The notes beneath the pieces are model-generated. The model saw nothing but the letters and a program-made list of their open reading frames with translations, was not told the DNA's origin and did no database searches. A DNA stretch of 64,000 nt, from positions 1 to 64,000 of the forward strand of contig CAVPSB010000019.1 of assembly GCA_963708025.1 (NCBI GenBank). The letters are read 5' to 3'. Origin of the DNA: an uncultured Candidatus Rokubacteria bacterium (GTDB taxonomy: Bacteria; Methylomirabilota; Methylomirabilia; Rokubacteriales; DASRDR01). Below, piece after piece: positions 1-64,000 of this stretch; position 1 is the stretch's first letter, and each line of letters begins with the position of its first letter. The position numbers and the translations under genes were made by a program.

Positions 1-2
1 CG

Positions 3-1727
3 GTGCGGCGTGGCTGGCACCTCGCGGTCGCCGGCCCCGCCGGCGTCGCGGCGCCGGCCGTCAAGGCCCGGCTCGGCCGCGACGAGTGGATCCTGCGGGC
101 CTTCACGGTCGTCATCGGGCTCTACCTCCTGGTGGCCCTGGCCCTGCCGCTCGGGCTCATGCTCGCCAAGAGCCTGCAGAGCGGCCAGGGGGCGTTCGTC
201 GGCCTCGCCAACTACCGCCTGTACTTCGCCACGCCGGCCCTTGCCTACTCGATCTACAACAGCTTCGTGGTCGCGATCCTCAGCACGCTGATCACGGTCC
301 CGCTGGCCTTCCTCTACGCCTACGCGCTGACCCGGAGCTGCCTCCCGCTGCCGGGCGTGTGGAAGACGATCGCCCTGATCCCGATCCTGGTGCCCTCGAT
401 GCTGCCCGGCATCGCGCTGGTCTACCTCTTCGGCAACCAGGGGTGGCTCAAGGGCCTCATGCTCGGTTACTCGATCTACGGACCGATCGGCATCGTGATG
501 GCCGAGGTGTTCTTCACCTTCCCCCACGGCCTGCTCATCATGGTCACCGCGCTCGGGCTGACCGACGCCCGGCTCTACGAGGCCGCCATCGCGCTGCGGA
601 CCAGCCGCCCCCGGATGTTCTTCACGGTGACGCTGCCGGGCGCCCGCTACGGCCTGATCAGCGCGACCTTCGTGGTGTTCACCATGGTGATCACCGACTT
701 CGGCGCGCCGAAGATCATCGGCGGCCAGTACAGCGTGTTGGCCACCGACGTCTACAAGCAGGTGATCGGCCAGCAGAACTTCGCGATGGGCGCGGTCGTC
801 AGCGTCGTCCTGCTGATCCCGGCCGCGTTCGCCTTCGTCATCGACCGCGCGGCCCGCCGGCGTCAGGTGGCGCTCCTCTCGGCCCGGGCCGTCCCCTACG
901 CACCGAAGCCGAGCCGCCGCTTCGACCTCGCCATGGTCGCCTACTGCGCGGTGGTCGGCGTCTTCCTGGTCGGGATGATGGCGATCTCGCAGTACGCGGC
1001 CCTGGTGCGCTTCTGGCCTTACAACCTGGCCCTCACCCTCCAGCACTACGACTTCGACCGGCTGGGCACGATCGGGTGGGCGGCCTACTACAACTCGATC
1101 CGGCTGTCGCTCTACACGGCCCTCGCCGGCACCGGCCTCGTCTTCGTCGGCGCCTATCTCGTCGAGAAGGCCCGGGGGTTCACGGCCGGCCGGGCGGCCT
1201 TCCAGTTCCTGGCCATGACCCCCATGGCGGTCCCGGGGCTGGTCTTGGGCCTCGCCTACATCTTCTTCTTCAACCACCCGGCCAACCCGCTCAACGGGCT
1301 CTACCGGACGATGGCCCTGCTGGTGATCAGCACCATCGTCCACTTCTACACGGTGGCCCACCTGACCGCGCTCACCGCGCTCAAGCAGATGGACCCCGAG
1401 TTCGAGACGGTGTCGGCCTCGCTGAAGCAGCCGGTCTACAAGACCTTCTGGAGGGTGACGGTGCCGGTCTGCCTGCCGGCGATCCTCGACATCGCCATCT
1501 ACCTCTTCGTCAACGCGATGAGCACGGTGTCGGCCGCCGTCTTCCTCTGGGCCCCCGGGACCGAGCTGGCCTCGGTGGCGGTGCTGGACATGGACGACGC
1601 CGGCCAGACCGCGGCGGCGGCGGCGATGGCGATGATGATCTTCTACACGAACGTGGGCGCCCGCGTCCTCCACGTCGGGCTGAGCCGCTGGCTGGAGCGG
1701 CGGACCCAGGCCTGGCGGCGCCGGTAG
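3..1727 (+). CDS. ABC transporter fused permease, Fe3+/2-aminoethylphosphonate type (5' end may lie outside the window)
   Basis: Two hydrophobic permease halves, each with an EAA-like loop (LYEAAIALRTS, FETVSASLKQ). Confidence 0.85.
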   Translation: MRRGWHLAVAGPAGVAAPAVKARLGRDEWILRAFTVVIGLYLLVALALPLGLMLAKSLQSGQGAFVGLANYRLYFATPALAYSIYNSFVVAILSTLITVPLAFLYAYALTRSCLPLPGVWKTIALIPILVPSMLPGIALVYLFGNQGWLKGLMLGYSIYGPIGIVMAEVFFTFPHGLLIMVTALGLTDARLYEAAIALRTSRPRMFFTVTLPGARYGLISATFVVFTMVITDFGAPKIIGGQYSVLATDVYKQVIGQQNFAMGAVVSVVLLIPAAFAFVIDRAARRRQVALLSARAVPYAPKPSRRFDLAMVAYCAVVGVFLVGMMAISQYAALVRFWPYNLALTLQHYDFDRLGTIGWAAYYNSIRLSLYTALAGTGLVFVGAYLVEKARGFTAGRAAFQFLAMTPMAVPGLVLGLAYIFFFNHPANPLNGLYRTMALLVISTIVHFYTVAHLTALTALKQMDPEFETVSASLKQPVYKTFWRVTVPVCLPAILDIAIYLFVNAMSTVSAAVFLWAPGTELASVAVLDMDDAGQTAAAAAMAMMIFYTNVGARVLHVGLSRWLERRTQAWRRR

Positions 1728-1851
1728 CCCGTGGCCGATAACCTTCGCATCCCGTCGTCCTCGGTCGTCGCCCATCCTCGGCGTATGCGGCATACGCCTC
1801 CGGTGGGCGACTCCCTGCGTCCTAGGGCTGCTCGGTTCTCGACCACGGGCT
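1726..1851 (+). repeat. Structured palindromic element family 1, copy A (126 nt)
   Basis: Terminal stem agcccgtggccgataacc/ggttctcgaccacgggct; inner hairpin ggcgtatg-cgg-catacgcc; homologous to 19950, 45394 and 55256. Confidence 0.9.
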
Positions 1852-1858
1852 GAGAAAG

Positions 1859-3115
1859 ATGACGCGGCCGGCGGACGCCGAGATCACCATCGTCGGCGGC
1901 GGCGCCTTCGGCTGCGCCGTGGCCTACTTCCTGGCCCGGGCCGGCAAGCGCGACGTGGTGCTCCTGGAGAAGGACGAGCTGGCCTCGGGGACCACCAGCC
2001 AGGCGGCGGGGCTCGTCGGCCAGGTCCGCACCTCGCCGGCCCGGGTCCGCATCGCGATGTTCTCGGTCCGGACCTTCCGCGCCCTGGCCCGCGAGACGGG
2101 GCACGACCCCGACTACCGCGCGGTGGGGAGCCTGCGACTCGCCCTGACGCCGGCCCGCGAGGCGGAGTTCCGCCACATGGTCGCCGTGAGCCGGCGTGAG
2201 GGGCTCGAGGTCGACTTCGTGCCGCTCCGCGAGGTGGCCGAGCGCTTCCCGCTTCTGGATCTCGCCGGGGTGCGGGCGGCGCTCTGGTGCCCGAGCGACG
2301 GCTACCTCCAGCCCTACGGGCTCACCATGGCCTACGCCCACGGCGCCCGGGCTCTCGGCGTCCGCATTCACACCGGGACGCCGGTCCTCGGCCTCGTGTG
2401 CCGGGACGGCGCGATCGCCGGCGTCCGGACCGAGCACGGCGAGCTGCGCACCGAGACGGTGGTCGTCGCGGCCGGACCGTGGGCGGCGATGCTGGCCGCG
2501 ACGGCCGGCGTCGCGCTGCCGATCGTGCCGGTCCGCCACCAGTACTTCGTCACCGAGCCCGTCGCCGGCGTGAGCCCGGAGTTGCCCGTCTTGAGAATCC
2601 CCGACCTCCGCCTCTACGCGCGGGCCGAGGTGAACGGTCTGCTGGTCGGCGGGTTCGAGGCCGGGCCGGAGAGCCTCGACCCCCGCGAGCTCCCCGGCGA
2701 CTACCGGCGCTTCGCCGTCGAGCCGGAGTGGGAGCGGCTTTCGGGCTTCGGCCGGGACGGCGTGACGCTGCTGCCGGCCCTGGCCGAGGCCGGGGTGAGC
2801 GCGACGTTCCAGGGCTATCCCACGTTCACGCCCGACGGCCACTTCTGCCTGGGCCCGGTCCCGGGGATCCGCGGCCTCGTGATGGCTGCCGGCTGCTGCG
2901 CCCACGGCGTGTCGGGATCGGCCGGCCTGGGGACCACGGTGGCCGCGGCCATCCTCGACGAGGAGCCGCTGGTGGACCTGGGCCCGGTGCGGGCCGGGCG
3001 CTTCGCCGGCGCCGTCGAGTGGGACGGCGCCCGTCGCGCCGCCGAGCGCGTGTACGCCAACTACTACGGCCTGGCGCCGGAGCTCGCCGCTAGCCCCACC
3101 GCACCCACGTCGTAA
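1859..3115 (+). CDS. FAD-dependent oxidoreductase (sarcosine oxidase beta / dimethylglycine dehydrogenase N-terminal, DAO family)
   Basis: GGGAFG dinucleotide-binding motif, GTTSQAAG, TFTPDG. Confidence 0.85.
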   Translation: MTRPADAEITIVGGGAFGCAVAYFLARAGKRDVVLLEKDELASGTTSQAAGLVGQVRTSPARVRIAMFSVRTFRALARETGHDPDYRAVGSLRLALTPAREAEFRHMVAVSRREGLEVDFVPLREVAERFPLLDLAGVRAALWCPSDGYLQPYGLTMAYAHGARALGVRIHTGTPVLGLVCRDGAIAGVRTEHGELRTETVVVAAGPWAAMLAATAGVALPIVPVRHQYFVTEPVAGVSPELPVLRIPDLRLYARAEVNGLLVGGFEAGPESLDPRELPGDYRRFAVEPEWERLSGFGRDGVTLLPALAEAGVSATFQGYPTFTPDGHFCLGPVPGIRGLVMAAGCCAHGVSGSAGLGTTVAAAILDEEPLVDLGPVRAGRFAGAVEWDGARRAAERVYANYYGLAPELAASPTAPTS

Positions 3116-3413
3116 AGCGGCACGTGGTAAGGTTGCGCCGCTGGTCGGGGCTCCTTGCCCGAGGCAGTGCCTCGTGCTGAGCGCGCGTACTACCGCCTCG
3201 CGCTGGCTTCCAGCTGCTGAGTCCTCGGCGCGGGCCGAACCGGTCCCAATGGTGGCCCCCCTGGCACGCGGCGCTCGGGGTCGGCTATGCTCGCTGGGAC
3301 CCGGAGGAGGGCCACTCGGAGGGAAGTCTGGAGAGGGTGGTGCTTGCAGGGCATCGGGAGTCGGTCCAGACAGGAACGACCGGCAGAGGCCAGGACGGCC
3401 TCGGGAGAGAGCG

Positions 3414-4952
3414 ATGAGGCAATCGGGATGGAAGCGCCACGTCGCGTGGGTCCTCGCGGTCTTCGCGGTCGGCGGGCTGGCCGTCGTCCCATCGCGGACG
3501 GATGCGGCCGACCGGTCGAAAGACGACGTGGTCGTCGCGTTCGGCTCGCTCGGTGCATCCCTGGACCCGCAGATCCAGTTCTCGTCCCCCACGTACGCGC
3601 TGGTGCGTCACATGTTCGATCCGCTCGTCGAGTTCGACGCGGACAACAAGATCGTGCCGAAGCTCGCCGAGAGCTGGCGTGTGGTGGAGCCCTCGGCGTG
3701 GGAGTTCAAGCTCCGGCGGGGGGTGAAGTTCCACAACGGCGAGCCGTTCACTGCGGGCTCCGTGAAGTTCACCCTGGAGCGTGTCGTCAAGCCCGAGACC
3801 AAGTCACCGCAGGCGTTCGTCTTCGCCTGGCTCGACCGGGTGGACGTGATCGACCCGCAAACGGTCGTCATCCGCACCAAGGGACCCTACCGCCCGCTGC
3901 TGTCCATCCTGGCCCTGACCGACATGCTGGAACCCAAGGCGGCGGTGGACCCGGCCGCCCACGGCCTCAAGCCGGTGGGGACCGGCCCGTTCCGCTTCGT
4001 CGAGTACGTGCCGAACAGTCGCGTCGTGCTGGTCCGGAGCGACGATTACTGGGGGCCCAAGCCGAAGTTCCGCAACCTGACCTTCCGGGAGATCCGCGAC
4101 AACTCCACGCGGGTGGCGTCGCTGGAGACGGGCGAGACGGACGTGATCCACAACCCGCCGCCGGAGGACCTGGCGCGCCTGAGCGCCAATCCGAAGCTGG
4201 AGGTCAAGTGGGTGCCGGCCGCCCGCGCCCTGAACGTGAACTTCAACAGCCGGCGGTTCAAGGCGTTCCAGGACGTGCGGGTTCGGCAGGCGCTCAACTA
4301 CGCGGTGGACAAGGACGCGCTGGTCCGCTTCGTCTACAAGGGAATGAGCACGCTCCTCCGGGCACCGATGACCGAGGAGGTCGCCTTCTTCAACCCCAAC
4401 CTCAAGCCCTACCCGTACAACCCGGAACAGGCCAAGAAGCTGCTCGCGGAGGCCGGGTATCCGAACGGCTTCTCGATCGCCTTCGCCGGCCCGGTAGGGC
4501 GGTGGGTCCTCGACAAGGAGCTGAGCGAGGCCATCGTCGCGCAGCTCGGCAAGGTGGGGGTCAAGGCGAGCGTGACGGCCCTCGAGTTCGCGACGTACCT
4601 GGCCGAGCATGCGGCCTTCCTGAAGGGGGAGGGGCGGTTCGATGCCGTGCTGAGCGGATGGGGGGCCCTCACGCTGGATGCCGACTGGGCCCTCTGGTTC
4701 AACTTCCACACGCCGAACCGGGTGGGATACGCCAACCCCGAGGTGGACAAGCTCCTCGAGCAGGGACGGGCGGCCCTCGACCCGAAGGAAGCGGAGCGGA
4801 TCTACTGGAAGGCCCAGGAGATCGTCTGGGACGAGGCGGCCTGGGTGTGGCTCTTCAAGCACCCCGAGATCCTGGGCGTCAACAAGCGACTCAAGAACGT
4901 CGCCCCTCGGGCCAACGAGTACATCATGGTCCGGGACTCCTGGGTGGAGTGA
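3414..4952 (+). CDS. Peptide/nickel ABC substrate-binding protein (family 5)
   Basis: Signal peptide MRQSGWKRHVAWVLAVFAVGGL; LAESW, LRRGVKFHNG, GTGPFRF, VRQALNYAVD. Confidence 0.9.
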   Translation: MRQSGWKRHVAWVLAVFAVGGLAVVPSRTDAADRSKDDVVVAFGSLGASLDPQIQFSSPTYALVRHMFDPLVEFDADNKIVPKLAESWRVVEPSAWEFKLRRGVKFHNGEPFTAGSVKFTLERVVKPETKSPQAFVFAWLDRVDVIDPQTVVIRTKGPYRPLLSILALTDMLEPKAAVDPAAHGLKPVGTGPFRFVEYVPNSRVVLVRSDDYWGPKPKFRNLTFREIRDNSTRVASLETGETDVIHNPPPEDLARLSANPKLEVKWVPAARALNVNFNSRRFKAFQDVRVRQALNYAVDKDALVRFVYKGMSTLLRAPMTEEVAFFNPNLKPYPYNPEQAKKLLAEAGYPNGFSIAFAGPVGRWVLDKELSEAIVAQLGKVGVKASVTALEFATYLAEHAAFLKGEGRFDAVLSGWGALTLDADWALWFNFHTPNRVGYANPEVDKLLEQGRAALDPKEAERIYWKAQEIVWDEAAWVWLFKHPEILGVNKRLKNVAPRANEYIMVRDSWVE

Positions 4953-5041
4953 GGCTCCTTACCTGATCGTCGGGTAGGTCCCGGCCGGCTCGCGGAGTCT
5001 GTCGCCGCGGACCGGCCGGGACCGGACTCCGCATCCGCGGT

Positions 5042-5965
5042 ATGATCCGCTATCTCGCCTGGAAGGCGCTCCATGCGGTCCTGGTCCTGGCCGGCGTGTC
5101 GGTCGTCGTGTTCCTGCTCCTGCACCTGATCCCCGGGGATCCCGCGACGACGCTGCTCTCGGAGCACGCGACCCCGGAGGCGGTCCTCGCGCTGCGGACG
5201 CAGCTCGGCTTGGACCGGCCGCTCGCCATCCAGTACGTCAAGTACGTGTGGAGCTGTCTGCGCGGCGATCTCGGCACCTCGATCCGGTTCGGCATCCCGA
5301 ACCTGACGCTAGTGCTGCAGTACCTGCCGGCGACGGTGGAGCTGACCCTGGCCGCCCTGGTCGTCACCGTGACGATCGCGCTGCCGATGGCCCTCTGGTC
5401 TGCGCTCCACCGGGACTCGGCCGTCGACTATTTCGTCCGGATCGGCGCGCTCCTCGGCCAGTCCGTGCCGGGCTTCTGGCTGGGCATCGTCCTCATCATC
5501 CTCTTTGCCGTGCAGGCCCGCCTGCTTCCGACGAGCGGGCGGGGAACGCTCCTGCACCTGGTGTTGCCCAGCCTGACGCTGGCCGCCTACTTCGTGGCCC
5601 TCCTCGCCCGGGTGGCCCGCGCGGTCCTGGTAGAGGTCCTCGACGAGGACTATATCCGGACGGCGCGAGCCAAGGGAGTGAACCGGGCGGGCATCCTGCT
5701 CCGCCACGCCCTGGCCAACGCGCTCATCCCCGTCGTCACGCTGCTCGGGCTCCAGATCGGCACGCTCCTGGGTGGTGCCGTCATCACCGAGGCGGTGTTC
5801 GCCTGGCCGGGGATCGGCACCCTGGCCGTCCAGGCGATCTTCAACCGCGACTACCCCCTCGTGCAGGCGATCGTGCTGATCAGCGCCGTGATGTTCGTCG
5901 CCATCAATTACTGCCTCGATGCGCTCTACTGCGTCCTGGATCCCCGCATCCGGCTCGTCCACTAG
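5042..5965 (+). CDS. dppB: Peptide ABC permease, DppB-like
   Basis: PGDPA, GDLGTS, DYIRTARAKG, RDYPLVQ. Confidence 0.85.
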   Translation: MIRYLAWKALHAVLVLAGVSVVVFLLLHLIPGDPATTLLSEHATPEAVLALRTQLGLDRPLAIQYVKYVWSCLRGDLGTSIRFGIPNLTLVLQYLPATVELTLAALVVTVTIALPMALWSALHRDSAVDYFVRIGALLGQSVPGFWLGIVLIILFAVQARLLPTSGRGTLLHLVLPSLTLAAYFVALLARVARAVLVEVLDEDYIRTARAKGVNRAGILLRHALANALIPVVTLLGLQIGTLLGGAVITEAVFAWPGIGTLAVQAIFNRDYPLVQAIVLISAVMFVAINYCLDALYCVLDPRIRLVH

Positions 5966-6005
5966 CCAGCGTGGCAGTTCCGGCGCCCCGCCGGGCGGGG
6001 ACGGC

Positions 6006-6881
6006 ATGCCGGCGCCAGGGGCCGGCCGGTCGCGCGGACTCGCGGCGTCACCCGCCTTCCTCGTCGGGGGAGCGCTCGTGGTCCTGCTCGTCGGCTCGGC
6101 GCTCTTCGCTCCGCTGCTGGCACCTGGTGATCCGCTGGATGCCGACCTCCAGTTCCGGCTACGCCGCCCGTCCTGGAGCCTGGACGAGGGACGTCGGTTC
6201 CCGCTGGGGGCCGACGCTCAGGGGCGCGACGTGTTGAGCCGTATCCTGTACGGCGGGCGTGTCTCGCTCTTCATCGGGGTCGCCTCGGTCGTGATTAGCG
6301 GGGTGGTCGGAGTGGGGCTGGGTGTTCTCTCCGGCTATCTCGGGGGGCGGTGGGACGACGTGATCATGCGGGTGGCCGATGTCCAGCTGGCCTTCCCGTT
6401 CGTGCTCCTGGCCATGGCGGTGGTGGCCGCGCTGGGGCCCAGCATCTCGAACCTGATCGCGGTCTTCTTCCTGACGGGGTGGGTGGCCTCCACGCGGCTG
6501 GTGCGAGGCCAGGTCCTCACGATCCGGGAGCTGGCCTACGTGGAGGCGGCGCGCGCGCTGGGGCACCACCCGGCCGTGGTGATGCTGCGCCACGTGCTGC
6601 CCAACGTCGTCTCACCGATCGTGGTGCTCGCCTCGTTCGAGCTGGCCCGCATCATCCTCCTGGAGTCGGCGCTGAGCTTCCTGGGTTTGGGCGTCCAGGC
6701 GCCGACGCCGAGCTGGGGCAACATGCTCGGGGAAGGCCGGGAATACATGCGAACGGCCTGGTGGCTGTCGGTCTTCCCCGGCTGCGCCATCGTGCTGGCG
6801 GTGCTGGGAGTGAACCTGCTGGGTGACGGCCTCCGCGACCTCCTCGACCCGAAGGCGCGCCGCCTCGGGAAGCTCTGGTAA
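6006..6881 (+). CDS. dppC: Peptide ABC permease, DppC-like
   Basis: GRDVLSRILYGGRVSL, YVEAARALG, LSFLGLG, PSWGNML. Confidence 0.85.
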   Translation: MPAPGAGRSRGLAASPAFLVGGALVVLLVGSALFAPLLAPGDPLDADLQFRLRRPSWSLDEGRRFPLGADAQGRDVLSRILYGGRVSLFIGVASVVISGVVGVGLGVLSGYLGGRWDDVIMRVADVQLAFPFVLLAMAVVAALGPSISNLIAVFFLTGWVASTRLVRGQVLTIRELAYVEAARALGHHPAVVMLRHVLPNVVSPIVVLASFELARIILLESALSFLGLGVQAPTPSWGNMLGEGREYMRTAWWLSVFPGCAIVLAVLGVNLLGDGLRDLLDPKARRLGKLW

Positions 6882-6949
6882 CGGCGGCGACAGGCCCAGC
6901 GGTGCTGTACCCATCCTGACGGTCTGGTGGACGTATTCAATCAGATCGC

Positions 6950-7939
6950 TCAGCTTCGCGTCCCCACCGCCGAAGCAAGGAAAGCGTCGACCGCGTGGAC
7001 CCACGGCTCGGGCGAGGCCTTGTACAGGGACCCGTGCCGCGCGCCGCGGAACTCGACGAACTCCCTCGGGCCGCCCAGCTGGTCGAATACCCGCCGTGCC
7101 TGTTCACGGGTGGCGCGAGCATCGTCGCTGCCGTGGAGCATCAGGACCGGAGCCGTGATGTTCCGGGCGTAGCCTGACGGGTTGTGGCGGTGAGCGGGGA
7201 AGCCCATCTGAACGCCTCCCCAGAAGCCGAGCAGCTCGGCGAGAGGAGATGGCGGCAGACCCATCGCGCGGAATCGGTTCCTGATGGCGTTGAACATCTC
7301 GTCATAGAGACCCTCGACGATCACGGCCGATGCGTTGACCGGGGAGGTGGAGACCGCCCGGACGATCGACACGGCCCCCATGGACTGCCCGTAGAGGATC
7401 AGCGGCGAGGAGGTCCGAAGATCGTGTCGGACATGGGCCGCGGCCGCGATCACGTCAGCCGCCTCGTAGTAACCGATGGACGTCCAATCGCCGGCCGAGC
7501 CACCGTGACCGCGGTGATCGACGAGGAGAGTCGAGAACCCAAGATCCCGGAATGCCTTTGCCTCGTCGAGTAGCGCCGACCTGGTGCCGGCGTAGCCATG
7601 GAACAGGACGACCACGCCGCGCTCCGTCGGATGGGGAGCCCACCACGCCTCCAGATCGAAGCGATCCGCGGTCGTGAAGCGATGCGTCGTGAAGGACGAC
7701 GCCTGATCTGCCGGGAGCTCCGTGTTCCTGGGCCGTGGCAGGTCGATCCCGACCAGGAGAACGTACGCCTTCTCGTACCAGCCGAGCGTGTCCGGCGGCT
7801 TGGTGCGCTCCCGGGCGCCGGCGAAGTGGAGCATGGACCGGGCGTGGAAGTACGCGACGGCGTTCAGGAGAACGACCGCGACCAGCCCCGCGGCCAGGAG
7901 GGCGTGAAGCTTGCGGCGGCTGAGCATTGGTCCCCTCAT
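6950..7939 (-). CDS. Alpha/beta hydrolase with N-terminal membrane anchor
   Basis: FHGYAG, GQSMG nucleophile elbow, HGSDD, ARHG. Confidence 0.85.
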   Translation of the reverse strand: MRGPMLSRRKLHALLAAGLVAVVLLNAVAYFHARSMLHFAGARERTKPPDTLGWYEKAYVLLVGIDLPRPRNTELPADQASSFTTHRFTTADRFDLEAWWAPHPTERGVVVLFHGYAGTRSALLDEAKAFRDLGFSTLLVDHRGHGGSAGDWTSIGYYEAADVIAAAAHVRHDLRTSSPLILYGQSMGAVSIVRAVSTSPVNASAVIVEGLYDEMFNAIRNRFRAMGLPPSPLAELLGFWGGVQMGFPAHRHNPSGYARNITAPVLMLHGSDDARATREQARRVFDQLGGPREFVEFRGARHGSLYKASPEPWVHAVDAFLASAVGTRS

Positions 7940-8478
7940 TATCTCGCCCCGTGGTCGCAGCCGTGTCCTAGACCTTGCTCGCGACTCTCTCCTGGCCGGT
8001 GCACGTTCTCCTTGACGAGCAGCTGCCGGTAGACCTCGCTCGGGAAATCCGCGGCCTCGCCGGTCCTATTCCCCACACCCTCGATGACGTGCCGGCTGGG
8101 CATCTCGGATTCATGACGAGGCCCGTGCGCGAGTGAGTGAGTGAACGGGGAAGAGTGGCGGCGGCGCCCCGGGTGGGGAATCTGCGCCCCACCGGGCCGG
8201 CGAGACGACCACGCGGAACGATCCCGGCTGGGGTGTTTCCCTCAGGAGCTTGGATCCCCTGCCGGGCGTTCCGCGTGTTCCGCAGCAGGAGGATCCGGGC
8301 GGGGCTGCCTGCCCGTTTGCCAGTGACCGTCGAATCGGCACGTGCGGCCCATTCGTTCGCGAGGTAGAACGCAGCCCCGAATTGTGGGCAGCGCGCCCAA
8401 TCAATTCCAGCGCGCGAGATCAAGCGCTCCGGCACTCGAGTGCTCCGTGAGCCCGACACCTCTGGGGCACACGGTTCG

Positions 8479-8494
8479 CGGCATTAACCTTGCT
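8479..8494 (+). promoter_or_regulatory. Putative sigma54 (-24/-12) promoter
   Basis: cGGcattaaccTTGCt = GG-N10-GC with TTGC, about 85 nt upstream of the ATG at 8579. Confidence 0.5.
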
Positions 8495-8578
8495 TCGGCA
8501 AGATGCCTGAGGGACGGTCATGCATCGCCACAGGGCGGATCGCCAGGGGAGAGGCCCCTGAGGCTTCGGGAGCCAGAC

Positions 8579-9694
8579 ATGACCAGGCGCGTGGCGGTCT
8601 TGCTGACAGCGGTAGTCCTGGGCATGGCTTGCGCCGGCCCGGCGGCGCGGGACCGGGATGTGGCCCAGTCGCCAGCGAGCGCGGGCCCAGGCGCGGGGTC
8701 TCATCCACGCTGGCGGGCCGGACAGGATCTCGGCGGGGCGGACCTGCGTGGGGCGGATCTTCGGGGGGAGAACCTGGCTGGCGCCAACCTGAGCGGGGCC
8801 AACTTGAGCGGGGCCAACCTTGCACGGGCGAACCTCGCAGGAGCAAGGCTCAGGGCCGCGAGCTTGCGCCGAGCGTCTCTGGAGCGCGCCGACTTGAGCG
8901 AGGCTGATCTGACGTGGGCCAACTTGAGCGAGGCGACCCTCGCCGGTGCCCGACTCGATCGTGCGAGCCTGGCTTCCGCCGACCTGAGAGGGGCGAGCCT
9001 GAGCGAAGCCGACCTTCGTGACGCATCGCTAGGTTATGCCGATCTCAGAAGGGCATCGCTGGCAGGGGCCGACTTGCGTGGCGCCAAGCTCTTCGGCGCC
9101 AACCTCGAAGGAGCGAACCTGCGCAACGCCAACCTGGAGGGCTCGGCTCTCGAGGGCGCCGACTTGACCAACGTGGATCTCCGGGGGGCACGCTTCGGTC
9201 TCCTCGGACCGAGAGGTGCGTCCTCGGGTGCAGGCATACCGCCGGAGGCGCTGGAGGAGCTCGCGCCGGGCACGACAGCACGCGCGGACGTGCTCGCGGG
9301 GCTCGGGGAGCCAGCCAGTCGGCTCCTCGATGGACGCATGCTGGGCTACAGATGGGCCCGGGATCAGAGGGGTTTGCTGTTCATGACTCAACTGGGTTCC
9401 ACGCGGCTGCTCCTGACCTTCGATGCCTCGGGTCGCCTGGAGACGCGCATGTGGGCGGTTGGCGGCAAGGCCGACTTTCTGGTTGATGGACGAACGACGA
9501 AGCGGGAGGTGGTGATGGCTCTCGGGCTCCCGTCGGGCCAGTTCGAGGGCGAGCGGATCCTGACCTATCGGTTGACGCCGGACCGGAAGGCCGTCGGGAG
9601 AGAGATCGGCTGGGACGAGGCACCTTACAGCCTCGTGCTCATGTTCGACGACGGCCATGTCCTGGTGCGTCATCGCTTGGTCGAGGTTCGCTGA
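8579..9694 (+). CDS. Lipoprotein with pentapeptide repeats and two C-terminal SmpA/BamE-like domains
   Basis: Lipobox-like LGMAC; about 30 A[DNS]LxG-type pentapeptides; then PGTTARADVLAGLGEP and GRTTKREVVMALGLP. Confidence 0.8.
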   Translation: MTRRVAVLLTAVVLGMACAGPAARDRDVAQSPASAGPGAGSHPRWRAGQDLGGADLRGADLRGENLAGANLSGANLSGANLARANLAGARLRAASLRRASLERADLSEADLTWANLSEATLAGARLDRASLASADLRGASLSEADLRDASLGYADLRRASLAGADLRGAKLFGANLEGANLRNANLEGSALEGADLTNVDLRGARFGLLGPRGASSGAGIPPEALEELAPGTTARADVLAGLGEPASRLLDGRMLGYRWARDQRGLLFMTQLGSTRLLLTFDASGRLETRMWAVGGKADFLVDGRTTKREVVMALGLPSGQFEGERILTYRLTPDRKAVGREIGWDEAPYSLVLMFDDGHVLVRHRLVEVR

Positions 9695-9713
9695 TGGATC
9701 GATGGATCGGACC

Positions 9714-10115
9714 ATGACTTGGAGGGTCCTTCCCCTCGCATTGGGGGTCGCGCTCTTCTCGGAGGCATGTGTCGCCGTGCCGGTCGCGGGGCGCACGTCC
9801 GGTACCAGCCGCGCGAAGGAGGAGGGAGTCGAGCGGCTTCTCCAGACGGGCGTGACGACGCGGGAAGAGGTGCTGTTTGCCTTCGGGGAGCCGGACGACG
9901 TCGTAGGCGTAGGCCAGGGGACCTTTCGCTACGTGGGCCGCGAGTGGAAACGATGGGTTGGAATATTGCTCATAAACCCCGCCACCATTGTTGGGCCGAT
10001 GCCCTTCTGGACCGAGAAGGAAGTTGCGGACTACACCTTGGAAATCGAGTTTGACGAGCGCGGAATCGTCAAGCGTGTCGAACGGCAGGCGTTGGGTGCG
10101 CGGCCGCCCAAGTGA
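9714..10115 (+). CDS. Small SmpA/BamE-like putative lipoprotein
   Basis: Hydrophobic leader ending in Cys (LFSEAC); TGVTTREEVLFAFGEPD; IEFDERGIV. Confidence 0.65.
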   Translation: MTWRVLPLALGVALFSEACVAVPVAGRTSGTSRAKEEGVERLLQTGVTTREEVLFAFGEPDDVVGVGQGTFRYVGREWKRWVGILLINPATIVGPMPFWTEKEVADYTLEIEFDERGIVKRVERQALGARPPK

Positions 10116-10259
10116 CGCGTGGCGGCCGGGCAGCGCGGCTCGATCAGGCCGCGGACGTCGATTTCGACCCGCCTTCCCGTCTGATCCTGTCCATAGAACC
10201 GATGCTGAACCCAGCCGGGCACCGGGGGCGCCGGGACCAGAGGCGCAATCTGAGCACAC

Positions 10260-10895
10260 GTTTCGCATGTGGTTGACGAGAGCGGCGGCGACTAACTTCG
10301 CGACGCTTTCAAACCCTTGGCGGATCAACTCTGGCGTCTCGAGATACTCCTCTATCGAGTGCTTGGGCGTTCCTCCGTTCATGCTCGTGATGTATTCATG
10401 TCGCTGCCAGACAACTGAACCATCCTTCCGAACGAGCGAGGCTATCACCCCGAGCATCGGCCGCACTTCCGTGGAAAATGCCCACGTAGCGCCAAAGCCG
10501 AACATCGGCACTTCCAGCTTGACCTGAGCGTCACCGCCTTCCGGAACGATCGAAAAGAACCCGGCCCTGCCCAACTCTGCCGCAAACTGCTCTCGGACGA
10601 TCTGCCCGACGTCGATCTGCCTCCGTCGCATCGCACCGACTAACTCGATCCCAGGGTCTTGTCGGTGCGGCGGCCGACCTGTGTAGAGCATGGCGCCAGG
10701 GATTGTGACGTTCTTGCCGATTGACACCGACTGAATAGACTCCCTGGCCTGTTTGGTGATGGGGATACTGGTGATGGGACTACAGCCACCAGCCCAGCAC
10801 GTTACGACCAGAAAGGGCATGACCGACCAAGATCGTCGAAAGAAGCTGCTGATAGAAGGCACCGTGATCGGCTTTTTGCGGCGGGTAGTCAACAT
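10260..10895 (-). CDS. Hypothetical putative lipoprotein (3' end uncertain; the ORF reads on to 9639)
   Basis: Leader ending WAGGC; protein-like sequence until ...ALVNHMR, then low-complexity read-through. Confidence 0.5.
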
Positions 10896-11115
10896 GACGC
10901 CCCTTCTCGGTCCTCGCGGGACTCGACGTCTGGTTTTCCTGCGGGCTAGGTCCGGCGAGGTCGTCCTGGTCAGCGCCCTGATCGTAGAAGCTCCTCGGCG
11001 GCTGACCGGCCGGGGATTGAGGCTCGTCCGACCGGTCCACCGCCGCCCGGCTCTCCATCGAGAGCCACCGAGTCCACCTCGTAGTTATGGCCGTGCGCCG
11101 TCTTCCGTAGCGTCG

Positions 11116-11498
11116 TCAGCGTGGGATGTTCACAAATACCTCGTCCGAGAATGCCGTCGTGGACGCGCAGTTGCGGTCGTGGCGACGTCCCGTGAGGCAT
11201 ACAGTGAGACTGTCGGCAGTCTTCGTGACCTTCCTCACTAGCGCCCCGGCTGGTTCGGCACATGTAACGGACCATGGAGCAGGCCGCAGTCTGCATTGTC
11301 GGGAATGTCCGTCGAGAATGGCGTCGTACTGCTAATTGGAACACTTGGCGAATGGAGGGGCGTCACGGTTCCGGTGAACTTGATGGGCGCCCCGGATGAC
11401 GTGACCTCGACCCCAAGCGTGTAGTTCCAATTGTATCCGCCGTCACACCCCGGAAGCAGTAGCAGAAGGAGCACAGCGCTCGCCAAGAGTACCTCCAT
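11116..11498 (-). CDS. Small putative lipoprotein with a probable frameshift near 11275
   Basis: MEVLLASAVLLLLLLPGC lipoprotein signal; a plausible continuation SVTCAEPAGALVRKV...FVNIPR* lies in another frame. Confidence 0.45.
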
Positions 11499-11989
11499 CC
11501 GGCGCGTGCGAATGCTTGCCCATAGCCGCCCGTGCTCATCTCGCAGTTCCTGGTTCATCCCGCCTCCTTCGAGACGACGGCCGCAGGACCGTCTAGGCCA
11601 GTAACCCGCACCACACCGACACGGCCGTTCAGCGGGAATGTTCCGTCGGCGCGGTGAGCCCACCCCACTGCTCGCAAGGACCATGCCCACGTGGCAAGTT
11701 CCAGTTGCGCAAGGCGATTCGGGCTGTGGGTTGTAGGAAGGATGTGGGGCAGGACTATCCCAACGGGGTCAGGTGCGGCCCAGGTCGTGCAGGGCCCACT
11801 CGCTTCTACGGCCCGATGTCCCCAGGAGTTCGCCGATCAGGTCCTCCAAGGCCACCACCGGCCCACTCGATGAGGGGTCTGGAGGCTCTTGAAAACGGAT
11901 TCGCTAGTGGCGTGTTCTGAGGATCACGGTCACATCACGCGGACCACGCCGGGCCACCTTCAGAGAGTCGGTGACCAGTAGTCGCGATC

Positions 11990-13234
11990 TCAGGACGGGA
12001 TGCCGACCGGCCGGGCGACGGCGGGCCCGCCGGCCTGGACCCGATTGATGAGCACGAGCCCGACGACGAACATGAGGCCGACGGTCAGGATGGCGAGCCG
12101 CTGGTTGCCGCCCGTCGCCAGCGAGACGGCGCCGAAGATCGTCGGGCCGATGATCGCCGCCGTCTTCCCGACCAGCGAGTAGAAGCCGAACATCGCGGCC
12201 TCCCGGCCGGGCGGGATCAGGCTGGCCATGAATGCCCGCGCGGCGGCCTGGATGGCGCCCAGCCCGGTGCCGGCCAGGATGGCCACCAGCCAGAACTCCC
12301 ACTTGGCGGTGACGACGTAGGCGGCCACCGCCACCAGGCACCACTGGACGAGGGTGATCCGCACGACGAACTTCGGGCCCCGCGTGTCGATCGGGCGGGC
12401 CCAGACCCAGGCGCCGGCCAGCGCCGAGAGCTGGACGACGAAGTAGAGGAGGATGACCTCGGGCGTCGTGAACCCGAGCGTGTGGCCCGCGAACACCGAG
12501 GAGAAGAAGACGACGGTGTTGATGCCGTCCTCGAAGAAGAGGTAGGCGAGCAGGAAGCCGCGCAGGTCGGGGAGCCTCACGATCTCACGCAGCGTCGCCC
12601 AGGCTCCGGCGAACCCGACTCGCACGGCCTGACCCACGCTCGACGCGCCGGGCCGGTCGGGTGGGAGGTAGACGAGGGCCGGCACCGCGAAGACCCCGTA
12701 CAGCAGGGCGGCCGACAGGAAGGCGCCGCCGTAGTGCTCGTGGAGGGCGAAGGGGAGCGCGACCGCGAGGGCGACGGCCGACCCCGCGTAGCCCACCGCG
12801 AAGCCGTAGGCGGACAGGCGGCCCCGCCACTCGGGAGAGGCGAGGTCCGGCAGGTAGGCGTTGTAGTAGACGATGGCCGCCTCGAAGCCGACCGTGCCCA
12901 CCACCGCCAGCACGAACCCCCAGATCACGTCGCCCGGGCCGACGGTGGCCATCAGCGCGGTCGCGACCACCGAGGCGTAGGTCAGCAGGCCGAGGAACCG
13001 CTTCCGGACCCCGGCGTGGTCGGCGATGGCGCCGAGCGGTGGCGAGCCGAGGGCCACCAGGAGCATCGACGTCGTCACCGACAGGCCCCACCAGAAATCG
13101 CCCTGGCCGCGCTCGTTGCCGACGACGGACAGCGCGTAGTACTTGGAGTAGACGGTGGCGGGGATGACGGCGACGTAGGCCGAGTTGGCGAAGTCGTAGA
13201 GCGTCCAGGCGACGATCGGCTTCCGGTCCGCCAC
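11990..13234 (-). CDS. MFS transporter, UMF1/ATG22-like
   Basis: AWTLYDFANSAY, YYNAYLPDL, FGFYSLVGK; 12-TM pattern. Confidence 0.9.
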   Translation of the reverse strand: MADRKPIVAWTLYDFANSAYVAVIPATVYSKYYALSVVGNERGQGDFWWGLSVTTSMLLVALGSPPLGAIADHAGVRKRFLGLLTYASVVATALMATVGPGDVIWGFVLAVVGTVGFEAAIVYYNAYLPDLASPEWRGRLSAYGFAVGYAGSAVALAVALPFALHEHYGGAFLSAALLYGVFAVPALVYLPPDRPGASSVGQAVRVGFAGAWATLREIVRLPDLRGFLLAYLFFEDGINTVVFFSSVFAGHTLGFTTPEVILLYFVVQLSALAGAWVWARPIDTRGPKFVVRITLVQWCLVAVAAYVVTAKWEFWLVAILAGTGLGAIQAAARAFMASLIPPGREAAMFGFYSLVGKTAAIIGPTIFGAVSLATGGNQRLAILTVGLMFVVGLVLINRVQAGGPAVARPVGIPS

Positions 13235-13292
13235 CCGGGCACTGTCTCGCGCCGCGCCGGCCGAAGTCAAGCGTGCTAGAATCCACCCCGCC

Positions 13293-14432
13293 ATGCGCGC
13301 GCTGATCGCCGGCGTTCACGAGTTCCCGGAGCGGAAGACCACGCGGAGCGCGCTGGAGATCCAGGCGATCTCCGCCCGGGCCGCCCTGGAGGACGCCGGG
13401 CTCGGCAAGCGCGACGTGGACGGCTACTTCACCGCCGCCGGGGCCGGCGGGCTGGGTCCGCTGCCGCTCCTCGACTACCTGGACCTCAACCCCCGCTACG
13501 TCGACGGCACCACGATCGGCGGCGCCTCGTTCGTCACCCACGTCCACCACGCGGCGGCGGCGATCGCCGAGGGGCGGTGCCGGGTCGCCCTCGTCACCTA
13601 CGGGAGCACCGCCCGCTCGCAGGACGTGGCGGTGGGGACCCGTGGCCGCGCGGCCGGTGACTACGTGGATCAGTTCGAGGCCATCCACGGCCCGACGACC
13701 GTCGCCCTCTACGCGCTCGTCGCCCAGCGGCACATGCACGTCTACGGCACCACCGGCGCCCAGCTCGCCGCCATCGCGGTCGCCTGCCGCCGCCACGCGG
13801 GGCTGAACCCGGACGCCCTCTACCGCGATCCGATCACCGTGGACGACGTGCTCGCCTCGCCGGTGATCGCCTCGCCGCTCCACCTCCTCGACTGCTGCGT
13901 CATCACCGACGGCGGCGGCGCGGTCGTGGTCGTCCACCCCGACCTGGCCCGGGACCTGGCCCGCCCGCCGGTCGCGATCCTCGGCGCCGCCGAGGCGGTC
14001 GCCCACACCGCGGCCGGGCACCGCGACTACCTGGTCTCGGCGGCGGCCCAGAGCGGCCCTCGCGCCCTCGCCGAGGCGGGGGTGAAGCACGACGCGATCG
14101 ACATGGCGATGATCTACGACTCGTTCACGATCACCGTGCTCGTCACGCTGGAGGACCTCGGCTTCTGCCCGAAGGGAGAGGGCGGGCGCTTCGTCGAGGG
14201 CGGCCGGCTCGAGCTGGGCGGCCAGCTCCCGATCAACACCGACGGGGGCGGCCTGTCGAGCAATCACCCCGGCATGCGGGGCATCTTCCTCGTGATCGAG
14301 GCGGTCCGCCAGCTCCGCGGCGCGGCCGGCCCCCGCCAGGTGCCGGACTGCCGGACCGCCCTGGTCCACGGGACGGGTGGGGCCCTCGGCGCTCGCCACT
14401 CGGGGGCGACGCTGATCCTGGCGCGCGCTTGA
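13293..14432 (+). CDS. Thiolase-superfamily protein (SCP-x/lipid-transfer, Ltp2-like)
   Basis: DCCVITDGGGA, IYDSFT, NTDGGGLSSNHPG; no Cys at the canonical acyl-enzyme position (TIGGAS). Confidence 0.85.
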   Translation: MRALIAGVHEFPERKTTRSALEIQAISARAALEDAGLGKRDVDGYFTAAGAGGLGPLPLLDYLDLNPRYVDGTTIGGASFVTHVHHAAAAIAEGRCRVALVTYGSTARSQDVAVGTRGRAAGDYVDQFEAIHGPTTVALYALVAQRHMHVYGTTGAQLAAIAVACRRHAGLNPDALYRDPITVDDVLASPVIASPLHLLDCCVITDGGGAVVVVHPDLARDLARPPVAILGAAEAVAHTAAGHRDYLVSAAAQSGPRALAEAGVKHDAIDMAMIYDSFTITVLVTLEDLGFCPKGEGGRFVEGGRLELGGQLPINTDGGGLSSNHPGMRGIFLVIEAVRQLRGAAGPRQVPDCRTALVHGTGGALGARHSGATLILARA

Positions 14433-14446
14433 CAACGGAGCGTCCG

Positions 14447-16469
14447 ATGTCGATCGAGCCGACCGATCTCCTCGCGATCAAGACCGTCGGCGACGTCCAG
14501 ATCAGCCCGGACGGGACCCGCGTCGCCTACACGCTCGCCGAGATCGACGCCGAGGCGGACGACTACCGGAGCGCGGTGTGGGTGGTGGCCGCCCAGGGTG
14601 GCGAGTCGGCACGGTTCACGCGCGGCCCCCGGCGGGACGGCGCGCCCCGGTGGTCGCCGGACGGACGCTGGCTCGCCTTCCTCTCGGACCGCGACGGCGA
14701 CAAGGCGCAGCTCTACCTCATGCCGGCGGCCGGCGGCGAGGCCCGCCGGGTCGCCACGCTCGAGCCCGGGGTCCGCTCGGCGGCGTGGTCACCCGACGGG
14801 ACCCGGCTCGTGCTCACCGCGCGGGTGCCGATCGAGGCGCCGCCGGCCGACCCCGCGGCCCGGGCCCGCTGGGCCGAGCGCCCGCGGGTCGTGACCCGCG
14901 CGGCCTACAAGGCCGACGGGGCCGGCTACCAGCTCGACCGGCCGAGCCAGCTCTTCGTCGTGCGGGTGGCCGACGGGGCGGTGACCCGGATCACGGACGG
15001 GGAGACCGACGACCGCACCCCTGCCTGGTCTCCCGACGGGACCCGGATCGCCTGGAGCCGGGCCCGCCCGGGGGCGGCCGACTACCACCTCTACGACCTG
15101 TGGGTGGCGGACGCCGATGGCGGGAATGCCCGGCGTCTGACCGAGGACGTCGGCCGGGCGATCGTGCCGTCGTGGTCGCCGGACGGCGCCACCATCGCCT
15201 GCTACGGCACCGACGAGCAGCAGCCCGGCTACGGCGAGCCGCTCTACCGGATCTGGACGGTGCCGGTGGCCGGCGGCGCGCCCCGCCGCCTCACGGCGGG
15301 GTACGACCGCGGCGCGTTCCTGAACCCGGCGCTCGAGCTGAACGCGAGCCCGCTGTGGTCGCCCGACGGGGCGACCCTGACGTTCATCGCCGCGGATGCC
15401 GGCAACGTCCACGCGGTCCGGGTGGCGGTGGCGGACGGCAGCGTCCGGCCCGTCGTGGCTGGCGAGCGCCAGCTCGGGCCGGCGAGCGCGGGCGGGGGCC
15501 GGCTCGCGTTCGCCGCCGGCGCCCCCGACGAGCCCGGCGACGTGTGGAGCGCGGCCTGGGACGGGAGCGACGAGCGGCGGCTCACCCGCGTGAACGAGGC
15601 GCTCCTCGGGCCGCCTCCGGCTGCCCCGGGTCGAGCGGCGTGCCTTCGCGGGCCCGCACGGCGGGACGATCGACGGCTGGCTGGTCCACCCGAGCCCCCC
15701 GGAGGGGCGGGACGAAGGGAGGGCCGGAGGCCCGACGCGTCCCGGCGACTCGAACAATACCGCCCGGCCGGCGCCGCTGCTCGTCCACATCCACGGCGGG
15801 CCGCACTCGTTCGTGGGGAACGCGTTCCTCCACAGCGCCTTCTACGCCTACGTCCTGGCGGCGCGCGGCTGGGCCGTGCTCGCGCTGAACCCGCACGGCT
15901 CCGGCTCGTACGGCCGGGCCTTCGCCCACGCGATCCGCGGCCGGTGGGGGGAGCACGACCTGCCGGAGCAGCTGGCCGCGGTGGACGCGCTGGTCGGCGA
16001 GGGCGTCGCCGACCCCGAGCGGCTGGCCGTCGCCGGCTACTCCTACGGCGGCTACATGACCGCCTGGACCATCGGGCACACCGACCGCTTCCGGGCCGCC
16101 GTCGTCGGCGCCCCGGTGACGAACCTCGAGTCCTTCCACGGCACCTCCGACATCGGCCTCTGGTTCGGGTCCTTCGAGATGGGCGGCGACCTCGTCGGGC
16201 ACCGCGCGACGTACCGGCGGCTCTCGCCCGTCCACGCCGCGGATCGGGTGACCACGCCCACGCTGATCCTCCACGGCGAGGCGGACGACCGCTGCCCGAT
16301 CGGCCAGGGTGAAGAGTTCTTCGCGGCGCTCGTCGCCGCCGGCAAGGCGCCGGCGGAGCTCGTGCGCTACCCGGGCCAGAGTCACCTGTTTCCGGGAACG
16401 GGGCGGCCCAGCCACCGCGTGGACTTCAACCGGCGGGTGGTCGAGTGGGTCGAGCGCCACACGCGATGA
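14447..16469 (+). CDS. S9 family peptidase (PD40 propeller plus catalytic domain); +1 frameshift near 15609 and in-frame palindrome insertion at 15691-15759
   Basis: WSPDG repeats; IHGGPH, GYSYGG, HGEADDRC, SH triad; frames join if one G is removed in ctcgggccgc. Confidence 0.85.
15691..15759 (+). repeat. 69-nt branched palindromic module inserted in frame in the S9 peptidase
   Basis: cgag..ctcg, cccc-cgga-gggg, cgggacg..cgtcccg, gggcc-gga-ggccc; stem shared with the module in copies B and D. Confidence 0.7.
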
Positions 16470-16530
16470 GACACCCTGTGTCAACCCTCTCGTTCCGGCG
16501 ACCTCGTACCACGTCGGGACTGCGGGGCGC

Positions 16531-16572
16531 CCCCCCTCCCCCCGGCGGGTGGGGAGGGGTCGGGGGTGGGGG
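16531..16572 (+). repeat. C-rich/G-rich hairpin repeat, family 2
   Basis: cccctcccc..ggcgggt..ggggagggg-tcgggggtggggg; nearly identical to 18693. Confidence 0.8.
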
Positions 16573-16581
16573 TGGACCCCA

Positions 16582-16992
16582 ATGAGCGCGTACGCCAAGC
16601 CGCTCCCCGAGGTCACGCCGGAGTCGCGGCCGTTCTGGGAGGGGTGCCGCCGCCGCGAGCTCCTCATCCAGCACTGCCGGGCGTGCGGCGCGCTCCAGCA
16701 CTACCCGCGCGGCGTCTGCGCCGCGTGCTGGAGCGGCGACCTCGACTGGCGCGCGAGCTCCGGTCGCGGCGCCGTCTACACCTTCACCGTCGTCCGCCGG
16801 AGCCAGGCGCCCGGGTTCAAGGACGCGCTCCCCTACGTGCTCGCGTACGTCGAGCTGGCGGAGGGGGTCCAGATGCTGACGACCCTCGTGGACGTGGACC
16901 CGGCGCGGGTCGCCATCGGGATGCCCGTGGAGGTCGTCTTCGAGGACGTGACGCCGGACGTCACCCTCCCGCGCTTCCGTCCGATCGGCTAA
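16582..16992 (+). CDS. DUF35 Zn-ribbon/OB-fold protein (ChsH2-like)
   Basis: PFWEG, CRAC..YPR..CAAC, IGMPVEVVF. Confidence 0.9.
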   Translation: MSAYAKPLPEVTPESRPFWEGCRRRELLIQHCRACGALQHYPRGVCAACWSGDLDWRASSGRGAVYTFTVVRRSQAPGFKDALPYVLAYVELAEGVQMLTTLVDVDPARVAIGMPVEVVFEDVTPDVTLPRFRPIG

Positions 16993-17005
16993 GATAGCGC
17001 GTGCC

Positions 17006-18637
17006 ATGACCCACATGACAGGCGGCGAGGCGCTCGCGAAGTCGCTGGCGCGGGAGGGCGTCCGGGTCGTCTTCGGCCTGCCTGGCGTCCAGCTCTACGG
17101 CGTGGTGGCCGGGCTCCGCGACGAGCCCGGGATGCGGTTCGTCACCACCCGCCACGAGCAGGCGACGACCTACATGGCCGACGGCTACGCCCGCGCCGGG
17201 GGCGACGTCGGCGCCGCCCTCGTCGTCCCGGGTCCGGGTCTCTACAACGCGGCGGCAGGGCTGTCCACCGCCTACGCCGCCTCGTCGCCGGTCCTCCTGA
17301 TCTCGGGCCAGATCCCCCGGGCCTACCTCGGCAAGCGCGTCGGCGTCCTCCACGAGGTCGACGACCAGCTCGACGCGCTCCGGCCGGTGACGAAGTGGCG
17401 CCGCACCGTACTCGAGCCGACCGAGATCCCGCGCGCGGTCCAGGAGGCCATCGTCCAGCTCCGGACCGGCCGGCCGCGGCCGGTGGCGATCGAGGTCCCG
17501 CCGGACACGCTCGAGCAGGAGGCGGAGATCGAGCTGCTGCCGCGGAGCGTCGTCGCCCGCCCGGCCGCCAGCCCGGCCGACCTGGACCGGGCGGCGCGGA
17601 TGCTCCTGGCCGCCGAGCGCCCCCTGATCTACGCGGGGGGCGGTGTCCACGCCTCGGGCGCCTCCGCACCGCTGGCCGCGGTGGCCCAGCACCTCCAGGC
17701 CGGCGTGGTCGTGACGGGCGAGGGGAAGGGCGCCGTCAGCGACGCCACCGATCTCTCGCTCGGCGCCGCCCTCTGGCGCGAGAGCCCGCTGCGCGCGCAC
17801 GTGGACGCGGCCGACGTCGTCCTCGCGGTCGGGACCCGCCTGGCGGTGGCGGGGCTTCAGCCCGGGCAGCAGGTGATCCACCTGGACATCGACCCGGAGG
17901 AGATCGGGAGGAGCCACGCGAAGACCGTCGGCCTGGTCGGGGACGCCCGGGCCACGCTGGAGGCGCTGCTGGCCCGCCTCCGGACGGAGCCGTCGCGGCC
18001 GTCGCGGAAGGCCGAGCGGGAGGCGCTGCGCGTCCGGCTGGCCGCGATCGCCGCCGAGGCCGAGCCCCCGGCCGCGATCCTGCGTCACCTGCGGGCGGCC
18101 TTGCCCGAGGACACCATCGTGGTGCCCGACATGACCCAGGTCGGCTACCACTGCCGCCCCTTCTGGCCCGTCTACGCGTCGCGCACGTACCTCACCTCGT
18201 CCTATTCCGGCAACCTGGGCTTCGCCTTCCCGGTGGCGCTCGGCGCCAAGGTGGCCTGCCCCGACCGCCCGGTGGTCGCGCTGGTGGGGGACGGGGGCTT
18301 CCTGTTCAACTCCCAGGAGCTGGCGACCGCCGCCCAGCACGGGATCAACGTCGTGACGGTGGTCTTCAACGACCAGGCCTACGGGAACGTCGCCCGCGAC
18401 CTCGACGAGGCCTGGGGCGGGAAGTTCGCCTCGGAGCTGCAGAACCCCGACTTCGTTCGGCTGGCCGACGCCTACGGGGTCCAGAGCATGCGCGCCAAGG
18501 ATCCGACCGATCTCGAGGATCTCGTCCGCCGCGCGCTCGAGGCGGACCGTCCGGTGCTCATCGAGCTGGTGGTCGGCCGGATGCCGCGGCCCCAGTTCTT
18601 CGGCCCGCGGAAGCAGCTGACCCGCTACCAGCGTTGA
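17006..18637 (+). CDS. Thiamine pyrophosphate-binding enzyme (acetolactate synthase-like)
   Basis: FGLPG, RHEQ, GDGGF...N TPP motif. Confidence 0.9.
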   Translation: MTHMTGGEALAKSLAREGVRVVFGLPGVQLYGVVAGLRDEPGMRFVTTRHEQATTYMADGYARAGGDVGAALVVPGPGLYNAAAGLSTAYAASSPVLLISGQIPRAYLGKRVGVLHEVDDQLDALRPVTKWRRTVLEPTEIPRAVQEAIVQLRTGRPRPVAIEVPPDTLEQEAEIELLPRSVVARPAASPADLDRAARMLLAAERPLIYAGGGVHASGASAPLAAVAQHLQAGVVVTGEGKGAVSDATDLSLGAALWRESPLRAHVDAADVVLAVGTRLAVAGLQPGQQVIHLDIDPEEIGRSHAKTVGLVGDARATLEALLARLRTEPSRPSRKAEREALRVRLAAIAAEAEPPAAILRHLRAALPEDTIVVPDMTQVGYHCRPFWPVYASRTYLTSSYSGNLGFAFPVALGAKVACPDRPVVALVGDGGFLFNSQELATAAQHGINVVTVVFNDQAYGNVARDLDEAWGGKFASELQNPDFVRLADAYGVQSMRAKDPTDLEDLVRRALEADRPVLIELVVGRMPRPQFFGPRKQLTRYQR

Positions 18638-18692
18638 ACAGACGTGAAGCAGTCCCCTCGCCCGGGTAGCCTGGAGCTGGCAGTGGCAGGCA

Positions 18693-18735
18693 CCCCTCCC
18701 CCCGGTGGGTGGGGAGGGGCCGGGGGTGGGGGAGG
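18693..18735 (+). repeat. C-rich/G-rich hairpin repeat, family 2
   Basis: cccctcccc..ggtgggt..ggggagggg-ccgggggtgggggagg. Confidence 0.8.
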
Positions 18736-18754
18736 CTCCGAATAGGAGGGGCTC

Positions 18755-19966
18755 ATGGACCTCCATCCGACGGCCGAGGACCGCGCCTTCCGTCTGGAGA
18801 CCCGCCGGTGGCTCGAGGCCAGCGTGCCCCGCGGCGAGCTGAAGACCCCCGGCGAGCGGCGCGCCTGGCACCAGCAGCTCTACGACGCCGGCTACATCGG
18901 CATGGGCTGGCCGAAGGAATACGGCGGCCAGGCGGCCTCGCCGATGCGCCAGGCCATCGTGTCCGACGAGCTGGCCCGGATCAACGCGCCGCCGGCGATG
19001 AACCAGCTCGGCATCTCGATCTGCGGCCCGACGATCATTGTCTGCGGCACCGAAGCCCAGAAGCGGCGGTACCTGAAGAAGATCCTCACGGCCGAGGAGC
19101 TGTGGTGCCAGCTCTATTCCGAGCCCAACGCCGGCTCCGACCTGGCGAGTCTCCGCACCGGGGCCGAGGACCGGGGCGACCACTTCGCGGTCAACGGCCA
19201 GAAGATCTGGACGAGCGGAGGCGTCCACGCCGACTGGGGGCTGCTGCTGGCCCGCACCGACCCGGCGGTGCCGAAGCACAAGGGCATCTCGTGCTTCCTC
19301 CTGTCGATGCGCCAGCCGGGCGTCGATGTCCGGCCGCTCCGCCAGCTCACGGGGAGCGCGCACTTCGCCGAGGTCTTCATGACCGACGCCCGGGCGGAGA
19401 AGGCCGACCAGATCGGACGGCTCGGCCAGGGGTGGGAGATCGCCCAGACGACGCTCTCGTACGAGCGCGGCGGGAACTCGCTGGCCCGCGTCACGCGGTA
19501 CGCCGCGGCGTTCGGTCAGCTCGTGCGGGCGGCCCGCGAGCTTCGCCGGGACGGGCGGCCATTGCTGGACGACCCGCGGGTGCGCGCCCGCGTCGGCGGC
19601 ATCTACGCCGAGCTGGAGGTGCAGCGGTACGCGGCGCTGCGCGTCCTGTCCGCCCTGGAGAAGGGGGAGAGCCCGGGCCCGGCGTCGTCGATCACGAAGC
19701 TGTCCTACAGCGAGTTCGAGAAGCGCTACCAGGAGCTGGCCCTGGAGATCCTGGGGCCGTGGGGTCAGCTCACCGACGCCCTGCCCCACGACTTCCTGGA
19801 GATCGACACCTCCTCCGGCGAGCCGGGGAGCTGGGCCCACGCGTTCCTCTGGTCGCGCGCCGGCACGATCTACGCCGGCTCCTCGGAGATCCAGAAGAAC
19901 GTCATCGCCGACCGGGTCTTGCAGCTGCCGAAGGAGCCGCGCGCGGACCGTGTGCCGGGCCGATAA
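18755..19966 (+). CDS. Acyl-CoA dehydrogenase (catalytic subunit of an alpha2beta2-type pair)
   Basis: WCQLYSEPNAGSDL, NGQKIWTS, YERG, IYAGSSEIQKN. Confidence 0.9.
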   Translation: MDLHPTAEDRAFRLETRRWLEASVPRGELKTPGERRAWHQQLYDAGYIGMGWPKEYGGQAASPMRQAIVSDELARINAPPAMNQLGISICGPTIIVCGTEAQKRRYLKKILTAEELWCQLYSEPNAGSDLASLRTGAEDRGDHFAVNGQKIWTSGGVHADWGLLLARTDPAVPKHKGISCFLLSMRQPGVDVRPLRQLTGSAHFAEVFMTDARAEKADQIGRLGQGWEIAQTTLSYERGGNSLARVTRYAAAFGQLVRAARELRRDGRPLLDDPRVRARVGGIYAELEVQRYAALRVLSALEKGESPGPASSITKLSYSEFEKRYQELALEILGPWGQLTDALPHDFLEIDTSSGEPGSWAHAFLWSRAGTIYAGSSEIQKNVIADRVLQLPKEPRADRVPGR

Positions 19967-20173
19967 CCTTCGCATCCCGTCGTGCTTCTTCCCGGCCGGG
20001 ACGCGCTCGGCCTGCGTCGATCGGACGGCCTTCGGCCTGTGGGCGCCCGTCCCGACCTCCGGGGTCGCCGCCCATCCTCGGCGTATGCGGCATACGCCTG
20101 CGGTGGGCGGCTCCCTGCGTCCTCCGGACGGCCTTTGGCCTCTGGGGGCTGCTCGGTTCTCGGCCCGGCACAC
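19950..20173 (+). repeat. Structured palindromic element family 1, copy B (with two inserted hairpin modules)
   Basis: gtgtgccgggccgataacc/ggttctcggcccggcacac terminal stem; same core as copy A. Confidence 0.9.
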
Positions 20174-20212
20174 TTCAATGTGTCGCCTCCCGGGGGTGAG
20201 TGGGGAGGTCCG

Positions 20213-21334
20213 ATGAATTTCGCCTTCAGTGACGACCAGCAGCTCCTCCGGAACGCGGCCCGGGCCTTCCTCGACGAGCGCTGCACCTCAGCGATCGTTC
20301 GCGCCCTCTGGGACGACCCGCGAGGCGAGAGCGACGCCTTGTGGAAGGAGATGGCCCGACTGGGCTGGCTCGGCCTGGCGTTGCCCGAGAGCGCGGGCGG
20401 GAGCGGGCTCGGCATGGTGGAGACGGCGATCCTGCTCGAGGAGATGGGCCGGGCCGCCTGTCCGGGGCCGTACTTGCCGACCGTGCTGGCCGGGCACGCG
20501 CTGGCCCGTGCCGGCAGCGCCGCCCAGAAGGCCCGCTGGCTTCCGGCGATTGCGACCGGCGACGCCCGGGCCAGCGTCGCCTTCCTCGACACCGACCTCG
20601 ACTGGCGACCCGAGGCGGCCCAGACGCGGGCCGAGCCGGCGCCGGGCGGCTTCGCGCTGACGGGCGTGAAGCGCTTCGTCTCCTGGGGCCACGTCGCCGA
20701 CCTCCTCCTGATCCCGGCGCGCGCGCCGGACAGTCTCGCCCTCTTCGCGGTCGAGCCGGCCTCCGCCGCCGGGCTCAGCGTGGCCCCGGCGCCGGCGATG
20801 GACCTCGGCACCCGCTGGGCCACCCTGCGGCTCGAGGGCGTGCCGGTCACCGCCGACGCCCTCGTCGGGGCGCCGGGCCAGGCGGGGCCGCTGCTCGAGG
20901 GCCTCCTGCGACGTGGCGCCGTCGGTGCCGCCGCCGAGATGCTCGGCGCCGCCCGGCGCTGCCTCGACATGTCGGTCGGCTACGTGAAGGTCCGGGAGCA
21001 GTTCGGCCAGCCGATCGGCTCCTTCCAGGCGATCCGCCACCGGTGCGCCGAGATGCTGATGGAGGTCGAGAACGCCCACGCCGCCACCTACTACGCCGCC
21101 TGGGCCCTGGACGCCGACGCCGAGGACGCCGCGGTCGCCGCCTCGGTGGCCAAGTCGTACGTCGGCGACGCCGCGCGGCGGGTGTGCGGCGAGGCGATCC
21201 AGGTCCACGGCGGCATCGGCTTCACCTGGGAGTACGACCTCCAGCTCTACTTCAAGCGCGCGAAGGCCCTCGAAGCGACCTACGGCGACGGGGACTACCA
21301 CCGCGAGCTGATCGTTCGCCACGTCGCCCCGTAG
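20213..21334 (+). CDS. Acyl-CoA dehydrogenase (partner subunit)
   Basis: REQFGQPIGSFQAIRH, QVHGGIGFTWE. Confidence 0.9.
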   Translation: MNFAFSDDQQLLRNAARAFLDERCTSAIVRALWDDPRGESDALWKEMARLGWLGLALPESAGGSGLGMVETAILLEEMGRAACPGPYLPTVLAGHALARAGSAAQKARWLPAIATGDARASVAFLDTDLDWRPEAAQTRAEPAPGGFALTGVKRFVSWGHVADLLLIPARAPDSLALFAVEPASAAGLSVAPAPAMDLGTRWATLRLEGVPVTADALVGAPGQAGPLLEGLLRRGAVGAAAEMLGAARRCLDMSVGYVKVREQFGQPIGSFQAIRHRCAEMLMEVENAHAATYYAAWALDADAEDAAVAASVAKSYVGDAARRVCGEAIQVHGGIGFTWEYDLQLYFKRAKALEATYGDGDYHRELIVRHVAP

Positions 21335-21343
21335 GCGGAGATC

Positions 21344-22498
21344 GTGGCCTCGCCGCCGCTCGATGGCATCCGCGTCTGCGACCTGACCAGCTACATCGCC
21401 GGCTCCTACGCCGCGATGATGCTGGCCGACCTCGGCGCCGCCGTGGTCAAGGTGGAGTCGCTCCAGGGCGACTCCTTCCGTGAGCTGCCCGGCTTCTACG
21501 GCTGGAACCGGGGGAAGCGCTCGGTGGCGGTGGACCTGAAGACCCCCGAGGGCCGGGCGATCATCGAGCGCCTCGCCGCCGGGAGCGACGTGGTGATGGA
21601 GAACATGCGGCCCGGCGTAGCCGACCGGCTGGGGCTGGGCGAGGCGACGCTCCGCGCGCGGCACCCGCGGCTCATCTACTGCTCGGTCACCGCGTTCGGC
21701 TCGACCGGCCCCTCCGTGGACCGCCCGGGGTTCGACCCGGTGTTCCAGGCGCTGGCCGGCGTCATGGAGCTCCAGGGGTTCGGCGGCCCACCCCAGTACC
21801 TTCGCATCCCGGTCACCGACTACTACGCCGCCGCCCTCGCCGCCCAGGCGATCCTCACCGCGCTCTTCGTCCGCGAGCGCACCGGGGTGGGCCAGCGGGT
21901 GGAGACGTCGCTCCTCCGCGCCGTGCTGGCGCTCCAGTCGGGGACGGTGGTGCAGTATCCGGGAAAGCCCAACCTGCGCTTCGACAACCCGACCTACCGG
22001 CTCTACCGGGGGGCGGACGACGAGTGGCTCTTCCTGGCCTGCGGGAACCAGGCGTTCTGGGGAAAGCTCTGCGCGGCCCTGGGCGTCCCCGAGCTGGCCG
22101 ACGATTCCCGGTTCGCCTCGTGGCTCCTGCGCGTGCAGAACCGGGAGGCGCTGCTCCCGCTGTTCGAGCGGACGTTCGCCAGCAAGCCCCGCGCGCACTG
22201 GCTCGCGGTGCTGGCCGCCCACGACATCCCGGCGGCGCCGGTCCAGACGCTCCCCGCCTTCCTGGACGACCCGGCGGTGCGGTACCACGGGATGGTCCAG
22301 GAGTACGACCATCCCGAGGTGGGCCGGCTCACGCTGATGGGGCAGCCACTCGTCTTCTCGGAGACCGCGACCCGCGATCCCGGGCCGCCCCCGACCCTCG
22401 GGCAGCACACCGACGCCGTGCTCGGCGAGCTCGGCTACGACGCGGCCGCGATCACCGCGCTGCGGGCGCGCGGCGTCGTGGGGGGCGAGGCGCGCTAG
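21344..22498 (+). CDS. Family III CoA-transferase (CaiB/BaiF)
   Basis: LADLGAAVVKVE, NRGKRS, ENMRPG, PPTLGQHT. Confidence 0.9.
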   Translation: MASPPLDGIRVCDLTSYIAGSYAAMMLADLGAAVVKVESLQGDSFRELPGFYGWNRGKRSVAVDLKTPEGRAIIERLAAGSDVVMENMRPGVADRLGLGEATLRARHPRLIYCSVTAFGSTGPSVDRPGFDPVFQALAGVMELQGFGGPPQYLRIPVTDYYAAALAAQAILTALFVRERTGVGQRVETSLLRAVLALQSGTVVQYPGKPNLRFDNPTYRLYRGADDEWLFLACGNQAFWGKLCAALGVPELADDSRFASWLLRVQNREALLPLFERTFASKPRAHWLAVLAAHDIPAAPVQTLPAFLDDPAVRYHGMVQEYDHPEVGRLTLMGQPLVFSETATRDPGPPPTLGQHTDAVLGELGYDAAAITALRARGVVGGEAR

Positions 22499-22499
22499 G

Positions 22500-23162
22500 C
22501 TAGTTCTCGCCGGTGAAGGCGCTCTGGAAGGCGCGGCCGGCGGACTTCATCCCTTCCCAGACCGCTTCCCCGAAGGCCTTGAAGCCGTCGTGTACCCTGT
22601 CGGCCGCGCGCTTCGTGGCCTGCGCCGTGCCCACGGCGGCGTCCGTCACCGTCCGGCCGACGCCCTTCGCCGTTCCCTCCACGCCCCGGCCCACCTGCTG
22701 CGTCCCATCCACCACCTGACGGGGCCCGTCCGGGGGACTCGAGGGCGGCGTGTCAGCAGGGGCCGTCGTCGGCGGCGGGGGCGGGGAGACGGCCGGGGCC
22801 GCGGCGGGCGCGGGCGCGGCCGCCACTGGTGGCGCCGCCGGCGCCTCGGCCCGGAACTCGCGCAGCTCGTCCAGCTCCACGGTCAGCTCGCCCAGGGCGG
22901 TCTGGACGCGCAGGCGCCCGCCGACGAGCGTGCCGCGCACCACGCGCCCGTCCTTGAGCCGGACCTCCTCGCGGGTCAGCGCGCTGACCTGCTCGGTGGA
23001 CACCTCCACCAGATCCGAGCCGGTCGAGACCATGAGGACGCCGGGCCCCAGGTCGCCGGCCAGGCGGCTTCCGTTGGCGTAGCGCAGCTCGCCCGCGGCG
23101 GCCGGTCCGGCGAGCCCCAGAGCGAGCGCGAGAGGGAGGGCGAAGATCGTCGCTGATCGCAT
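22500..23162 (-). CDS. Hypothetical secreted protein with a Pro/Ala linker
   Basis: GGAGGT RBS; signal peptide MRSATIFALPLALALGLAGPAAA. Confidence 0.7.
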   Translation of the reverse strand: MRSATIFALPLALALGLAGPAAAGELRYANGSRLAGDLGPGVLMVSTGSDLVEVSTEQVSALTREEVRLKDGRVVRGTLVGGRLRVQTALGELTVELDELREFRAEAPAAPPVAAAPAPAAAPAVSPPPPPTTAPADTPPSSPPDGPRQVVDGTQQVGRGVEGTAKGVGRTVTDAAVGTAQATKRAADRVHDGFKAFGEAVWEGMKSAGRAFQSAFTGEN

Positions 23163-23262
23163 GGCAGCGTGTACCTCCGGGCGGTCGGAATGCAGGGGCG
23201 GCCCCTCCATCATTCTCGCAACGGAGCCGTCCGATCCCGCCGATTTTTTTTGCTCGGCGGCG

Positions 23263-24417
23263 CTACTCGGGACGGGCGGGGCGGAGGAGGGCCAGGGGCA
23301 CGCAGGCGATGCCGGCGACGGCGAGCACGACGTAGAGGACGACGGGCGGGGCGACGGCGAGGATCGAGGTGGCCAGGACCGGCCCGATGAACGAGGCGCC
23401 GATGCGCGCGGAGTTCACGATGCCGACGGCGCCGCCACTGCCCTGCTGGGCGACCCGGCCCACGACCAGCGGGAAGATCGGCGCCGCGCAGAGGACTTGC
23501 AGGAAACGTACCGTGGTGTAGCCCCACACACCGGACGGCAGCGCCATCGCCGCCATCAAGGCGCCGGAGGCCAGGAGGAGACCCGCCATGAGGCGCCGCT
23601 CGGGCGCCATCCCGGCGAGGCGCGGCGTGGCCACGGCGCCCAGCGCGGCGGCGGCGGCCGAGGCGAAGACCAGGAGGCCGCCGACCTCGATGATGCCGTC
23701 ACCCGACACGCCGAGACCGGGCAGGATCTGGGGGAGAACCGACGTCAGGAAGAAGAGCTGGGTGGACACCGCCAGGATGACCACGCACTCGACGACGAGA
23801 TCGGCGGCCCGGATCGTCCCCCGGGCCGCGGCCGGGCGCTCCGCCTGGGGCGGCAGCTTGACACCCCAGTGGACGAAGGCGGCCGAGCCCAGCAGGATCA
23901 GGCCGCCCAGCGCGAACGACGGGCGGAAGCCCAGGCGCGCCGACGCGATGGCGCCGCCGAGCGGCCCCGTCACCTGACCGACGGTCATCGCCGTCTGGAT
24001 CGCCGCCACGTGACCACGGACCCGGGCGCGGTCCGCCTCGCGGCCGGCGATCAGGAAGGCGAGCGTGGAGGCGGCGCCCATGAAGCCGAGGGCGAACCGG
24101 GCGACGAACAGCTCGAAGACCGTGCGGGTCGCGGCCAGGGCGAGGAAGCCGGCGCCCTGGAAGAGCTGGATCCGGACGTAGTAGGTCTTGGGGTCCCCCC
24201 CCGCCGCCAGCCGGCCCCAGGCCGGGCCGGTGAGCATCGTGACCAGCGACGAGATGCCGACGATCCAGCCGGTCCAGCGGAGGGTGGTGACGGCGTCGCT
24301 CGTGCTGATGGCCTGGACGTAGAACGGCAGGCTGATGAACGTGAACCCCCAGGCGAAGCTGCCCAGGAACATGGAGATGGTGAGGGCGCGCGTCCCGTGC
24401 CACATCTTCGCCGGCAC
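23263..24417 (-). CDS. MFS transporter (DHA1/MdtG-like)
   Basis: 12 hydrophobic segments; GPAWGRLA, GPLGGAI. Confidence 0.85.
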   Translation of the reverse strand: MPAKMWHGTRALTISMFLGSFAWGFTFISLPFYVQAISTSDAVTTLRWTGWIVGISSLVTMLTGPAWGRLAAGGDPKTYYVRIQLFQGAGFLALAATRTVFELFVARFALGFMGAASTLAFLIAGREADRARVRGHVAAIQTAMTVGQVTGPLGGAIASARLGFRPSFALGGLILLGSAAFVHWGVKLPPQAERPAAARGTIRAADLVVECVVILAVSTQLFFLTSVLPQILPGLGVSGDGIIEVGGLLVFASAAAAALGAVATPRLAGMAPERRLMAGLLLASGALMAAMALPSGVWGYTTVRFLQVLCAAPIFPLVVGRVAQQGSGGAVGIVNSARIGASFIGPVLATSILAVAPPVVLYVVLAVAGIACVPLALLRPARPE

Positions 24418-24455
24418 CGGTCAGCCCGAGGGTGGGACGCCGCGGAGCGCGGGGG

Positions 24456-25748
24456 TCAGGCTCGACTGCGAAGCGCGTCGATCGCGGAGGCGAAAGCTTT
24501 GACGGTGTCCTCCACGTCCCGCTCGTCGTGGACGATCGACAGGTAGAACTTGCTGAATCCCCGGAAGACGCCGCGCTCCCGGAGCAGCCGCACGAAGTGC
24601 TGGAGCTTCGCCTTGTCGGCCCGGAGCGTCGAGCGGTAGTCGGTGATCTCGCCGTCGGTGAAGAAGACGTCGAAGAGGACGCCCTCGCCCACGACCCGGG
24701 CCGGGACCCGCGCGTCGTCGCAGGTCTGCTGGAGCGCCCGCTTGAGCCGGTTCCCGATCGCGTGCATGCGCTCGTAGGTGCCGGGGCGCTTGAGGATGCG
24801 GACGGTGGCCAGGCCGGCGGCGGTGGCGACGGGGTTGCCGCTCAGCGTCCCGATCTGCGGCAGGAAGCGCTCGTGCTCGACCAGCGAGGCGTCGAAGTGG
24901 GCCATGATCTCTTCGCGGCCGGCGACCGCCGTCAGCGGGAAGCCGCCGCCGACCGCCTTGCCCAGCGAGCAAAGATCCGGCGTGACCCCGTAGAACTCCT
25001 GGGCGCCGCCGTAGGCGAAGCGGAAGGAGGTCACCACCTCGTCGAAGATCAGCGGGATGCCGTGCTGCCGGGTGACCGCCCGGAGCCCCTGGAGGAAGCC
25101 GGGCCGGGGCGGCAGCAGCCGCTGGAACGGCTCGACGATCACCCCGGCCAGCTCGTCCCGGTGCTTCTCGATGAGGGCGGTGCTCGTCTCCAGGTCGTTG
25201 AAGGGCGCGATCAGCATGGTCTCGGCCACTGCGCGGGGGATGCCGGCCGAGCCCGCCACCGGCTCCGGGAAGGGGGCGAGCGCGGTCGGGGCCATGCTCA
25301 TCAGCGCGTAGTCGTTCATCCCGTGGAAGCCGCCCTCGAACTTGAGGATCTTCTCGCGCCGGCGGAACGCCCGGGCGACCCGCATGGCGTAGAGGCTCGC
25401 CTCGGTGCCGGTCGAGCAGAAGCGGACCTTCTCGGCGCACGGCATCGCCTTCGAGATCTCCTCGGCGAGGAGGATGGCGTTCTCGTTGTTGACGAAGAAC
25501 GTCGAGCCGCGCTCGAGCTGCTCGCGGACCGCCGCCACCACCTCGGGGTGGGCGTGGCCGACGAGCATCGGGCCGGACCCGAGGAGGTAGTCGACGTACT
25601 CGTGGCCGCTGGCGTCGGTCACCCGGCTCCCCCGGCCGCTCTGGAGGATGACGTCGTCGGCCATGTTGCCGAGCGTCCCACCCGCCAGGTACTTCGCCGC
25701 CTTGGCGACCAGCTCCACTTCCCGTGCGCTGCGCTCGATCCCGGGCAT
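24456..25748 (-). CDS. Class III aminotransferase (glutamate-1-semialdehyde aminomutase-like)
   Basis: FEGGFHG, LIFDEVVTSFR, SLGKAVGGG, GTLSGNP. Confidence 0.9.
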   Translation of the reverse strand: MPGIERSAREVELVAKAAKYLAGGTLGNMADDVILQSGRGSRVTDASGHEYVDYLLGSGPMLVGHAHPEVVAAVREQLERGSTFFVNNENAILLAEEISKAMPCAEKVRFCSTGTEASLYAMRVARAFRRREKILKFEGGFHGMNDYALMSMAPTALAPFPEPVAGSAGIPRAVAETMLIAPFNDLETSTALIEKHRDELAGVIVEPFQRLLPPRPGFLQGLRAVTRQHGIPLIFDEVVTSFRFAYGGAQEFYGVTPDLCSLGKAVGGGFPLTAVAGREEIMAHFDASLVEHERFLPQIGTLSGNPVATAAGLATVRILKRPGTYERMHAIGNRLKRALQQTCDDARVPARVVGEGVLFDVFFTDGEITDYRSTLRADKAKLQHFVRLLRERGVFRGFSKFYLSIVHDERDVEDTVKAFASAIDALRSRA

Positions 25749-25941
25749 CGTCGCCTCCTCGCGCTGGACGTGAATCGGGACCCCCCCAGGATAGCAGACC
25801 GGTGGACCCGGCGGGGGGCGGTCAGCCGGCGCACGACCCGCAGGAACGATGACTACCAGCGCTGGCTCGACTCGCTGAAGGGCGGGGCGCTGGAATAGGA
25901 GCGCCGACGGAAGCCGATGAAGCAGTGACCCGGAGGAGCGA

Positions 25942-25965
25942 CCCGGTGCCCACTTGGGCACCGGG
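25942..25965 (-). terminator. Hairpin downstream of the peptide-binding protein gene
   Basis: cccggtgccca-ct-tgggcaccggg perfect inverted repeat, no U-tract. Confidence 0.45.
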
Positions 25966-25989
25966 CCATTCGCACCTCGCGTCAGGCCG

Positions 25990-27735
25990 TCAGGCCTTCT
26001 CGACCATGTACAGGTGGGAGAGCATGTCGACGTAGATGTTGCCCTCGACGACCGGCTCGCCCGCCTTGTTCTTCTCGATGCCGCGCACCCAGGGCTTGGC
26101 ATGGCAGCGTAGCGCACGACCCAGGCGACCGGGACGTAGCCGACGTCGGTCTGGAGGAGCTCCTCGGCCTTGAGCGTAGTGCTCCAGGCGCTTCTTTGCG
26201 TCGCGGGTGTCGCGGCCGGCCTCGAGCACCTTGTCGAACTGCTCGTTGCGACCAGGCCTGGCGCTTGCCGGACGGCTTGCTTGCTGTAGAAGGTGTCGAA
26301 GTACTCGTTGTGGGGGTCCGGGTAGTCCATGAACCAGCGGATCCACACGAGCTGGAGGTCCTGCTTCCAGAGCCGCTCGCGGAAGACGCGGGGCTCCAGC
26401 ACTTCCAGCTCGGTCTTCAGGTTGAGGTGCTCGAGCAGCACGGCCTGGACGGCCTCGGCCATGGGCTTCGACTGGAGCGCCTCGTCCCGCATCGAGAGGA
26501 CGACCTTCGGCCAGTTCTTGCCGCCCTCGAAGGGCGTGCCCTTCAGCATCGACATCGCCAGCTTCGGATCGAACTTCTGGATGTCCTTGATCTTCTTGTC
26601 GTCGACGAACCCGGGGAACCCCGGCGGAATCATGCAGTGCGCCGGGATGGAGAAGCCCTGGGCGACCTTGGCGACCGACTCGCGGTCCACCGCGTGGGAC
26701 AGCGCCTGGCGGACCTTCGGGTTGTCGAAGGGCGGCTTGGTCACCTGCGGGGTCAGGTACCAGGTGCCGGGGTACGGGATAGCGGAAGACCTCCTTGGCG
26801 GTCTTCGGGTCGGCCTGGATCCGCTTGAGGTCGGCGGCCTGGAGGACCGTCAGGTCGATCTCGTTGTTCTCGTACGGGAGGGCCCCGGCCTGGACGCCGA
26901 TGATCGGGATGATCACCTTCTCGAGCGTCACGTCCTTGGCGTCGAAGAAGTGCTTGTTCTTCCGGAGGACGATCTGCTTCTGGTGCTCCCACGCCTCCAG
27001 GACGAACGGGCCGTTGGAGACGATGTTCTCCGGCTCCGTCCACTTGTCGCCGTGCTTCTCGATCGACGGCCGGTGGCCCGGGCAGCGCCGCCAGGTAGGC
27101 CGAGAGCACCGGGAAGTAGCCGCGCGGCCCCTCCAGCGTCGACCTCGAGCGTCCAGTCGTCCTTGGCCTTGACGCCCACCTGGGCGGCGTCCGCGATCTG
27201 GCCCTTGTTGAACGCCTGGCCGTTCTTGAGGTCGTAGAGGAACGCGGCGTACGGCGCCTTCGAGCGCCGGGTCGAGCTGGCGCTTCCAGGAGTACTCGAA
27301 GTCCTTGGCCGTGCACGGGCTCCCGTCCGACCACTTGGAGTCCTTGCGGATGGTGAAGGTCCACACGGAGCCGTCCGCGTTGGACGTGACCTTGCTGGCC
27401 ACGTAGGGGACGACCTGGAAGTCGGCGTTGAACTTCATGAGCCCGGCCCAGAGCGCCGCCACGCCGTTGCAGTAGAGGTCCTTGTTGAAGTCGTGGCTCG
27501 CGGGCTCGTACTGGTACAGGCCGCCGCCGCCGTACCGGAAGACCTGCTCCTTGGCGAGCTTCTCGCCGGGCGCCAGCTTCGGCGCCGCCGAGGCGGGCCG
27601 GGCGTTGAAGCCGGCGGCGCCCATGGTGGCCAGGCCCGCCGCGATCCGGAGGAAGCCGCGGCGATCGACGCCGGCGGCGCCGAGGCGCTCGGCGAGCAGC
27701 TCCATCTGCTGGTCGGGAATCGGGGGACGCTTCAT
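25990..27735 (-). CDS. oppA: OppA-like substrate-binding protein with Tat signal; several frameshifts
   Basis: DRRGFL Tat motif; SNGPF, VRQALSHAVD, WFMDYPDP found across alternating frames. Confidence 0.8.
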   Translation of the reverse strand: MKRPPIPDQQMELLAERLGAAGVDRRGFLRIAAGLATMGAAGFNARPASAAPKLAPGEKLAKEQVFRYGGGGLYQYEPASHDFNKDLYCNGVAALWAGLMKFNADFQVVPYVASKVTSNADGSVWTFTIRKDSKWSDGSPCTAKDFEYSWKRQLDPALEGAVRRVPLRPQERPGVQQGPDRGRRPGGRQGQGRLDARGRRWRGRAATSRCSRPTWRRCPGHRPSIEKHGDKWTEPENIVSNGPFVLEAWEHQKQIVLRKNKHFFDAKDVTLEKVIIPIIGVQAGALPYENNEIDLTVLQAADLKRIQADPKTAKEVFRYPVPRHLVPDPAGDQAALRQPEGPPGAVPRGGPRVGRQGRPGLLHPGALHDSAGVPRVRRRQEDQGHPEVRSEAGDVDAEGHALRGRQELAEGRPLDAGRGAPVEAHGRGRPGRAARAPQPEDRAGSAGAPRLPRAALEAGPPARVDPLVHGLPGPPQRVLRHLLQQASRPASARPGRNEQFDKVLEAGRDTRDAKKRLEHYAQGRGAPPDRRRLRPGRLGRALRCHAKPWVRGIEKNKAGEPVVEGNIYVDMLSHLYMVEKA

Positions 27736-27766
27736 GCGGAATCCTCCTTGGTTGGGGGTGGCGTGG

Positions 27767-28680
27767 CTACGACTTCAGCTTCGGGTCGAGGGCGTCCCGG
27801 ACGCCGTCGCCCAGGAAGGTGAACGACAGCATGGTGACGGCGATGCCGATCGCCGGGAACACGCACAGGTGCCAGTACGTCCGGAGATACTGCTGGCCCT
27901 CGCCGACCATCTGGCCCCAGGAGGGGGTCGGCGGGTTGATGCCGACGCCGATGAAGGACAGCGCGGCCTCGGTGAAGATCGCCTGGGGGATCCCGAAGGT
28001 GACCGCCACGACGATCGGGGTCAGCGCGTTCGGCATGACGTGGCGGCCGAGGAGCCGCGCCGGACCCCGCGCCGAGGCCGCGGGCGCCCTCGACGAACTC
28101 CTTCTCCTTGATCGCCAGCACCTGGGCGCGCGTCTGCCGGGCGATGCCGACCCACCCGGTGAGCCCGATGGCGATGAAGATGTTGAAGAGCCCGGCGCCG
28201 AGCATCGACATGACCAGGATGACGAAGAGGAGGTTCGGGAAGGCGTACATGACGTCCACGAGCCGCATCAGGTAGAGGTCGACGCGCCCCCCGAACCAGC
28301 CGGACAGGGCGCCGATCGGCACGCCGATGAGCACCACGATGACCTGGGCGCCCAGCCCGACCAGCATGGACACCCGCGCCCCGTAGATCATCCGGGACAG
28401 GAGGTCGCGGCCGAGCTGGTCGGTCCCCATGGGGTAGTCGCGCGACGGCGACTCGTTCAGGCGGCCGAAGTTCGTCTTCGTGTAGGGCGAACGGGGCGAG
28501 GACGTCGGCGAAGATCGCGAGCAGCGCAGAGGATCAGGACCACGATCGCCGCCCGCCACCGCCAGGCGGTTCCTGAGGAGCCGCCGGAAGGCATCCCGCC
28601 AGAGGCTCGACGAGCGGACCGGCCGGCGATCGACCCGCGGCGACCGCGTCGGCGCAGGATCGCCCCGGCCGCGACGCTCA
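27767..28680 (-). CDS. oppC: OppC-like permease (frameshifted; start uncertain)
   Basis: [40 protein letters not shown]. Confidence 0.8.
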
Positions 28681-29608
28681 GTACCGGATGCGGGGGTCGA
28701 GAGTGCCATAGACGAGGTCGACGACCAGGTTCATGGCCGCCAGGAACGCGCCGTAGGTCAGCACCACGGCCATGATCATCGGGTAGTCCCGGCCCGTCAT
28801 CGATTCCACGAAGAAGCGCCCCATGCCCGGCACCCGGAAGATCGCCTCCACGAAGAAGGAGCCGGTGCCGATGGCGGCGAACAGGGGGCCGAGCACCGTC
28901 ACGATCGGGATGAGGGCGTTCTTGAGGGCGTGCTTGAAGATGACCGGCTGCTCGGCCAGCCCCTTGGCGCGGGCGGTCAGGGTGTAGTCGGCGCGGATCA
29001 CCTCCAGCATGCTGGCCCGCGTGTACCGGGCCACGATGCCCATCGGGCCCAGGGCCAGCGCGATGCGTCGGCAGCGACCCAGTGTCGCGGGCGAGTCCCA
29101 GCCGCCGGTCGGGAAGAGCGGCATCACGAACGAGAAGAGGATGATGGCGAACACGGCCAGGACGAAGTTCGGCACCGCGACCCCGAACGTGGCCAGGCTC
29201 ACCGACACGTAGTCCCACGTCCGGTTCTGGTGCACCGCGGCCAGGATGCCGAGCGTCAGGCCGCCGACGACCGCGACCACGAAGGCCATCGTGCCGAGGA
29301 AGAGCGACACCGGGAAGGTCGCCCGGATGATCTCGTTGACCGTCCGGGTCTTGTAGACGAACGAGTTGCCGAAGTCGCCCGCGGACGGCCTTGCCGAGGA
29401 AGATCAGGAACTGCTGGTAGAGCGGCTTGTCCAGCCCGTAGGCGGCGGCGAGGTTCTTCTGGGCCTCGATGGGCAAGGGATTGGCGCCCTCCGCCACGGG
29501 ATCGAGCGGGCTCCCCGGCGTCGCATGCATCACCAGGAAGGTCACGAGCGCCATGGCCAGGAGCGTGGGGATGAGCCAGAGGACGCGGGACATCGCGTAG
29601 TGGAGCAA
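28678..29608 (-). CDS. oppB: OppB-like permease (frameshift near 29385)
   Basis: PGSP, YGLDKPL, DYTLTARAKG, RDYP. Confidence 0.8.
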
Positions 29609-29617
29609 CTCACCTGT

Positions 29618-29660
29618 CTCCGGGTGCCCCTACTATCGACAAAGGGGTGCCCCGGGTCAA
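29618..29660 (-). promoter_or_regulatory. Putative promoter of the opp operon (motif shared with the livK promoter)
   Basis: Minus strand TTGACC-N18-ATAGTAGGGGCACCCGGAG. Confidence 0.65.
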
Positions 29661-29744
29661 GGGCGCCTTTGCGGGGCGATCCCCTCGTTCGCCGCCAGAT
29701 TCAGGGGAACCGCCCGGCCCGACCGAGGTGGCCTGCGGCCTGAA

Positions 29745-30110
29745 TCACGGGTCCACGTCGAGGACGTGGGTCACCTGGTCGGTCACGGGGCCGGCGACGC
29801 GCACCGCGACGACCCAGCGCCCGGCCATCTCCAGGTCCAGGGTGCCCTCGTAGGTGCCGGCGCCCGTCCCGGGCCGAGCCGGGACGGGGCGCACGCCGTG
29901 CGCCAGCGGCATCGACGGCATGTCCGCGTGCAGCGTGACCGTCGCGCCGGGCACGGCCCGGCCCGTTCGCCGGTCGGTGAGCCGGACACTGCACCGCTGA
30001 CGCAGCGGGGAGCCCTCGGGGGCGCAGGCGACGTCGACCGCCACCGCCGGGGGCGCCGGGGGCGAGCAGCCGGCGCCGAGCGCGCAGAGGAGGAGCACCG
30101 TTCGCCTCAC
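29745..30110 (-). CDS. YtkA/FixH-like lipoprotein
   Basis: Lipobox GAGC; ADMPSMPLAH, GTYEG, MAGRW. Confidence 0.7.
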   Translation of the reverse strand: MRRTVLLLCALGAGCSPPAPPAVAVDVACAPEGSPLRQRCSVRLTDRRTGRAVPGATVTLHADMPSMPLAHGVRPVPARPGTGAGTYEGTLDLEMAGRWVVAVRVAGPVTDQVTHVLDVDP

Positions 30111-30796
30111 GGACGGTGGGCCCGGCCCAGGTAGGCGTCCAGCACCCGGGGATCGGTGCCCAGCGCCCCGGGTGGGCCGTCGAAGAGCGTCTCGCCGAGG
30201 TGGAGCATCACCACGCGCGGGCACAGGCGCGTCAGCACGCGGAGCTTGTGCTCGACGAGGAGGGTGATGCAGCCGGCCGGCACCGCGCCCTCCAGCCACG
30301 CGGCCGTGGCGTCCGCCTCGGCGGCGGTGAGGCCGGCCAGCGGCTCGTCCAGGAGCAGGAGCCGCGGCTGGCCGGCCATCGCGCGCGCCAGCTCCACCCG
30401 GCGGGCCTCGCCCGGGGTCAGCGCTCCGGCCAGATCTCCCCGGCGCGAGTCGAGCCCGGCGCCGGCGAGCCATGGGCTCGGGTCGAGCCGGCGCCCGGCC
30501 CGGACGTTCTCCTCCACCGTCAGCCGCGCGAACACGCGGGGCGACTGGAAGACGCGACCGACGCCCGCCCGCGCCACGGCGTCGGGCGGGCGCCCGGTGA
30601 GACGGACGCCGCCCAGCCGGACGCTCCCGGCGGCCGGCCGCACGAAGCCGCTGATGACGTCGAGCAGCGTGCTCTTGCCGGCGCCGTTCGGGCCGACCAG
30701 GCCGATCCGCTCCCCCGGCGCGGCGGCGAGGCTGAGGTCCCGCAGCACGACGGCGGGGCCGAAGCTCACCGAGACCCCTTCGATGGCCAGCGTCAC
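30107..30796 (-). CDS. Branched-chain ABC ATPase (second LivG-like)
   Basis: GPNGAGKST, LLLDEP. Confidence 0.85.
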   Translation of the reverse strand: MTLAIEGVSVSFGPAVVLRDLSLAAAPGERIGLVGPNGAGKSTLLDVISGFVRPAAGSVRLGGVRLTGRPPDAVARAGVGRVFQSPRVFARLTVEENVRAGRRLDPSPWLAGAGLDSRRGDLAGALTPGEARRVELARAMAGQPRLLLLDEPLAGLTAAEADATAAWLEGAVPAGCITLLVEHKLRVLTRLCPRVVMLHLGETLFDGPPGALGTDPRVLDAYLGRAHRP

Positions 30797-31692
30797 GCCC
30801 GGCTCCGGGCGAGGCGGCGCGCCAGGCGGTGGACGGTCACCTCGTCGAGCAGGCCTCGCGGCCGCGCGGCCAGGAAGGCCACCACGAGCCCGCCGAAGAT
30901 GATCATCCGGTACGCGCTCAGGAAGCGGAACGACTCGAGCAGCCCGATGTCCACGGCGACCCCGAGGGGCGGGCCGAGCGGGGTCCCCAGCCCGCCGATC
31001 AGCCCGTAGGCCAGGCTGTGCACCCCCAGCATCACGTCGGCGTGCCCCGGCTCCACGTAGGTCGCGTAGTGGGCGAAGAGGCCACCGCCGACTCCGGCCA
31101 GGCCGCCGGCCGCCGACAGGGCGAGCGCCTTCACCCGGCCGGTGCGGATCCCCGCGGCCGCCGCCAGGTCCTCGTCCTCGCCGATCATCCGCAGCGCCTC
31201 TCCCCACCGGGAGCGCAGGAGCGTCGCCAGCAGCGCGAGCGTGGCGAGGAGGAGGACGTAGATGCCGGCGCCGTACGCGGTCACCGGGACCCCGCTCGTG
31301 AACAGCGCGCGGATGCCCCGGAAGCCGTCGGCGCCCGCGGGGCCCACCAGGTCCCCACCGACGGCCGTCTGGTAGTGAAGACCCAGCAGCCCGACCCGCA
31401 CCAGCTCGCCGAAGGCGAGGCTCCCGGCGGCGAACGCCAGGCCACGCGTGCGGGCCATCGCCAGGGCGAAGACCGCGCCCGCCAGCGCCGCGACGAGCCC
31501 GCCGGCGACGATGCCGACCGCGAGCGGCGCCCCGAAGACGGCCGTCGCCAGGCCGGCGGCGTAGGCGCCGATCACGAAGAAGCCCTGCTGCCCGAACGAG
31601 ATGCGACCCATCACGAGCAGCAGGTATGCGGAGAGCGCCACGAAGGCCTCGATGCCGGCGCGGATGGCGAGTGAGAGCGCGTAGTCGCTCAC
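30793..31692 (-). CDS. Branched-chain ABC permease (second LivM-like)
   Basis: GRISFGQ, IGGLG, PRGL. Confidence 0.85.
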   Translation of the reverse strand: MSDYALSLAIRAGIEAFVALSAYLLLVMGRISFGQQGFFVIGAYAAGLATAVFGAPLAVGIVAGGLVAALAGAVFALAMARTRGLAFAAGSLAFGELVRVGLLGLHYQTAVGGDLVGPAGADGFRGIRALFTSGVPVTAYGAGIYVLLLATLALLATLLRSRWGEALRMIGEDEDLAAAAGIRTGRVKALALSAAGGLAGVGGGLFAHYATYVEPGHADVMLGVHSLAYGLIGGLGTPLGPPLGVAVDIGLLESFRFLSAYRMIIFGGLVVAFLAARPRGLLDEVTVHRLARRLARSRA

Positions 31693-32555
31693 AGGCCTGA
31701 GCTTCCTCGAGGACTCCCTCGCGCCGCCACCACCAGGAAGAGCAGGGCATAGGCGGCGAGATCCCGGGACTGGCCGCCGAGATGCGCGAGCGCCTGCGCC
31801 TCCACCACGCCGAGGATGACGCCGCCGGCGACCGCGCCCGGCAGGGAGCCGGCCCCGCCGATGAGCATGGCCGTGAGCCCCTTCACCGTCGCCCACAGGC
31901 CGAAGTACGGCGTGACCTGCTGCTGGCTGGCGGCGACGAGGACGCCCGCCACCCCGCCGACGGTGGAGGCCAGCAGGAACGCGGCGGCCCCCATCGCCGT
32001 GACGTTGATCCCCACCAGGGCGGCCGCCTCCGGCGAGTCCGACAGGGCGCGGATCGCGGTCCCGAAGCGGGTCCGGTAGAGCACGGCGAACAGGGCGAGC
32101 AGGATCACGATCGCGCCGCTCCACGTCACCAGGGCGTCCGCGCGGATCAGGATCGGACCGGCGGCGATCGCCGCCAGCCCCGTCGGAGACGGATAGGGCA
32201 TGGTGCGGCTGACGGCGGTCAGGGCGACCAGCTCCTGGAGCTGCATGGCGACGGCGAACGAGGCGATCATCGAGACCACCGGCGCCTGACCGGCAAGGAT
32301 CCGGAAGGCGAGGCGCTCGACGTAGACGCCGGCCAGCAGGGCGCCGCCCACGGTCACCGCCAGGACGGCCGGGACGGCGCCGGGCCAGGCCAGGGAGGCG
32401 TGGCTGCCGGCGTAGATCCCGACCAGGATGGTCGGGCCGTAGGCGAGGTTCAGCCGGCGGAGGACGCCGAAGATCAGGGTGAAGCCGAGGCCGAGGAGGG
32501 CGTAGGTGGCGCCCAGCATCACCCCGTCCACGAGGGCCTGGACGAACTCCACCAC
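31689..32555 (-). CDS. Branched-chain ABC permease (second LivH-like)
   Basis: GFTLIFGV..LNLAYG, TRFGTAIRA. Confidence 0.85.
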   Translation of the reverse strand: MVEFVQALVDGVMLGATYALLGLGFTLIFGVLRRLNLAYGPTILVGIYAGSHASLAWPGAVPAVLAVTVGGALLAGVYVERLAFRILAGQAPVVSMIASFAVAMQLQELVALTAVSRTMPYPSPTGLAAIAAGPILIRADALVTWSGAIVILLALFAVLYRTRFGTAIRALSDSPEAAALVGINVTAMGAAAFLLASTVGGVAGVLVAASQQQVTPYFGLWATVKGLTAMLIGGAGSLPGAVAGGVILGVVEAQALAHLGGQSRDLAAYALLFLVVAARGSPRGSSGL

Positions 32556-32562
32556 GGCGAGT

Positions 32563-33282
32563 CTACCCTCGCCTGATCCCGAGGTAGGCCCGGCTGATCG
32601 CCTCGTTCGCCGCGACGTCGGACGGGGTGCCCTCGAAGGTGATCCGTCCCTGCTCGAGCAGGTACGCGCGGTGCGCCACCGAGAGGGCCAGCCGGGCGTT
32701 CTGCTCCACCAGCAGCACGGTCAGCCCGTCGCGGTTGAGAGCCGCGACGATCTCGAAGATCTGCTCGACGAGCATCGGCGCCAGCCCCAGCGACGGCTCG
32801 TCCATCATGAGGAGGCGCGGGCGGGCCATCAGGGCACGGCCGATCGCCAGCATCTGCTGCTCCCCGCCCGACAGCGTGCCCGCCGCCTGTCCCGCCCGCG
32901 CGCGCAGGATCGGGAACCGCCCCAGCGTCGCCTCCAGGTCGGACTCCACCGCCCGGCGCTCGCGGCGCAGGCGGGGATAGGCCCCGGCCAGCAGGTTCTC
33001 CCGCACGGTCATCCGCGGGAAGACGAGCCGGTTCTCGGGGACGAGCGAGACGCCGCTGGCGACGACCCGATCGGCCGCCATCCCGGAGAGCTCGCGGGCT
33101 TCGAGCCGGATGGAGCCGGTGCGCGGCCGGAGGATCCCCGCGATGGTGTAGAGCAGCGTGGTCTTCCCGGCCCCGTTCGGCCCGAGGAGGCAGGTGACCT
33201 GGCCCTCCCGCGCGACCAGGCTCACCCCGCGGAGCGCCTGGATCATCCCGTACGAGGTGACGACGTCCCGGACCTCGAGCAT
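32563..33282 (-). CDS. livF: Branched-chain ABC ATPase LivF
   Basis: GPNGAGKTT, LSGGEQQMLAIGRALM, DEPSLGLAP. Confidence 0.9.
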   Translation of the reverse strand: MLEVRDVVTSYGMIQALRGVSLVAREGQVTCLLGPNGAGKTTLLYTIAGILRPRTGSIRLEARELSGMAADRVVASGVSLVPENRLVFPRMTVRENLLAGAYPRLRRERRAVESDLEATLGRFPILRARAGQAAGTLSGGEQQMLAIGRALMARPRLLMMDEPSLGLAPMLVEQIFEIVAALNRDGLTVLLVEQNARLALSVAHRAYLLEQGRITFEGTPSDVAANEAISRAYLGIRRG

Positions 33283-33286
33283 CGGG

Positions 33287-34006
33287 TCAGCCCCGCCGCT
33301 GGCCCAGGTAGGCTTCGCGGACGCGCTCGTCGTCCTGGACCGCGGCCGGCGGCCCCTCGGCGATCTTCTCGCCGAAGTTGAGCACCACGACCCGCTCCGC
33401 GATGGCCATGACCAGCTCCATGTGGTGCTCGATCAGGACGACGCTCTTGCCCTTCCGCTGGAGGGCCAGGATCCGCTCCCGGAGCTCCTCGATCTCGGCG
33501 GCGTTCATGCCGGCCGCCGGCTCGTCGAGCAGGAAGAGGTCGGGCTCGGCGGCGATGGCCCGGGCCAGCTCCAGCCGGCGCTGCTCGCCGAAGGCCAGGT
33601 TCCGGGCCAGCTCGTCCTTGCGGTCGCGGAGCCGGCAGAAGTCGAGCGTCGCCTCGATCCGCGCGGGGCGGGCGCGGGCCGGCCCGGCGCTCCGGACCAC
33701 CCAGAGGTTCTGCCAGACCGTGAGCCCGCCGAAGAGGCGGATGTTCTGGAAGGTCCGCCCGATGCCGGCGGCGACGACGCGATGGGGAGGCCAGCCGGTG
33801 ATGTCCCGATCGCGGAAGCGGACCCGCCCGGCGGTCGGCGGGAAGACCCCGGTGACCAGGTTGACGATGGTGCTCTTGCCCGAGCCGTTGGGGCCGATCA
33901 GGCCCAGGATCTCGTGCTCCCCGACGCCGAGGTCGACCGCGTGGACCGCCCGCACGCCGCCGAAGTGCTTGGTGAGGCCTTCAATCGCGAGCATGGGCGC
34001 GAGCAT
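33287..34006 (-). CDS. livG: Branched-chain ABC ATPase LivG
   Basis: GPNGSGKST, RTFQN, DEPAAGMN, AYLG. Confidence 0.9.
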   Translation of the reverse strand: MLAPMLAIEGLTKHFGGVRAVHAVDLGVGEHEILGLIGPNGSGKSTIVNLVTGVFPPTAGRVRFRDRDITGWPPHRVVAAGIGRTFQNIRLFGGLTVWQNLWVVRSAGPARARPARIEATLDFCRLRDRKDELARNLAFGEQRRLELARAIAAEPDLFLLDEPAAGMNAAEIEELRERILALQRKGKSVVLIEHHMELVMAIAERVVVLNFGEKIAEGPPAAVQDDERVREAYLGQRRG

Positions 34007-34907
34007 CGGCGCTGGTCGGGCCGGGGCGGAGGCGGAATCCCAGGCGACGCACGAGGCCGACGTCGATGATGCCGTGGGGCCGCAGGTTCATCATGACGAC
34101 GATGAGGAGTCCGAACAGGAGGTTCCGCCAGTCCCCCAGGAGGCGCAGGCCGTCCACGAGCAGCGAGAAGAAGGCGACCCCGGCGATCGGCCCCAGCACG
34201 CTGCCGGTCCCGCCGATCAGCGCGTAGGCGATCGCGAAGGTCGCCAGCAGGACGCCGAAGTCTTCCTGGGAGACGTAGCTGGCGTAGTGCGCGTACAGCC
34301 CGCCGGCCAGGCCGGCCACGAAGCCGCCGGCGGTCATCGCCGACACCTTGGCGGTCGTGAGGTTGATGCCGACGCTGGACGCGGCCAGCTCGTCCTCGCC
34401 GACCGCGCGGAGCACGGCGCCGGCGCGGGAGCGGTCCATCAGCCAGAAGCCCAGCAGCGTGAGGAGCACGAACGCCCAGGTGAACGCGACGATCTCGAGC
34501 GAGGACCACCCGTTCTGGTAGTAGTAGGTGATGCCCCGGAAGCCCTCGGCGCCGGCCGGGCCGACCGTCCGGTCGCCCACGCGGATCGTGTACTTCAGGT
34601 TCAGGAAGACCATGCGGACGATCTCGGTGAAGGCGAGGGTGGCGATCACCAGGAACAGGCCCCGCACCCGGAGCGCCGGGAACCCGACCAGGAAGCCGAA
34701 GCCGCCGCCCACCAGCGCCCCGAGCAGGACGGCGAGCCCGATGGGCCAGCCCCACATGGAGGTGGCGGCGCCGGCCGTGTAGGCGCCGAGCGCGTAGAAG
34801 CCGGCCTGGGCCATCGAGATCTGACCGGTGAGGATCACCACGTACGCGCTGAGCCCGAGGAGGATCCGGAACCCGAACAGGGTGAGCAGGCTGAGGTAGA
34901 ACTCCAT
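33981..34907 (-). CDS. livM: Branched-chain ABC permease LivM
   Basis: GQISMAQAGF, ATLAF, IGGTGS. Confidence 0.85.
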   Translation of the reverse strand: MEFYLSLLTLFGFRILLGLSAYVVILTGQISMAQAGFYALGAYTAGAATSMWGWPIGLAVLLGALVGGGFGFLVGFPALRVRGLFLVIATLAFTEIVRMVFLNLKYTIRVGDRTVGPAGAEGFRGITYYYQNGWSSLEIVAFTWAFVLLTLLGFWLMDRSRAGAVLRAVGEDELAASSVGINLTTAKVSAMTAGGFVAGLAGGLYAHYASYVSQEDFGVLLATFAIAYALIGGTGSVLGPIAGVAFFSLLVDGLRLLGDWRNLLFGLLIVVMMNLRPHGIIDVGLVRRLGFRLRPGPTSADARAHARD

Positions 34908-34908
34908 T

Positions 34909-35042
34909 TTTCGGGACCTCCCGCCTACCCGATCCTTCGCACGGCCTTCGGCCTTCGGCGACGGCCTTCGGCCGTTGGCCCCCCTCCCCTATTGTTCGAC
35001 GGCCTTCGGCCTTTGGCTGGGGGGAGGGGGGAGCCGGAGGAC
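34909..35042 (-). repeat. Family 2 element expanded by ggccgaaggcc mini-hairpins
   Basis: Minus strand gtcctccggctcccccc...gggtaggcgggaggtcccgaa matches 45591-45659; contains four ggccttcggcc units. Confidence 0.8.
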
Positions 35043-35077
35043 GTCATCCCTTCACGTGTTCTCATTCGTATGCGCGT

Positions 35078-35962
35078 TCAGTGACGGGCGCCCTGGCCGA
35101 AGAGGCCTCCGGGCCGGAACACCAGGAACGCGAAGAGCAGGAGGTAGGTGATCATGTCACGGTAGCCGATGCCGAAGAAGTAAAGTGCCAGGTACTCGAC
35201 GATCCCCAGGGTCAGGCCGGCGACGATGGCCCCCGGGATCGACCCGAGCCCTCCCAGCACCGCGGTCACGAGCCCCTTGACGGTGAGGGGAAGGGACAGG
35301 AGCGGGGAGAGGGTGCCCACCGCCGAGCCGATGAGGGCGCCCGCCACGCCGCCGATCATCCCGGTGATGACGAACACTCCCGCGCTGACGCGGCGGAGGC
35401 CGATGCCGCACAGCTGGGCCGCCACCGGCTGCTGTGCCACCGCGCGGGTCGCGAGGCCGAGCCGCGTCCGGTACACGAGCGCCCACAGGCCGCCCATCAC
35501 CGCCAGGCTGACCAGGAACATGAAGCCGAGGTCGCCCCGGAGGAGCCAGGGGCCGACGTCCATCATCAGCTCGCCCATCGGGGCCGGAAAGGCCATGGGC
35601 CGGCCGTGGGTGAGGTGGGAGATCACCTCGTCGATGAAGAAGAGCATCCCCACGGTGGCCATCAGCGGGGCCAGGGGATAGTCGCGGGGCATCCACCGGA
35701 AGCAGGTCAGCTCGATCACGAGCCCGATGAGCCCGGCCGACACGACGGCGGTCAGGAAGACCAGGACGAAGGGCCCGCGGGTCAGGTGGAAGACCAGCAG
35801 TCCGACGTAGGCGCCGCCCAGGGCGGTGACGCCGAAGCCCAGGTTCAGCTTGTCCATCACGCCGAAGATCATCGTGAAGCCGATGCCGATCAGGGCGTAG
35901 GACGAGCCGAAGAGGAAGCCGTTCAGGACCTGCTGGACGACGTCGAGGAGGAGGTCGGACAT
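35078..35962 (-). CDS. livH: Branched-chain ABC permease LivH
   Basis: GFTMIFGVM..LNLGFG, LGGLGSIPG. Confidence 0.85.
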   Translation of the reverse strand: MSDLLLDVVQQVLNGFLFGSSYALIGIGFTMIFGVMDKLNLGFGVTALGGAYVGLLVFHLTRGPFVLVFLTAVVSAGLIGLVIELTCFRWMPRDYPLAPLMATVGMLFFIDEVISHLTHGRPMAFPAPMGELMMDVGPWLLRGDLGFMFLVSLAVMGGLWALVYRTRLGLATRAVAQQPVAAQLCGIGLRRVSAGVFVITGMIGGVAGALIGSAVGTLSPLLSLPLTVKGLVTAVLGGLGSIPGAIVAGLTLGIVEYLALYFFGIGYRDMITYLLLFAFLVFRPGGLFGQGARH

Positions 35963-35972
35963 GCGTGACGCG

Positions 35973-36013
35973 CCCGGGGCGCACTCGCCGGGCAGCGGCG
36001 AGTGCGCCCCGGG
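35973..36013 (-). terminator. Perfect 18-bp hairpin between livK and livH (likely mRNA stabiliser or attenuator)
   Basis: cccggggcgcactcgccg-ggcag-cggcgagtgcgccccggg. Confidence 0.6.
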
Positions 36014-36022
36014 AACGCTCGG

Positions 36023-37228
36023 CTACCGCGGGTCGAAGAGCACGGCCCAGTCCGAGTTCTTGGCCACCGCGAAGACGTACGGCTTCAGCGACTCCCGATC
36101 CTCGAGCCGCGTCACCTTGCCGAGGAGCCCGTCGAACTCCTTCACCTTGGCGAGCCCGTCGCGGATCCGCCGGCGGTCCTGGGCGACCGTGGTCGGCTTG
36201 GCCTCCACGCCCGAGGTCTCGATGACCTGCTTGAGCACGTACAGGTTCTCGTAGACCGCCGCCGAGTGGAGGTCCACGTTGCCCTTGTACTTGGTCGTCA
36301 CGATCTTGGCGACGCGCTGGGCGTCCGGCGTGACCGGGGCGAAGCCGGTGGGGATGATCAGGCCTTCGGCCTCCGGGCCGCAGCCGGCCATCGTCTCCAG
36401 GGTGGCGGAGGAGGTGAGCCCGACCAGGAGGCTGGGCTTGACGCCCTGCCGCTTCATCTCGCGCAGGGTGCCGCACAGCGTGAAGGGGTGCGACGAGATC
36501 GCGATGATGTCCGGCTTGGCCCGCCGCCACTTGCCGACCTGGGTCGAGAACTCGGTGTCGTTCAGGAGCCACTTCTCCCAGCCCAGCACCTCGAACCCCG
36601 CCGCCTTGGCCGCGGCGTCCATGGTCTGGGAGTTGGAGTTGGAGTGGGCGAAGTCGCTCTCGACGCCGCCGGCGACGGTCTTCAGGTCGGGGTGCTTCTC
36701 CTTGAGCCACTTGAACAGGTGGTTGTACATCGTGGGCTCGTGGGGAACGTTGCGGAACGCCCACTCCGAGAGCTTGGCGAGGCCGGGCTTGATGGCGGTG
36801 TCGCTGAAGATGGGGAACTGCAGGCCGGAGTCGCCGGCGTCGCCCACCTTCCGCTGGAGGATGCCGAACAGGGGCTCGGCGACGTTCGAGCAGGTGGGGC
36901 CGATGACGACCAGCCAGTCCTCGCTCGCCAGCTTGCGGACGACGGAGATCCCTTCCTCCGCGTTGCATCGCTCGTCGGCGAACGTGGTCACGATCTTGGC
37001 GCGCGTCCCGTCGGCCAGCTTGATGCCGCCGGCCTGGTTGATCTCGTCCACGGTCATGTCGAGGACGGCCTTGGAGTTGATGCCGAACCCGCGGATGACG
37101 CCGGTCATGGCGCCCACGCCGGCGATCTTCACGACGCGCTCCTGGGCGTCCGCGGGGGCCGGCGCGGGGGGCGCGACGATCGCCGCCAGGGCGAGGGCGA
37201 GCAGGGCTGCACGAGCCAGACGCCTCAT
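36023..37228 (-). CDS. livK: Branched-chain ABC substrate-binding protein (LivK-like)
   Basis: Signal peptide; EINQAGGI, IGPTCS, WAFR. Confidence 0.85.
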   Translation of the reverse strand: MRRLARAALLALALAAIVAPPAPAPADAQERVVKIAGVGAMTGVIRGFGINSKAVLDMTVDEINQAGGIKLADGTRAKIVTTFADERCNAEEGISVVRKLASEDWLVVIGPTCSNVAEPLFGILQRKVGDAGDSGLQFPIFSDTAIKPGLAKLSEWAFRNVPHEPTMYNHLFKWLKEKHPDLKTVAGGVESDFAHSNSNSQTMDAAAKAAGFEVLGWEKWLLNDTEFSTQVGKWRRAKPDIIAISSHPFTLCGTLREMKRQGVKPSLLVGLTSSATLETMAGCGPEAEGLIIPTGFAPVTPDAQRVAKIVTTKYKGNVDLHSAAVYENLYVLKQVIETSGVEAKPTTVAQDRRRIRDGLAKVKEFDGLLGKVTRLEDRESLKPYVFAVAKNSDWAVLFDPR

Positions 37229-37283
37229 GGGTGCACCTCCATCGGCGGGAAGGGTTGAAGGCCGCGTCGCTTCCGATGAAGCG

Positions 37284-37326
37284 CTCCGGGCGCCCCTACT
37301 ATTGTCGACGCGGCCCCGCCGGTCAA
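37284..37326 (-). promoter_or_regulatory. Putative promoter of the liv operon (motif shared with the opp promoter)
   Basis: Minus strand TTGACC-N18-ATAGTAGGGGCGCCCGGAG. Confidence 0.65.
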
Positions 37327-37424
37327 GGCCGCCGCCCGGCCCCTCGCCGGCCGCGTCCGGGATGCCGCCGGCACCTTGCGCGGCCCCCGCCCCGTGTGGT
37401 AGCGATGGCGGGCAGGCACCGCTC

Positions 37425-38255
37425 ATGAACGTGACCCTCCTCGGCACCGGCTGCCCGCCTCCGAACCCCCGACGGCGGGGGCCGGCGACGCTCGTCGCGC
37501 ACGGCGTCCAGCGCTGCCTGGTGGACGCCGGGTCGGGCGTGGCGGCCCAGCTCCAGCAGGCCGGGCTGCCGGTGGTCGATCTCCACCACGTCTTCCTGAC
37601 CCACCTCCACTCCGACCACGTGATCGACCTCGGCCACCTGGTCCTGAGCCGCTGGATCCTCGGCGAGAACGCGCCGCTGGCCGTCTTCGGCCCGGCCGGC
37701 GCCGGGGCTCACGTGGAGCGGCTGCTGGCGCTCTGGGAATGGGACATCGGGGTGCGCCGGGCCCACATGCACGAGCGTGAAGGGCCACGGGTCAGCGTGA
37801 CCGAGGTCGCGGAGGGTCTCGTGTACCAGGGCGGCGGCCTGACGGTGACCGCGTTCGAGGTGGAGCACGAGCCGGTGAAGCCGGCGTTCGGGTTTCGGTT
37901 CGAGGCCGACGGCCGGCGGGTCGTGGTCTCGGGCGACACCCGGCCCTGCGAGAATCTGATCCGCCACGCCCGGGACGCCGACCTCCTGGTCCACGAGTGC
38001 ACCGACGCGACCCAGACGCGCTGGACGCCCGGGTGCGGCTGGCCGTCGCGCGAGGCCAAGGTGGCGGATATCGCTGCCTACCATACCGGCCCCGACGAGG
38101 TCGGAACGGTCGCGGCGCGGTCGCACGCCCGGACCCTCGTCCTGACGCACCTCATGCCCGGCTCGGACCCCGCCGACCTGGCCGCCCGCGCCGGCGCGGT
38201 CTACGCCGGCCGCGTCGTGGTGGGCGAGGATCTCATGACCCTCGGCGTCGAGTGA
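37425..38255 (+). CDS. Metallo-beta-lactamase fold hydrolase (RNase Z/BN or arylsulfatase-like)
   Basis: LLGTG, THLHSDH, SGDT, HEC, LTH. Confidence 0.85.
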   Translation: MNVTLLGTGCPPPNPRRRGPATLVAHGVQRCLVDAGSGVAAQLQQAGLPVVDLHHVFLTHLHSDHVIDLGHLVLSRWILGENAPLAVFGPAGAGAHVERLLALWEWDIGVRRAHMHEREGPRVSVTEVAEGLVYQGGGLTVTAFEVEHEPVKPAFGFRFEADGRRVVVSGDTRPCENLIRHARDADLLVHECTDATQTRWTPGCGWPSREAKVADIAAYHTGPDEVGTVAARSHARTLVLTHLMPGSDPADLAARAGAVYAGRVVVGEDLMTLGVE

Positions 38256-38278
38256 CACCCGGGGAAAAGGAGCGAGCG

Positions 38279-39274
38279 ATGTCGCTGATCGACGTCCACA
38301 ACCACATCCTCTCCAGGGCCTGGGTCGACCTCCTCGCCGCCTACGGGGGCCAGCGATACCAGACCAGCCGGGACCCCGAGGGTCGGACGATCGTCCTGCG
38401 CAAGGGTGCCCGGTTCCTGGGGCTGACCGACGCCATGTTCGACCCCGAGATGCGCCTGCGGGCCATGGACGCGGTCGGCGTCCAGACCCAGCTCCTCTCG
38501 TACACGTGCCCGAACTGTTACTGGGCGGAGGGCAAGCACGCCGAGGAGGTGGTCCGGACGATGAACGACCACCTGGCCGAGGTCTGCTCCCGCTGGCCCG
38601 ACCGCTTCCGGGGGCTGGGGAGCCTGCCCATGCAGGACGTGGATCTCGCGCTGAAGGAGCTGGAGCGCGCGGTCGATCAGCTCGGCATGATCGGCTTCAT
38701 CATCCTGGCCAACGTGAACGAGACGCCGCTGGACGACGAGCGCTTCGAGCCGGTGTGGGCCGCGCTCAACGCCCGCCGGCTGCCGGTGCTCCTCCATCCG
38801 ACCGTGCCGCCCGGCGCCGAGCTGATGGGCATGGACCGGTACGCGCTGGTGCCGTCGCTCGGCTTCATGTTCGACACCACCCTCGCCGTCACCCGGATGA
38901 TCCTGGCCGGCGTGTTCGAGCGCTACCCGGACTGGCCGCTGATCGTCGGCCACACCGGGGCGACCCTGCCCTATCTGGCCGGGCGGCTCGACATCTGCCA
39001 TCGCTTCATCCCGGAGGCCCGCGCGGGAGGCGTTACCCGGCCGCCGTCCGAGTACCTCAAGCGGCTCTACTACGACACCGTCACCTTCGACGAGCACGCC
39101 CTCCAGCTCGCATACACGCTGGCGGGGCCGCGCCAGCTCCTCTACGGCAGCGACTATCCCCACGTGATCGGCGACATGAAGGGGTGCGCCGACCGCGTCA
39201 CCGCGCTGCCGATCCCGGAGGGTGAGAAGGAGCTGATCCGCTGGGGGAATGCCCGGCGGATCTTCAAGCTGTAG
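38279..39274 (+). CDS. Amidohydrolase_2 family protein (ACMSD-like decarboxylase)
   Basis: IDVHNH, LLHP, GHTG, GSDYP. Confidence 0.85.
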   Translation: MSLIDVHNHILSRAWVDLLAAYGGQRYQTSRDPEGRTIVLRKGARFLGLTDAMFDPEMRLRAMDAVGVQTQLLSYTCPNCYWAEGKHAEEVVRTMNDHLAEVCSRWPDRFRGLGSLPMQDVDLALKELERAVDQLGMIGFIILANVNETPLDDERFEPVWAALNARRLPVLLHPTVPPGAELMGMDRYALVPSLGFMFDTTLAVTRMILAGVFERYPDWPLIVGHTGATLPYLAGRLDICHRFIPEARAGGVTRPPSEYLKRLYYDTVTFDEHALQLAYTLAGPRQLLYGSDYPHVIGDMKGCADRVTALPIPEGEKELIRWGNARRIFKL

Positions 39275-39297
39275 CCAGACCGGAGGGAGGAGTGGCG

Positions 39298-40326
39298 ATG
39301 TCGGGGCGAATCGTCCGAGGCATCGTGGCCGGCTTCGTGGGCGCCGGCCTCGCGCTCGCCGTCCCGGCGGCGGCCCAGGGTCCCACGGTCAGCATCGGCA
39401 CCAACCCGCCCGGGACGGTCTTCTACGCGGTCGGGAGCGGCCTGGCCAAGGTGGTGAGCGAGGCGGGCAAGGTGCGGATGTCGGTCCAGCCCTACACCGG
39501 CTCCAGCACGTTCATCCCGCTCCTCAACACCGCCGAGATGGAGTTCGGCGTCACCAACGCGGTGGACATGGCCCTCGCCTATCGCGGCCCCGGCTTCAAG
39601 ATCGGTGGCCGCAACCCCTTCCCCCACGCGCCGAACCTCCGGCTCGCCATGCGGGGGTCGCCGCTGGTGATCGGCCTCCTGGTGCGCAAGGACTCGCCGA
39701 TCCGCAGCATCCACGAGGTCAAGGGCAAGCGGGTGACCGGCGAGTACCCGGCGCACCTGTCCGTCTGGTACAACGTGTTCGGGCTCCTGGCCAGCGCCGG
39801 GTTGAGCTGGGGCGACGTCAAGGTGGTGCCGGTGCCGGCCGTCAACGAGGGGCTCGAGGCGCTCGTCCAGGGTCGCGCCGACGTCAGCGCGTTCGCGCTT
39901 GGCGGCGCCAAGGTCAAGGAAGCCGACGCCGCCGTCGGCGTGCGCCACCTCTCGATCGATTGCTCCCCCGAGGGGGAGGGGCGCCTGCGCAAGGCCGTCC
40001 CCGGCTACTATCCGCGCTGGGCCAAGGCCGGCGCCGCGACCGCGGTCGTCGAGGACACGTGCCTGGTCGCCTACGACCTCTACCTGACCGTGGGCAAGGC
40101 GGTCCCCGACGGGGTGGTGGAGGCGACCGTGCGGGCGCTCTGGGACGGGGTGGAGAAGCTGCCGGCGCTCCACCCCCAGTTCAAGGAGTGGACGCGCGAG
40201 CGCGCGGTGGATCCCGAGGCGACCATCCCGTTCCACCCGGGCGCCGTCCGCGTCTACAGGGAGCACGGGGCCTGGACGCCGCCGATGGAGCAGGCGCAAG
40301 CGAGGCTCCTGTCGCTCACCCCGTGA
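39298..40326 (+). CDS. TAXI family TRAP solute-binding protein
   Basis: IGTNPPGTVFY, IPFHPGAVRVY; signal peptide. Confidence 0.9.
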   Translation: MSGRIVRGIVAGFVGAGLALAVPAAAQGPTVSIGTNPPGTVFYAVGSGLAKVVSEAGKVRMSVQPYTGSSTFIPLLNTAEMEFGVTNAVDMALAYRGPGFKIGGRNPFPHAPNLRLAMRGSPLVIGLLVRKDSPIRSIHEVKGKRVTGEYPAHLSVWYNVFGLLASAGLSWGDVKVVPVPAVNEGLEALVQGRADVSAFALGGAKVKEADAAVGVRHLSIDCSPEGEGRLRKAVPGYYPRWAKAGAATAVVEDTCLVAYDLYLTVGKAVPDGVVEATVRALWDGVEKLPALHPQFKEWTRERAVDPEATIPFHPGAVRVYREHGAWTPPMEQAQARLLSLTP

Positions 40327-40352
40327 GCGCGACCGCGCGCGAGGGGAGCGAC

Positions 40353-41043
40353 GTGACGCGGACCGTGATCGCGGCGCTGCTGCTGGTCGGTCTGGCGGCG
40401 TTGGTAGGGTCGGGGAAGATGGCCGAGGGCCAGGCGACGGCCGGGGCCCAGGCGACGGACGAGGGCCAGGCGACGGCCGTGGCGCTGGTGGTCGAGACGG
40501 GCGGTGACAGCACCCCGGGGGTCAAGCGGTACACGGAGATCGCGGCTGGCACGACGATCGAGCTCGCACCCGGGGCCAAGCTCGTTCTCCTTCACTACCG
40601 CACATGCCGGACGCTGGGCGTCACCGGCGGAAGGATGACCGTCGCCGAGGAAGGGCTCGTGGCGAGCGGTCTGAGCCAGACCCTCGACAGGCGCCGCCAG
40701 TGCCCGCGGACCGTCCGGCTCCGAACCGGTGGCGAGTCGGCTGGTTCGCGCTCGCCCGACGGGTTCACCCTTCTCGACCCGGCCGGCCTTCGTGGTCGTC
40801 GGCGCACGCGCCGGAGATTTCGGCGCCGTCCGCGTTCTTCGCGCGGGCCAGGCCGTGCTGGAGGCGCCGCTCGAAGGCCAGCGTTTCCAGTGGCCGGCGG
40901 ACGCGGCCCCCCTTGCTGCTGGCATCGAGTACGAGCTGCGCCTGGTCCCCAGGGGTGCGGCGGGCGACCCGGCGATCCTTCGCTTCGTCGCGACGGCTCC
41001 CGGCGACCCCGCCGAGGCGCTCGTCCTCCTCGGCGTCGAATAG
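40353..41043 (+). CDS. Hypothetical secreted protein (frameshift near 40745)
   Basis: Signal peptide; 3x18-nt repeat (EGQATA); LLHYRTC..C; C-terminus RPAFVVVG...LLGVE in another frame. Confidence 0.55.
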
Positions 41044-41054
41044 CCGGCGCCTCG

Positions 41055-43049
41055 ATGAGCGCGCGCGCGGGCGGGGCCGCCGGTCATCCGGCCCGGTGGG
41101 GGTCGGCCTGACCGACGACTACGTCGCCGCCTCGAAGTTTCGGACGCTTCGCGGCCCCGCCGCCGCGCTCGTCCGATCGCTCCTGGCCGCCCTGACGCTG
41201 CTGGGGTCGCTCTGGGCCCTCCAGGTCCACCACGTGCTGCCGTGGGCCTTCTTCAAGGAGCAGTACCTCGGCCTCGTCCTGGCGCTCGCCCTCGGCGCCG
41301 CGTTCCTCGCGGCCAAGGCCCGGGCGGCCGAGCCGGGGACGGCGGTGCCCTGGTACGACTGGCTGCTCGCCCTGGCGGGCCTCGGGGTCGGGGGCTACGT
41401 CACGGTGCTCTACCCCACCATCGCGTATCAGCTCGGGATCCTGACGTGGGACAAGGTGCTACTGGGCGGGCTGGCGATCGCGCTCGTCCTCGAGGCGACC
41501 CGCCGCCTCGGCGGCTGGGCGCTGGTGTGGGTGGCCGTTCCCTGTATCCTGTACGCCCGGTTCGCGTACCTCTTCCCCGGCGTTCTGGAGGCGAAGGGCG
41601 CGTCCTGGGGCCGCATCGCCAGCTACCTCTACCTGGACACGAACGGGCTCTTCGGCCTCCCCCTCGCCGTCACCGCGAGCATCGTGGTGGCCTTCGTCTT
41701 CTTCGGGCGGGCGCTGTCGGCGGTCGGCGGCGACCGGTTTCTCACCGACCTGGCGCTCGTCGCGATGGGACGCTTCCGCGGCGGCTCGGCCAAGGTGGCG
41801 GTGGTCTCCTCCACCCTGTTCGGGACCGTGTCGGGCAGCGCGGTCGCCAACGTCGTGGTGGACGGCGCCATCACGATCCCGATGATGAAGCGGGCCGGGT
41901 ATCCCGCGCACCTGGCGGCGGCGATCGAGGCGGTGGCCTCGAACGGCGGCCAGCTCATGCCGCCGGTAATGGGCGCCGCCGCGTTCCTCATCGCCGAGTT
42001 CCTGGGGATCTCCTACGGCGAGGTGGCCCTGGCCGCGGCCATTCCGGCCTGCCTCTACTACCTGGCCCTCTTCGTCCAGGTGGACCTGGAGGCGGCCAAG
42101 CGCGGCCTGGCCGGGCTGCCGGCGACGCAGCTCCCGAAGCTCCGGGCGGTGATGCGGCGAGGCTGGGTCTTCCTGGTCCCGCTCCTGGTGCTCATCTACA
42201 CGCTCATGCTCGCCGGCTGGGAGGCCGGGAAGGCCGGCCTGGTGGCCGTCATCGCCACCTTCGTCGTGGGCGCGCTCCGGCCGGAGACGCGGCCGACCCT
42301 GCGGGGGATCCGGGCGAGCCTGGAGGAGACCGGTCAGACGCGTGGTCGAGATCGCGGTGATCACCGCCCTCGCCGGCCTCGTGATCGGCTCCCTCCAGCT
42401 CTCGGGCCTGAGCGGGCGGCTCCCCCTGCTCCTGGTGTCGCTGGCCGGTGGGAACGCCCTGCTCCTCCTCGTCCTCACCGCGCTGGTGTGCATCCTCCTC
42501 GGCATGTCCCTGCCCACGACGGTGGTCTACGTGACGCTCGCCGTCCTGGTCGGCCCGGCCCTGGCTCAGCTCGGCATCGTCCCGCTGGCGGCGCACCTGT
42601 TCCTCTTCTACTTCGGCATGCTCTCGCTCATCACGCCGCCCGACTGCGTCGCCAGCTACACCGCGGCCGCCATCGCCGGGGCCGACTTCTGGAAGACCGG
42701 CTGGGCCGGGATGCGGCTGGGCATCGTCGCCTACCTGGTGCCCTTCGTCTTCGCCTTCCACCCCGCCTTGCTCCTCGAGGGCACGCTGGCCGACGTCGCC
42801 GTGGCCGTGGCGGCGGCCACGATCGGGGTGGTCCTCCTCGGCATCGGCTGCGCCGGATACCTGTTTCGGCCGCTCGGCTGGGGCAAGCGCGCCCTGGCCA
42901 TCGTGGCGGGCGGCCTCATGCTCGGCCTGCCCCTCGGTCCGGTGTCGCTGGCGACCTACGCCGTCGGCCTCACGATCGGGGCGCTGCTCGTCGGGTGGGA
43001 ATGGAACGCGAACCGGCGCGGGACCCGCGCCGTCATGGAGCAAGCATGA
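41055..43049 (+). CDS. TRAP fused 4TM/12TM permease (frameshift near 42340; start uncertain)
   Basis: GGSAKVAVVSS, SGSAVANVV, EAVASNGGQLMPPVMGAAAF, ITPP. Confidence 0.85.
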
Positions 43050-44077
43050 AGATCGACATCTTCCCCCACATCTTCCCCCGGCCGTACTTCGACCGCATGC
43101 TGCGGCTGACGCGGCGGCGACGGCTACATGCAGAAGCGGATGCGCGGCGTCCCGGTCGCTGGTCGACCTCGACGAGCGGTTCCGGATCATGGACCGCTAC
43201 GAGGGCTACGTGCAGGTGCTCACGCTCGGCCTCGCCGCCCATCGAGGCGCTCGGCCGGCCCCGACGTGACGCCCGAGCTGGCGCGGCTCGCCAACGACGG
43301 CATGGCCGAGCTGGTCGCGCAGCCACCCCGATCGCTTCCTCGGCTTCGTGGCGTCGCTGCCCATGAACAACCCCGACGCCGCGCTGGCCGAGATCGACCG
43401 CGCGATCGGCCAGCTCGGCGCCACCGGCGTCCAGATCTTCTCCAACGTCAACGGCCGCCCGCTCGACGACGCCCGAGTTCCAGCCGATCTTCGCGCGCAT
43501 GGCCGAGCACCGGCTGCCGATCTGGCTCCACCCGGCGCGGCCCGCGACGTTCGCCGACTACCCGGCGAGAGCGCGCTCGAAGTACGATCTGTGGTGGGCC
43601 TTCGGCTGGCCCTACGAGACCACGATCGCCATGGGGCGGCTCGTCTTCTCCGGCCTCTTCGACCGCCATCCGGATCTCGCAGATCATCACCCACCACATG
43701 GGCGCGATGCTGCCCTACTTCGAGGGGCGCGGCCGGCTTCGGGCTCGACCAGCTCGGCAGCGCGCAGCGACGACCCCGACGACGCCGCGCGCTCTCACGC
43801 GGCTCAAGCGCCGGCCGCTCGACTACTTCAGGATGTTCTACGGCGACACCGCCGTCTTCGGCGCCGCACCACGCCCTGCGAGTGCGGCCTCGGCTTCTTC
43901 GGCGCCGACCGCGTGCTCTTCGGCACCGACATGCCGTTCGATCCCGAGAAGGGTCCCGGCTTCATCCGGGAGACGATCGCCGCGATGGAGCGGATGCGCG
44001 CCACGCCCGAGGAGAAGGCGAAGATCTACGAGGGCAACGCCCGCCGGCTGCTCCGCCTCCGGCTGCCGGGCGCCTGA
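43046..44077 (+). CDS. Amidohydrolase_2 family protein (many frameshifts)
   Basis: MKIDIFPH, WLHP, ITHHMG, FGTDMPFDP across frames. Confidence 0.75.
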
Positions 44078-45315
44078 TGGCCGCCCTGACCGTTCTCACC
44101 GGCGCGTTCCTGATCGACTGCACGGGCGCCGACCCGCGGGAGGGCGCCGCGGTCGTGGTGGAGGGCGAGCGGATCAAGGACGTCATCCCCTCGGGGCGGG
44201 TCGGGCCGCTGCCGGGGGAGGTGACGACGCTCGACCTCCGCGGCCGGACGCTGATGCCAGGGCTGACCGACGCCCACGTCCACGTCTGCGCGGTCGAGGC
44301 CAACACCGCCGAGCAGCACCGGATGCACCCGCCGAGCCTCATCGCCGCCAAGACGCTCCGGCGCATCGAGCAGGCGCTGATGCAGGGCTTCACCACCGTG
44401 CGGGACGCCGGCGGGGCCGACTACGGCTTCCGGGAAGCGGTGGCCTCCGGGCTCTACCCGGGGCCGCGGCTCCTGGTCTCCGGGCGCGTGCTCTCCCAGA
44501 CGGGCGGCCACGGCGACAAGCGCCGGCGGGCGGAGGTGACCGAGCCCATCGACGCCTGCCTCGGCATGGTCGGCGTCATCGCCGACGGCCCCGACGAGGT
44601 CCGCAAGGCGGCCCGGGAGCAGCTCCGGCGCGACGTCGACCAGCTCAAGCTGATGGCCTCGGGCGGCGCGATGTCGCCGGCCGACGAGCTGGACACCACC
44701 CAGTACACGGTGGAGGAGATGCGGGCGGCCGTCGAGGAGGCCCGGGCCGTCGGCCGGTACGTCCTCGCCCACGCCTACTCGGGCGCCGCGGTGCAGGCGG
44801 CGGTGGCCGCCGGCGTCCGGTGCATCGAGCACGGGAACCTGCTCGACGAGGCCGGGGCGCGGGCCATCCGGGAAGCCGACGCCTACCTGGTGCCGACCAT
44901 GGTGACCTACGAGGCGATCGCCCGGGAGGGAAAGACCCACGGCCTCTCGGCCCATCAGATCGCCAAGATCGAACAGGCGCGGGAGAAGAGCGTGGAGGGG
45001 CTGGCGCAGGCCTACCGGGCCGGCTGCCGGATCGGCTCGGGCTCGGATCTCCTCGGCGACATGGCCGCCTATCGGACGATGGAGCTGCCGCTGAAGGCCC
45101 AGGTGATGACGCCGATGGAGGTGCTCCGGTCGGCGACCGCCGTCAACGCGGAGATCTTCCGCATGGCCGACCGGATCGGCACCGTCGAGCCGGGGAAGTA
45201 CGCGGACCTGCTGGTGGTGGACGGGAACCCGCTCCGCGACCTCCGCGTCTTCCAGAAGCCGGACAACCTCCGCCTCATCATGAAGGGCGGCGTCGCCCAC
45301 AAGCAAACCCTCTAG
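44077..45315 (+). CDS. Amidohydrolase (Xaa-Pro dipeptidase/HutI-like)
   Basis: MPGLTDAHVH, GFTTVRDAGG, LAHA, IEHG, GSD, GKYADL. Confidence 0.9.
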   Translation: MAALTVLTGAFLIDCTGADPREGAAVVVEGERIKDVIPSGRVGPLPGEVTTLDLRGRTLMPGLTDAHVHVCAVEANTAEQHRMHPPSLIAAKTLRRIEQALMQGFTTVRDAGGADYGFREAVASGLYPGPRLLVSGRVLSQTGGHGDKRRRAEVTEPIDACLGMVGVIADGPDEVRKAAREQLRRDVDQLKLMASGGAMSPADELDTTQYTVEEMRAAVEEARAVGRYVLAHAYSGAAVQAAVAAGVRCIEHGNLLDEAGARAIREADAYLVPTMVTYEAIAREGKTHGLSAHQIAKIEQAREKSVEGLAQAYRAGCRIGSGSDLLGDMAAYRTMELPLKAQVMTPMEVLRSATAVNAEIFRMADRIGTVEPGKYADLLVVDGNPLRDLRVFQKPDNLRLIMKGGVAHKQTL

Positions 45316-45393
45316 CTCTCATCGCGACGGTCCGTCCGAAGGGCCTCAGACCGTTTGAAGCGACGATGTGACAGCAGACGACTCAAGTTCTCG

Positions 45394-45519
45394 GGGGCGG
45401 GGCCGCGGAGCGAGCAGCGCTAGGACGCAGGGAGTCGCCGACCGCAGGCGTACTCCGAGTACGCCGAGGATCGGCGACGACCGAGGACGACGCGATGCGA
45501 CGCTCATCGGCCCCGCCCC
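45394..45519 (-). repeat. Structured palindromic element family 1, copy C (126 nt)
   Basis: Reverse complement aligns with copy A with compensatory changes. Confidence 0.9.
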
Positions 45520-45590
45520 TGGCCGTTCGGCGGATGCGGGCCCTTGCCCCGGGGCGTATCGTGGCACTCAGTTTCGTGAGAGCGAATCGG

Positions 45591-45659
45591 GTCCTCCGGC
45601 TCCCCCCCCCCCGGTGGGCGGGGGAGGGGGGTTGGGGGGGTAGGAGGGAGGTCCCGAAG
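45591..45659 (+). repeat. C-rich/G-rich hairpin repeat, family 2
   Basis: gtcctccggctcccccc..ggtgggc..gggggagggg..gggtaggagggaggtcccgaa. Confidence 0.8.
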
Positions 45660-45675
45660 ATCCAAGGAGGCCACG

Positions 45676-46596
45676 ATGACGCCAATCGCCGAAGACTCTC
45701 CCGTGCTGAGCGCGATGTCGAGCCAGCTCGCCGACGCCGTCGAGCGGGTCGGACCGGCGCTGGTGCAGGTCAACGGGCGCCCCCGCCACCCGTCGAGCGG
45801 CACCGTCTACGCCCCCGACCTGGTCCTCGCCGCCGATCACGCGGTCGAGCGGGACGAGGACCTCGCCGTCGAGACGGGGGACGGGCGGACCCTCGGCGCC
45901 CGGCTCGCCGGTCGGGACCCGGCGAGCGACCTGGCCCTCCTGCGGGTGGCGGGGCTCGGGCTCGGGCCGGCCGTGCCGGCCCAGACGCCCCCGCGGGTGG
46001 GCCAGTTCGCACTCGCGGTCGGCCGGCCGTCCGGGGGCGAGCTGATGGCGAGCATCGGCGTCGTCAGCGCGGTGGGCGGCCCGCTGCGGACCGGGCGCGG
46101 GCTGCTGGAGCGCTACATCCGGACGGACGCCACGCCGTATCCGGGCTTCTCCGGCGGCGCCCTGATCGACGCCGGGGGGGCGGTCCTCGGCCTTTTCACC
46201 ACGGGGCTGGTGGGCGGCGTCCCGCTCGCGGTGCCGGTGGCGCTCGCCTGGCGCGTCGCGGAGACGCTGGCCCGCCAGGGCTACGTCGCGCGCGGCTACC
46301 TGGGCATCGGCAGCCAGCCGGTGCGGATCCCCGCGGGCCAGCGCGCGGGCCTCGCCCGCGAGTCGGGGCTGCTGGTCGTCGAGATCGCGACGGGCAGCCC
46401 GGCCGAGCGGGGCGGCCTCCTGCTCGGCGATCTCCTGATCGCGCTCGACGGGCAGCCCGTGGACGACGCCGAGTCGCTGCAGGCGCTCCTGGTCGGCGAG
46501 CGCGTGGGGCGGAGCGTGCCGGTGGACGTTATCCGGGGTGGCGTGCGCACGACCCTCCAGGTCACGGTGGGCCAGCGGGGCGGCCCGCGCCCGTGA
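45676..46596 (+). CDS. HtrA-like S1C serine protease with PDZ domain, no signal peptide
   Basis: ADHAV, SDLAL, PGFSGG; RGYLGI..GSPAERGGL PDZ. Confidence 0.85.
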   Translation: MTPIAEDSPVLSAMSSQLADAVERVGPALVQVNGRPRHPSSGTVYAPDLVLAADHAVERDEDLAVETGDGRTLGARLAGRDPASDLALLRVAGLGLGPAVPAQTPPRVGQFALAVGRPSGGELMASIGVVSAVGGPLRTGRGLLERYIRTDATPYPGFSGGALIDAGGAVLGLFTTGLVGGVPLAVPVALAWRVAETLARQGYVARGYLGIGSQPVRIPAGQRAGLARESGLLVVEIATGSPAERGGLLLGDLLIALDGQPVDDAESLQALLVGERVGRSVPVDVIRGGVRTTLQVTVGQRGGPRP

Positions 46597-47207
46597 CCGC
46601 GGTCGTGGTCGAGCCGGTGCCGGACCTCGCCGCCGCGGCGTGGGCGAGCCTGCCAGCGGTGCTGATCGAGCGGGTGCGGCCGAGCATCGTCCGCGTCGGG
46701 GGCCGGGGTCGGTCGGGCGCGAGCGGCGTCGTCTGGCCCCCGGGGGCCGTCCTCACGAACCACCACGTGGTCGCCGGCGCGGCGGCGGAGGTGCCCGTCA
46801 CGCTGGCAGACGGCCGCGTCTTGGCGGCACGCGTCGTCCGCGCCAGCCGGGGACTGGACCTCGCCCTCCTCGCGCTCGAGGGGGGGGCGCTCACCCCGGC
46901 GCCGATCGGGGACTCCACGCGGCTGCGGGTGGGCGAGCTGGTCTTCGCCGTCGGACACCCGTGGGGACAGCCGTGGGTCGTGACGACCGGGATCGTGAGC
47001 GGGCTCGGGCCGGTCCGGCTTCCCGGCCGGAGGGGTGCGGCGCGGCTGATCCGCTCCGACGTCCGGCTGGCGCCCGGCAACTCCGGCGGTCCGCTGCTGG
47101 ACGCCCGCGGGCGGGTGGTCGGGCTCAACGCGATGATCCTGGGCGGCGATCTCGCGGTGGCCATCCCGAGCGACGTGGCGCGGTCCTGGCTGGAGACGCC
47201 GGCGTGA
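46593..47207 (+). CDS. Trypsin-like S1C protease without PDZ
   Basis: LTNHHVV, LDLAL, PGNSGGPL. Confidence 0.85.
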   Translation: MTAVVVEPVPDLAAAAWASLPAVLIERVRPSIVRVGGRGRSGASGVVWPPGAVLTNHHVVAGAAAEVPVTLADGRVLAARVVRASRGLDLALLALEGGALTPAPIGDSTRLRVGELVFAVGHPWGQPWVVTTGIVSGLGPVRLPGRRGAARLIRSDVRLAPGNSGGPLLDARGRVVGLNAMILGGDLAVAIPSDVARSWLETPA

Positions 47208-47821
47208 CCCGCGTGTTCATCGCGGCGCCGAGCGCCGCGGCGCGGCTCGCGCTCCGCGCCCGCCTGGAGGACCCCGGCGTCGAGGTCGTGGGGGAGGGGC
47301 TCGGGCTGGACGCCGCTCCCGCCCGGACCGACGTCGTGGTGCTCGACGGCGCCGGCGGGCTCTCGCGGCCCGCGGCGACGGCAGTGGCCGAGGACCGCCT
47401 GCCGGCGGTGGTGGCCGTGGCCGACGACGACCGGCTGGCCCGGGTGCTCGGCGAGCTGCCGCTGCGGGGCTGGGCGATCGTCGGCCGCGACGCGTCGGCC
47501 GCCGAGCTGCGGGCGGCCGTGGCGGCGGCGGCCGAGGGGCTGGTCGCCGTGCCGGCGTCGCGCGCCGGCCGCCTCCTGGGCCGGCCGGCCGGTCCGGCGG
47601 CCGCGGATCCGGACGGGCTGGCGGAGCCGCTCACCTCGCGCGAGCGCGAGGTCCTCGAGCTACTCGGTCAGGGCCTCTCGAACCGGCGGATCGCCGAGCG
47701 GCTCCGGATCAGCGAGCACACGGCGAAGTTCCACGTGGCCTCCGTCCTCGGCAAGCTGGGCGCCGCCACCCGCACCGAGGCGGTGAGCCGCGGCCTCCGC
47801 CGCGGTCTCATCACCCTGTGA
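47204..47821 (+). CDS. LuxR/NarL-type regulator with atypical receiver domain
   Basis: LTSREREVL..GLSNRRIA..HTAKFHV HTH; receiver lacks the N-terminal acidic pair and the conserved Lys. Confidence 0.85.
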   Translation: MTRVFIAAPSAAARLALRARLEDPGVEVVGEGLGLDAAPARTDVVVLDGAGGLSRPAATAVAEDRLPAVVAVADDDRLARVLGELPLRGWAIVGRDASAAELRAAVAAAAEGLVAVPASRAGRLLGRPAGPAAADPDGLAEPLTSREREVLELLGQGLSNRRIAERLRISEHTAKFHVASVLGKLGAATRTEAVSRGLRRGLITL

Positions 47822-47842
47822 CCGAGCGGGCGGCGGGCCCGA

Positions 47843-48136
47843 GTCCACGTGGCGCGTCCGGCTCGCGCCCACGGCCCGGACCTCGCCGCGCGCGAGGAAT
47901 CGGAGCAGCATGGCCTGGGCCTCGGGCGCCAGCTCGCCCACCTCGTCGAGGAAGACTGTCCCACCCTCGGCCGCCGCCAGGAGCCCGGTCCGGCGTTCGA
48001 TCGCGCCGGAGAACGCGCCGCGCTCGTGGCCGAAGAGCTCGCTGAGGAGGAGCTCTCGCGTCAGGGCGCCGGAGTTCACCGCCTCGAAGGGCGCCGCGCG
48101 TCGCGGGCTGAGCCCATGGAGCGCTCCGGCCACGAG
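47843..48136 (-). pseudogene. Internal fragment of a sigma54 activator AAA+ domain
   Basis: SELFGHERGAFSGA, TVFLDEVGE; no Walker A, no start, no C-terminus. Confidence 0.8.
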
Positions 48137-48213
48137 GCGGTGGCTCCGATCGCCCCAGCCCACTCGATCCAGGCGTTCCACCGATGGGAGGCGCGTCCCG
48201 GGCTGATCGCCGG

Positions 48214-48583
48214 CTCGAGCTGCTCGCGAAGCTGGCCGCCCTGACGCCCCGCCCCGAGGTGAACCTGCTCCTGTACCACGGTCTCCTGGCGCCGGCGCGC
48301 AAAGGTCGTGCGCTACGGCCGCCCGGCGCCCGACGCGGCGGCGGCGGCCGACACCTCCGCCGCGCCGCCGCCTGCCCCGCGCAACTGGCCGTGGGCCGCC
48401 CTCATGCGACGCGCGTTCGCGCTCGACGTGTTGGCGTGCCCCCGCTGCGGGGGGCGAATGCGCGTGATCGCCACCATCGCGGACCCGGCCGTGATCTGCC
48501 AGATCCTCGCGGCCCGGCATCCAGGCCGGCCCCACGGTCCGGACCCACCCGCCCGGGCCGGCGCCCCCGCCGCCATCCACTGA
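48214..48583 (+). mobile_element. IS91/ISCR-family (Y2) transposase C-terminal remnant
   Basis: LAALTPRPEVNLLLYHGLLAP, then WAALMRRAFALDVLACPRCGGRMRVIATI. Confidence 0.75.
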
Positions 48584-48972
48584 CCTCCACCAACAGCACG
48601 GCTCGCACCGCTGCCTGGTCCAGGGGGCACATCTCCTGGAGGTGGCGGCGGCCCGTCCGGGCCACTGGGCCGCCCCGCCGTCTCACGCCCGTGCCACCTC
48701 ACGCCCGTGCCACCCGTATCCCCGAGCCCCGCACCGCCAGCCCTTGCCAGCCACCCGCACCAGCCTCGCCGGCCACGCACCATCGCCCTCGAGAGGCATA
48801 ATCCGCCGGCCCCCCGGGCCATGGCTGAGAAGGGGCATTATGTTGGCTACCCCCGTACATGACGTGGGCATGGCCGAGCTTCGTCCTGGTCCGCCGCCGG
48901 GGGCCGATCGGGGCGCCTTTACGTTCCGATGTGGCGCGGAGAGTCTCCGCGCCCCGTCCGATCATCCGGCAC

Positions 48973-50655
48973 TCATTTCAGTTCGGGGAAATCTTCCTCG
49001 CGGAACTCCGTGGACGGGCGTTCCTTGGCGGCAAAACGACGCTCCTCCGCCTGGCGCAGTTCCACGCGGCGGATTTTGCCGGAGATGGTTTTCGGCAGAT
49101 CGAACACCTCCAGCCGGCGGACGCGTTTGAACGGAGCCAGACGTTCGCGCACGTGGCGGAAAATGGAGAGCATGGTCTCGCGGTCGCCCGTGGCGCCGGG
49201 TGCGAGTGCGAGGAACGCCTTGGGCACGGCCGTGCGCACCGCGTCCGGCGACGGCACCACGGCGGCTTCGGCCACTGCCTCGTGTTCCACCAGCACACTC
49301 TCCAGCTCGAAGGGAGAGATGCGGTAGTCCGACGCCTTGAACACGTCATCGGCGCGGCCGACATAGGTGAAGTAGCCGTCCGCGTCCTTCGTCGCGACGT
49401 CGCCGGTGCGATAGGCGATTGTGCCGAGCGGCGCGAAGCTGCCGTCGCCCTGCTGGTAGCCGCGCATCAGACCCGTGGGGGGCTGGTCCAAGAGGATGGA
49501 GACCTCCCCCTCATGCACTTCCTTGTCGTCGTGATCGAGTAGGCGGATGCGGTAGCCGGGAGCTTCCTGGCCCATGCTGCCCGGCTTGACCTTCTGGCCG
49601 GGGAAGCAGCCGACCAACAACGTGGTTTCCGTCTGGCCGTAGCCTTCCCGGATGGTCATGCCCCAGATCTTCTGGACGTGCTCGATCACCTCCGGGTTCA
49701 GCGGCTCGCCGGCGGAGAGGAGCTCGCGCAGATTCCCCCTGTACGGGCCCATGTCCTCTTGCACCAGCATGCGCCACACTGTGGGCGGGGCACAGAAGGT
49801 CTGCACGCTGTGTTCCTTCAGGGCCTGCAACGTCCCGAGCGCGTTGAAGCGCGGCTGGTTGTTGATGAAGACGCAGGCGCCGGCATTCCACGGGGCGAAG
49901 AAGCAGGAATAGGCGTGCTTGGCCCAGCCGGGGGAAGAGATGTTGAGATGGATATCCCCCGGTTGCAGGCCGATCCAGTGCATGGTGATGAGGTGGCCGA
50001 CCGGGTAGGTGACCTGGTCGTGCAGCACCAGCTTGGGCTTCGCGGTGGTACCGGAGGTGAAATAGAGCAACATCGGATCCGTGGCTTTGGTCAGGCCGTC
50101 CGGCGTGAATTGCGCGGGGCCCTGCTTCAGGCTGTCGTAATCGGTCCAGCCTTGTTTCGTGCCGACCGAGATGCGGGTGACCGAGGGGTCGAGGCCGTCG
50201 AATTTCCCCGTGTCAGCCGCGCTGACAATCACATGGCGCACGCGGCCACGGTCGAAGCGGTCCTTCAGATCCGCGCTATTGAGCAGCGTGGTGGCGGGAG
50301 TGACGACGGCGCCAAGCTTTTGCGCGGCGAGCATGGCCTCCCAGAGCGGGACGACGTTGCCGAGCATGAGCAGGACGCGGTCACCGCGCTTCACGCCGGC
50401 AGTGCGCAACCCGTTGGCGAGACGAGAGCTTTCATCGGACAGCTGTTTGAAGCTGCGCTCGTCGGCGCTGGCACTGACGATGCGCAGTGCGGGAGAGTTT
50501 GCGAGCGGGCCGCGCGCGAGTTCGGCGTCGAACCAATCCAGCGCGTAGTTGAATTCGGTGATCTTGGGCCAGCGGAAGTCGCGACGGGCGGTGACGTAGT
50601 CTTCCCGGTGGGCGAGCAGGAAGTCACGGGCTTGCTTGAACGCGGCGCCACTCAT
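48973..50655 (-). CDS. AMP-forming acyl-CoA synthetase (short/medium chain)
   Basis: YFTSGTTAKPK, GYGQTET, YRTGD, PKTISGKIRR. Confidence 0.92.
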   Translation of the reverse strand: MSGAAFKQARDFLLAHREDYVTARRDFRWPKITEFNYALDWFDAELARGPLANSPALRIVSASADERSFKQLSDESSRLANGLRTAGVKRGDRVLLMLGNVVPLWEAMLAAQKLGAVVTPATTLLNSADLKDRFDRGRVRHVIVSAADTGKFDGLDPSVTRISVGTKQGWTDYDSLKQGPAQFTPDGLTKATDPMLLYFTSGTTAKPKLVLHDQVTYPVGHLITMHWIGLQPGDIHLNISSPGWAKHAYSCFFAPWNAGACVFINNQPRFNALGTLQALKEHSVQTFCAPPTVWRMLVQEDMGPYRGNLRELLSAGEPLNPEVIEHVQKIWGMTIREGYGQTETTLLVGCFPGQKVKPGSMGQEAPGYRIRLLDHDDKEVHEGEVSILLDQPPTGLMRGYQQGDGSFAPLGTIAYRTGDVATKDADGYFTYVGRADDVFKASDYRISPFELESVLVEHEAVAEAAVVPSPDAVRTAVPKAFLALAPGATGDRETMLSIFRHVRERLAPFKRVRRLEVFDLPKTISGKIRRVELRQAEERRFAAKERPSTEFREEDFPELK

Positions 50656-51011
50656 GGGGGTTCCTCCCTGGTCTAAATATTCTGGGTTCGTCTTCTAACC
50701 GTATTGTTGCCCGGGGGCACGCCCATAGTCCACGCGTGGCGTGTCTATTGTCACCGGAACGTAGGAAGTCCAAAGCACGTTTCTGCGTCCCTGCTCCGCG
50801 CCCCGTCCCCCCGCTCGCGGGCTCACGGCGTCGGCCCCGCCGCCGGCGGCGGCCCGAACGATAGCGCGGCGCTGGCGGGTCCGGCAAGGGCGGCGGGAGG
50901 TCGGGAGATGAGGTCCGGAACCCGACCGACAGGCCCGGCGGGCAGACGGTGGGACGGCCGCGGCTGGTGGTGGGCGCGATCGCGCGCGGGTCAGGCGGCG
51001 TGGGCGGGCCC

Positions 51012-51758
51012 GACGTGCGGCAGGCGGAGGTGCTGCTGTACACGGCGGCGGAGACGATCCAGGACATCGAGCGCCGGATGGAGCAGACCGAGAACCTGAT
51101 CAGCTTCCTGCTCGGCCGGAATCCGGACGCCGTGCCGCGGGGCCGGCCGCTGGTCCAGCACGACATTCCCCCCACGGTGCCGGCGGGGTTGCCGTCCACC
51201 CTGCTCGAGCGCCGGCCGGACATCCGGCTGGCCGAGAGCCAGCTCGCGGCGGCCACCGCCCGGATCGGCGTGGCCAAGGCCGACTACTTCCCGCGGGTGC
51301 TGCTCACGGGCTCGGCGGGGGGCGGGGGAATGAACCTCAACGGGACCTGGTTCGGCCCCTTCGCGCTACTCGGGATCGGGCCCCAGGTGAGCCTGCCCAT
51401 CATCAACATGGGGCGCATCGGGGCGAACGTGGACTCGGCCGAGGCCCGGGCGCAGGAGGCGCTGGTCCGCTACCGGCAGACGATCCGGCAGGCGTTCCGG
51501 GAGGTCTCGGACGCGCTCGTGGAGCACCGCAAGCGGCAGGAGTTCCGCATCCAGCAGGAGCTGCTCGTGACCTCGCTGCGGGACGCGGCGCGGCTGGCGG
51601 AGATTCGCTACCGCGGCGGCGTCTCGAGCTACCTGGAGGTCCTGGACACCGAGCGCCAGCTCTTCGACGCCGAGCTGCTGCTGGTGCAGTCCCAGCGCGA
51701 CGAGCTGCTCGCGGTCGTGCGGCTCTACCGGGCGCTGGGCGGCGGCTGGCAGTCGTAG
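51012..51758 (+). pseudogene. C-terminal half of a NodT/TolC-family efflux outer-membrane factor
   Basis: PSTLLERRPDI, YLEVLD, LYRALGGGW; N-terminal half and start absent. Confidence 0.75.
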
Positions 51759-51769
51759 CGCCCGGCCCG

Positions 51770-52030
51770 TCCGCCCGGATCGCCGTCGCGCTGGCGTGTC
51801 TCGTCGTCGTCGCGGCGCCGGGTCTCGTCGTCGCCGCCGACGTGGTCCCGTCGTTCCCGCCGTCCCTCGACCGCTACCAGGGCGAGTCGGGCCTGTCGCT
51901 GTGGGGTGTCCTGGCGCACCGCGTCCGCGTCGAGGGTCGCGACGGTGCTGTTCGCCCTCGCCATCCTCCACACCTTCGCGGCCTCCCGCTTCACGGCGTG
52001 GTCGCATCGTCTCCGGGAGGCGAGCGAGTC
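51770..52030 (+). pseudogene. N-terminal fragment of a putative Na+/H+ antiporter (DUF1504-like)
   Basis: FPPSLDRY..LAHRVRVE, then shifted ATVLFALAILHTFAASRF; no start, truncated. Confidence 0.5.
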
Positions 52031-53640
52031 GCTCAGGAACTCCGCGGGGTCGAGCATGCGGGCCAGGACCCCGCGGAGCTTCCGCTCGTCCAGGATGGTG
52101 GTCATGTACCGGCCCTTCACCCCCTGGCCCGGCCGGTGGACGGTGGCGAAGACGCCCGCCCGGCGCTCCAGGAAGTCCAGCACCCGCGCGGCGAAGTGAG
52201 GCAGCCGGCGCGCCACCTCCGGGGAGTAGACCCTGACGGCGCAGAGCGGCAGGAGCCCCACCATGGAGCGGACCTTGAGCCGGGTGGACTTGCCGTCGGG
52301 AAGGCGGAGGACGTCGTAGAAGAAGCCATTCTCCTCGTCCCACATCCCGTCGTCGCCGACGCGGCCCATGGCCGAGGCGATCCACACGAAGTGCTCGTAG
52401 AACTTCACGGCGAGGGACTCGTAGGCGGGGTCCTCCAGCGCCAGCTCCAGCGCGATCTCCAGCATGTTCTGGGCGAAGAGCGCCATCCAGGCCGTCCCGT
52501 CCGCCTGGTCGAGGTAGCCGCCGGTGGGCAGCGGCGCGCTCCGGTCGAAGACGCCGATGTTGTCGAGGCCGAGGAAGCCGCCCTCGAAGACGTTCCGGCC
52601 CGTGCGGTCCTTCCGGTTCACCCACCACGTGAAGTTCAGCAGGAGCTTCTGGAACATCTCCGCGAGCCGCTGGCGCGCCCGCGGGTCGCGGGTCATCTTG
52701 TAGTTGAACAGGGTCGCCCACGCGTGGACCGGCGGGTTCACGTCCCCGAAGTTCCACTCGTAGGCGGGGATCTGGCCGTTGGGGTGGAGGTAGCGCTCCT
52801 CGAGCATCAGCCCCAGCTGCTCCGCCGCGAAGTCGGGGTCCACCAGCGTGAGGGCGAGCGTGTGGAACGCCAGGTCCCAGGCCGCGAACCAGGGATACTC
52901 CCACTTGTCCGGCATGGAGATGACGTCCTCGGTCGCCATGTGGAACCAATGGCTGTTCCGGACCGAGGGCGCGGAGCCGGCCAGCGGATCGGCGCCGCGC
53001 TCCATGAGCCAGTGGTAGACGTCGAAGATGAACGTCTGCTTGGACCACAGCATGCCCGCGTAGCCCTGACGCAGCACGCGGGCGGGGTCGGCGTCGGCCG
53101 AGGGCGGGGTCAACGCCGCGTAGAACTCGTCGGCCTCGCGGCGGCGGGCGGCGAACGCGTCCTCGAAGGCGGCGCCGAACGGCTCGCCGAGCGCCGCCGG
53201 CGGGCGGTCGGTCAGCCGGAGGCGCACGACGGCGGTCCCGCCCGGCGGCATCGCCAGCGCGTAGTGGATCGCGCACTTCGTCCCCGGCCCCTCGGGATTG
53301 ACCGCCTCGCGGCGGCCGTGCACCACGTAGTCGTCGATCCCGTCCTTGACGGACCGGGTCGAGCTGGGCTGGCCGAACAGCCGCGGGGCGTTCGTCTCGT
53401 TCTCGGTGAAGAGCACGGCCCCGGCGTCCTCGCAGTAGAGGTAGCGCTCGCCCAGCTTGGCGTGGCGGGCCACGACGACCGGCGAGGGGCCCTGGCCGCC
53501 GAGGAGCGCCAGCACCGGCCGCGGGGCCTCGGGCGACTTCCACCAGGTGTTGCGGAGCCAGAGGTGCGGCAGCACGTGGAGCGGTCCGACATCGGGGCCC
53601 CGGTTGGCGACGCTGATGCGGATCAGCAGGTCCGGCCCGA
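52028..53640 (-). pseudogene. Internal fragment of an MGH1/GH63-like glucosidase
   Basis: ISMPDKWEYPWFAAWDLAFH, GGFLGLDNIGVFDRS, RSMVGL; both termini missing. Confidence 0.8.
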
Positions 53641-53653
53641 AAGGAGAGATCCG

Positions 53654-54343
53654 ATGAAGGCGTTTCTCGCACTGGCGGCAGTGATGCTCTTGCTCGGGGC
53701 GGGCTGCGCCACCACGGTGCGGCAAACGGCGGAGCAATCGCCGATCATCTGTGGATTCCTGGGGGCGAATCTGTGTGCCGAGCTCAAGCCGGGCGCGAAG
53801 GAGGAAGCAGGCCTGCGCTACGTGAATCCGAAGGGCATGTTCGCCCAGTACGACAAGGTGATGATCGTCGTGGTTGGCTTCTTCGGTGGCGATCCGGCCA
53901 AGGTGCCGCCCAAGGACGAGCAGCAGCTCACGGACCTCTTCTACAAGAATCTCCACGAGGCGCTGGCCAAGCGGTACCAGGTGGTGGACGAGGTCGGTCC
54001 CGGAGTGATGAAGGTCGAGGTCGCGCTCCTCGATGCCGAGGCGGCGACGCCGGGGGTGCGCTCGCTCACGATGGTGGTTCCCCAGCTGCGGGTGCTCAGC
54101 ACCGGCTACGCCCTCGTGGCAGGAAGTTACCCGTTCTCGGGGGGAGGTCAGGCCGCCGCCAGGATCTCGGACTCGATGACCGAGCAGGTCCTCGGACTCG
54201 CCGTGGATCGCCGGGCCGGGGGTGGGGCGATCCAGACCGCTGCCCAGTGGCGGTGGGGAGACGCCGAGAACGCGATCAAGGTCTGGTCCTCGCTGCTCGC
54301 CGACGGAATGTATGCGTACACCTCGGGCGCGAGGAAGCCTTGA
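53654..54343 (+). CDS. DUF3313-like lipoprotein
   Basis: AAGGAG RBS; lipobox GAGC; LRYVNP..YDKVM, AVDRRAG, WGD. Confidence 0.75.
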
Positions 54344-54526
54344 CGAATGCGGTTCTCCCGGAGAGGATTCTCACGACGCATAGAGACGGGCCATCGACGC
54401 TCCAACACCATCGAGTGCACCGCCGCGGCTTCCCCGAGATCAGTGGCCTCGCGACGGCCACCACGATTCTGGGTGTAGCCCCGCCGTTCCGCGAGGTCTC
54501 GGACGTGCTCGTCGAGCATCGCCGGG

Positions 54527-54922
54527 TCAGCGCAGGCGATGGATGCCCGGTACGCCGTCGAAGCCGGCGTCGAAGCTCAGGATCCGGGCGATGCCGTGGC
54601 GCTCCATGACCGCAACGTGGAGGGCGTCGCGCGCAGACAGCTGCCGTTTGCCCAGGACGATCGCTTTGGCTCGCTCCACGATGGCCAGGCTCGACCGGGA
54701 GCACCTCGTCGACCACACCGAGGAGGGCGTCGAAGGCGGGCTGGATCGCGTCTCGGCGGTCGATCGCGACATAGCGGTGCAGGATCTCTGTAGCACCTCG
54801 GCGTCGGTGACGAGGCGCTCGCGCTCGGTGATGCAGCGCTCGAGCAGTCGCTGGGCGTCCGCCTTGTGCGCATGCGTCGCGCCCACGAGGTACATGGGGA
54901 TGTTCGAGTCGACGAGGATCAC
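54527..54922 (-). CDS. vapC: VapC-type PIN toxin (frameshifted)
   Basis: [32 protein letters not shown]. Confidence 0.8.
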
Positions 54923-55175
54923 CCGCGGGGCTCGGCGACGTAGCCGCGCTCGATGTCGGTGAGAATCTGCTGGATATCCTCCGATGGGAAGGCATGGCGG
55001 GCGGCGGCCCGGACAGACCGCGATCTTCGTGCCGAGATCGCCGACGGGCTCCGCCGGCGCGCGGCTCGCAGCGCCTGACGGACCCATTCGGCCACGGTCA
55101 TGCGCTGGGCGCGGGCTGCGCGCTGGATCCCCGGAGCTCGGCGTCGTCCAGGAGTACCTGCAGGCGCCTGCTCAT
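54919..55175 (-). CDS. Antitoxin (RHH-like; frameshifted)
   Basis: [30 protein letters not shown]; 4-nt overlap with the toxin start. Confidence 0.75.
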
Positions 55176-55210
55176 GTGCTGAGCATAAGTGACTCGATCG
55201 AGATGAGTCA
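55169..55210. promoter_or_regulatory. Paired inverted repeats, putative toxin-antitoxin operator
   Basis: tgctca-N5-tgagca over the start codon and tgactc-N9-gagtca just upstream. Confidence 0.55.
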
Positions 55211-55255
55211 ACCGACCTGAGCACCGAGCCACCGGCGGTTGCGCAGGTCATTGGT

Positions 55256-55408
55256 CGCAGGCGTACTCCGAGTACGCCGAGGATCGGCGACGACCGAGGA
55301 CGACCATAGGTCGGGACGGACGCCCCCAGGCCGAAGGCCGTCCGATCGACGTAGGCCGAGCGCGTCCCGGCCGCGATGAACGATGCGACGCTCATCGGCC
55401 CTGCCCCC
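55256..55408 (-). repeat. Structured palindromic element family 1, copy D (3'-truncated, with the copy B module)
   Basis: Core as in copy C plus cggccgggacgcgctcggcct..ggccttcggcct..cgtcccgacct. Confidence 0.85.
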
Positions 55409-57093
55409 TACCGCATGGTGCGGAGGATCGCGGCCCGGGCCTGGGCGTCCTGCGCCTCGGTCGTCTTGCCCTCCGCCCGGTAGACGCGGGCCAGGTTCTC
55501 GAGAAGGTCGGCCGTGCTCGGATGGTTCTTCGGGAGCTGGACCTCGGGGCTATCGTAGATGGTGAGCGCGCGGCGAAGCAGTCCTTCGGCCTCCGCGTGC
55601 TTGCCCTGGGCGTCGCGGAGGAGCGCCAGGTTCGTGAGGCTCAGCGCAAGGTCCGGGTGGTCGGCGCGGAGGGCCCGCGTCCGGATATCGAGGGCGCGTC
55701 GATAGAGCGGCTCGGCGTCCGCGTACCGCCCCTGCGCCCGGTACACCTCGGCCAGGTCGTTGAGGCTGGTGGCGAGATCGGGGTGGTTCGGCCCCAGCGC
55801 TTGCTCCTGTTTCTGGAGCGTCCAGCGCGCCAGGGGCGCGGCCTCGTCGTACCGGCCCTGCGCCCGGAAGAGGGCGGCCAGGAGGCCGAGCGTCGCGGCC
55901 GACTCCGGGTGGTCGGGGCCCAGCGCCTTTTCACGGATGGTGAGCGCGCGACGAAAGCGCGACTCGGCGTCGGCGTACCGCCCCTGGTCCTCGGCCAGGA
56001 GGCCCATCCCGACCAGGCTGTCGGCGACCACCGGATGCTCGGGCCCGACCGCCCGCTCGCCGAGGGTCAGCGCGGTGCGGCCGAGCGGCTCGGCGTCGCT
56101 GTAGCGCGCCAGGATGCGGTAGACCTCGACGAGGTTGTTCAGGACCCGGACCAGGTCCGGGTGATCTGGACCGAGCGCTCGCTTCGCGACCGCGAGCGAC
56201 TGCTCGGCCTCCGACTCGGCCTCGGAATACCGGCCGTGCAGCCGGTGGATCAGGGCGCGCTCGTTGAGGCTCCGGGCCGTGTCGGGGTGGTCCGGACCGA
56301 GGCTCTTGCGACGGATCGCGAGCGTGCGCTCGGCGAGCCGCTCCGCCTCGGCCCACCGGCCGGTCAGGCGCTCCAGCCGGGCGAGCGTCTCGGTGCTGGC
56401 CGCGATGTCCGGGTGCTCCGGAGCCAGCAGTCGCTCCCGGATCGTCAACCCACGGCGAGCCAGCGGCTCGGCTTCCGCGTACCGGCCCTGGCTGTCCAGG
56501 ATGTCCGCCCGCACGTTCAGCGTGTGGGCGAGGAGCTCGTCGTCGGAGGGAGGTGCCTTCTCCCGGATCGCGAGGGTCCGCCGGGACAGCGCCTCGGCCT
56601 CGCCGTAACGTCCGATCGCCTGCTGGAGCAGGGCCAGCTCGTCCAGCGGCTCGGCGAGGGAGGGATGGCCGATCCCGAGCGCCTGCTCGCGCAACCGCAG
56701 GGCCCGCTCGAGCAAGGGGCGCGCCGCGGCGTAGTTGCCAGCCAGCCGCAGCAGGCCCGCCTCGATCGTGAGGCTCGTCGCGATATCGGGATGCTGCACG
56801 CCCAGCGTCCCTTCCTGGAGCGTCACGGCCTCCTTCGCCTTGGCGATGCCCGCCGCGTATTGACCGTCGCGACCCAGTTGCCGGGCCGCGCCGTTCAGCT
56901 CCCTGGCTCGCTGGGCCGCAGCGGGCGCTTGCGCCGCCAGCGGCGCCGGCAGGGCCAGGGCCAGGGCGAGAACCGCGAGAGCCGAGAGAAGTGAGAGCCT
57001 GTGCAGTGACCGGTAGGTCCGAACTGCGGTCAGGCGAGGCCGCCGGCGCGACCGATCACCGGGCGGGGGGGAAGGGTGAACCGGGGGTCCCAC
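55408..57093 (-). CDS. Exported TPR protein (42-aa kinesin-light-chain-type repeats); start uncertain
   Basis: About 11 repeats of LGPDHPD.A.SL..LA..Y..QG.Y..AE; hydrophobic leader; no CHAT domain. Confidence 0.85.
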   Translation of the reverse strand: MGPPVHPSPPPGDRSRRRPRLTAVRTYRSLHRLSLLSALAVLALALALPAPLAAQAPAAAQRARELNGAARQLGRDGQYAAGIAKAKEAVTLQEGTLGVQHPDIATSLTIEAGLLRLAGNYAAARPLLERALRLREQALGIGHPSLAEPLDELALLQQAIGRYGEAEALSRRTLAIREKAPPSDDELLAHTLNVRADILDSQGRYAEAEPLARRGLTIRERLLAPEHPDIAASTETLARLERLTGRWAEAERLAERTLAIRRKSLGPDHPDTARSLNERALIHRLHGRYSEAESEAEQSLAVAKRALGPDHPDLVRVLNNLVEVYRILARYSDAEPLGRTALTLGERAVGPEHPVVADSLVGMGLLAEDQGRYADAESRFRRALTIREKALGPDHPESAATLGLLAALFRAQGRYDEAAPLARWTLQKQEQALGPNHPDLATSLNDLAEVYRAQGRYADAEPLYRRALDIRTRALRADHPDLALSLTNLALLRDAQGKHAEAEGLLRRALTIYDSPEVQLPKNHPSTADLLENLARVYRAEGKTTEAQDAQARAAILRTMR

Positions 57094-57121
57094 GGTGTTC
57101 CGGGCGCCGGCTCGGGGTCGA

Positions 57122-57793
57122 CTACTTGTTGAGGAGCGTCGCCGTCCAACCGATGCTGGCGGCGACATCGGCCGCCTCGGGTGCGCTGCAGGGCTTACCA
57201 CGGACCGCGAAGCTCCGCTTGGAGGCGCCGACGGCGCAGGTGCCGAATGGTGTCAGGAGGTCGGCGCTGCCTTGCACGGTGCTCACCACGGCCCGACCAT
57301 CATCGGCGAGGCGCACGCTGACCTCTCCGTCCTGCACAGCGGCCGTTCCCACCGACACCTCGACCTCGGAGCTCCGTGCCCCCGTGAGCATGCGGGGGCC
57401 GCGGCGACCCGTCTTCAGCCACACCTCGCCCGTCTCGAGCCGGATGATTCGCGTGTCGCCCTGCTTCTCGGTCCACCGCGACAGCAACCGGAGCGTCGTC
57501 CGCTCGTTCAGCGCGAGCCGGGTGCCATCCTTGAACTCGATCATGGCCCCGCCACGGGGGGCGGTCTTGAGCAGGTCCTTCTCGAAGAGCGGGAGCGCGC
57601 CCCGACCGTCGAGCCGCTCCTCGATTCCGTCGGCCCGGATGACGACCAGCAGGACGGCGTTCTCGACGGTCCCGATGGTGGGGTTCTGGGCGTCCAAGCG
57701 CTCCGGGTGGATCCCGACGCCCAGGGCGCCGGCCAGCACCAGGGCGATCCCGAACCGCAACACGTGACCGCCGAACCGGATGCTCGACATCAC
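57122..57793 (-). CDS. FecR-domain protein
   Basis: Signal peptide; D.LKT..G.A.IEFKDGT.LALNERT, LETGEVW, VGT. Confidence 0.75.
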   Translation of the reverse strand: MMSSIRFGGHVLRFGIALVLAGALGVGIHPERLDAQNPTIGTVENAVLLVVIRADGIEERLDGRGALPLFEKDLLKTAPRGGAMIEFKDGTRLALNERTTLRLLSRWTEKQGDTRIIRLETGEVWLKTGRRGPRMLTGARSSEVEVSVGTAAVQDGEVSVRLADDGRAVVSTVQGSADLLTPFGTCAVGASKRSFAVRGKPCSAPEAADVAASIGWTATLLNK

Positions 57794-57799
57794 CCCCCC

Positions 57800-58813
57800 C
57801 TAGCGGCTCACCACGACCCGGATCGGCTTGCGTCCCACCGGCACCGTCGCCACCACCTGGCTGGACCCGGTATCGACGACGCGCAGATCGTTCGACGTCT
57901 CGTGGACGACGTAGACTCGCGTCCCCTCCGGGTTCGCCCAGATGCCGTTCGGTCGCTCGCCGACGTCGATCCGCTCCAGGAACCGCGGGTTCCGGGGATC
58001 GCCGGCGATGACGAGCACCTTGTTCAGGCCGGCCAGCGTCACGTAGGCGTTGGGCCCCTGAAGCCCCTTGAACCCGAAGGCGATCTGCTGGGGCGCCGGG
58101 CCGACCTCGATGGTCGCGATCTTCTCCTGGGTGGCGGGATCGATCACGTAGATGTCGCTGTCCCCGGTGTTGCTCCCCCAGATGAGGCCGTCGGGGCCGA
58201 GGATGAGGAAGTGCGGATTGTTCCCGACCGGGATCGTCTTGATGACGGCCAGCGTGCTGGTGTCCACCACCGCGACCATCTTGTCGCCCTGGTTGGAGAC
58301 GTAGGCGAAGCGACCGTCCCGGCTGAAGGCGAGCCCGGTCGGCCCTTTCCCGGTCGGGATGGTACCGAGGATCTGGAAGGTCGCCGTGTCCACGATCGAC
58401 ACGTTGTCGTCGGCGATGTTCGCGACCCAGGCCCGGTGGTTGTCGTTGGTCAGCGTCACGACGTGGCAGCGGCCGCCGGTGGGGATCGAGGCGATCGTCT
58501 CGAGCCGCGTGGTGTCGATGACCGAGAGGTTGCCCGAGCCGAGATTCGTGGCGAAGAGCCACTTCCCGTCGCGGCTGAGGGACAGGTCGTGCGTGGACTG
58601 GTTCCGGGCGTCGACGGTCCCGACCACCTTGTAGGTGGCGGCGTCGATGACCGTCACGTTGTTGGAGCTCTCGTTGGCCACGTAGATCCGGGCGCCGGGA
58701 CGCGAGCTCTGCGCGGATTCCATCGGGGCACAGGCCACGACCAGACCGGCCACCAGGGCGGTCAAGGCCAGTCCGAAGGCCGGCGGGCAGGAACGGCGGT
58801 GCTGTCCGGTCAT
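57800..58813 (-). CDS. YVTN-type beta-propeller lipoprotein
   Basis: Lipobox VVAC; YVANESSNNVTVID, IPVGNNP repeats. Confidence 0.85.
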   Translation of the reverse strand: MTGQHRRSCPPAFGLALTALVAGLVVACAPMESAQSSRPGARIYVANESSNNVTVIDAATYKVVGTVDARNQSTHDLSLSRDGKWLFATNLGSGNLSVIDTTRLETIASIPTGGRCHVVTLTNDNHRAWVANIADDNVSIVDTATFQILGTIPTGKGPTGLAFSRDGRFAYVSNQGDKMVAVVDTSTLAVIKTIPVGNNPHFLILGPDGLIWGSNTGDSDIYVIDPATQEKIATIEVGPAPQQIAFGFKGLQGPNAYVTLAGLNKVLVIAGDPRNPRFLERIDVGERPNGIWANPEGTRVYVVHETSNDLRVVDTGSSQVVATVPVGRKPIRVVVSR

Positions 58814-58914
58814 GGCTCCCCCTTTGGACCGGGCGACGCCTCGGTGGTGGGATTCTAGCGCCAGGGAACCCTGGGGACCAAGCCTTTTCCCGGCAAGTAC
58901 TCGGCGCCCGGCGT

Positions 58915-59934
58915 CTACTGGAAGATCTCGTTGAAGCGGGCCTTCAGGCTCCCCGCCTCCTTCTCCACGTAGTCGTAATCGACCGGTATCAGCTTGAGCG
59001 AGGCGAGCGGCGGGTTTCCGGGCGGCGGCTCGACGTCGGCGCGGGCGGCGTAGATCCCCTCGGTCGGGAAGAGCTTCTGCACGGTGTCCCCGATCATGAA
59101 CTCGGCGAACGCCTTGGCGGCGTTGGGGTGGGGCGAGCCCTTGATCACCGACGTCGGGGCGGCGATGGCGAAGGCCCCGTCGGCCGGGAACAGCGTCTGG
59201 ACCTTGTGCCCCGCCTGCCGATCCTCCCAGGTGTAGGTGTCGGCGCCCTCGGCGGCCACCAGCCGCTCGCCGCGCTTGAGGGCGTCGGCGACCTGCTGGT
59301 GCCCCTGGACGATCATGATGTCGTTGGCCCGGAGCTTCCGGTAGAAGTCCCAGCCGTACTTCTGGGACAGCGTCGCGACCACCATGAGCTGGATCGCCGT
59401 GAAGGACGGGTCGGGCATCACCATCTGCCCCTTGTACCGAGGGTCGGTGAGGTCGGTCCAGTTCTTCGGCAGCTCCACGCCCTTGTCCGTCCGGACCACG
59501 ATCCCGACCAGGTTCAGCCGCTGAGCGATGTGCCGGCCCTGGGGGTCCTTCACCGCGGAGGGAACCTTGTCGAAGTGCTTTGGCCGGAACGGGACCAGGA
59601 GGTCCTTCTTGATCATGGCGCTGGCCGCCGCCGGGTCGGAGATGGTCAGGACGTCGGCGACGAAGCGCCGGGCGTCCACCTCCTGCATGAACCGGCGAAG
59701 CACCGCCGAGCCGCCCGACCGGAACAGCTCCACCTTGATCCCGGTCTCGGCCTGGAACAGGTTGGCGATCTTCTGGGCGGTGGCGACCGGCGTCGACGTG
59801 TACCAGGTGACGGCCCCCTCCCGCTTGGCCCCGGCCAGATCCACCGGATCGGGGGTGAAGTCGGCGGCTCCCGCGACGAGGGCGAGCGGGCCGACGAGGA
59901 GCACGACGAGCAGCAGGGTCCGAACCGTGCGCAT
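58915..59934 (-). CDS. Fe3+-type ABC substrate-binding protein
   Basis: AKREGAVTWYTS, WTDLTDP.YKG, PHPNAAK. Confidence 0.85.
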   Translation of the reverse strand: MRTVRTLLLVVLLVGPLALVAGAADFTPDPVDLAGAKREGAVTWYTSTPVATAQKIANLFQAETGIKVELFRSGGSAVLRRFMQEVDARRFVADVLTISDPAAASAMIKKDLLVPFRPKHFDKVPSAVKDPQGRHIAQRLNLVGIVVRTDKGVELPKNWTDLTDPRYKGQMVMPDPSFTAIQLMVVATLSQKYGWDFYRKLRANDIMIVQGHQQVADALKRGERLVAAEGADTYTWEDRQAGHKVQTLFPADGAFAIAAPTSVIKGSPHPNAAKAFAEFMIGDTVQKLFPTEGIYAARADVEPPPGNPPLASLKLIPVDYDYVEKEAGSLKARFNEIFQ

Positions 59935-59943
59935 GGGGGCCTC

Positions 59944-60858
59944 CTATCCGCGATAGATCGGCGCCGGCTGGCTGAAGAACGCCTCGAGGATGTGGTGGGC
60001 CAGCCGGTAGTTCGTCTGGTGAAAGCTGGCGTGGGCGATCCCCGGCATGACCGCGAACTGCTTGTCCGGGTTCGGGAGGCGGGCGAAGAACTCCAGGAGA
60101 TCCTCGAACCCGGCGATGCCGTCGTACTGCCCACGCATGATGATCGTGGGCACGGTGATCCGCTCCGGGTCCACGACCGGCAGGTTCGCGCACATGTCCA
60201 CGTAGGTCCCGGTGGGGACGGAGTCGTCGAGCGCCAGGATGGCGTCGGCGAAGGCCTCGATGGTCGCGTCGTCGGCGGTGCCCGGGTGGTCGCGGGTGAA
60301 GATGCTCCGGACGAAGGCGCGGTCGATCGGCCGGCGGTTCCTGGCCCGGAACTCGGGCAGGCGCTTCCGCCGCGCCTCCAGCGTCGGGCTGCCCCGGCCG
60401 GTCCAGACGAAGGCGTCCAGGGCGAGCCGCTTCACCCGCTCGGGGTGGCGCTGGGCGAAGAGCGCGGCCCGCAGGGCCCCCGATGAGATCCCGTACATGA
60501 GCACGGCGTCGACGCCCCGGGTGTGGCGGATGTAGGCGGTGGCGGCGACCAGGTCGTCGGCGCCGGTGGCGATGTCGGCGTTGATGTCGCGGGTCTTGTC
60601 GGAGCGGCCGTAGCCTTCGTGATCCACGCACCAGGTGTCGTAGCCCAGCCGGGCGAAGTAGTCCATCACCGACGAGTCGGGCCGGCCCGGCACCTGGAGA
60701 TCGAACGTCGGCTGGGAGGCCATCGAGGAGCCGTGGACGAAGACGATCGTCCCCAGCTGTCCCTCGGGCGTGCCCGCGAACTTCTCCCACAGGAAGAGCC
60801 GGAGGCCGTCCTTGTGGGTCCAGTGCTCCTGGCCGGTGATGCGGGGTTCCGCCGTCAT
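59944..60858 (-). CDS. Alpha/beta hydrolase
   Basis: FVHGSS, GYGRS, GISSG, IAH. Confidence 0.85.
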   Translation of the reverse strand: MTAEPRITGQEHWTHKDGLRLFLWEKFAGTPEGQLGTIVFVHGSSMASQPTFDLQVPGRPDSSVMDYFARLGYDTWCVDHEGYGRSDKTRDINADIATGADDLVAATAYIRHTRGVDAVLMYGISSGALRAALFAQRHPERVKRLALDAFVWTGRGSPTLEARRKRLPEFRARNRRPIDRAFVRSIFTRDHPGTADDATIEAFADAILALDDSVPTGTYVDMCANLPVVDPERITVPTIIMRGQYDGIAGFEDLLEFFARLPNPDKQFAVMPGIAHASFHQTNYRLAHHILEAFFSQPAPIYRG

Positions 60859-60890
60859 GAGGCTGTCCTCCTCTGTGAGAGATGCCGCGC

Positions 60891-61658
60891 TCACCCGCCG
60901 GTCCGGAGCTGCTCGCGGAAGAGCACGGCGAGGGTCAGGCTGACCGAGTCGATGGTGGCATGGGCCAGGATCGCTGGCCAGAGGGTCCCCGCTCGCACGA
61001 CCACCAGGCCCAGCGCGAGGCCGATCGCCGCCGTCTGGGCCACGCCGGCGAGTCCCTGCTGGTAGTGCGCGGCGCCGAAGATCACGCTGCTCACCGCGAC
61101 CGGGGCCAGGCTGCCGCGGGACAGGGCCATGAGCCGCGAGAGCAGGAAGCCGCGGATGAAGACCTCCTCGTACAGGCCGACGAAGAGTGACATCGGGATC
61201 ACCAGCCCCAGAGGGATGGTGCCGACGGCCTGGAGCAGCTGCTGCTTCTGCCGGGCCAGCCCCTCGAGGTCCCCGCCGGTGACGGCGACGACCAGGATCG
61301 AGCTCACGATGCCGAACAGATAGCACAGCAGCACCGCGCCCCCGGCGGCCAGGGCGACGCGCCCGACCGGCGCCCGCCCCAGCCCGATGCTGGCCAGGGT
61401 CTGACCGCGGCGCCGCAGCAGGAGAAGGACGGCCGCCAGGATCAGGAGGCCACTGGCCACTGGCCACAGATACCACCCGCCGGGGACGCTCGCGCGCCGC
61501 CCGCGCAACAGCGGGGCGAGCACGAAAGGCAGCGCCAGCAGGGCGGCCAGCACCAGGATCGCGAGGGCGGCGTCGGCGGCGGCGGCCGCCCGGTCCATCG
61601 GCACCCGGGGAAAGCCGGCCTCGGCTGGCGAGTCGGCGCCGGGGGCGGGGTCGTCCAT
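60891..61658 (-). CDS. CAAX prenyl protease-like (CPBP/Abi) membrane metalloprotease
   Basis: EEVFIRG, FGAAH, HATID. Confidence 0.85.
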   Translation of the reverse strand: MDDPAPGADSPAEAGFPRVPMDRAAAAADAALAILVLAALLALPFVLAPLLRGRRASVPGGWYLWPVASGLLILAAVLLLLRRRGQTLASIGLGRAPVGRVALAAGGAVLLCYLFGIVSSILVVAVTGGDLEGLARQKQQLLQAVGTIPLGLVIPMSLFVGLYEEVFIRGFLLSRLMALSRGSLAPVAVSSVIFGAAHYQQGLAGVAQTAAIGLALGLVVVRAGTLWPAILAHATIDSVSLTLAVLFREQLRTGG

Positions 61659-61688
61659 GGCCGCCATTATCGCCCGGCGCGCGGGAGC

Positions 61689-62777
<1,089 letters not shown>

Positions 62778-62788
62778 CTACTGGCCCA

Positions 62789-64000
62789 CTACTGGGCCAC
62801 GGCGCGCTCGCCGACGGGGGTGCCCCGCCCGAGCCGCGTCGCCAGCGCGATTGCCGCCGTGATGATGACCATGCTGAGTATCGCCAGCGCGGCGACCGGC
62901 TCCAGGTAGCCGGTCTCGTAGAGGTTGTAGACCGCCACCGCCAGCGTGATCGACTCCGAGCTGAACAGGAGGATCGACGCGGACAGCTCCTGGATGGCCG
63001 GCACGAACACCAGGAGCCAGCCGGCGAACAGGCCGGGGCGGGTGAGCGGCACCGTGATGCTCCGGAGCGTCTTGCCCCAGCCGGCGCCGGTGATGCGGGC
63101 CGTCTCCTCGAGCGAGGGGTCCACCTGGCGGAAGGCGGCGCTGGCGGCGCGGACCGCCAGCGGGATGTAGCGCCCGGTGTAGGCGAGCCCCAGGATCGCG
63201 AGCGTGCCGTAGAGCGGGACCGGCATTCGGAGCCAGAACTGGAGGAGGGCCACCGCCACCACGATCCCCGGCAGCCCGAGCGGCACCAGCGAGGCGTAGT
63301 CGAGCCACCGCCGGCCGGGCAGGTCGCTCCGCAGGTCGAGCCAGCCGATCAGCGTGCCGAGCCCGATGGTGACCGTGGCGGCGGCGGCGGCCAGGAGGAG
63401 GCTGTTGGCGATCGCCCGGCGGGTCACGTCGTACTCGAAGAGGATGAAGCGGTAGTGGCGGAGCGTGAGGTTCTGCCAGAAGTCGAGGCCCCACGACCGG
63501 CTCAGCGAGACGGCGAGCAGCGTGAGGTAGGGCGCGGCGACGGCCACCAGGAAGACCAGCCCGCAGAAGGCGAGGAGCCCGAAGCGGGCGGGGCCCAGCG
63601 CGATCAGGCGGGGCCGGGTGGCCTTGCCGCCCAGCGTCACGTAGGAGCGCCGGGCCAGGTAGCGGCGCTGGAGGGCCAGCGCGGCGACGGTGATGGCGAC
63701 GAAGACCAGCGACAGCGCCGAGGCGAGCCCGTACTGGGGCGGATAGTCGAAGAGGGCGTAGATCCGGGTCGGCAGCGTGAAGACCCGGCCGGGCAGGCCG
63801 ACGATGGCCTGGGAGCCGAAGAGCGCGATGGCGTTCACGAAGGCCAGGAGGGCGCCGGAGAGCACCGCCGGCGCCACCAGCGGCGTCGTGATGGCCCGGG
63901 CGGTGTGCCAGCGGCCCGAGCCGAGGATCTGGGCCGACTCCTCCATGGACGCGTCGACCGAGGCGAGGGCGCTGGTCGCCAGCAGGTAGACGAACGGGAA
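62789..64000 (-). CDS. Fe3+-type ABC fused permease (5' part outside the window)
   Basis: MEESAQILG and LEETARITGA loops. Confidence 0.85.
   Translation of the reverse strand, partial: FPFVYLLATSALASVDASMEESAQILGSGRWHTARAITTPLVAPAVLSGALLAFVNAIALFGSQAIVGLPGRVFTLPTRIYALFDYPPQYGLASALSLVFVAITVAALALQRRYLARRSYVTLGGKATRPRLIALGPARFGLLAFCGLVFLVAVAAPYLTLLAVSLSRSWGLDFWQNLTLRHYRFILFEYDVTRRAIANSLLLAAAAATVTIGLGTLIGWLDLRSDLPGRRWLDYASLVPLGLPGIVVAVALLQFWLRMPVPLYGTLAILGLAYTGRYIPLAVRAASAAFRQVDPSLEETARITGAGWGKTLRSITVPLTRPGLFAGWLLVFVPAIQELSASILLFSSESITLAVAVYNLYETGYLEPVAALAILSMVIITAAIALATRLGRGTPVGERAVAQ

Follow-up and report, generated by a model that had tools for sequence, protein, structure and literature searches.

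The short structured repeats dispersed through this Candidatus Rokubacteria genome are probably a non-autonomous MITE lineage of the IS630/Tc1-mariner type, belonging to the Methylomirabilota (Rokubacteria, uncultured bacteria of soils), and the core of the element would be kept by constraint on its fold together with exchange between copies. The repeats came to attention in a preliminary description of a 64,000-nt stretch of DNA, hereafter the window, in which four copies (A to D) of a ~126-nt element were reported, and all four were located in the sequence (Table 1). The reported length holds for A and C but fails for B, which reaches 224 nt through the insertion of one 54-nt and two 21-nt modules, and for D, which contains the same modules as B and has no recognizable left arm. 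Genome-wide collection yielded 224 two-armed copies, 222 of them outside called genes, and the element, which is common among the Rokubacteria, was found in 93 of 121 genomes across the phylum. Among the papers listed in a literature search none describes this family, though a MITE survey of 183,232 genomes may contain it (PMC11602168).

Table 1. Copies of the repeat in the window and their component parts.
Feature	Position	Strand	Description
Copy A	1725/1726-1852	+	tailless basic hairpin; starts at TAG stop 1725-1727 of ABC-permease gene
Copy A, fold strand	1725..1852	-	conserved fold on this strand
Copy B	19950-20173	+	224 nt, modules inserted
54-nt side-hairpin module (M2) of copy B	19994..20058	-	contains 21-nt GAA-loop module, ~20024-20038
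Second 21-nt module of copy B (M1, AAA-loop variant)	20124..20147	-	approximate bounds
Copy C	45394-45520	-	basic hairpin, majority subfamily
Tail of copy C	45345-45393	+	decayed, ~50 nt; degenerate CTAG at its end = far MITE end
Copy D	55256-55410	-	apical hairpin + M2 (55308-55372) containing M1 (55328-55342) + right arm
Left part of copy D	55202..55255	+	decayed; tail-like word at 55202-55212

The five stem variants and the fixed internal-loop words proved to be as first described, and a MITE-like mobile repeat with a preserved fold and fixed loops, one of the readings offered at that time, is supported by the larger data set. Specifically, among the 51 copies of basic length in this genome, Watson-Crick pairs occupy 1973 of 2039 paired cells, and conservation is greater in unpaired columns (0.948) than in paired columns (0.905). 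Covariation likewise holds in an alignment of 82 copies from several genomes, in which 96.8% of cells are paired, two-sided changes are present in 19 of 34 pairs, and the covariation score is 0.380, as compared to 0.033-0.047 in slid alignments and 0.106 in shuffled ones (0 of 500 shuffles reach the observed value, a result inflated by the relatedness of the sequences). The folding strand requires revision: while A and C do fold at a z of about -6 on the strand originally presented, the opposite strand folds better, with copy A reaching a z of -10.4 under an RNA model and, under a DNA model, -7.0 as opposed to -4.7. Wobble pairs also favor the strand opposite the mRNA, by 31 to 10 in one count and, in a second, by 42 G-T to 9 A-C.

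The placement of the repeats is strongly biased. Among the 222 intergenic copies, 198 share a single orientation behind the 3' end of a gene, with 174 of these lying within 4-15 nt of it; copy C is among the 24 that are not so oriented. TAG is the upstream stop codon for 124 of 174 copies, as compared to 1706 of 5860 stops genome-wide, while the base that precedes TAG is variable (CTAG 78, GTAG 46 and others 70, n = 194 copies) and 47 of the 194 copies end at TGA instead of TA. Within the window, an acyl-CoA dehydrogenase gene takes its final codons and its TAA stop (19964-19966) from copy B, and a TPR gene on the - strand has its TAG stop (55408-55410) where copy D abuts it. Many copies carry a ~50-nt tail that closes with a second CTAG, such that tail-bearing copies have CTAG at both ends. 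CTAG is itself rare in this genome, with 2458 sites as compared to 21,460 expected, and 649 of the 2458 are stop codons. A plain MITE of ~105 bp, perfect in its IS630-like ends, is also present in the genome in 28 copies, 24 of which lie on a called stop codon; since this plain MITE behaves likewise, the stop-codon adjacency of the structured repeat is attributed to TA/CTAG targeting, and would be a by-product of that targeting and not a regulatory design.

The link to IS630 is a new observation and comes from the ends of the element. Terminal repeats of complete-looking IS630 elements are similar to both ends of the element as it occurs in other families of the phylum. Four IS630 elements were found (L427, L430, L439 and L440, the first three being the complete-looking examples); they encode a helix-turn-helix and a DDE_3 domain, and their closest plasmid matches carry an IS630 annotation. 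IS630 elements with matching ends are flanked by CTAG in G006, G024, G030 and G055, and the end of the plain MITE differs by 1 nt from the terminal repeat of the G006 and G024 elements. Of 110 related copies of the structured repeat starting with TAG, 58 have a stop-side end that agrees with the plain-MITE end at no fewer than 11 of 16 positions, as compared to 1.1% of 1317 control stops, a rate lowered by the filtering of the controls, and the best identity with the ends of L439 is as high as 15/16. At the far end, 41-50 nt beyond the inner arm, a match of at least 10/16 is present in 11 of 30 copies, as compared to 3.4% of random windows, the 30 having been preselected from related genomes for an IS630-like stop-side end; even in these 11 the terminal inverted repeats are degenerate.

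This likeness holds for the family, and most copies of this genome are without IS630-like ends: the end-match threshold is reached by 0 of 116 majority-subfamily copies and by 7 of 25 minority copies starting with TAG, and the ends no longer form inverted repeats. A tblastn search of this genome for the cognate transposase was empty, a domain search gave one broken and weak DDE_3 match, and close homologs of the matching transposase are present in only 7 of 251 genomes. Likewise, the ends of the young copies in G003 are dissimilar, and no IS630 element with those ends was found. These findings weigh against the IS630 reading.

Comparison of insertion sites supports mobility. One orthologous site is filled in eight genomes and empty in three, the empty state changing three times on the tree of the flanking genes; each end of a filled site carries TAG or a close variant of it, and the empty sites, in source genomes 87-92% identical in the flanks, fit duplication of TA, the dinucleotide duplicated by IS630-family elements (PMC2170065). 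In G003, six young copies share 98-99% identity, have CTAG at their borders and lie in unrelated flanks. Of 48 syntenic rows compared with relatives, 10 are filled here, figures that are indicative only as the rows include duplicates and paralogs, and paralog pairs within the genome provide one empty site, which is imprecise. Across positions 250-20249 in four DNA runs, no joint among those listed skips copy A or B. Locus-specific direct repeats add a complication: 9 of 306 copies score at least 13, where 1.5 are expected, and 16 of 56 minority copies have direct repeats of at least 7 nt, where 2.7 are expected. Such long repeats, extending up to 51 bp, do not fit a 2-bp duplication.

Several other readings of the insertion sites were set aside. 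A longer duplication, comprising CTAG and further bases, is weak (7/14 at one position in relatives, p 0.02, and none in this genome). The reading of one-sided truncation as evidence for retro- or rolling-circle copying was rejected, given that the HMM count is confounded by modules and the motif count (12 vs 18) includes chance hits; any truncation bias is explained by protection from the adjacent gene. Copying of the outer stem from the target was not borne out: outer stems differ among species at one orthologous site, and at the locus of copy A in a relative (L106), where the outer-stem stub alone remains, a deletion stub is the better reading.

In the model that we favor, the full unit would run from one TA to another through a terminal repeat, the folded core, an inner inverted copy of the repeat, the ~50-nt tail and a second terminal repeat at the far end. 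The long hairpin would form as the stop-side terminal repeat pairs with its inner copy and encloses the core, and insertion of the unit at the TA of CTAG would be carried out in trans by an IS630 transposase. Given the scarcity of CTAG and the rebuilding of TAG by insertion at TA, insertions at TAG stops would presumably be harmless and survive. In this genome, most insertions would be old and their ends drifted, while the core and its GNA-capped modules would be kept by constraint on the fold of the purine-rich strand and by copy-to-copy exchange, most likely because a protein recognizes a cruciform or a single DNA strand in its folded state. What had been an orphan REP-like repeat would thereby become a testable system with a candidate transposase clade.

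The conservation of the core is the portion of the data that invites competing explanations, as it is puzzling that the supposedly neutral interior of a MITE should keep a covarying fold and fixed loops phylum-wide while its ends decay. The core is ~97% identical among copies with tails that are 67% identical, and at the orthologous site the core shows an identity of 0.90-0.95, fourfold sites 0.69-0.89 and the tail 0.45-0.62, a difference that is significant in four of the five comparisons tested; at a single-copy locus, constraint was not significant (117/125 vs 129/148, p 0.10). One explanation, which we regard as unlikely, is that the core constitutes an independent genetic element, a single-stranded DNA structure read on the purine-rich strand by way of GNA mini-hairpins and tandem G-A pairs, traveling as a passenger in MITE shells of different transposase families (IS630-type here, IS1182-like in G066), swapping modules with unrelated repeats, and copied by an undescribed protein or pathway acting on single-stranded DNA. 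If true, both the long target duplications and a core ~10x less diverged than its tail would be explained. Module loops conform to GNA in 244 of 260 cases, and mini-hairpins of this type are far more stable in DNA than in RNA (PMC13037366); of 554 M1 modules, 370 are found elsewhere than in the 224 paired copies, many of those listed being in an unrelated repeat family; core-like sequence occurs in a different, IS1182-like shell in G066; and none of 16 copies shares its core length with its close tail neighbor, a result weakened by a star-like history.

These observations, along with the variable direct repeats of 7-51 bp, support a version in which the lineage began with IS630 but its present tailless and asymmetric copies, like the 21-nt and 54-nt modules, would be spread by another mechanism that uses the single strand in its folded state, whether gene conversion, copying primed at a nick, or some ssDNA-acting enzyme. 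We consider this version to be just as doubtful, as searches for such an enzyme brought up no candidate (no Y1 gene was found in this genome, no reverse transcriptase was found, and the Y2 and IS110 loci are without copies of the element), and the orientation of copies tracks genes, with no replication-strand bias beyond gene orientation (61/103 vs 1582/2720, by a weak skew proxy). Whether or not a protein reads the fold determines the wider significance of the lineage: if one does, the repeats would offer a new handle on the upkeep of small repeats in bacteria, and if none does, they are one more lineage-specific MITE.

The placement of copies behind genes, the conservation of the core above synonymous sites at the orthologous locus, and the orientation-dependent action of ERIC on mRNA stability (PMC2229807) could together suggest a core domesticated as RNA, acting behind stops in the processing or stability of mRNA in the manner of ERIC, or else as an antisense RNA, and conserved by host selection on the transcript. 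This is improbable, more so than the foregoing proposals. Specifically, a structured RNA read from the mRNA strand is disfavored because the conserved fold lies on the opposite strand, the mRNA-sense strand folding worse and the wobble counts favoring the other; moreover, the element is absent at the same site in 3 of 11 genomes. Also against an RNA identity, and in line with the initial failure to recognize a named family, a search of the window against Rfam returned no match at the gathering score, and a search of five related loci returned one chance-level miRNA match (25 bits, cut-off 73).

Least tenable is mobilization of a REP/REPIN-type repeat by a RAYT (Y1 HUH) transposase, a proposal akin to the HUH-type mobilization first suggested and now largely refuted, for despite a TAG foot directly before the hairpin, a modular, BIME-like mosaic build and Y1 genes in 14 of 41 relatives, there is no fixed GTAG tag, no Y1 gene was found in the six genomes of the family with the most copies (this one, G001, G002, G003, G005 and G006), 18 Y1 loci of relatives are not flanked by copies (bar one 36-nt fragment ~1.3 kb from one gene), and the ends match the repeats of IS630, a DDE family.

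Other potential mobilizers fared no better. No link to the element was found for HUH, reverse transcriptase or IS110 loci, and the terminal repeats of IS701 and IS4/IS5-type loci differ from those of the element. A DNA self-search formed part of the analysis, and one multicopy family, which we take to be DUF222/HNH-like, has ends unrelated to the element. Viral contigs contained no match to the core pattern, one chance match to a looser pattern, nine matches to the terminal motif (none with a transposase by eye) and no relative of the IS630 protein.

Known repeats share some, and differ in other, features of the present element. The RUP of Streptococcus pneumoniae, attributed to IS630-Spn1, is likewise non-coding, ~100-200 bp in length, of high copy number, intergenic and bounded by TA, with its IS630 link also inferred from terminal-repeat similarity (PMC2229807). 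In contrast to RUP, the present element has a high GC content and lacks symmetry, its hairpin arising from a second, internal copy of one terminal repeat, and has ends decayed in this genome, a covarying core and inserted modules. ERIC/IRU (127 bp) is similar in length, in its imperfect long hairpin and TA flanks, in its position downstream of genes and in the importance of orientation (PMC2229807, PMC3184786), whereas here the conserved fold lies on the strand opposite the mRNA. YPAL/RU-2 of Yersinia is similar in having inverted repeats in its interior and target duplications of varying length (3-26 bp in YPAL, 7-51 bp in a minority here), yet YPAL is described as lacking TA termini (PMC2229807), while here the majority of copies terminate in TA(G) and relatives are IS630-like. 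GTAG REPs, REPINs and BIMEs with RAYT are similarly palindromic and mosaic and often supply a TAG stop, but are 20-40 nt in length as compared to 110-250 nt here, where a fixed GTAG tag and a RAYT association are both missing (PMC3733652).

A final observation concerns the decayed left part of copy D, which may derive from a tail, as suggested by an 11-nt match. A general role of the tail as a promoter was set aside, the sole consensus match being the one at D. There, a promoter-like site (55211-55182, - strand) has a -35 hexamer overlapped by this tail-like word and precedes two genes, one of them small and the other encoding a PIN domain.

All four hairpin repeats of the preliminary description were found in the sequence of the window as described, and the length of ~126 nt ascribed to each does not apply to copies B and D, both of which contain modules. 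Additionally, the left arm of copy D is decayed. Within the genome assembly (8.17 Mb, 71% GC, 49 contigs), BLAST searches with the four window copies yielded 332 merged loci, part of them modules only, while 291 left and 286 right arm motifs delimit 224 paired copies with usual core lengths of 111, 132, 153, 165, 186, 207 and 228 nt, which correspond to 111 nt plus multiples of 21 and 54. No named family had been recognized, and a search of Rfam likewise gave no match. Similarly, none of the papers listed in literature searches contains a description of the element, and a large MITE survey makes no mention of the lineage in its main text (PMC11602168).

Coordinates of the hairpin repeats and associated features (C, contigs of the genome holding the window; L, loci from related genomes)
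Feature	Location	Strand	Remark
Hairpin copy A	window 1726-1852	+	
Hairpin copy B	window 19950-20173	+	
Hairpin copy C	window 45394-45520	-	
Hairpin copy D	window 55256-55410	-	
Second repeat family	window 16460-16582; 18631-18749		C-run/G-run hairpin
21-nt GAA-loop module	window 34998-35031		inside second (C-run/G-run) repeat family
Small gene + PIN-domain gene	window 54527-55211	-	toxin-antitoxin-like pair
Plain MITE, examples	C19:122078-122184; C19:160633-160739		perfect IS630-type terminal repeats
~1.55-kb element, examples	C13:513911-515451; C28:4408-5948		
IS110 copies	C13:384521-385450; C15:72531-73460		
Two-ORF IS630 elements	L427:237-1395; L430:1360-2514		A-run at ORF overlap

The covarying stems attributed to the repeat are borne out by 51 basic copies of this genome, in which 1973 of 2039 paired cells are Watson-Crick. 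Across 82 copies from several genomes, two-sided changes occur at 19 of 34 pairs and the covariation score is 0.380, as compared with 0.106 for shuffled and less than 0.05 for slid alignments. In the basic copies of this genome, conservation is higher in loop columns than in stem columns. Wobble pairs of the G-T type, the cells of which are not independent of one another, favour the R strand, the complement of the strand first read (Y), by 31 to 10 in copies of this genome and 42 to 9 in a second count; R is antisense to the mRNA.

Based on our own gene calls for this genome, the element is associated with stop codons and CTAG: 198 of 222 intergenic copies follow the 3' end of a gene in the Y orientation, 174 of these 198 at a distance of 4-15 nt from the stop, and 12 copies, copy B among them, supply the stop codon themselves. 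The upstream stop is TAG in 124 of the 174 copies versus 1706 of 5860 genome-wide, and of 21,460 expected CTAG sites only 2458 are present, 649 of which are stops. In the majority subfamily, a second CTAG closes a tail of ~50 nt, the central word of which is matched in 74 of 155. Six ~190-bp copies in the related genome G003 share 98% identity over the tail and 99% over the core; they have CTAG at their borders, and their flanks are unrelated. Presence and absence are seen at one orthologous junction among 15 genomes of genus g5, with the element present in 8 (one of them truncated at a contig end and another carrying an internal deletion), absent in 3, and the junction not shown in the other 4. 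Empty sites consist of a stop, 4-6 nt and a start, and are scattered over the flanking-gene tree (three changes); at filled sites TAG or a near variant recurs at the tail end, which is compatible with duplication of TA, short of strain-level proof.

Mobilization by a HUH or RAYT enzyme, one of the options first raised, finds little in its favour: neither Y1 nor RT genes were found in this genome, Y1 genes occur in 14 of 41 relatives without flanking copies of the element, Y2 and IS110 genes also lack such copies, and the element does not qualify as REP/RAYT. Two identical-looking IS110 copies each interrupt a copy of a palindromic repeat other than the element. Separately, a ~1.55-kb element with about a dozen copies in the genome has a conserved structured 5' region and encodes one protein family, which we take to be DUF222/HNH-like.

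In the wider family, the ends of the element are similar to those of IS630. In covariance-model matches from other families, the core is the same and the far end is similar to the stop-side end, and a motif search located the stop-side end motif in 58 of 201 genomes. The largest expansion among the 201, with 189 terminal-motif matches, is in G029. A plain ~105-bp MITE with perfect terminal repeats has 28 copies in the window's genome, 24 of them on a called stop codon, and its repeats differ by one base from those of ~1150-bp IS630 elements recovered from G006 and G024 by a transposase-family search of copy-rich genomes; relatives with similar terminal repeats occur in G030 and G055. The right terminal repeat of the two-ORF elements at L427 and L430 provides a stop codon, and the A-run at their ORF overlap is likely a programmed frameshift.

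Compared with the G030 repeat, hairpin copies grade from 15 of 16 identical positions to unrecognizable. An end match of at least 11/16 is present in 58 of 110 TAG-starting related copies versus 1.1% of 1317 control stops from which motif-bearing stops had been removed, and a matching far end in 11 of 30 copies, picked for a matching stop-side end, versus 3.4% by chance; the hairpin left arm is itself an inner inverted copy of the stop-side repeat. Counting against the IS630 link, only 7 of the 25 minority copies that start with TAG attain this threshold in the genome holding the window, and none of the 116 majority copies does. No homologue of the matching transposase was found there, and close ones turn up in 7 of the 251 genomes.

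IS630-family elements insert at TA, which is duplicated (PMC2170065, where a CTAG preference is mentioned only in the title of a reference). The link between RUP and IS630-Spn1 was drawn from the same kind of end similarity (PMC2229807). The element is filed here as derived from the IS630 MITE group, and not as a clean member, because neither two-sided terminal repeats nor a 2-bp duplication is firm in this genome's copies. An IS630 transposase acting in trans would insert it at TA by cut-and-paste, insertions at stops would survive because TAG is rebuilt, and the core may be maintained via recognition of the R-strand fold and exchange between copies; in its way of working the element resembles RUP- and ERIC-type IS630 MITEs.

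An IS630 origin does not explain the core constraint, the R-strand bias, the modules or the long direct repeats. Firstly, the core is conserved in excess: twelve tail-bearing basic copies of this genome are 96.7% identical in the core versus 67.3% in the tail, the plain MITE interior averages 83%, and at the g5 orthologous site core identity is 0.90-0.95 versus 0.69-0.89 at fourfold sites (significant in 4 of 5 comparisons), with a non-significant trend in the same direction at a single-copy locus in another order. Part of this identity could be owed to gene conversion or repeated insertion of similar copies. Secondly, the small module hairpins have GAA, GCA, GTA or GGA loops on R in 244 of 260 cases, and with GNA-type mini-hairpins the DNA form is far more stable than the RNA form (PMC13037366). 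Of the 554 copies of the 21-nt module, 370 are not part of the 224 paired elements; many of them are located in another repeat family and some form tandem arrays. A similar core occurs in G066 between IS1182-like ends flanked by CTAG (L324, L329, L338), and an element with a DUF772 transposase and IS1182-like terminal repeats in G003 (L348). Lastly, long direct repeats of up to 51 bp flank 9 of 306 copies (1.5 expected), and direct repeats accompany 16 of 56 minority copies (2.7 expected). At L132 and L172, the element sits among the opening codons of a housekeeping gene, presumably ahcY-like and rpsJ-like, whose start is restored by a duplication of 51 bp or 29 bp.

A core pattern search with one genome per species matched at least 90 stretches; of the 80 matches listed, only two bear a title other than Rokubacteria, Methylomirabilota or 'uncultured bacterium'. 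Viral contigs searched with the core pattern yielded no match. Matches to the covariance model are present in 93 of 121 genomes examined from the phylum, other orders included, with the weaker matches taking in variant families.

Contigs from close relatives skip the second-family copies in the window, so presence and absence are visible there at near-strain level. The small gene beside the PIN-domain gene has no Pfam match, and the promoter-like -35 hexamer of the pair overlaps a tail-like word of the decayed copy D.
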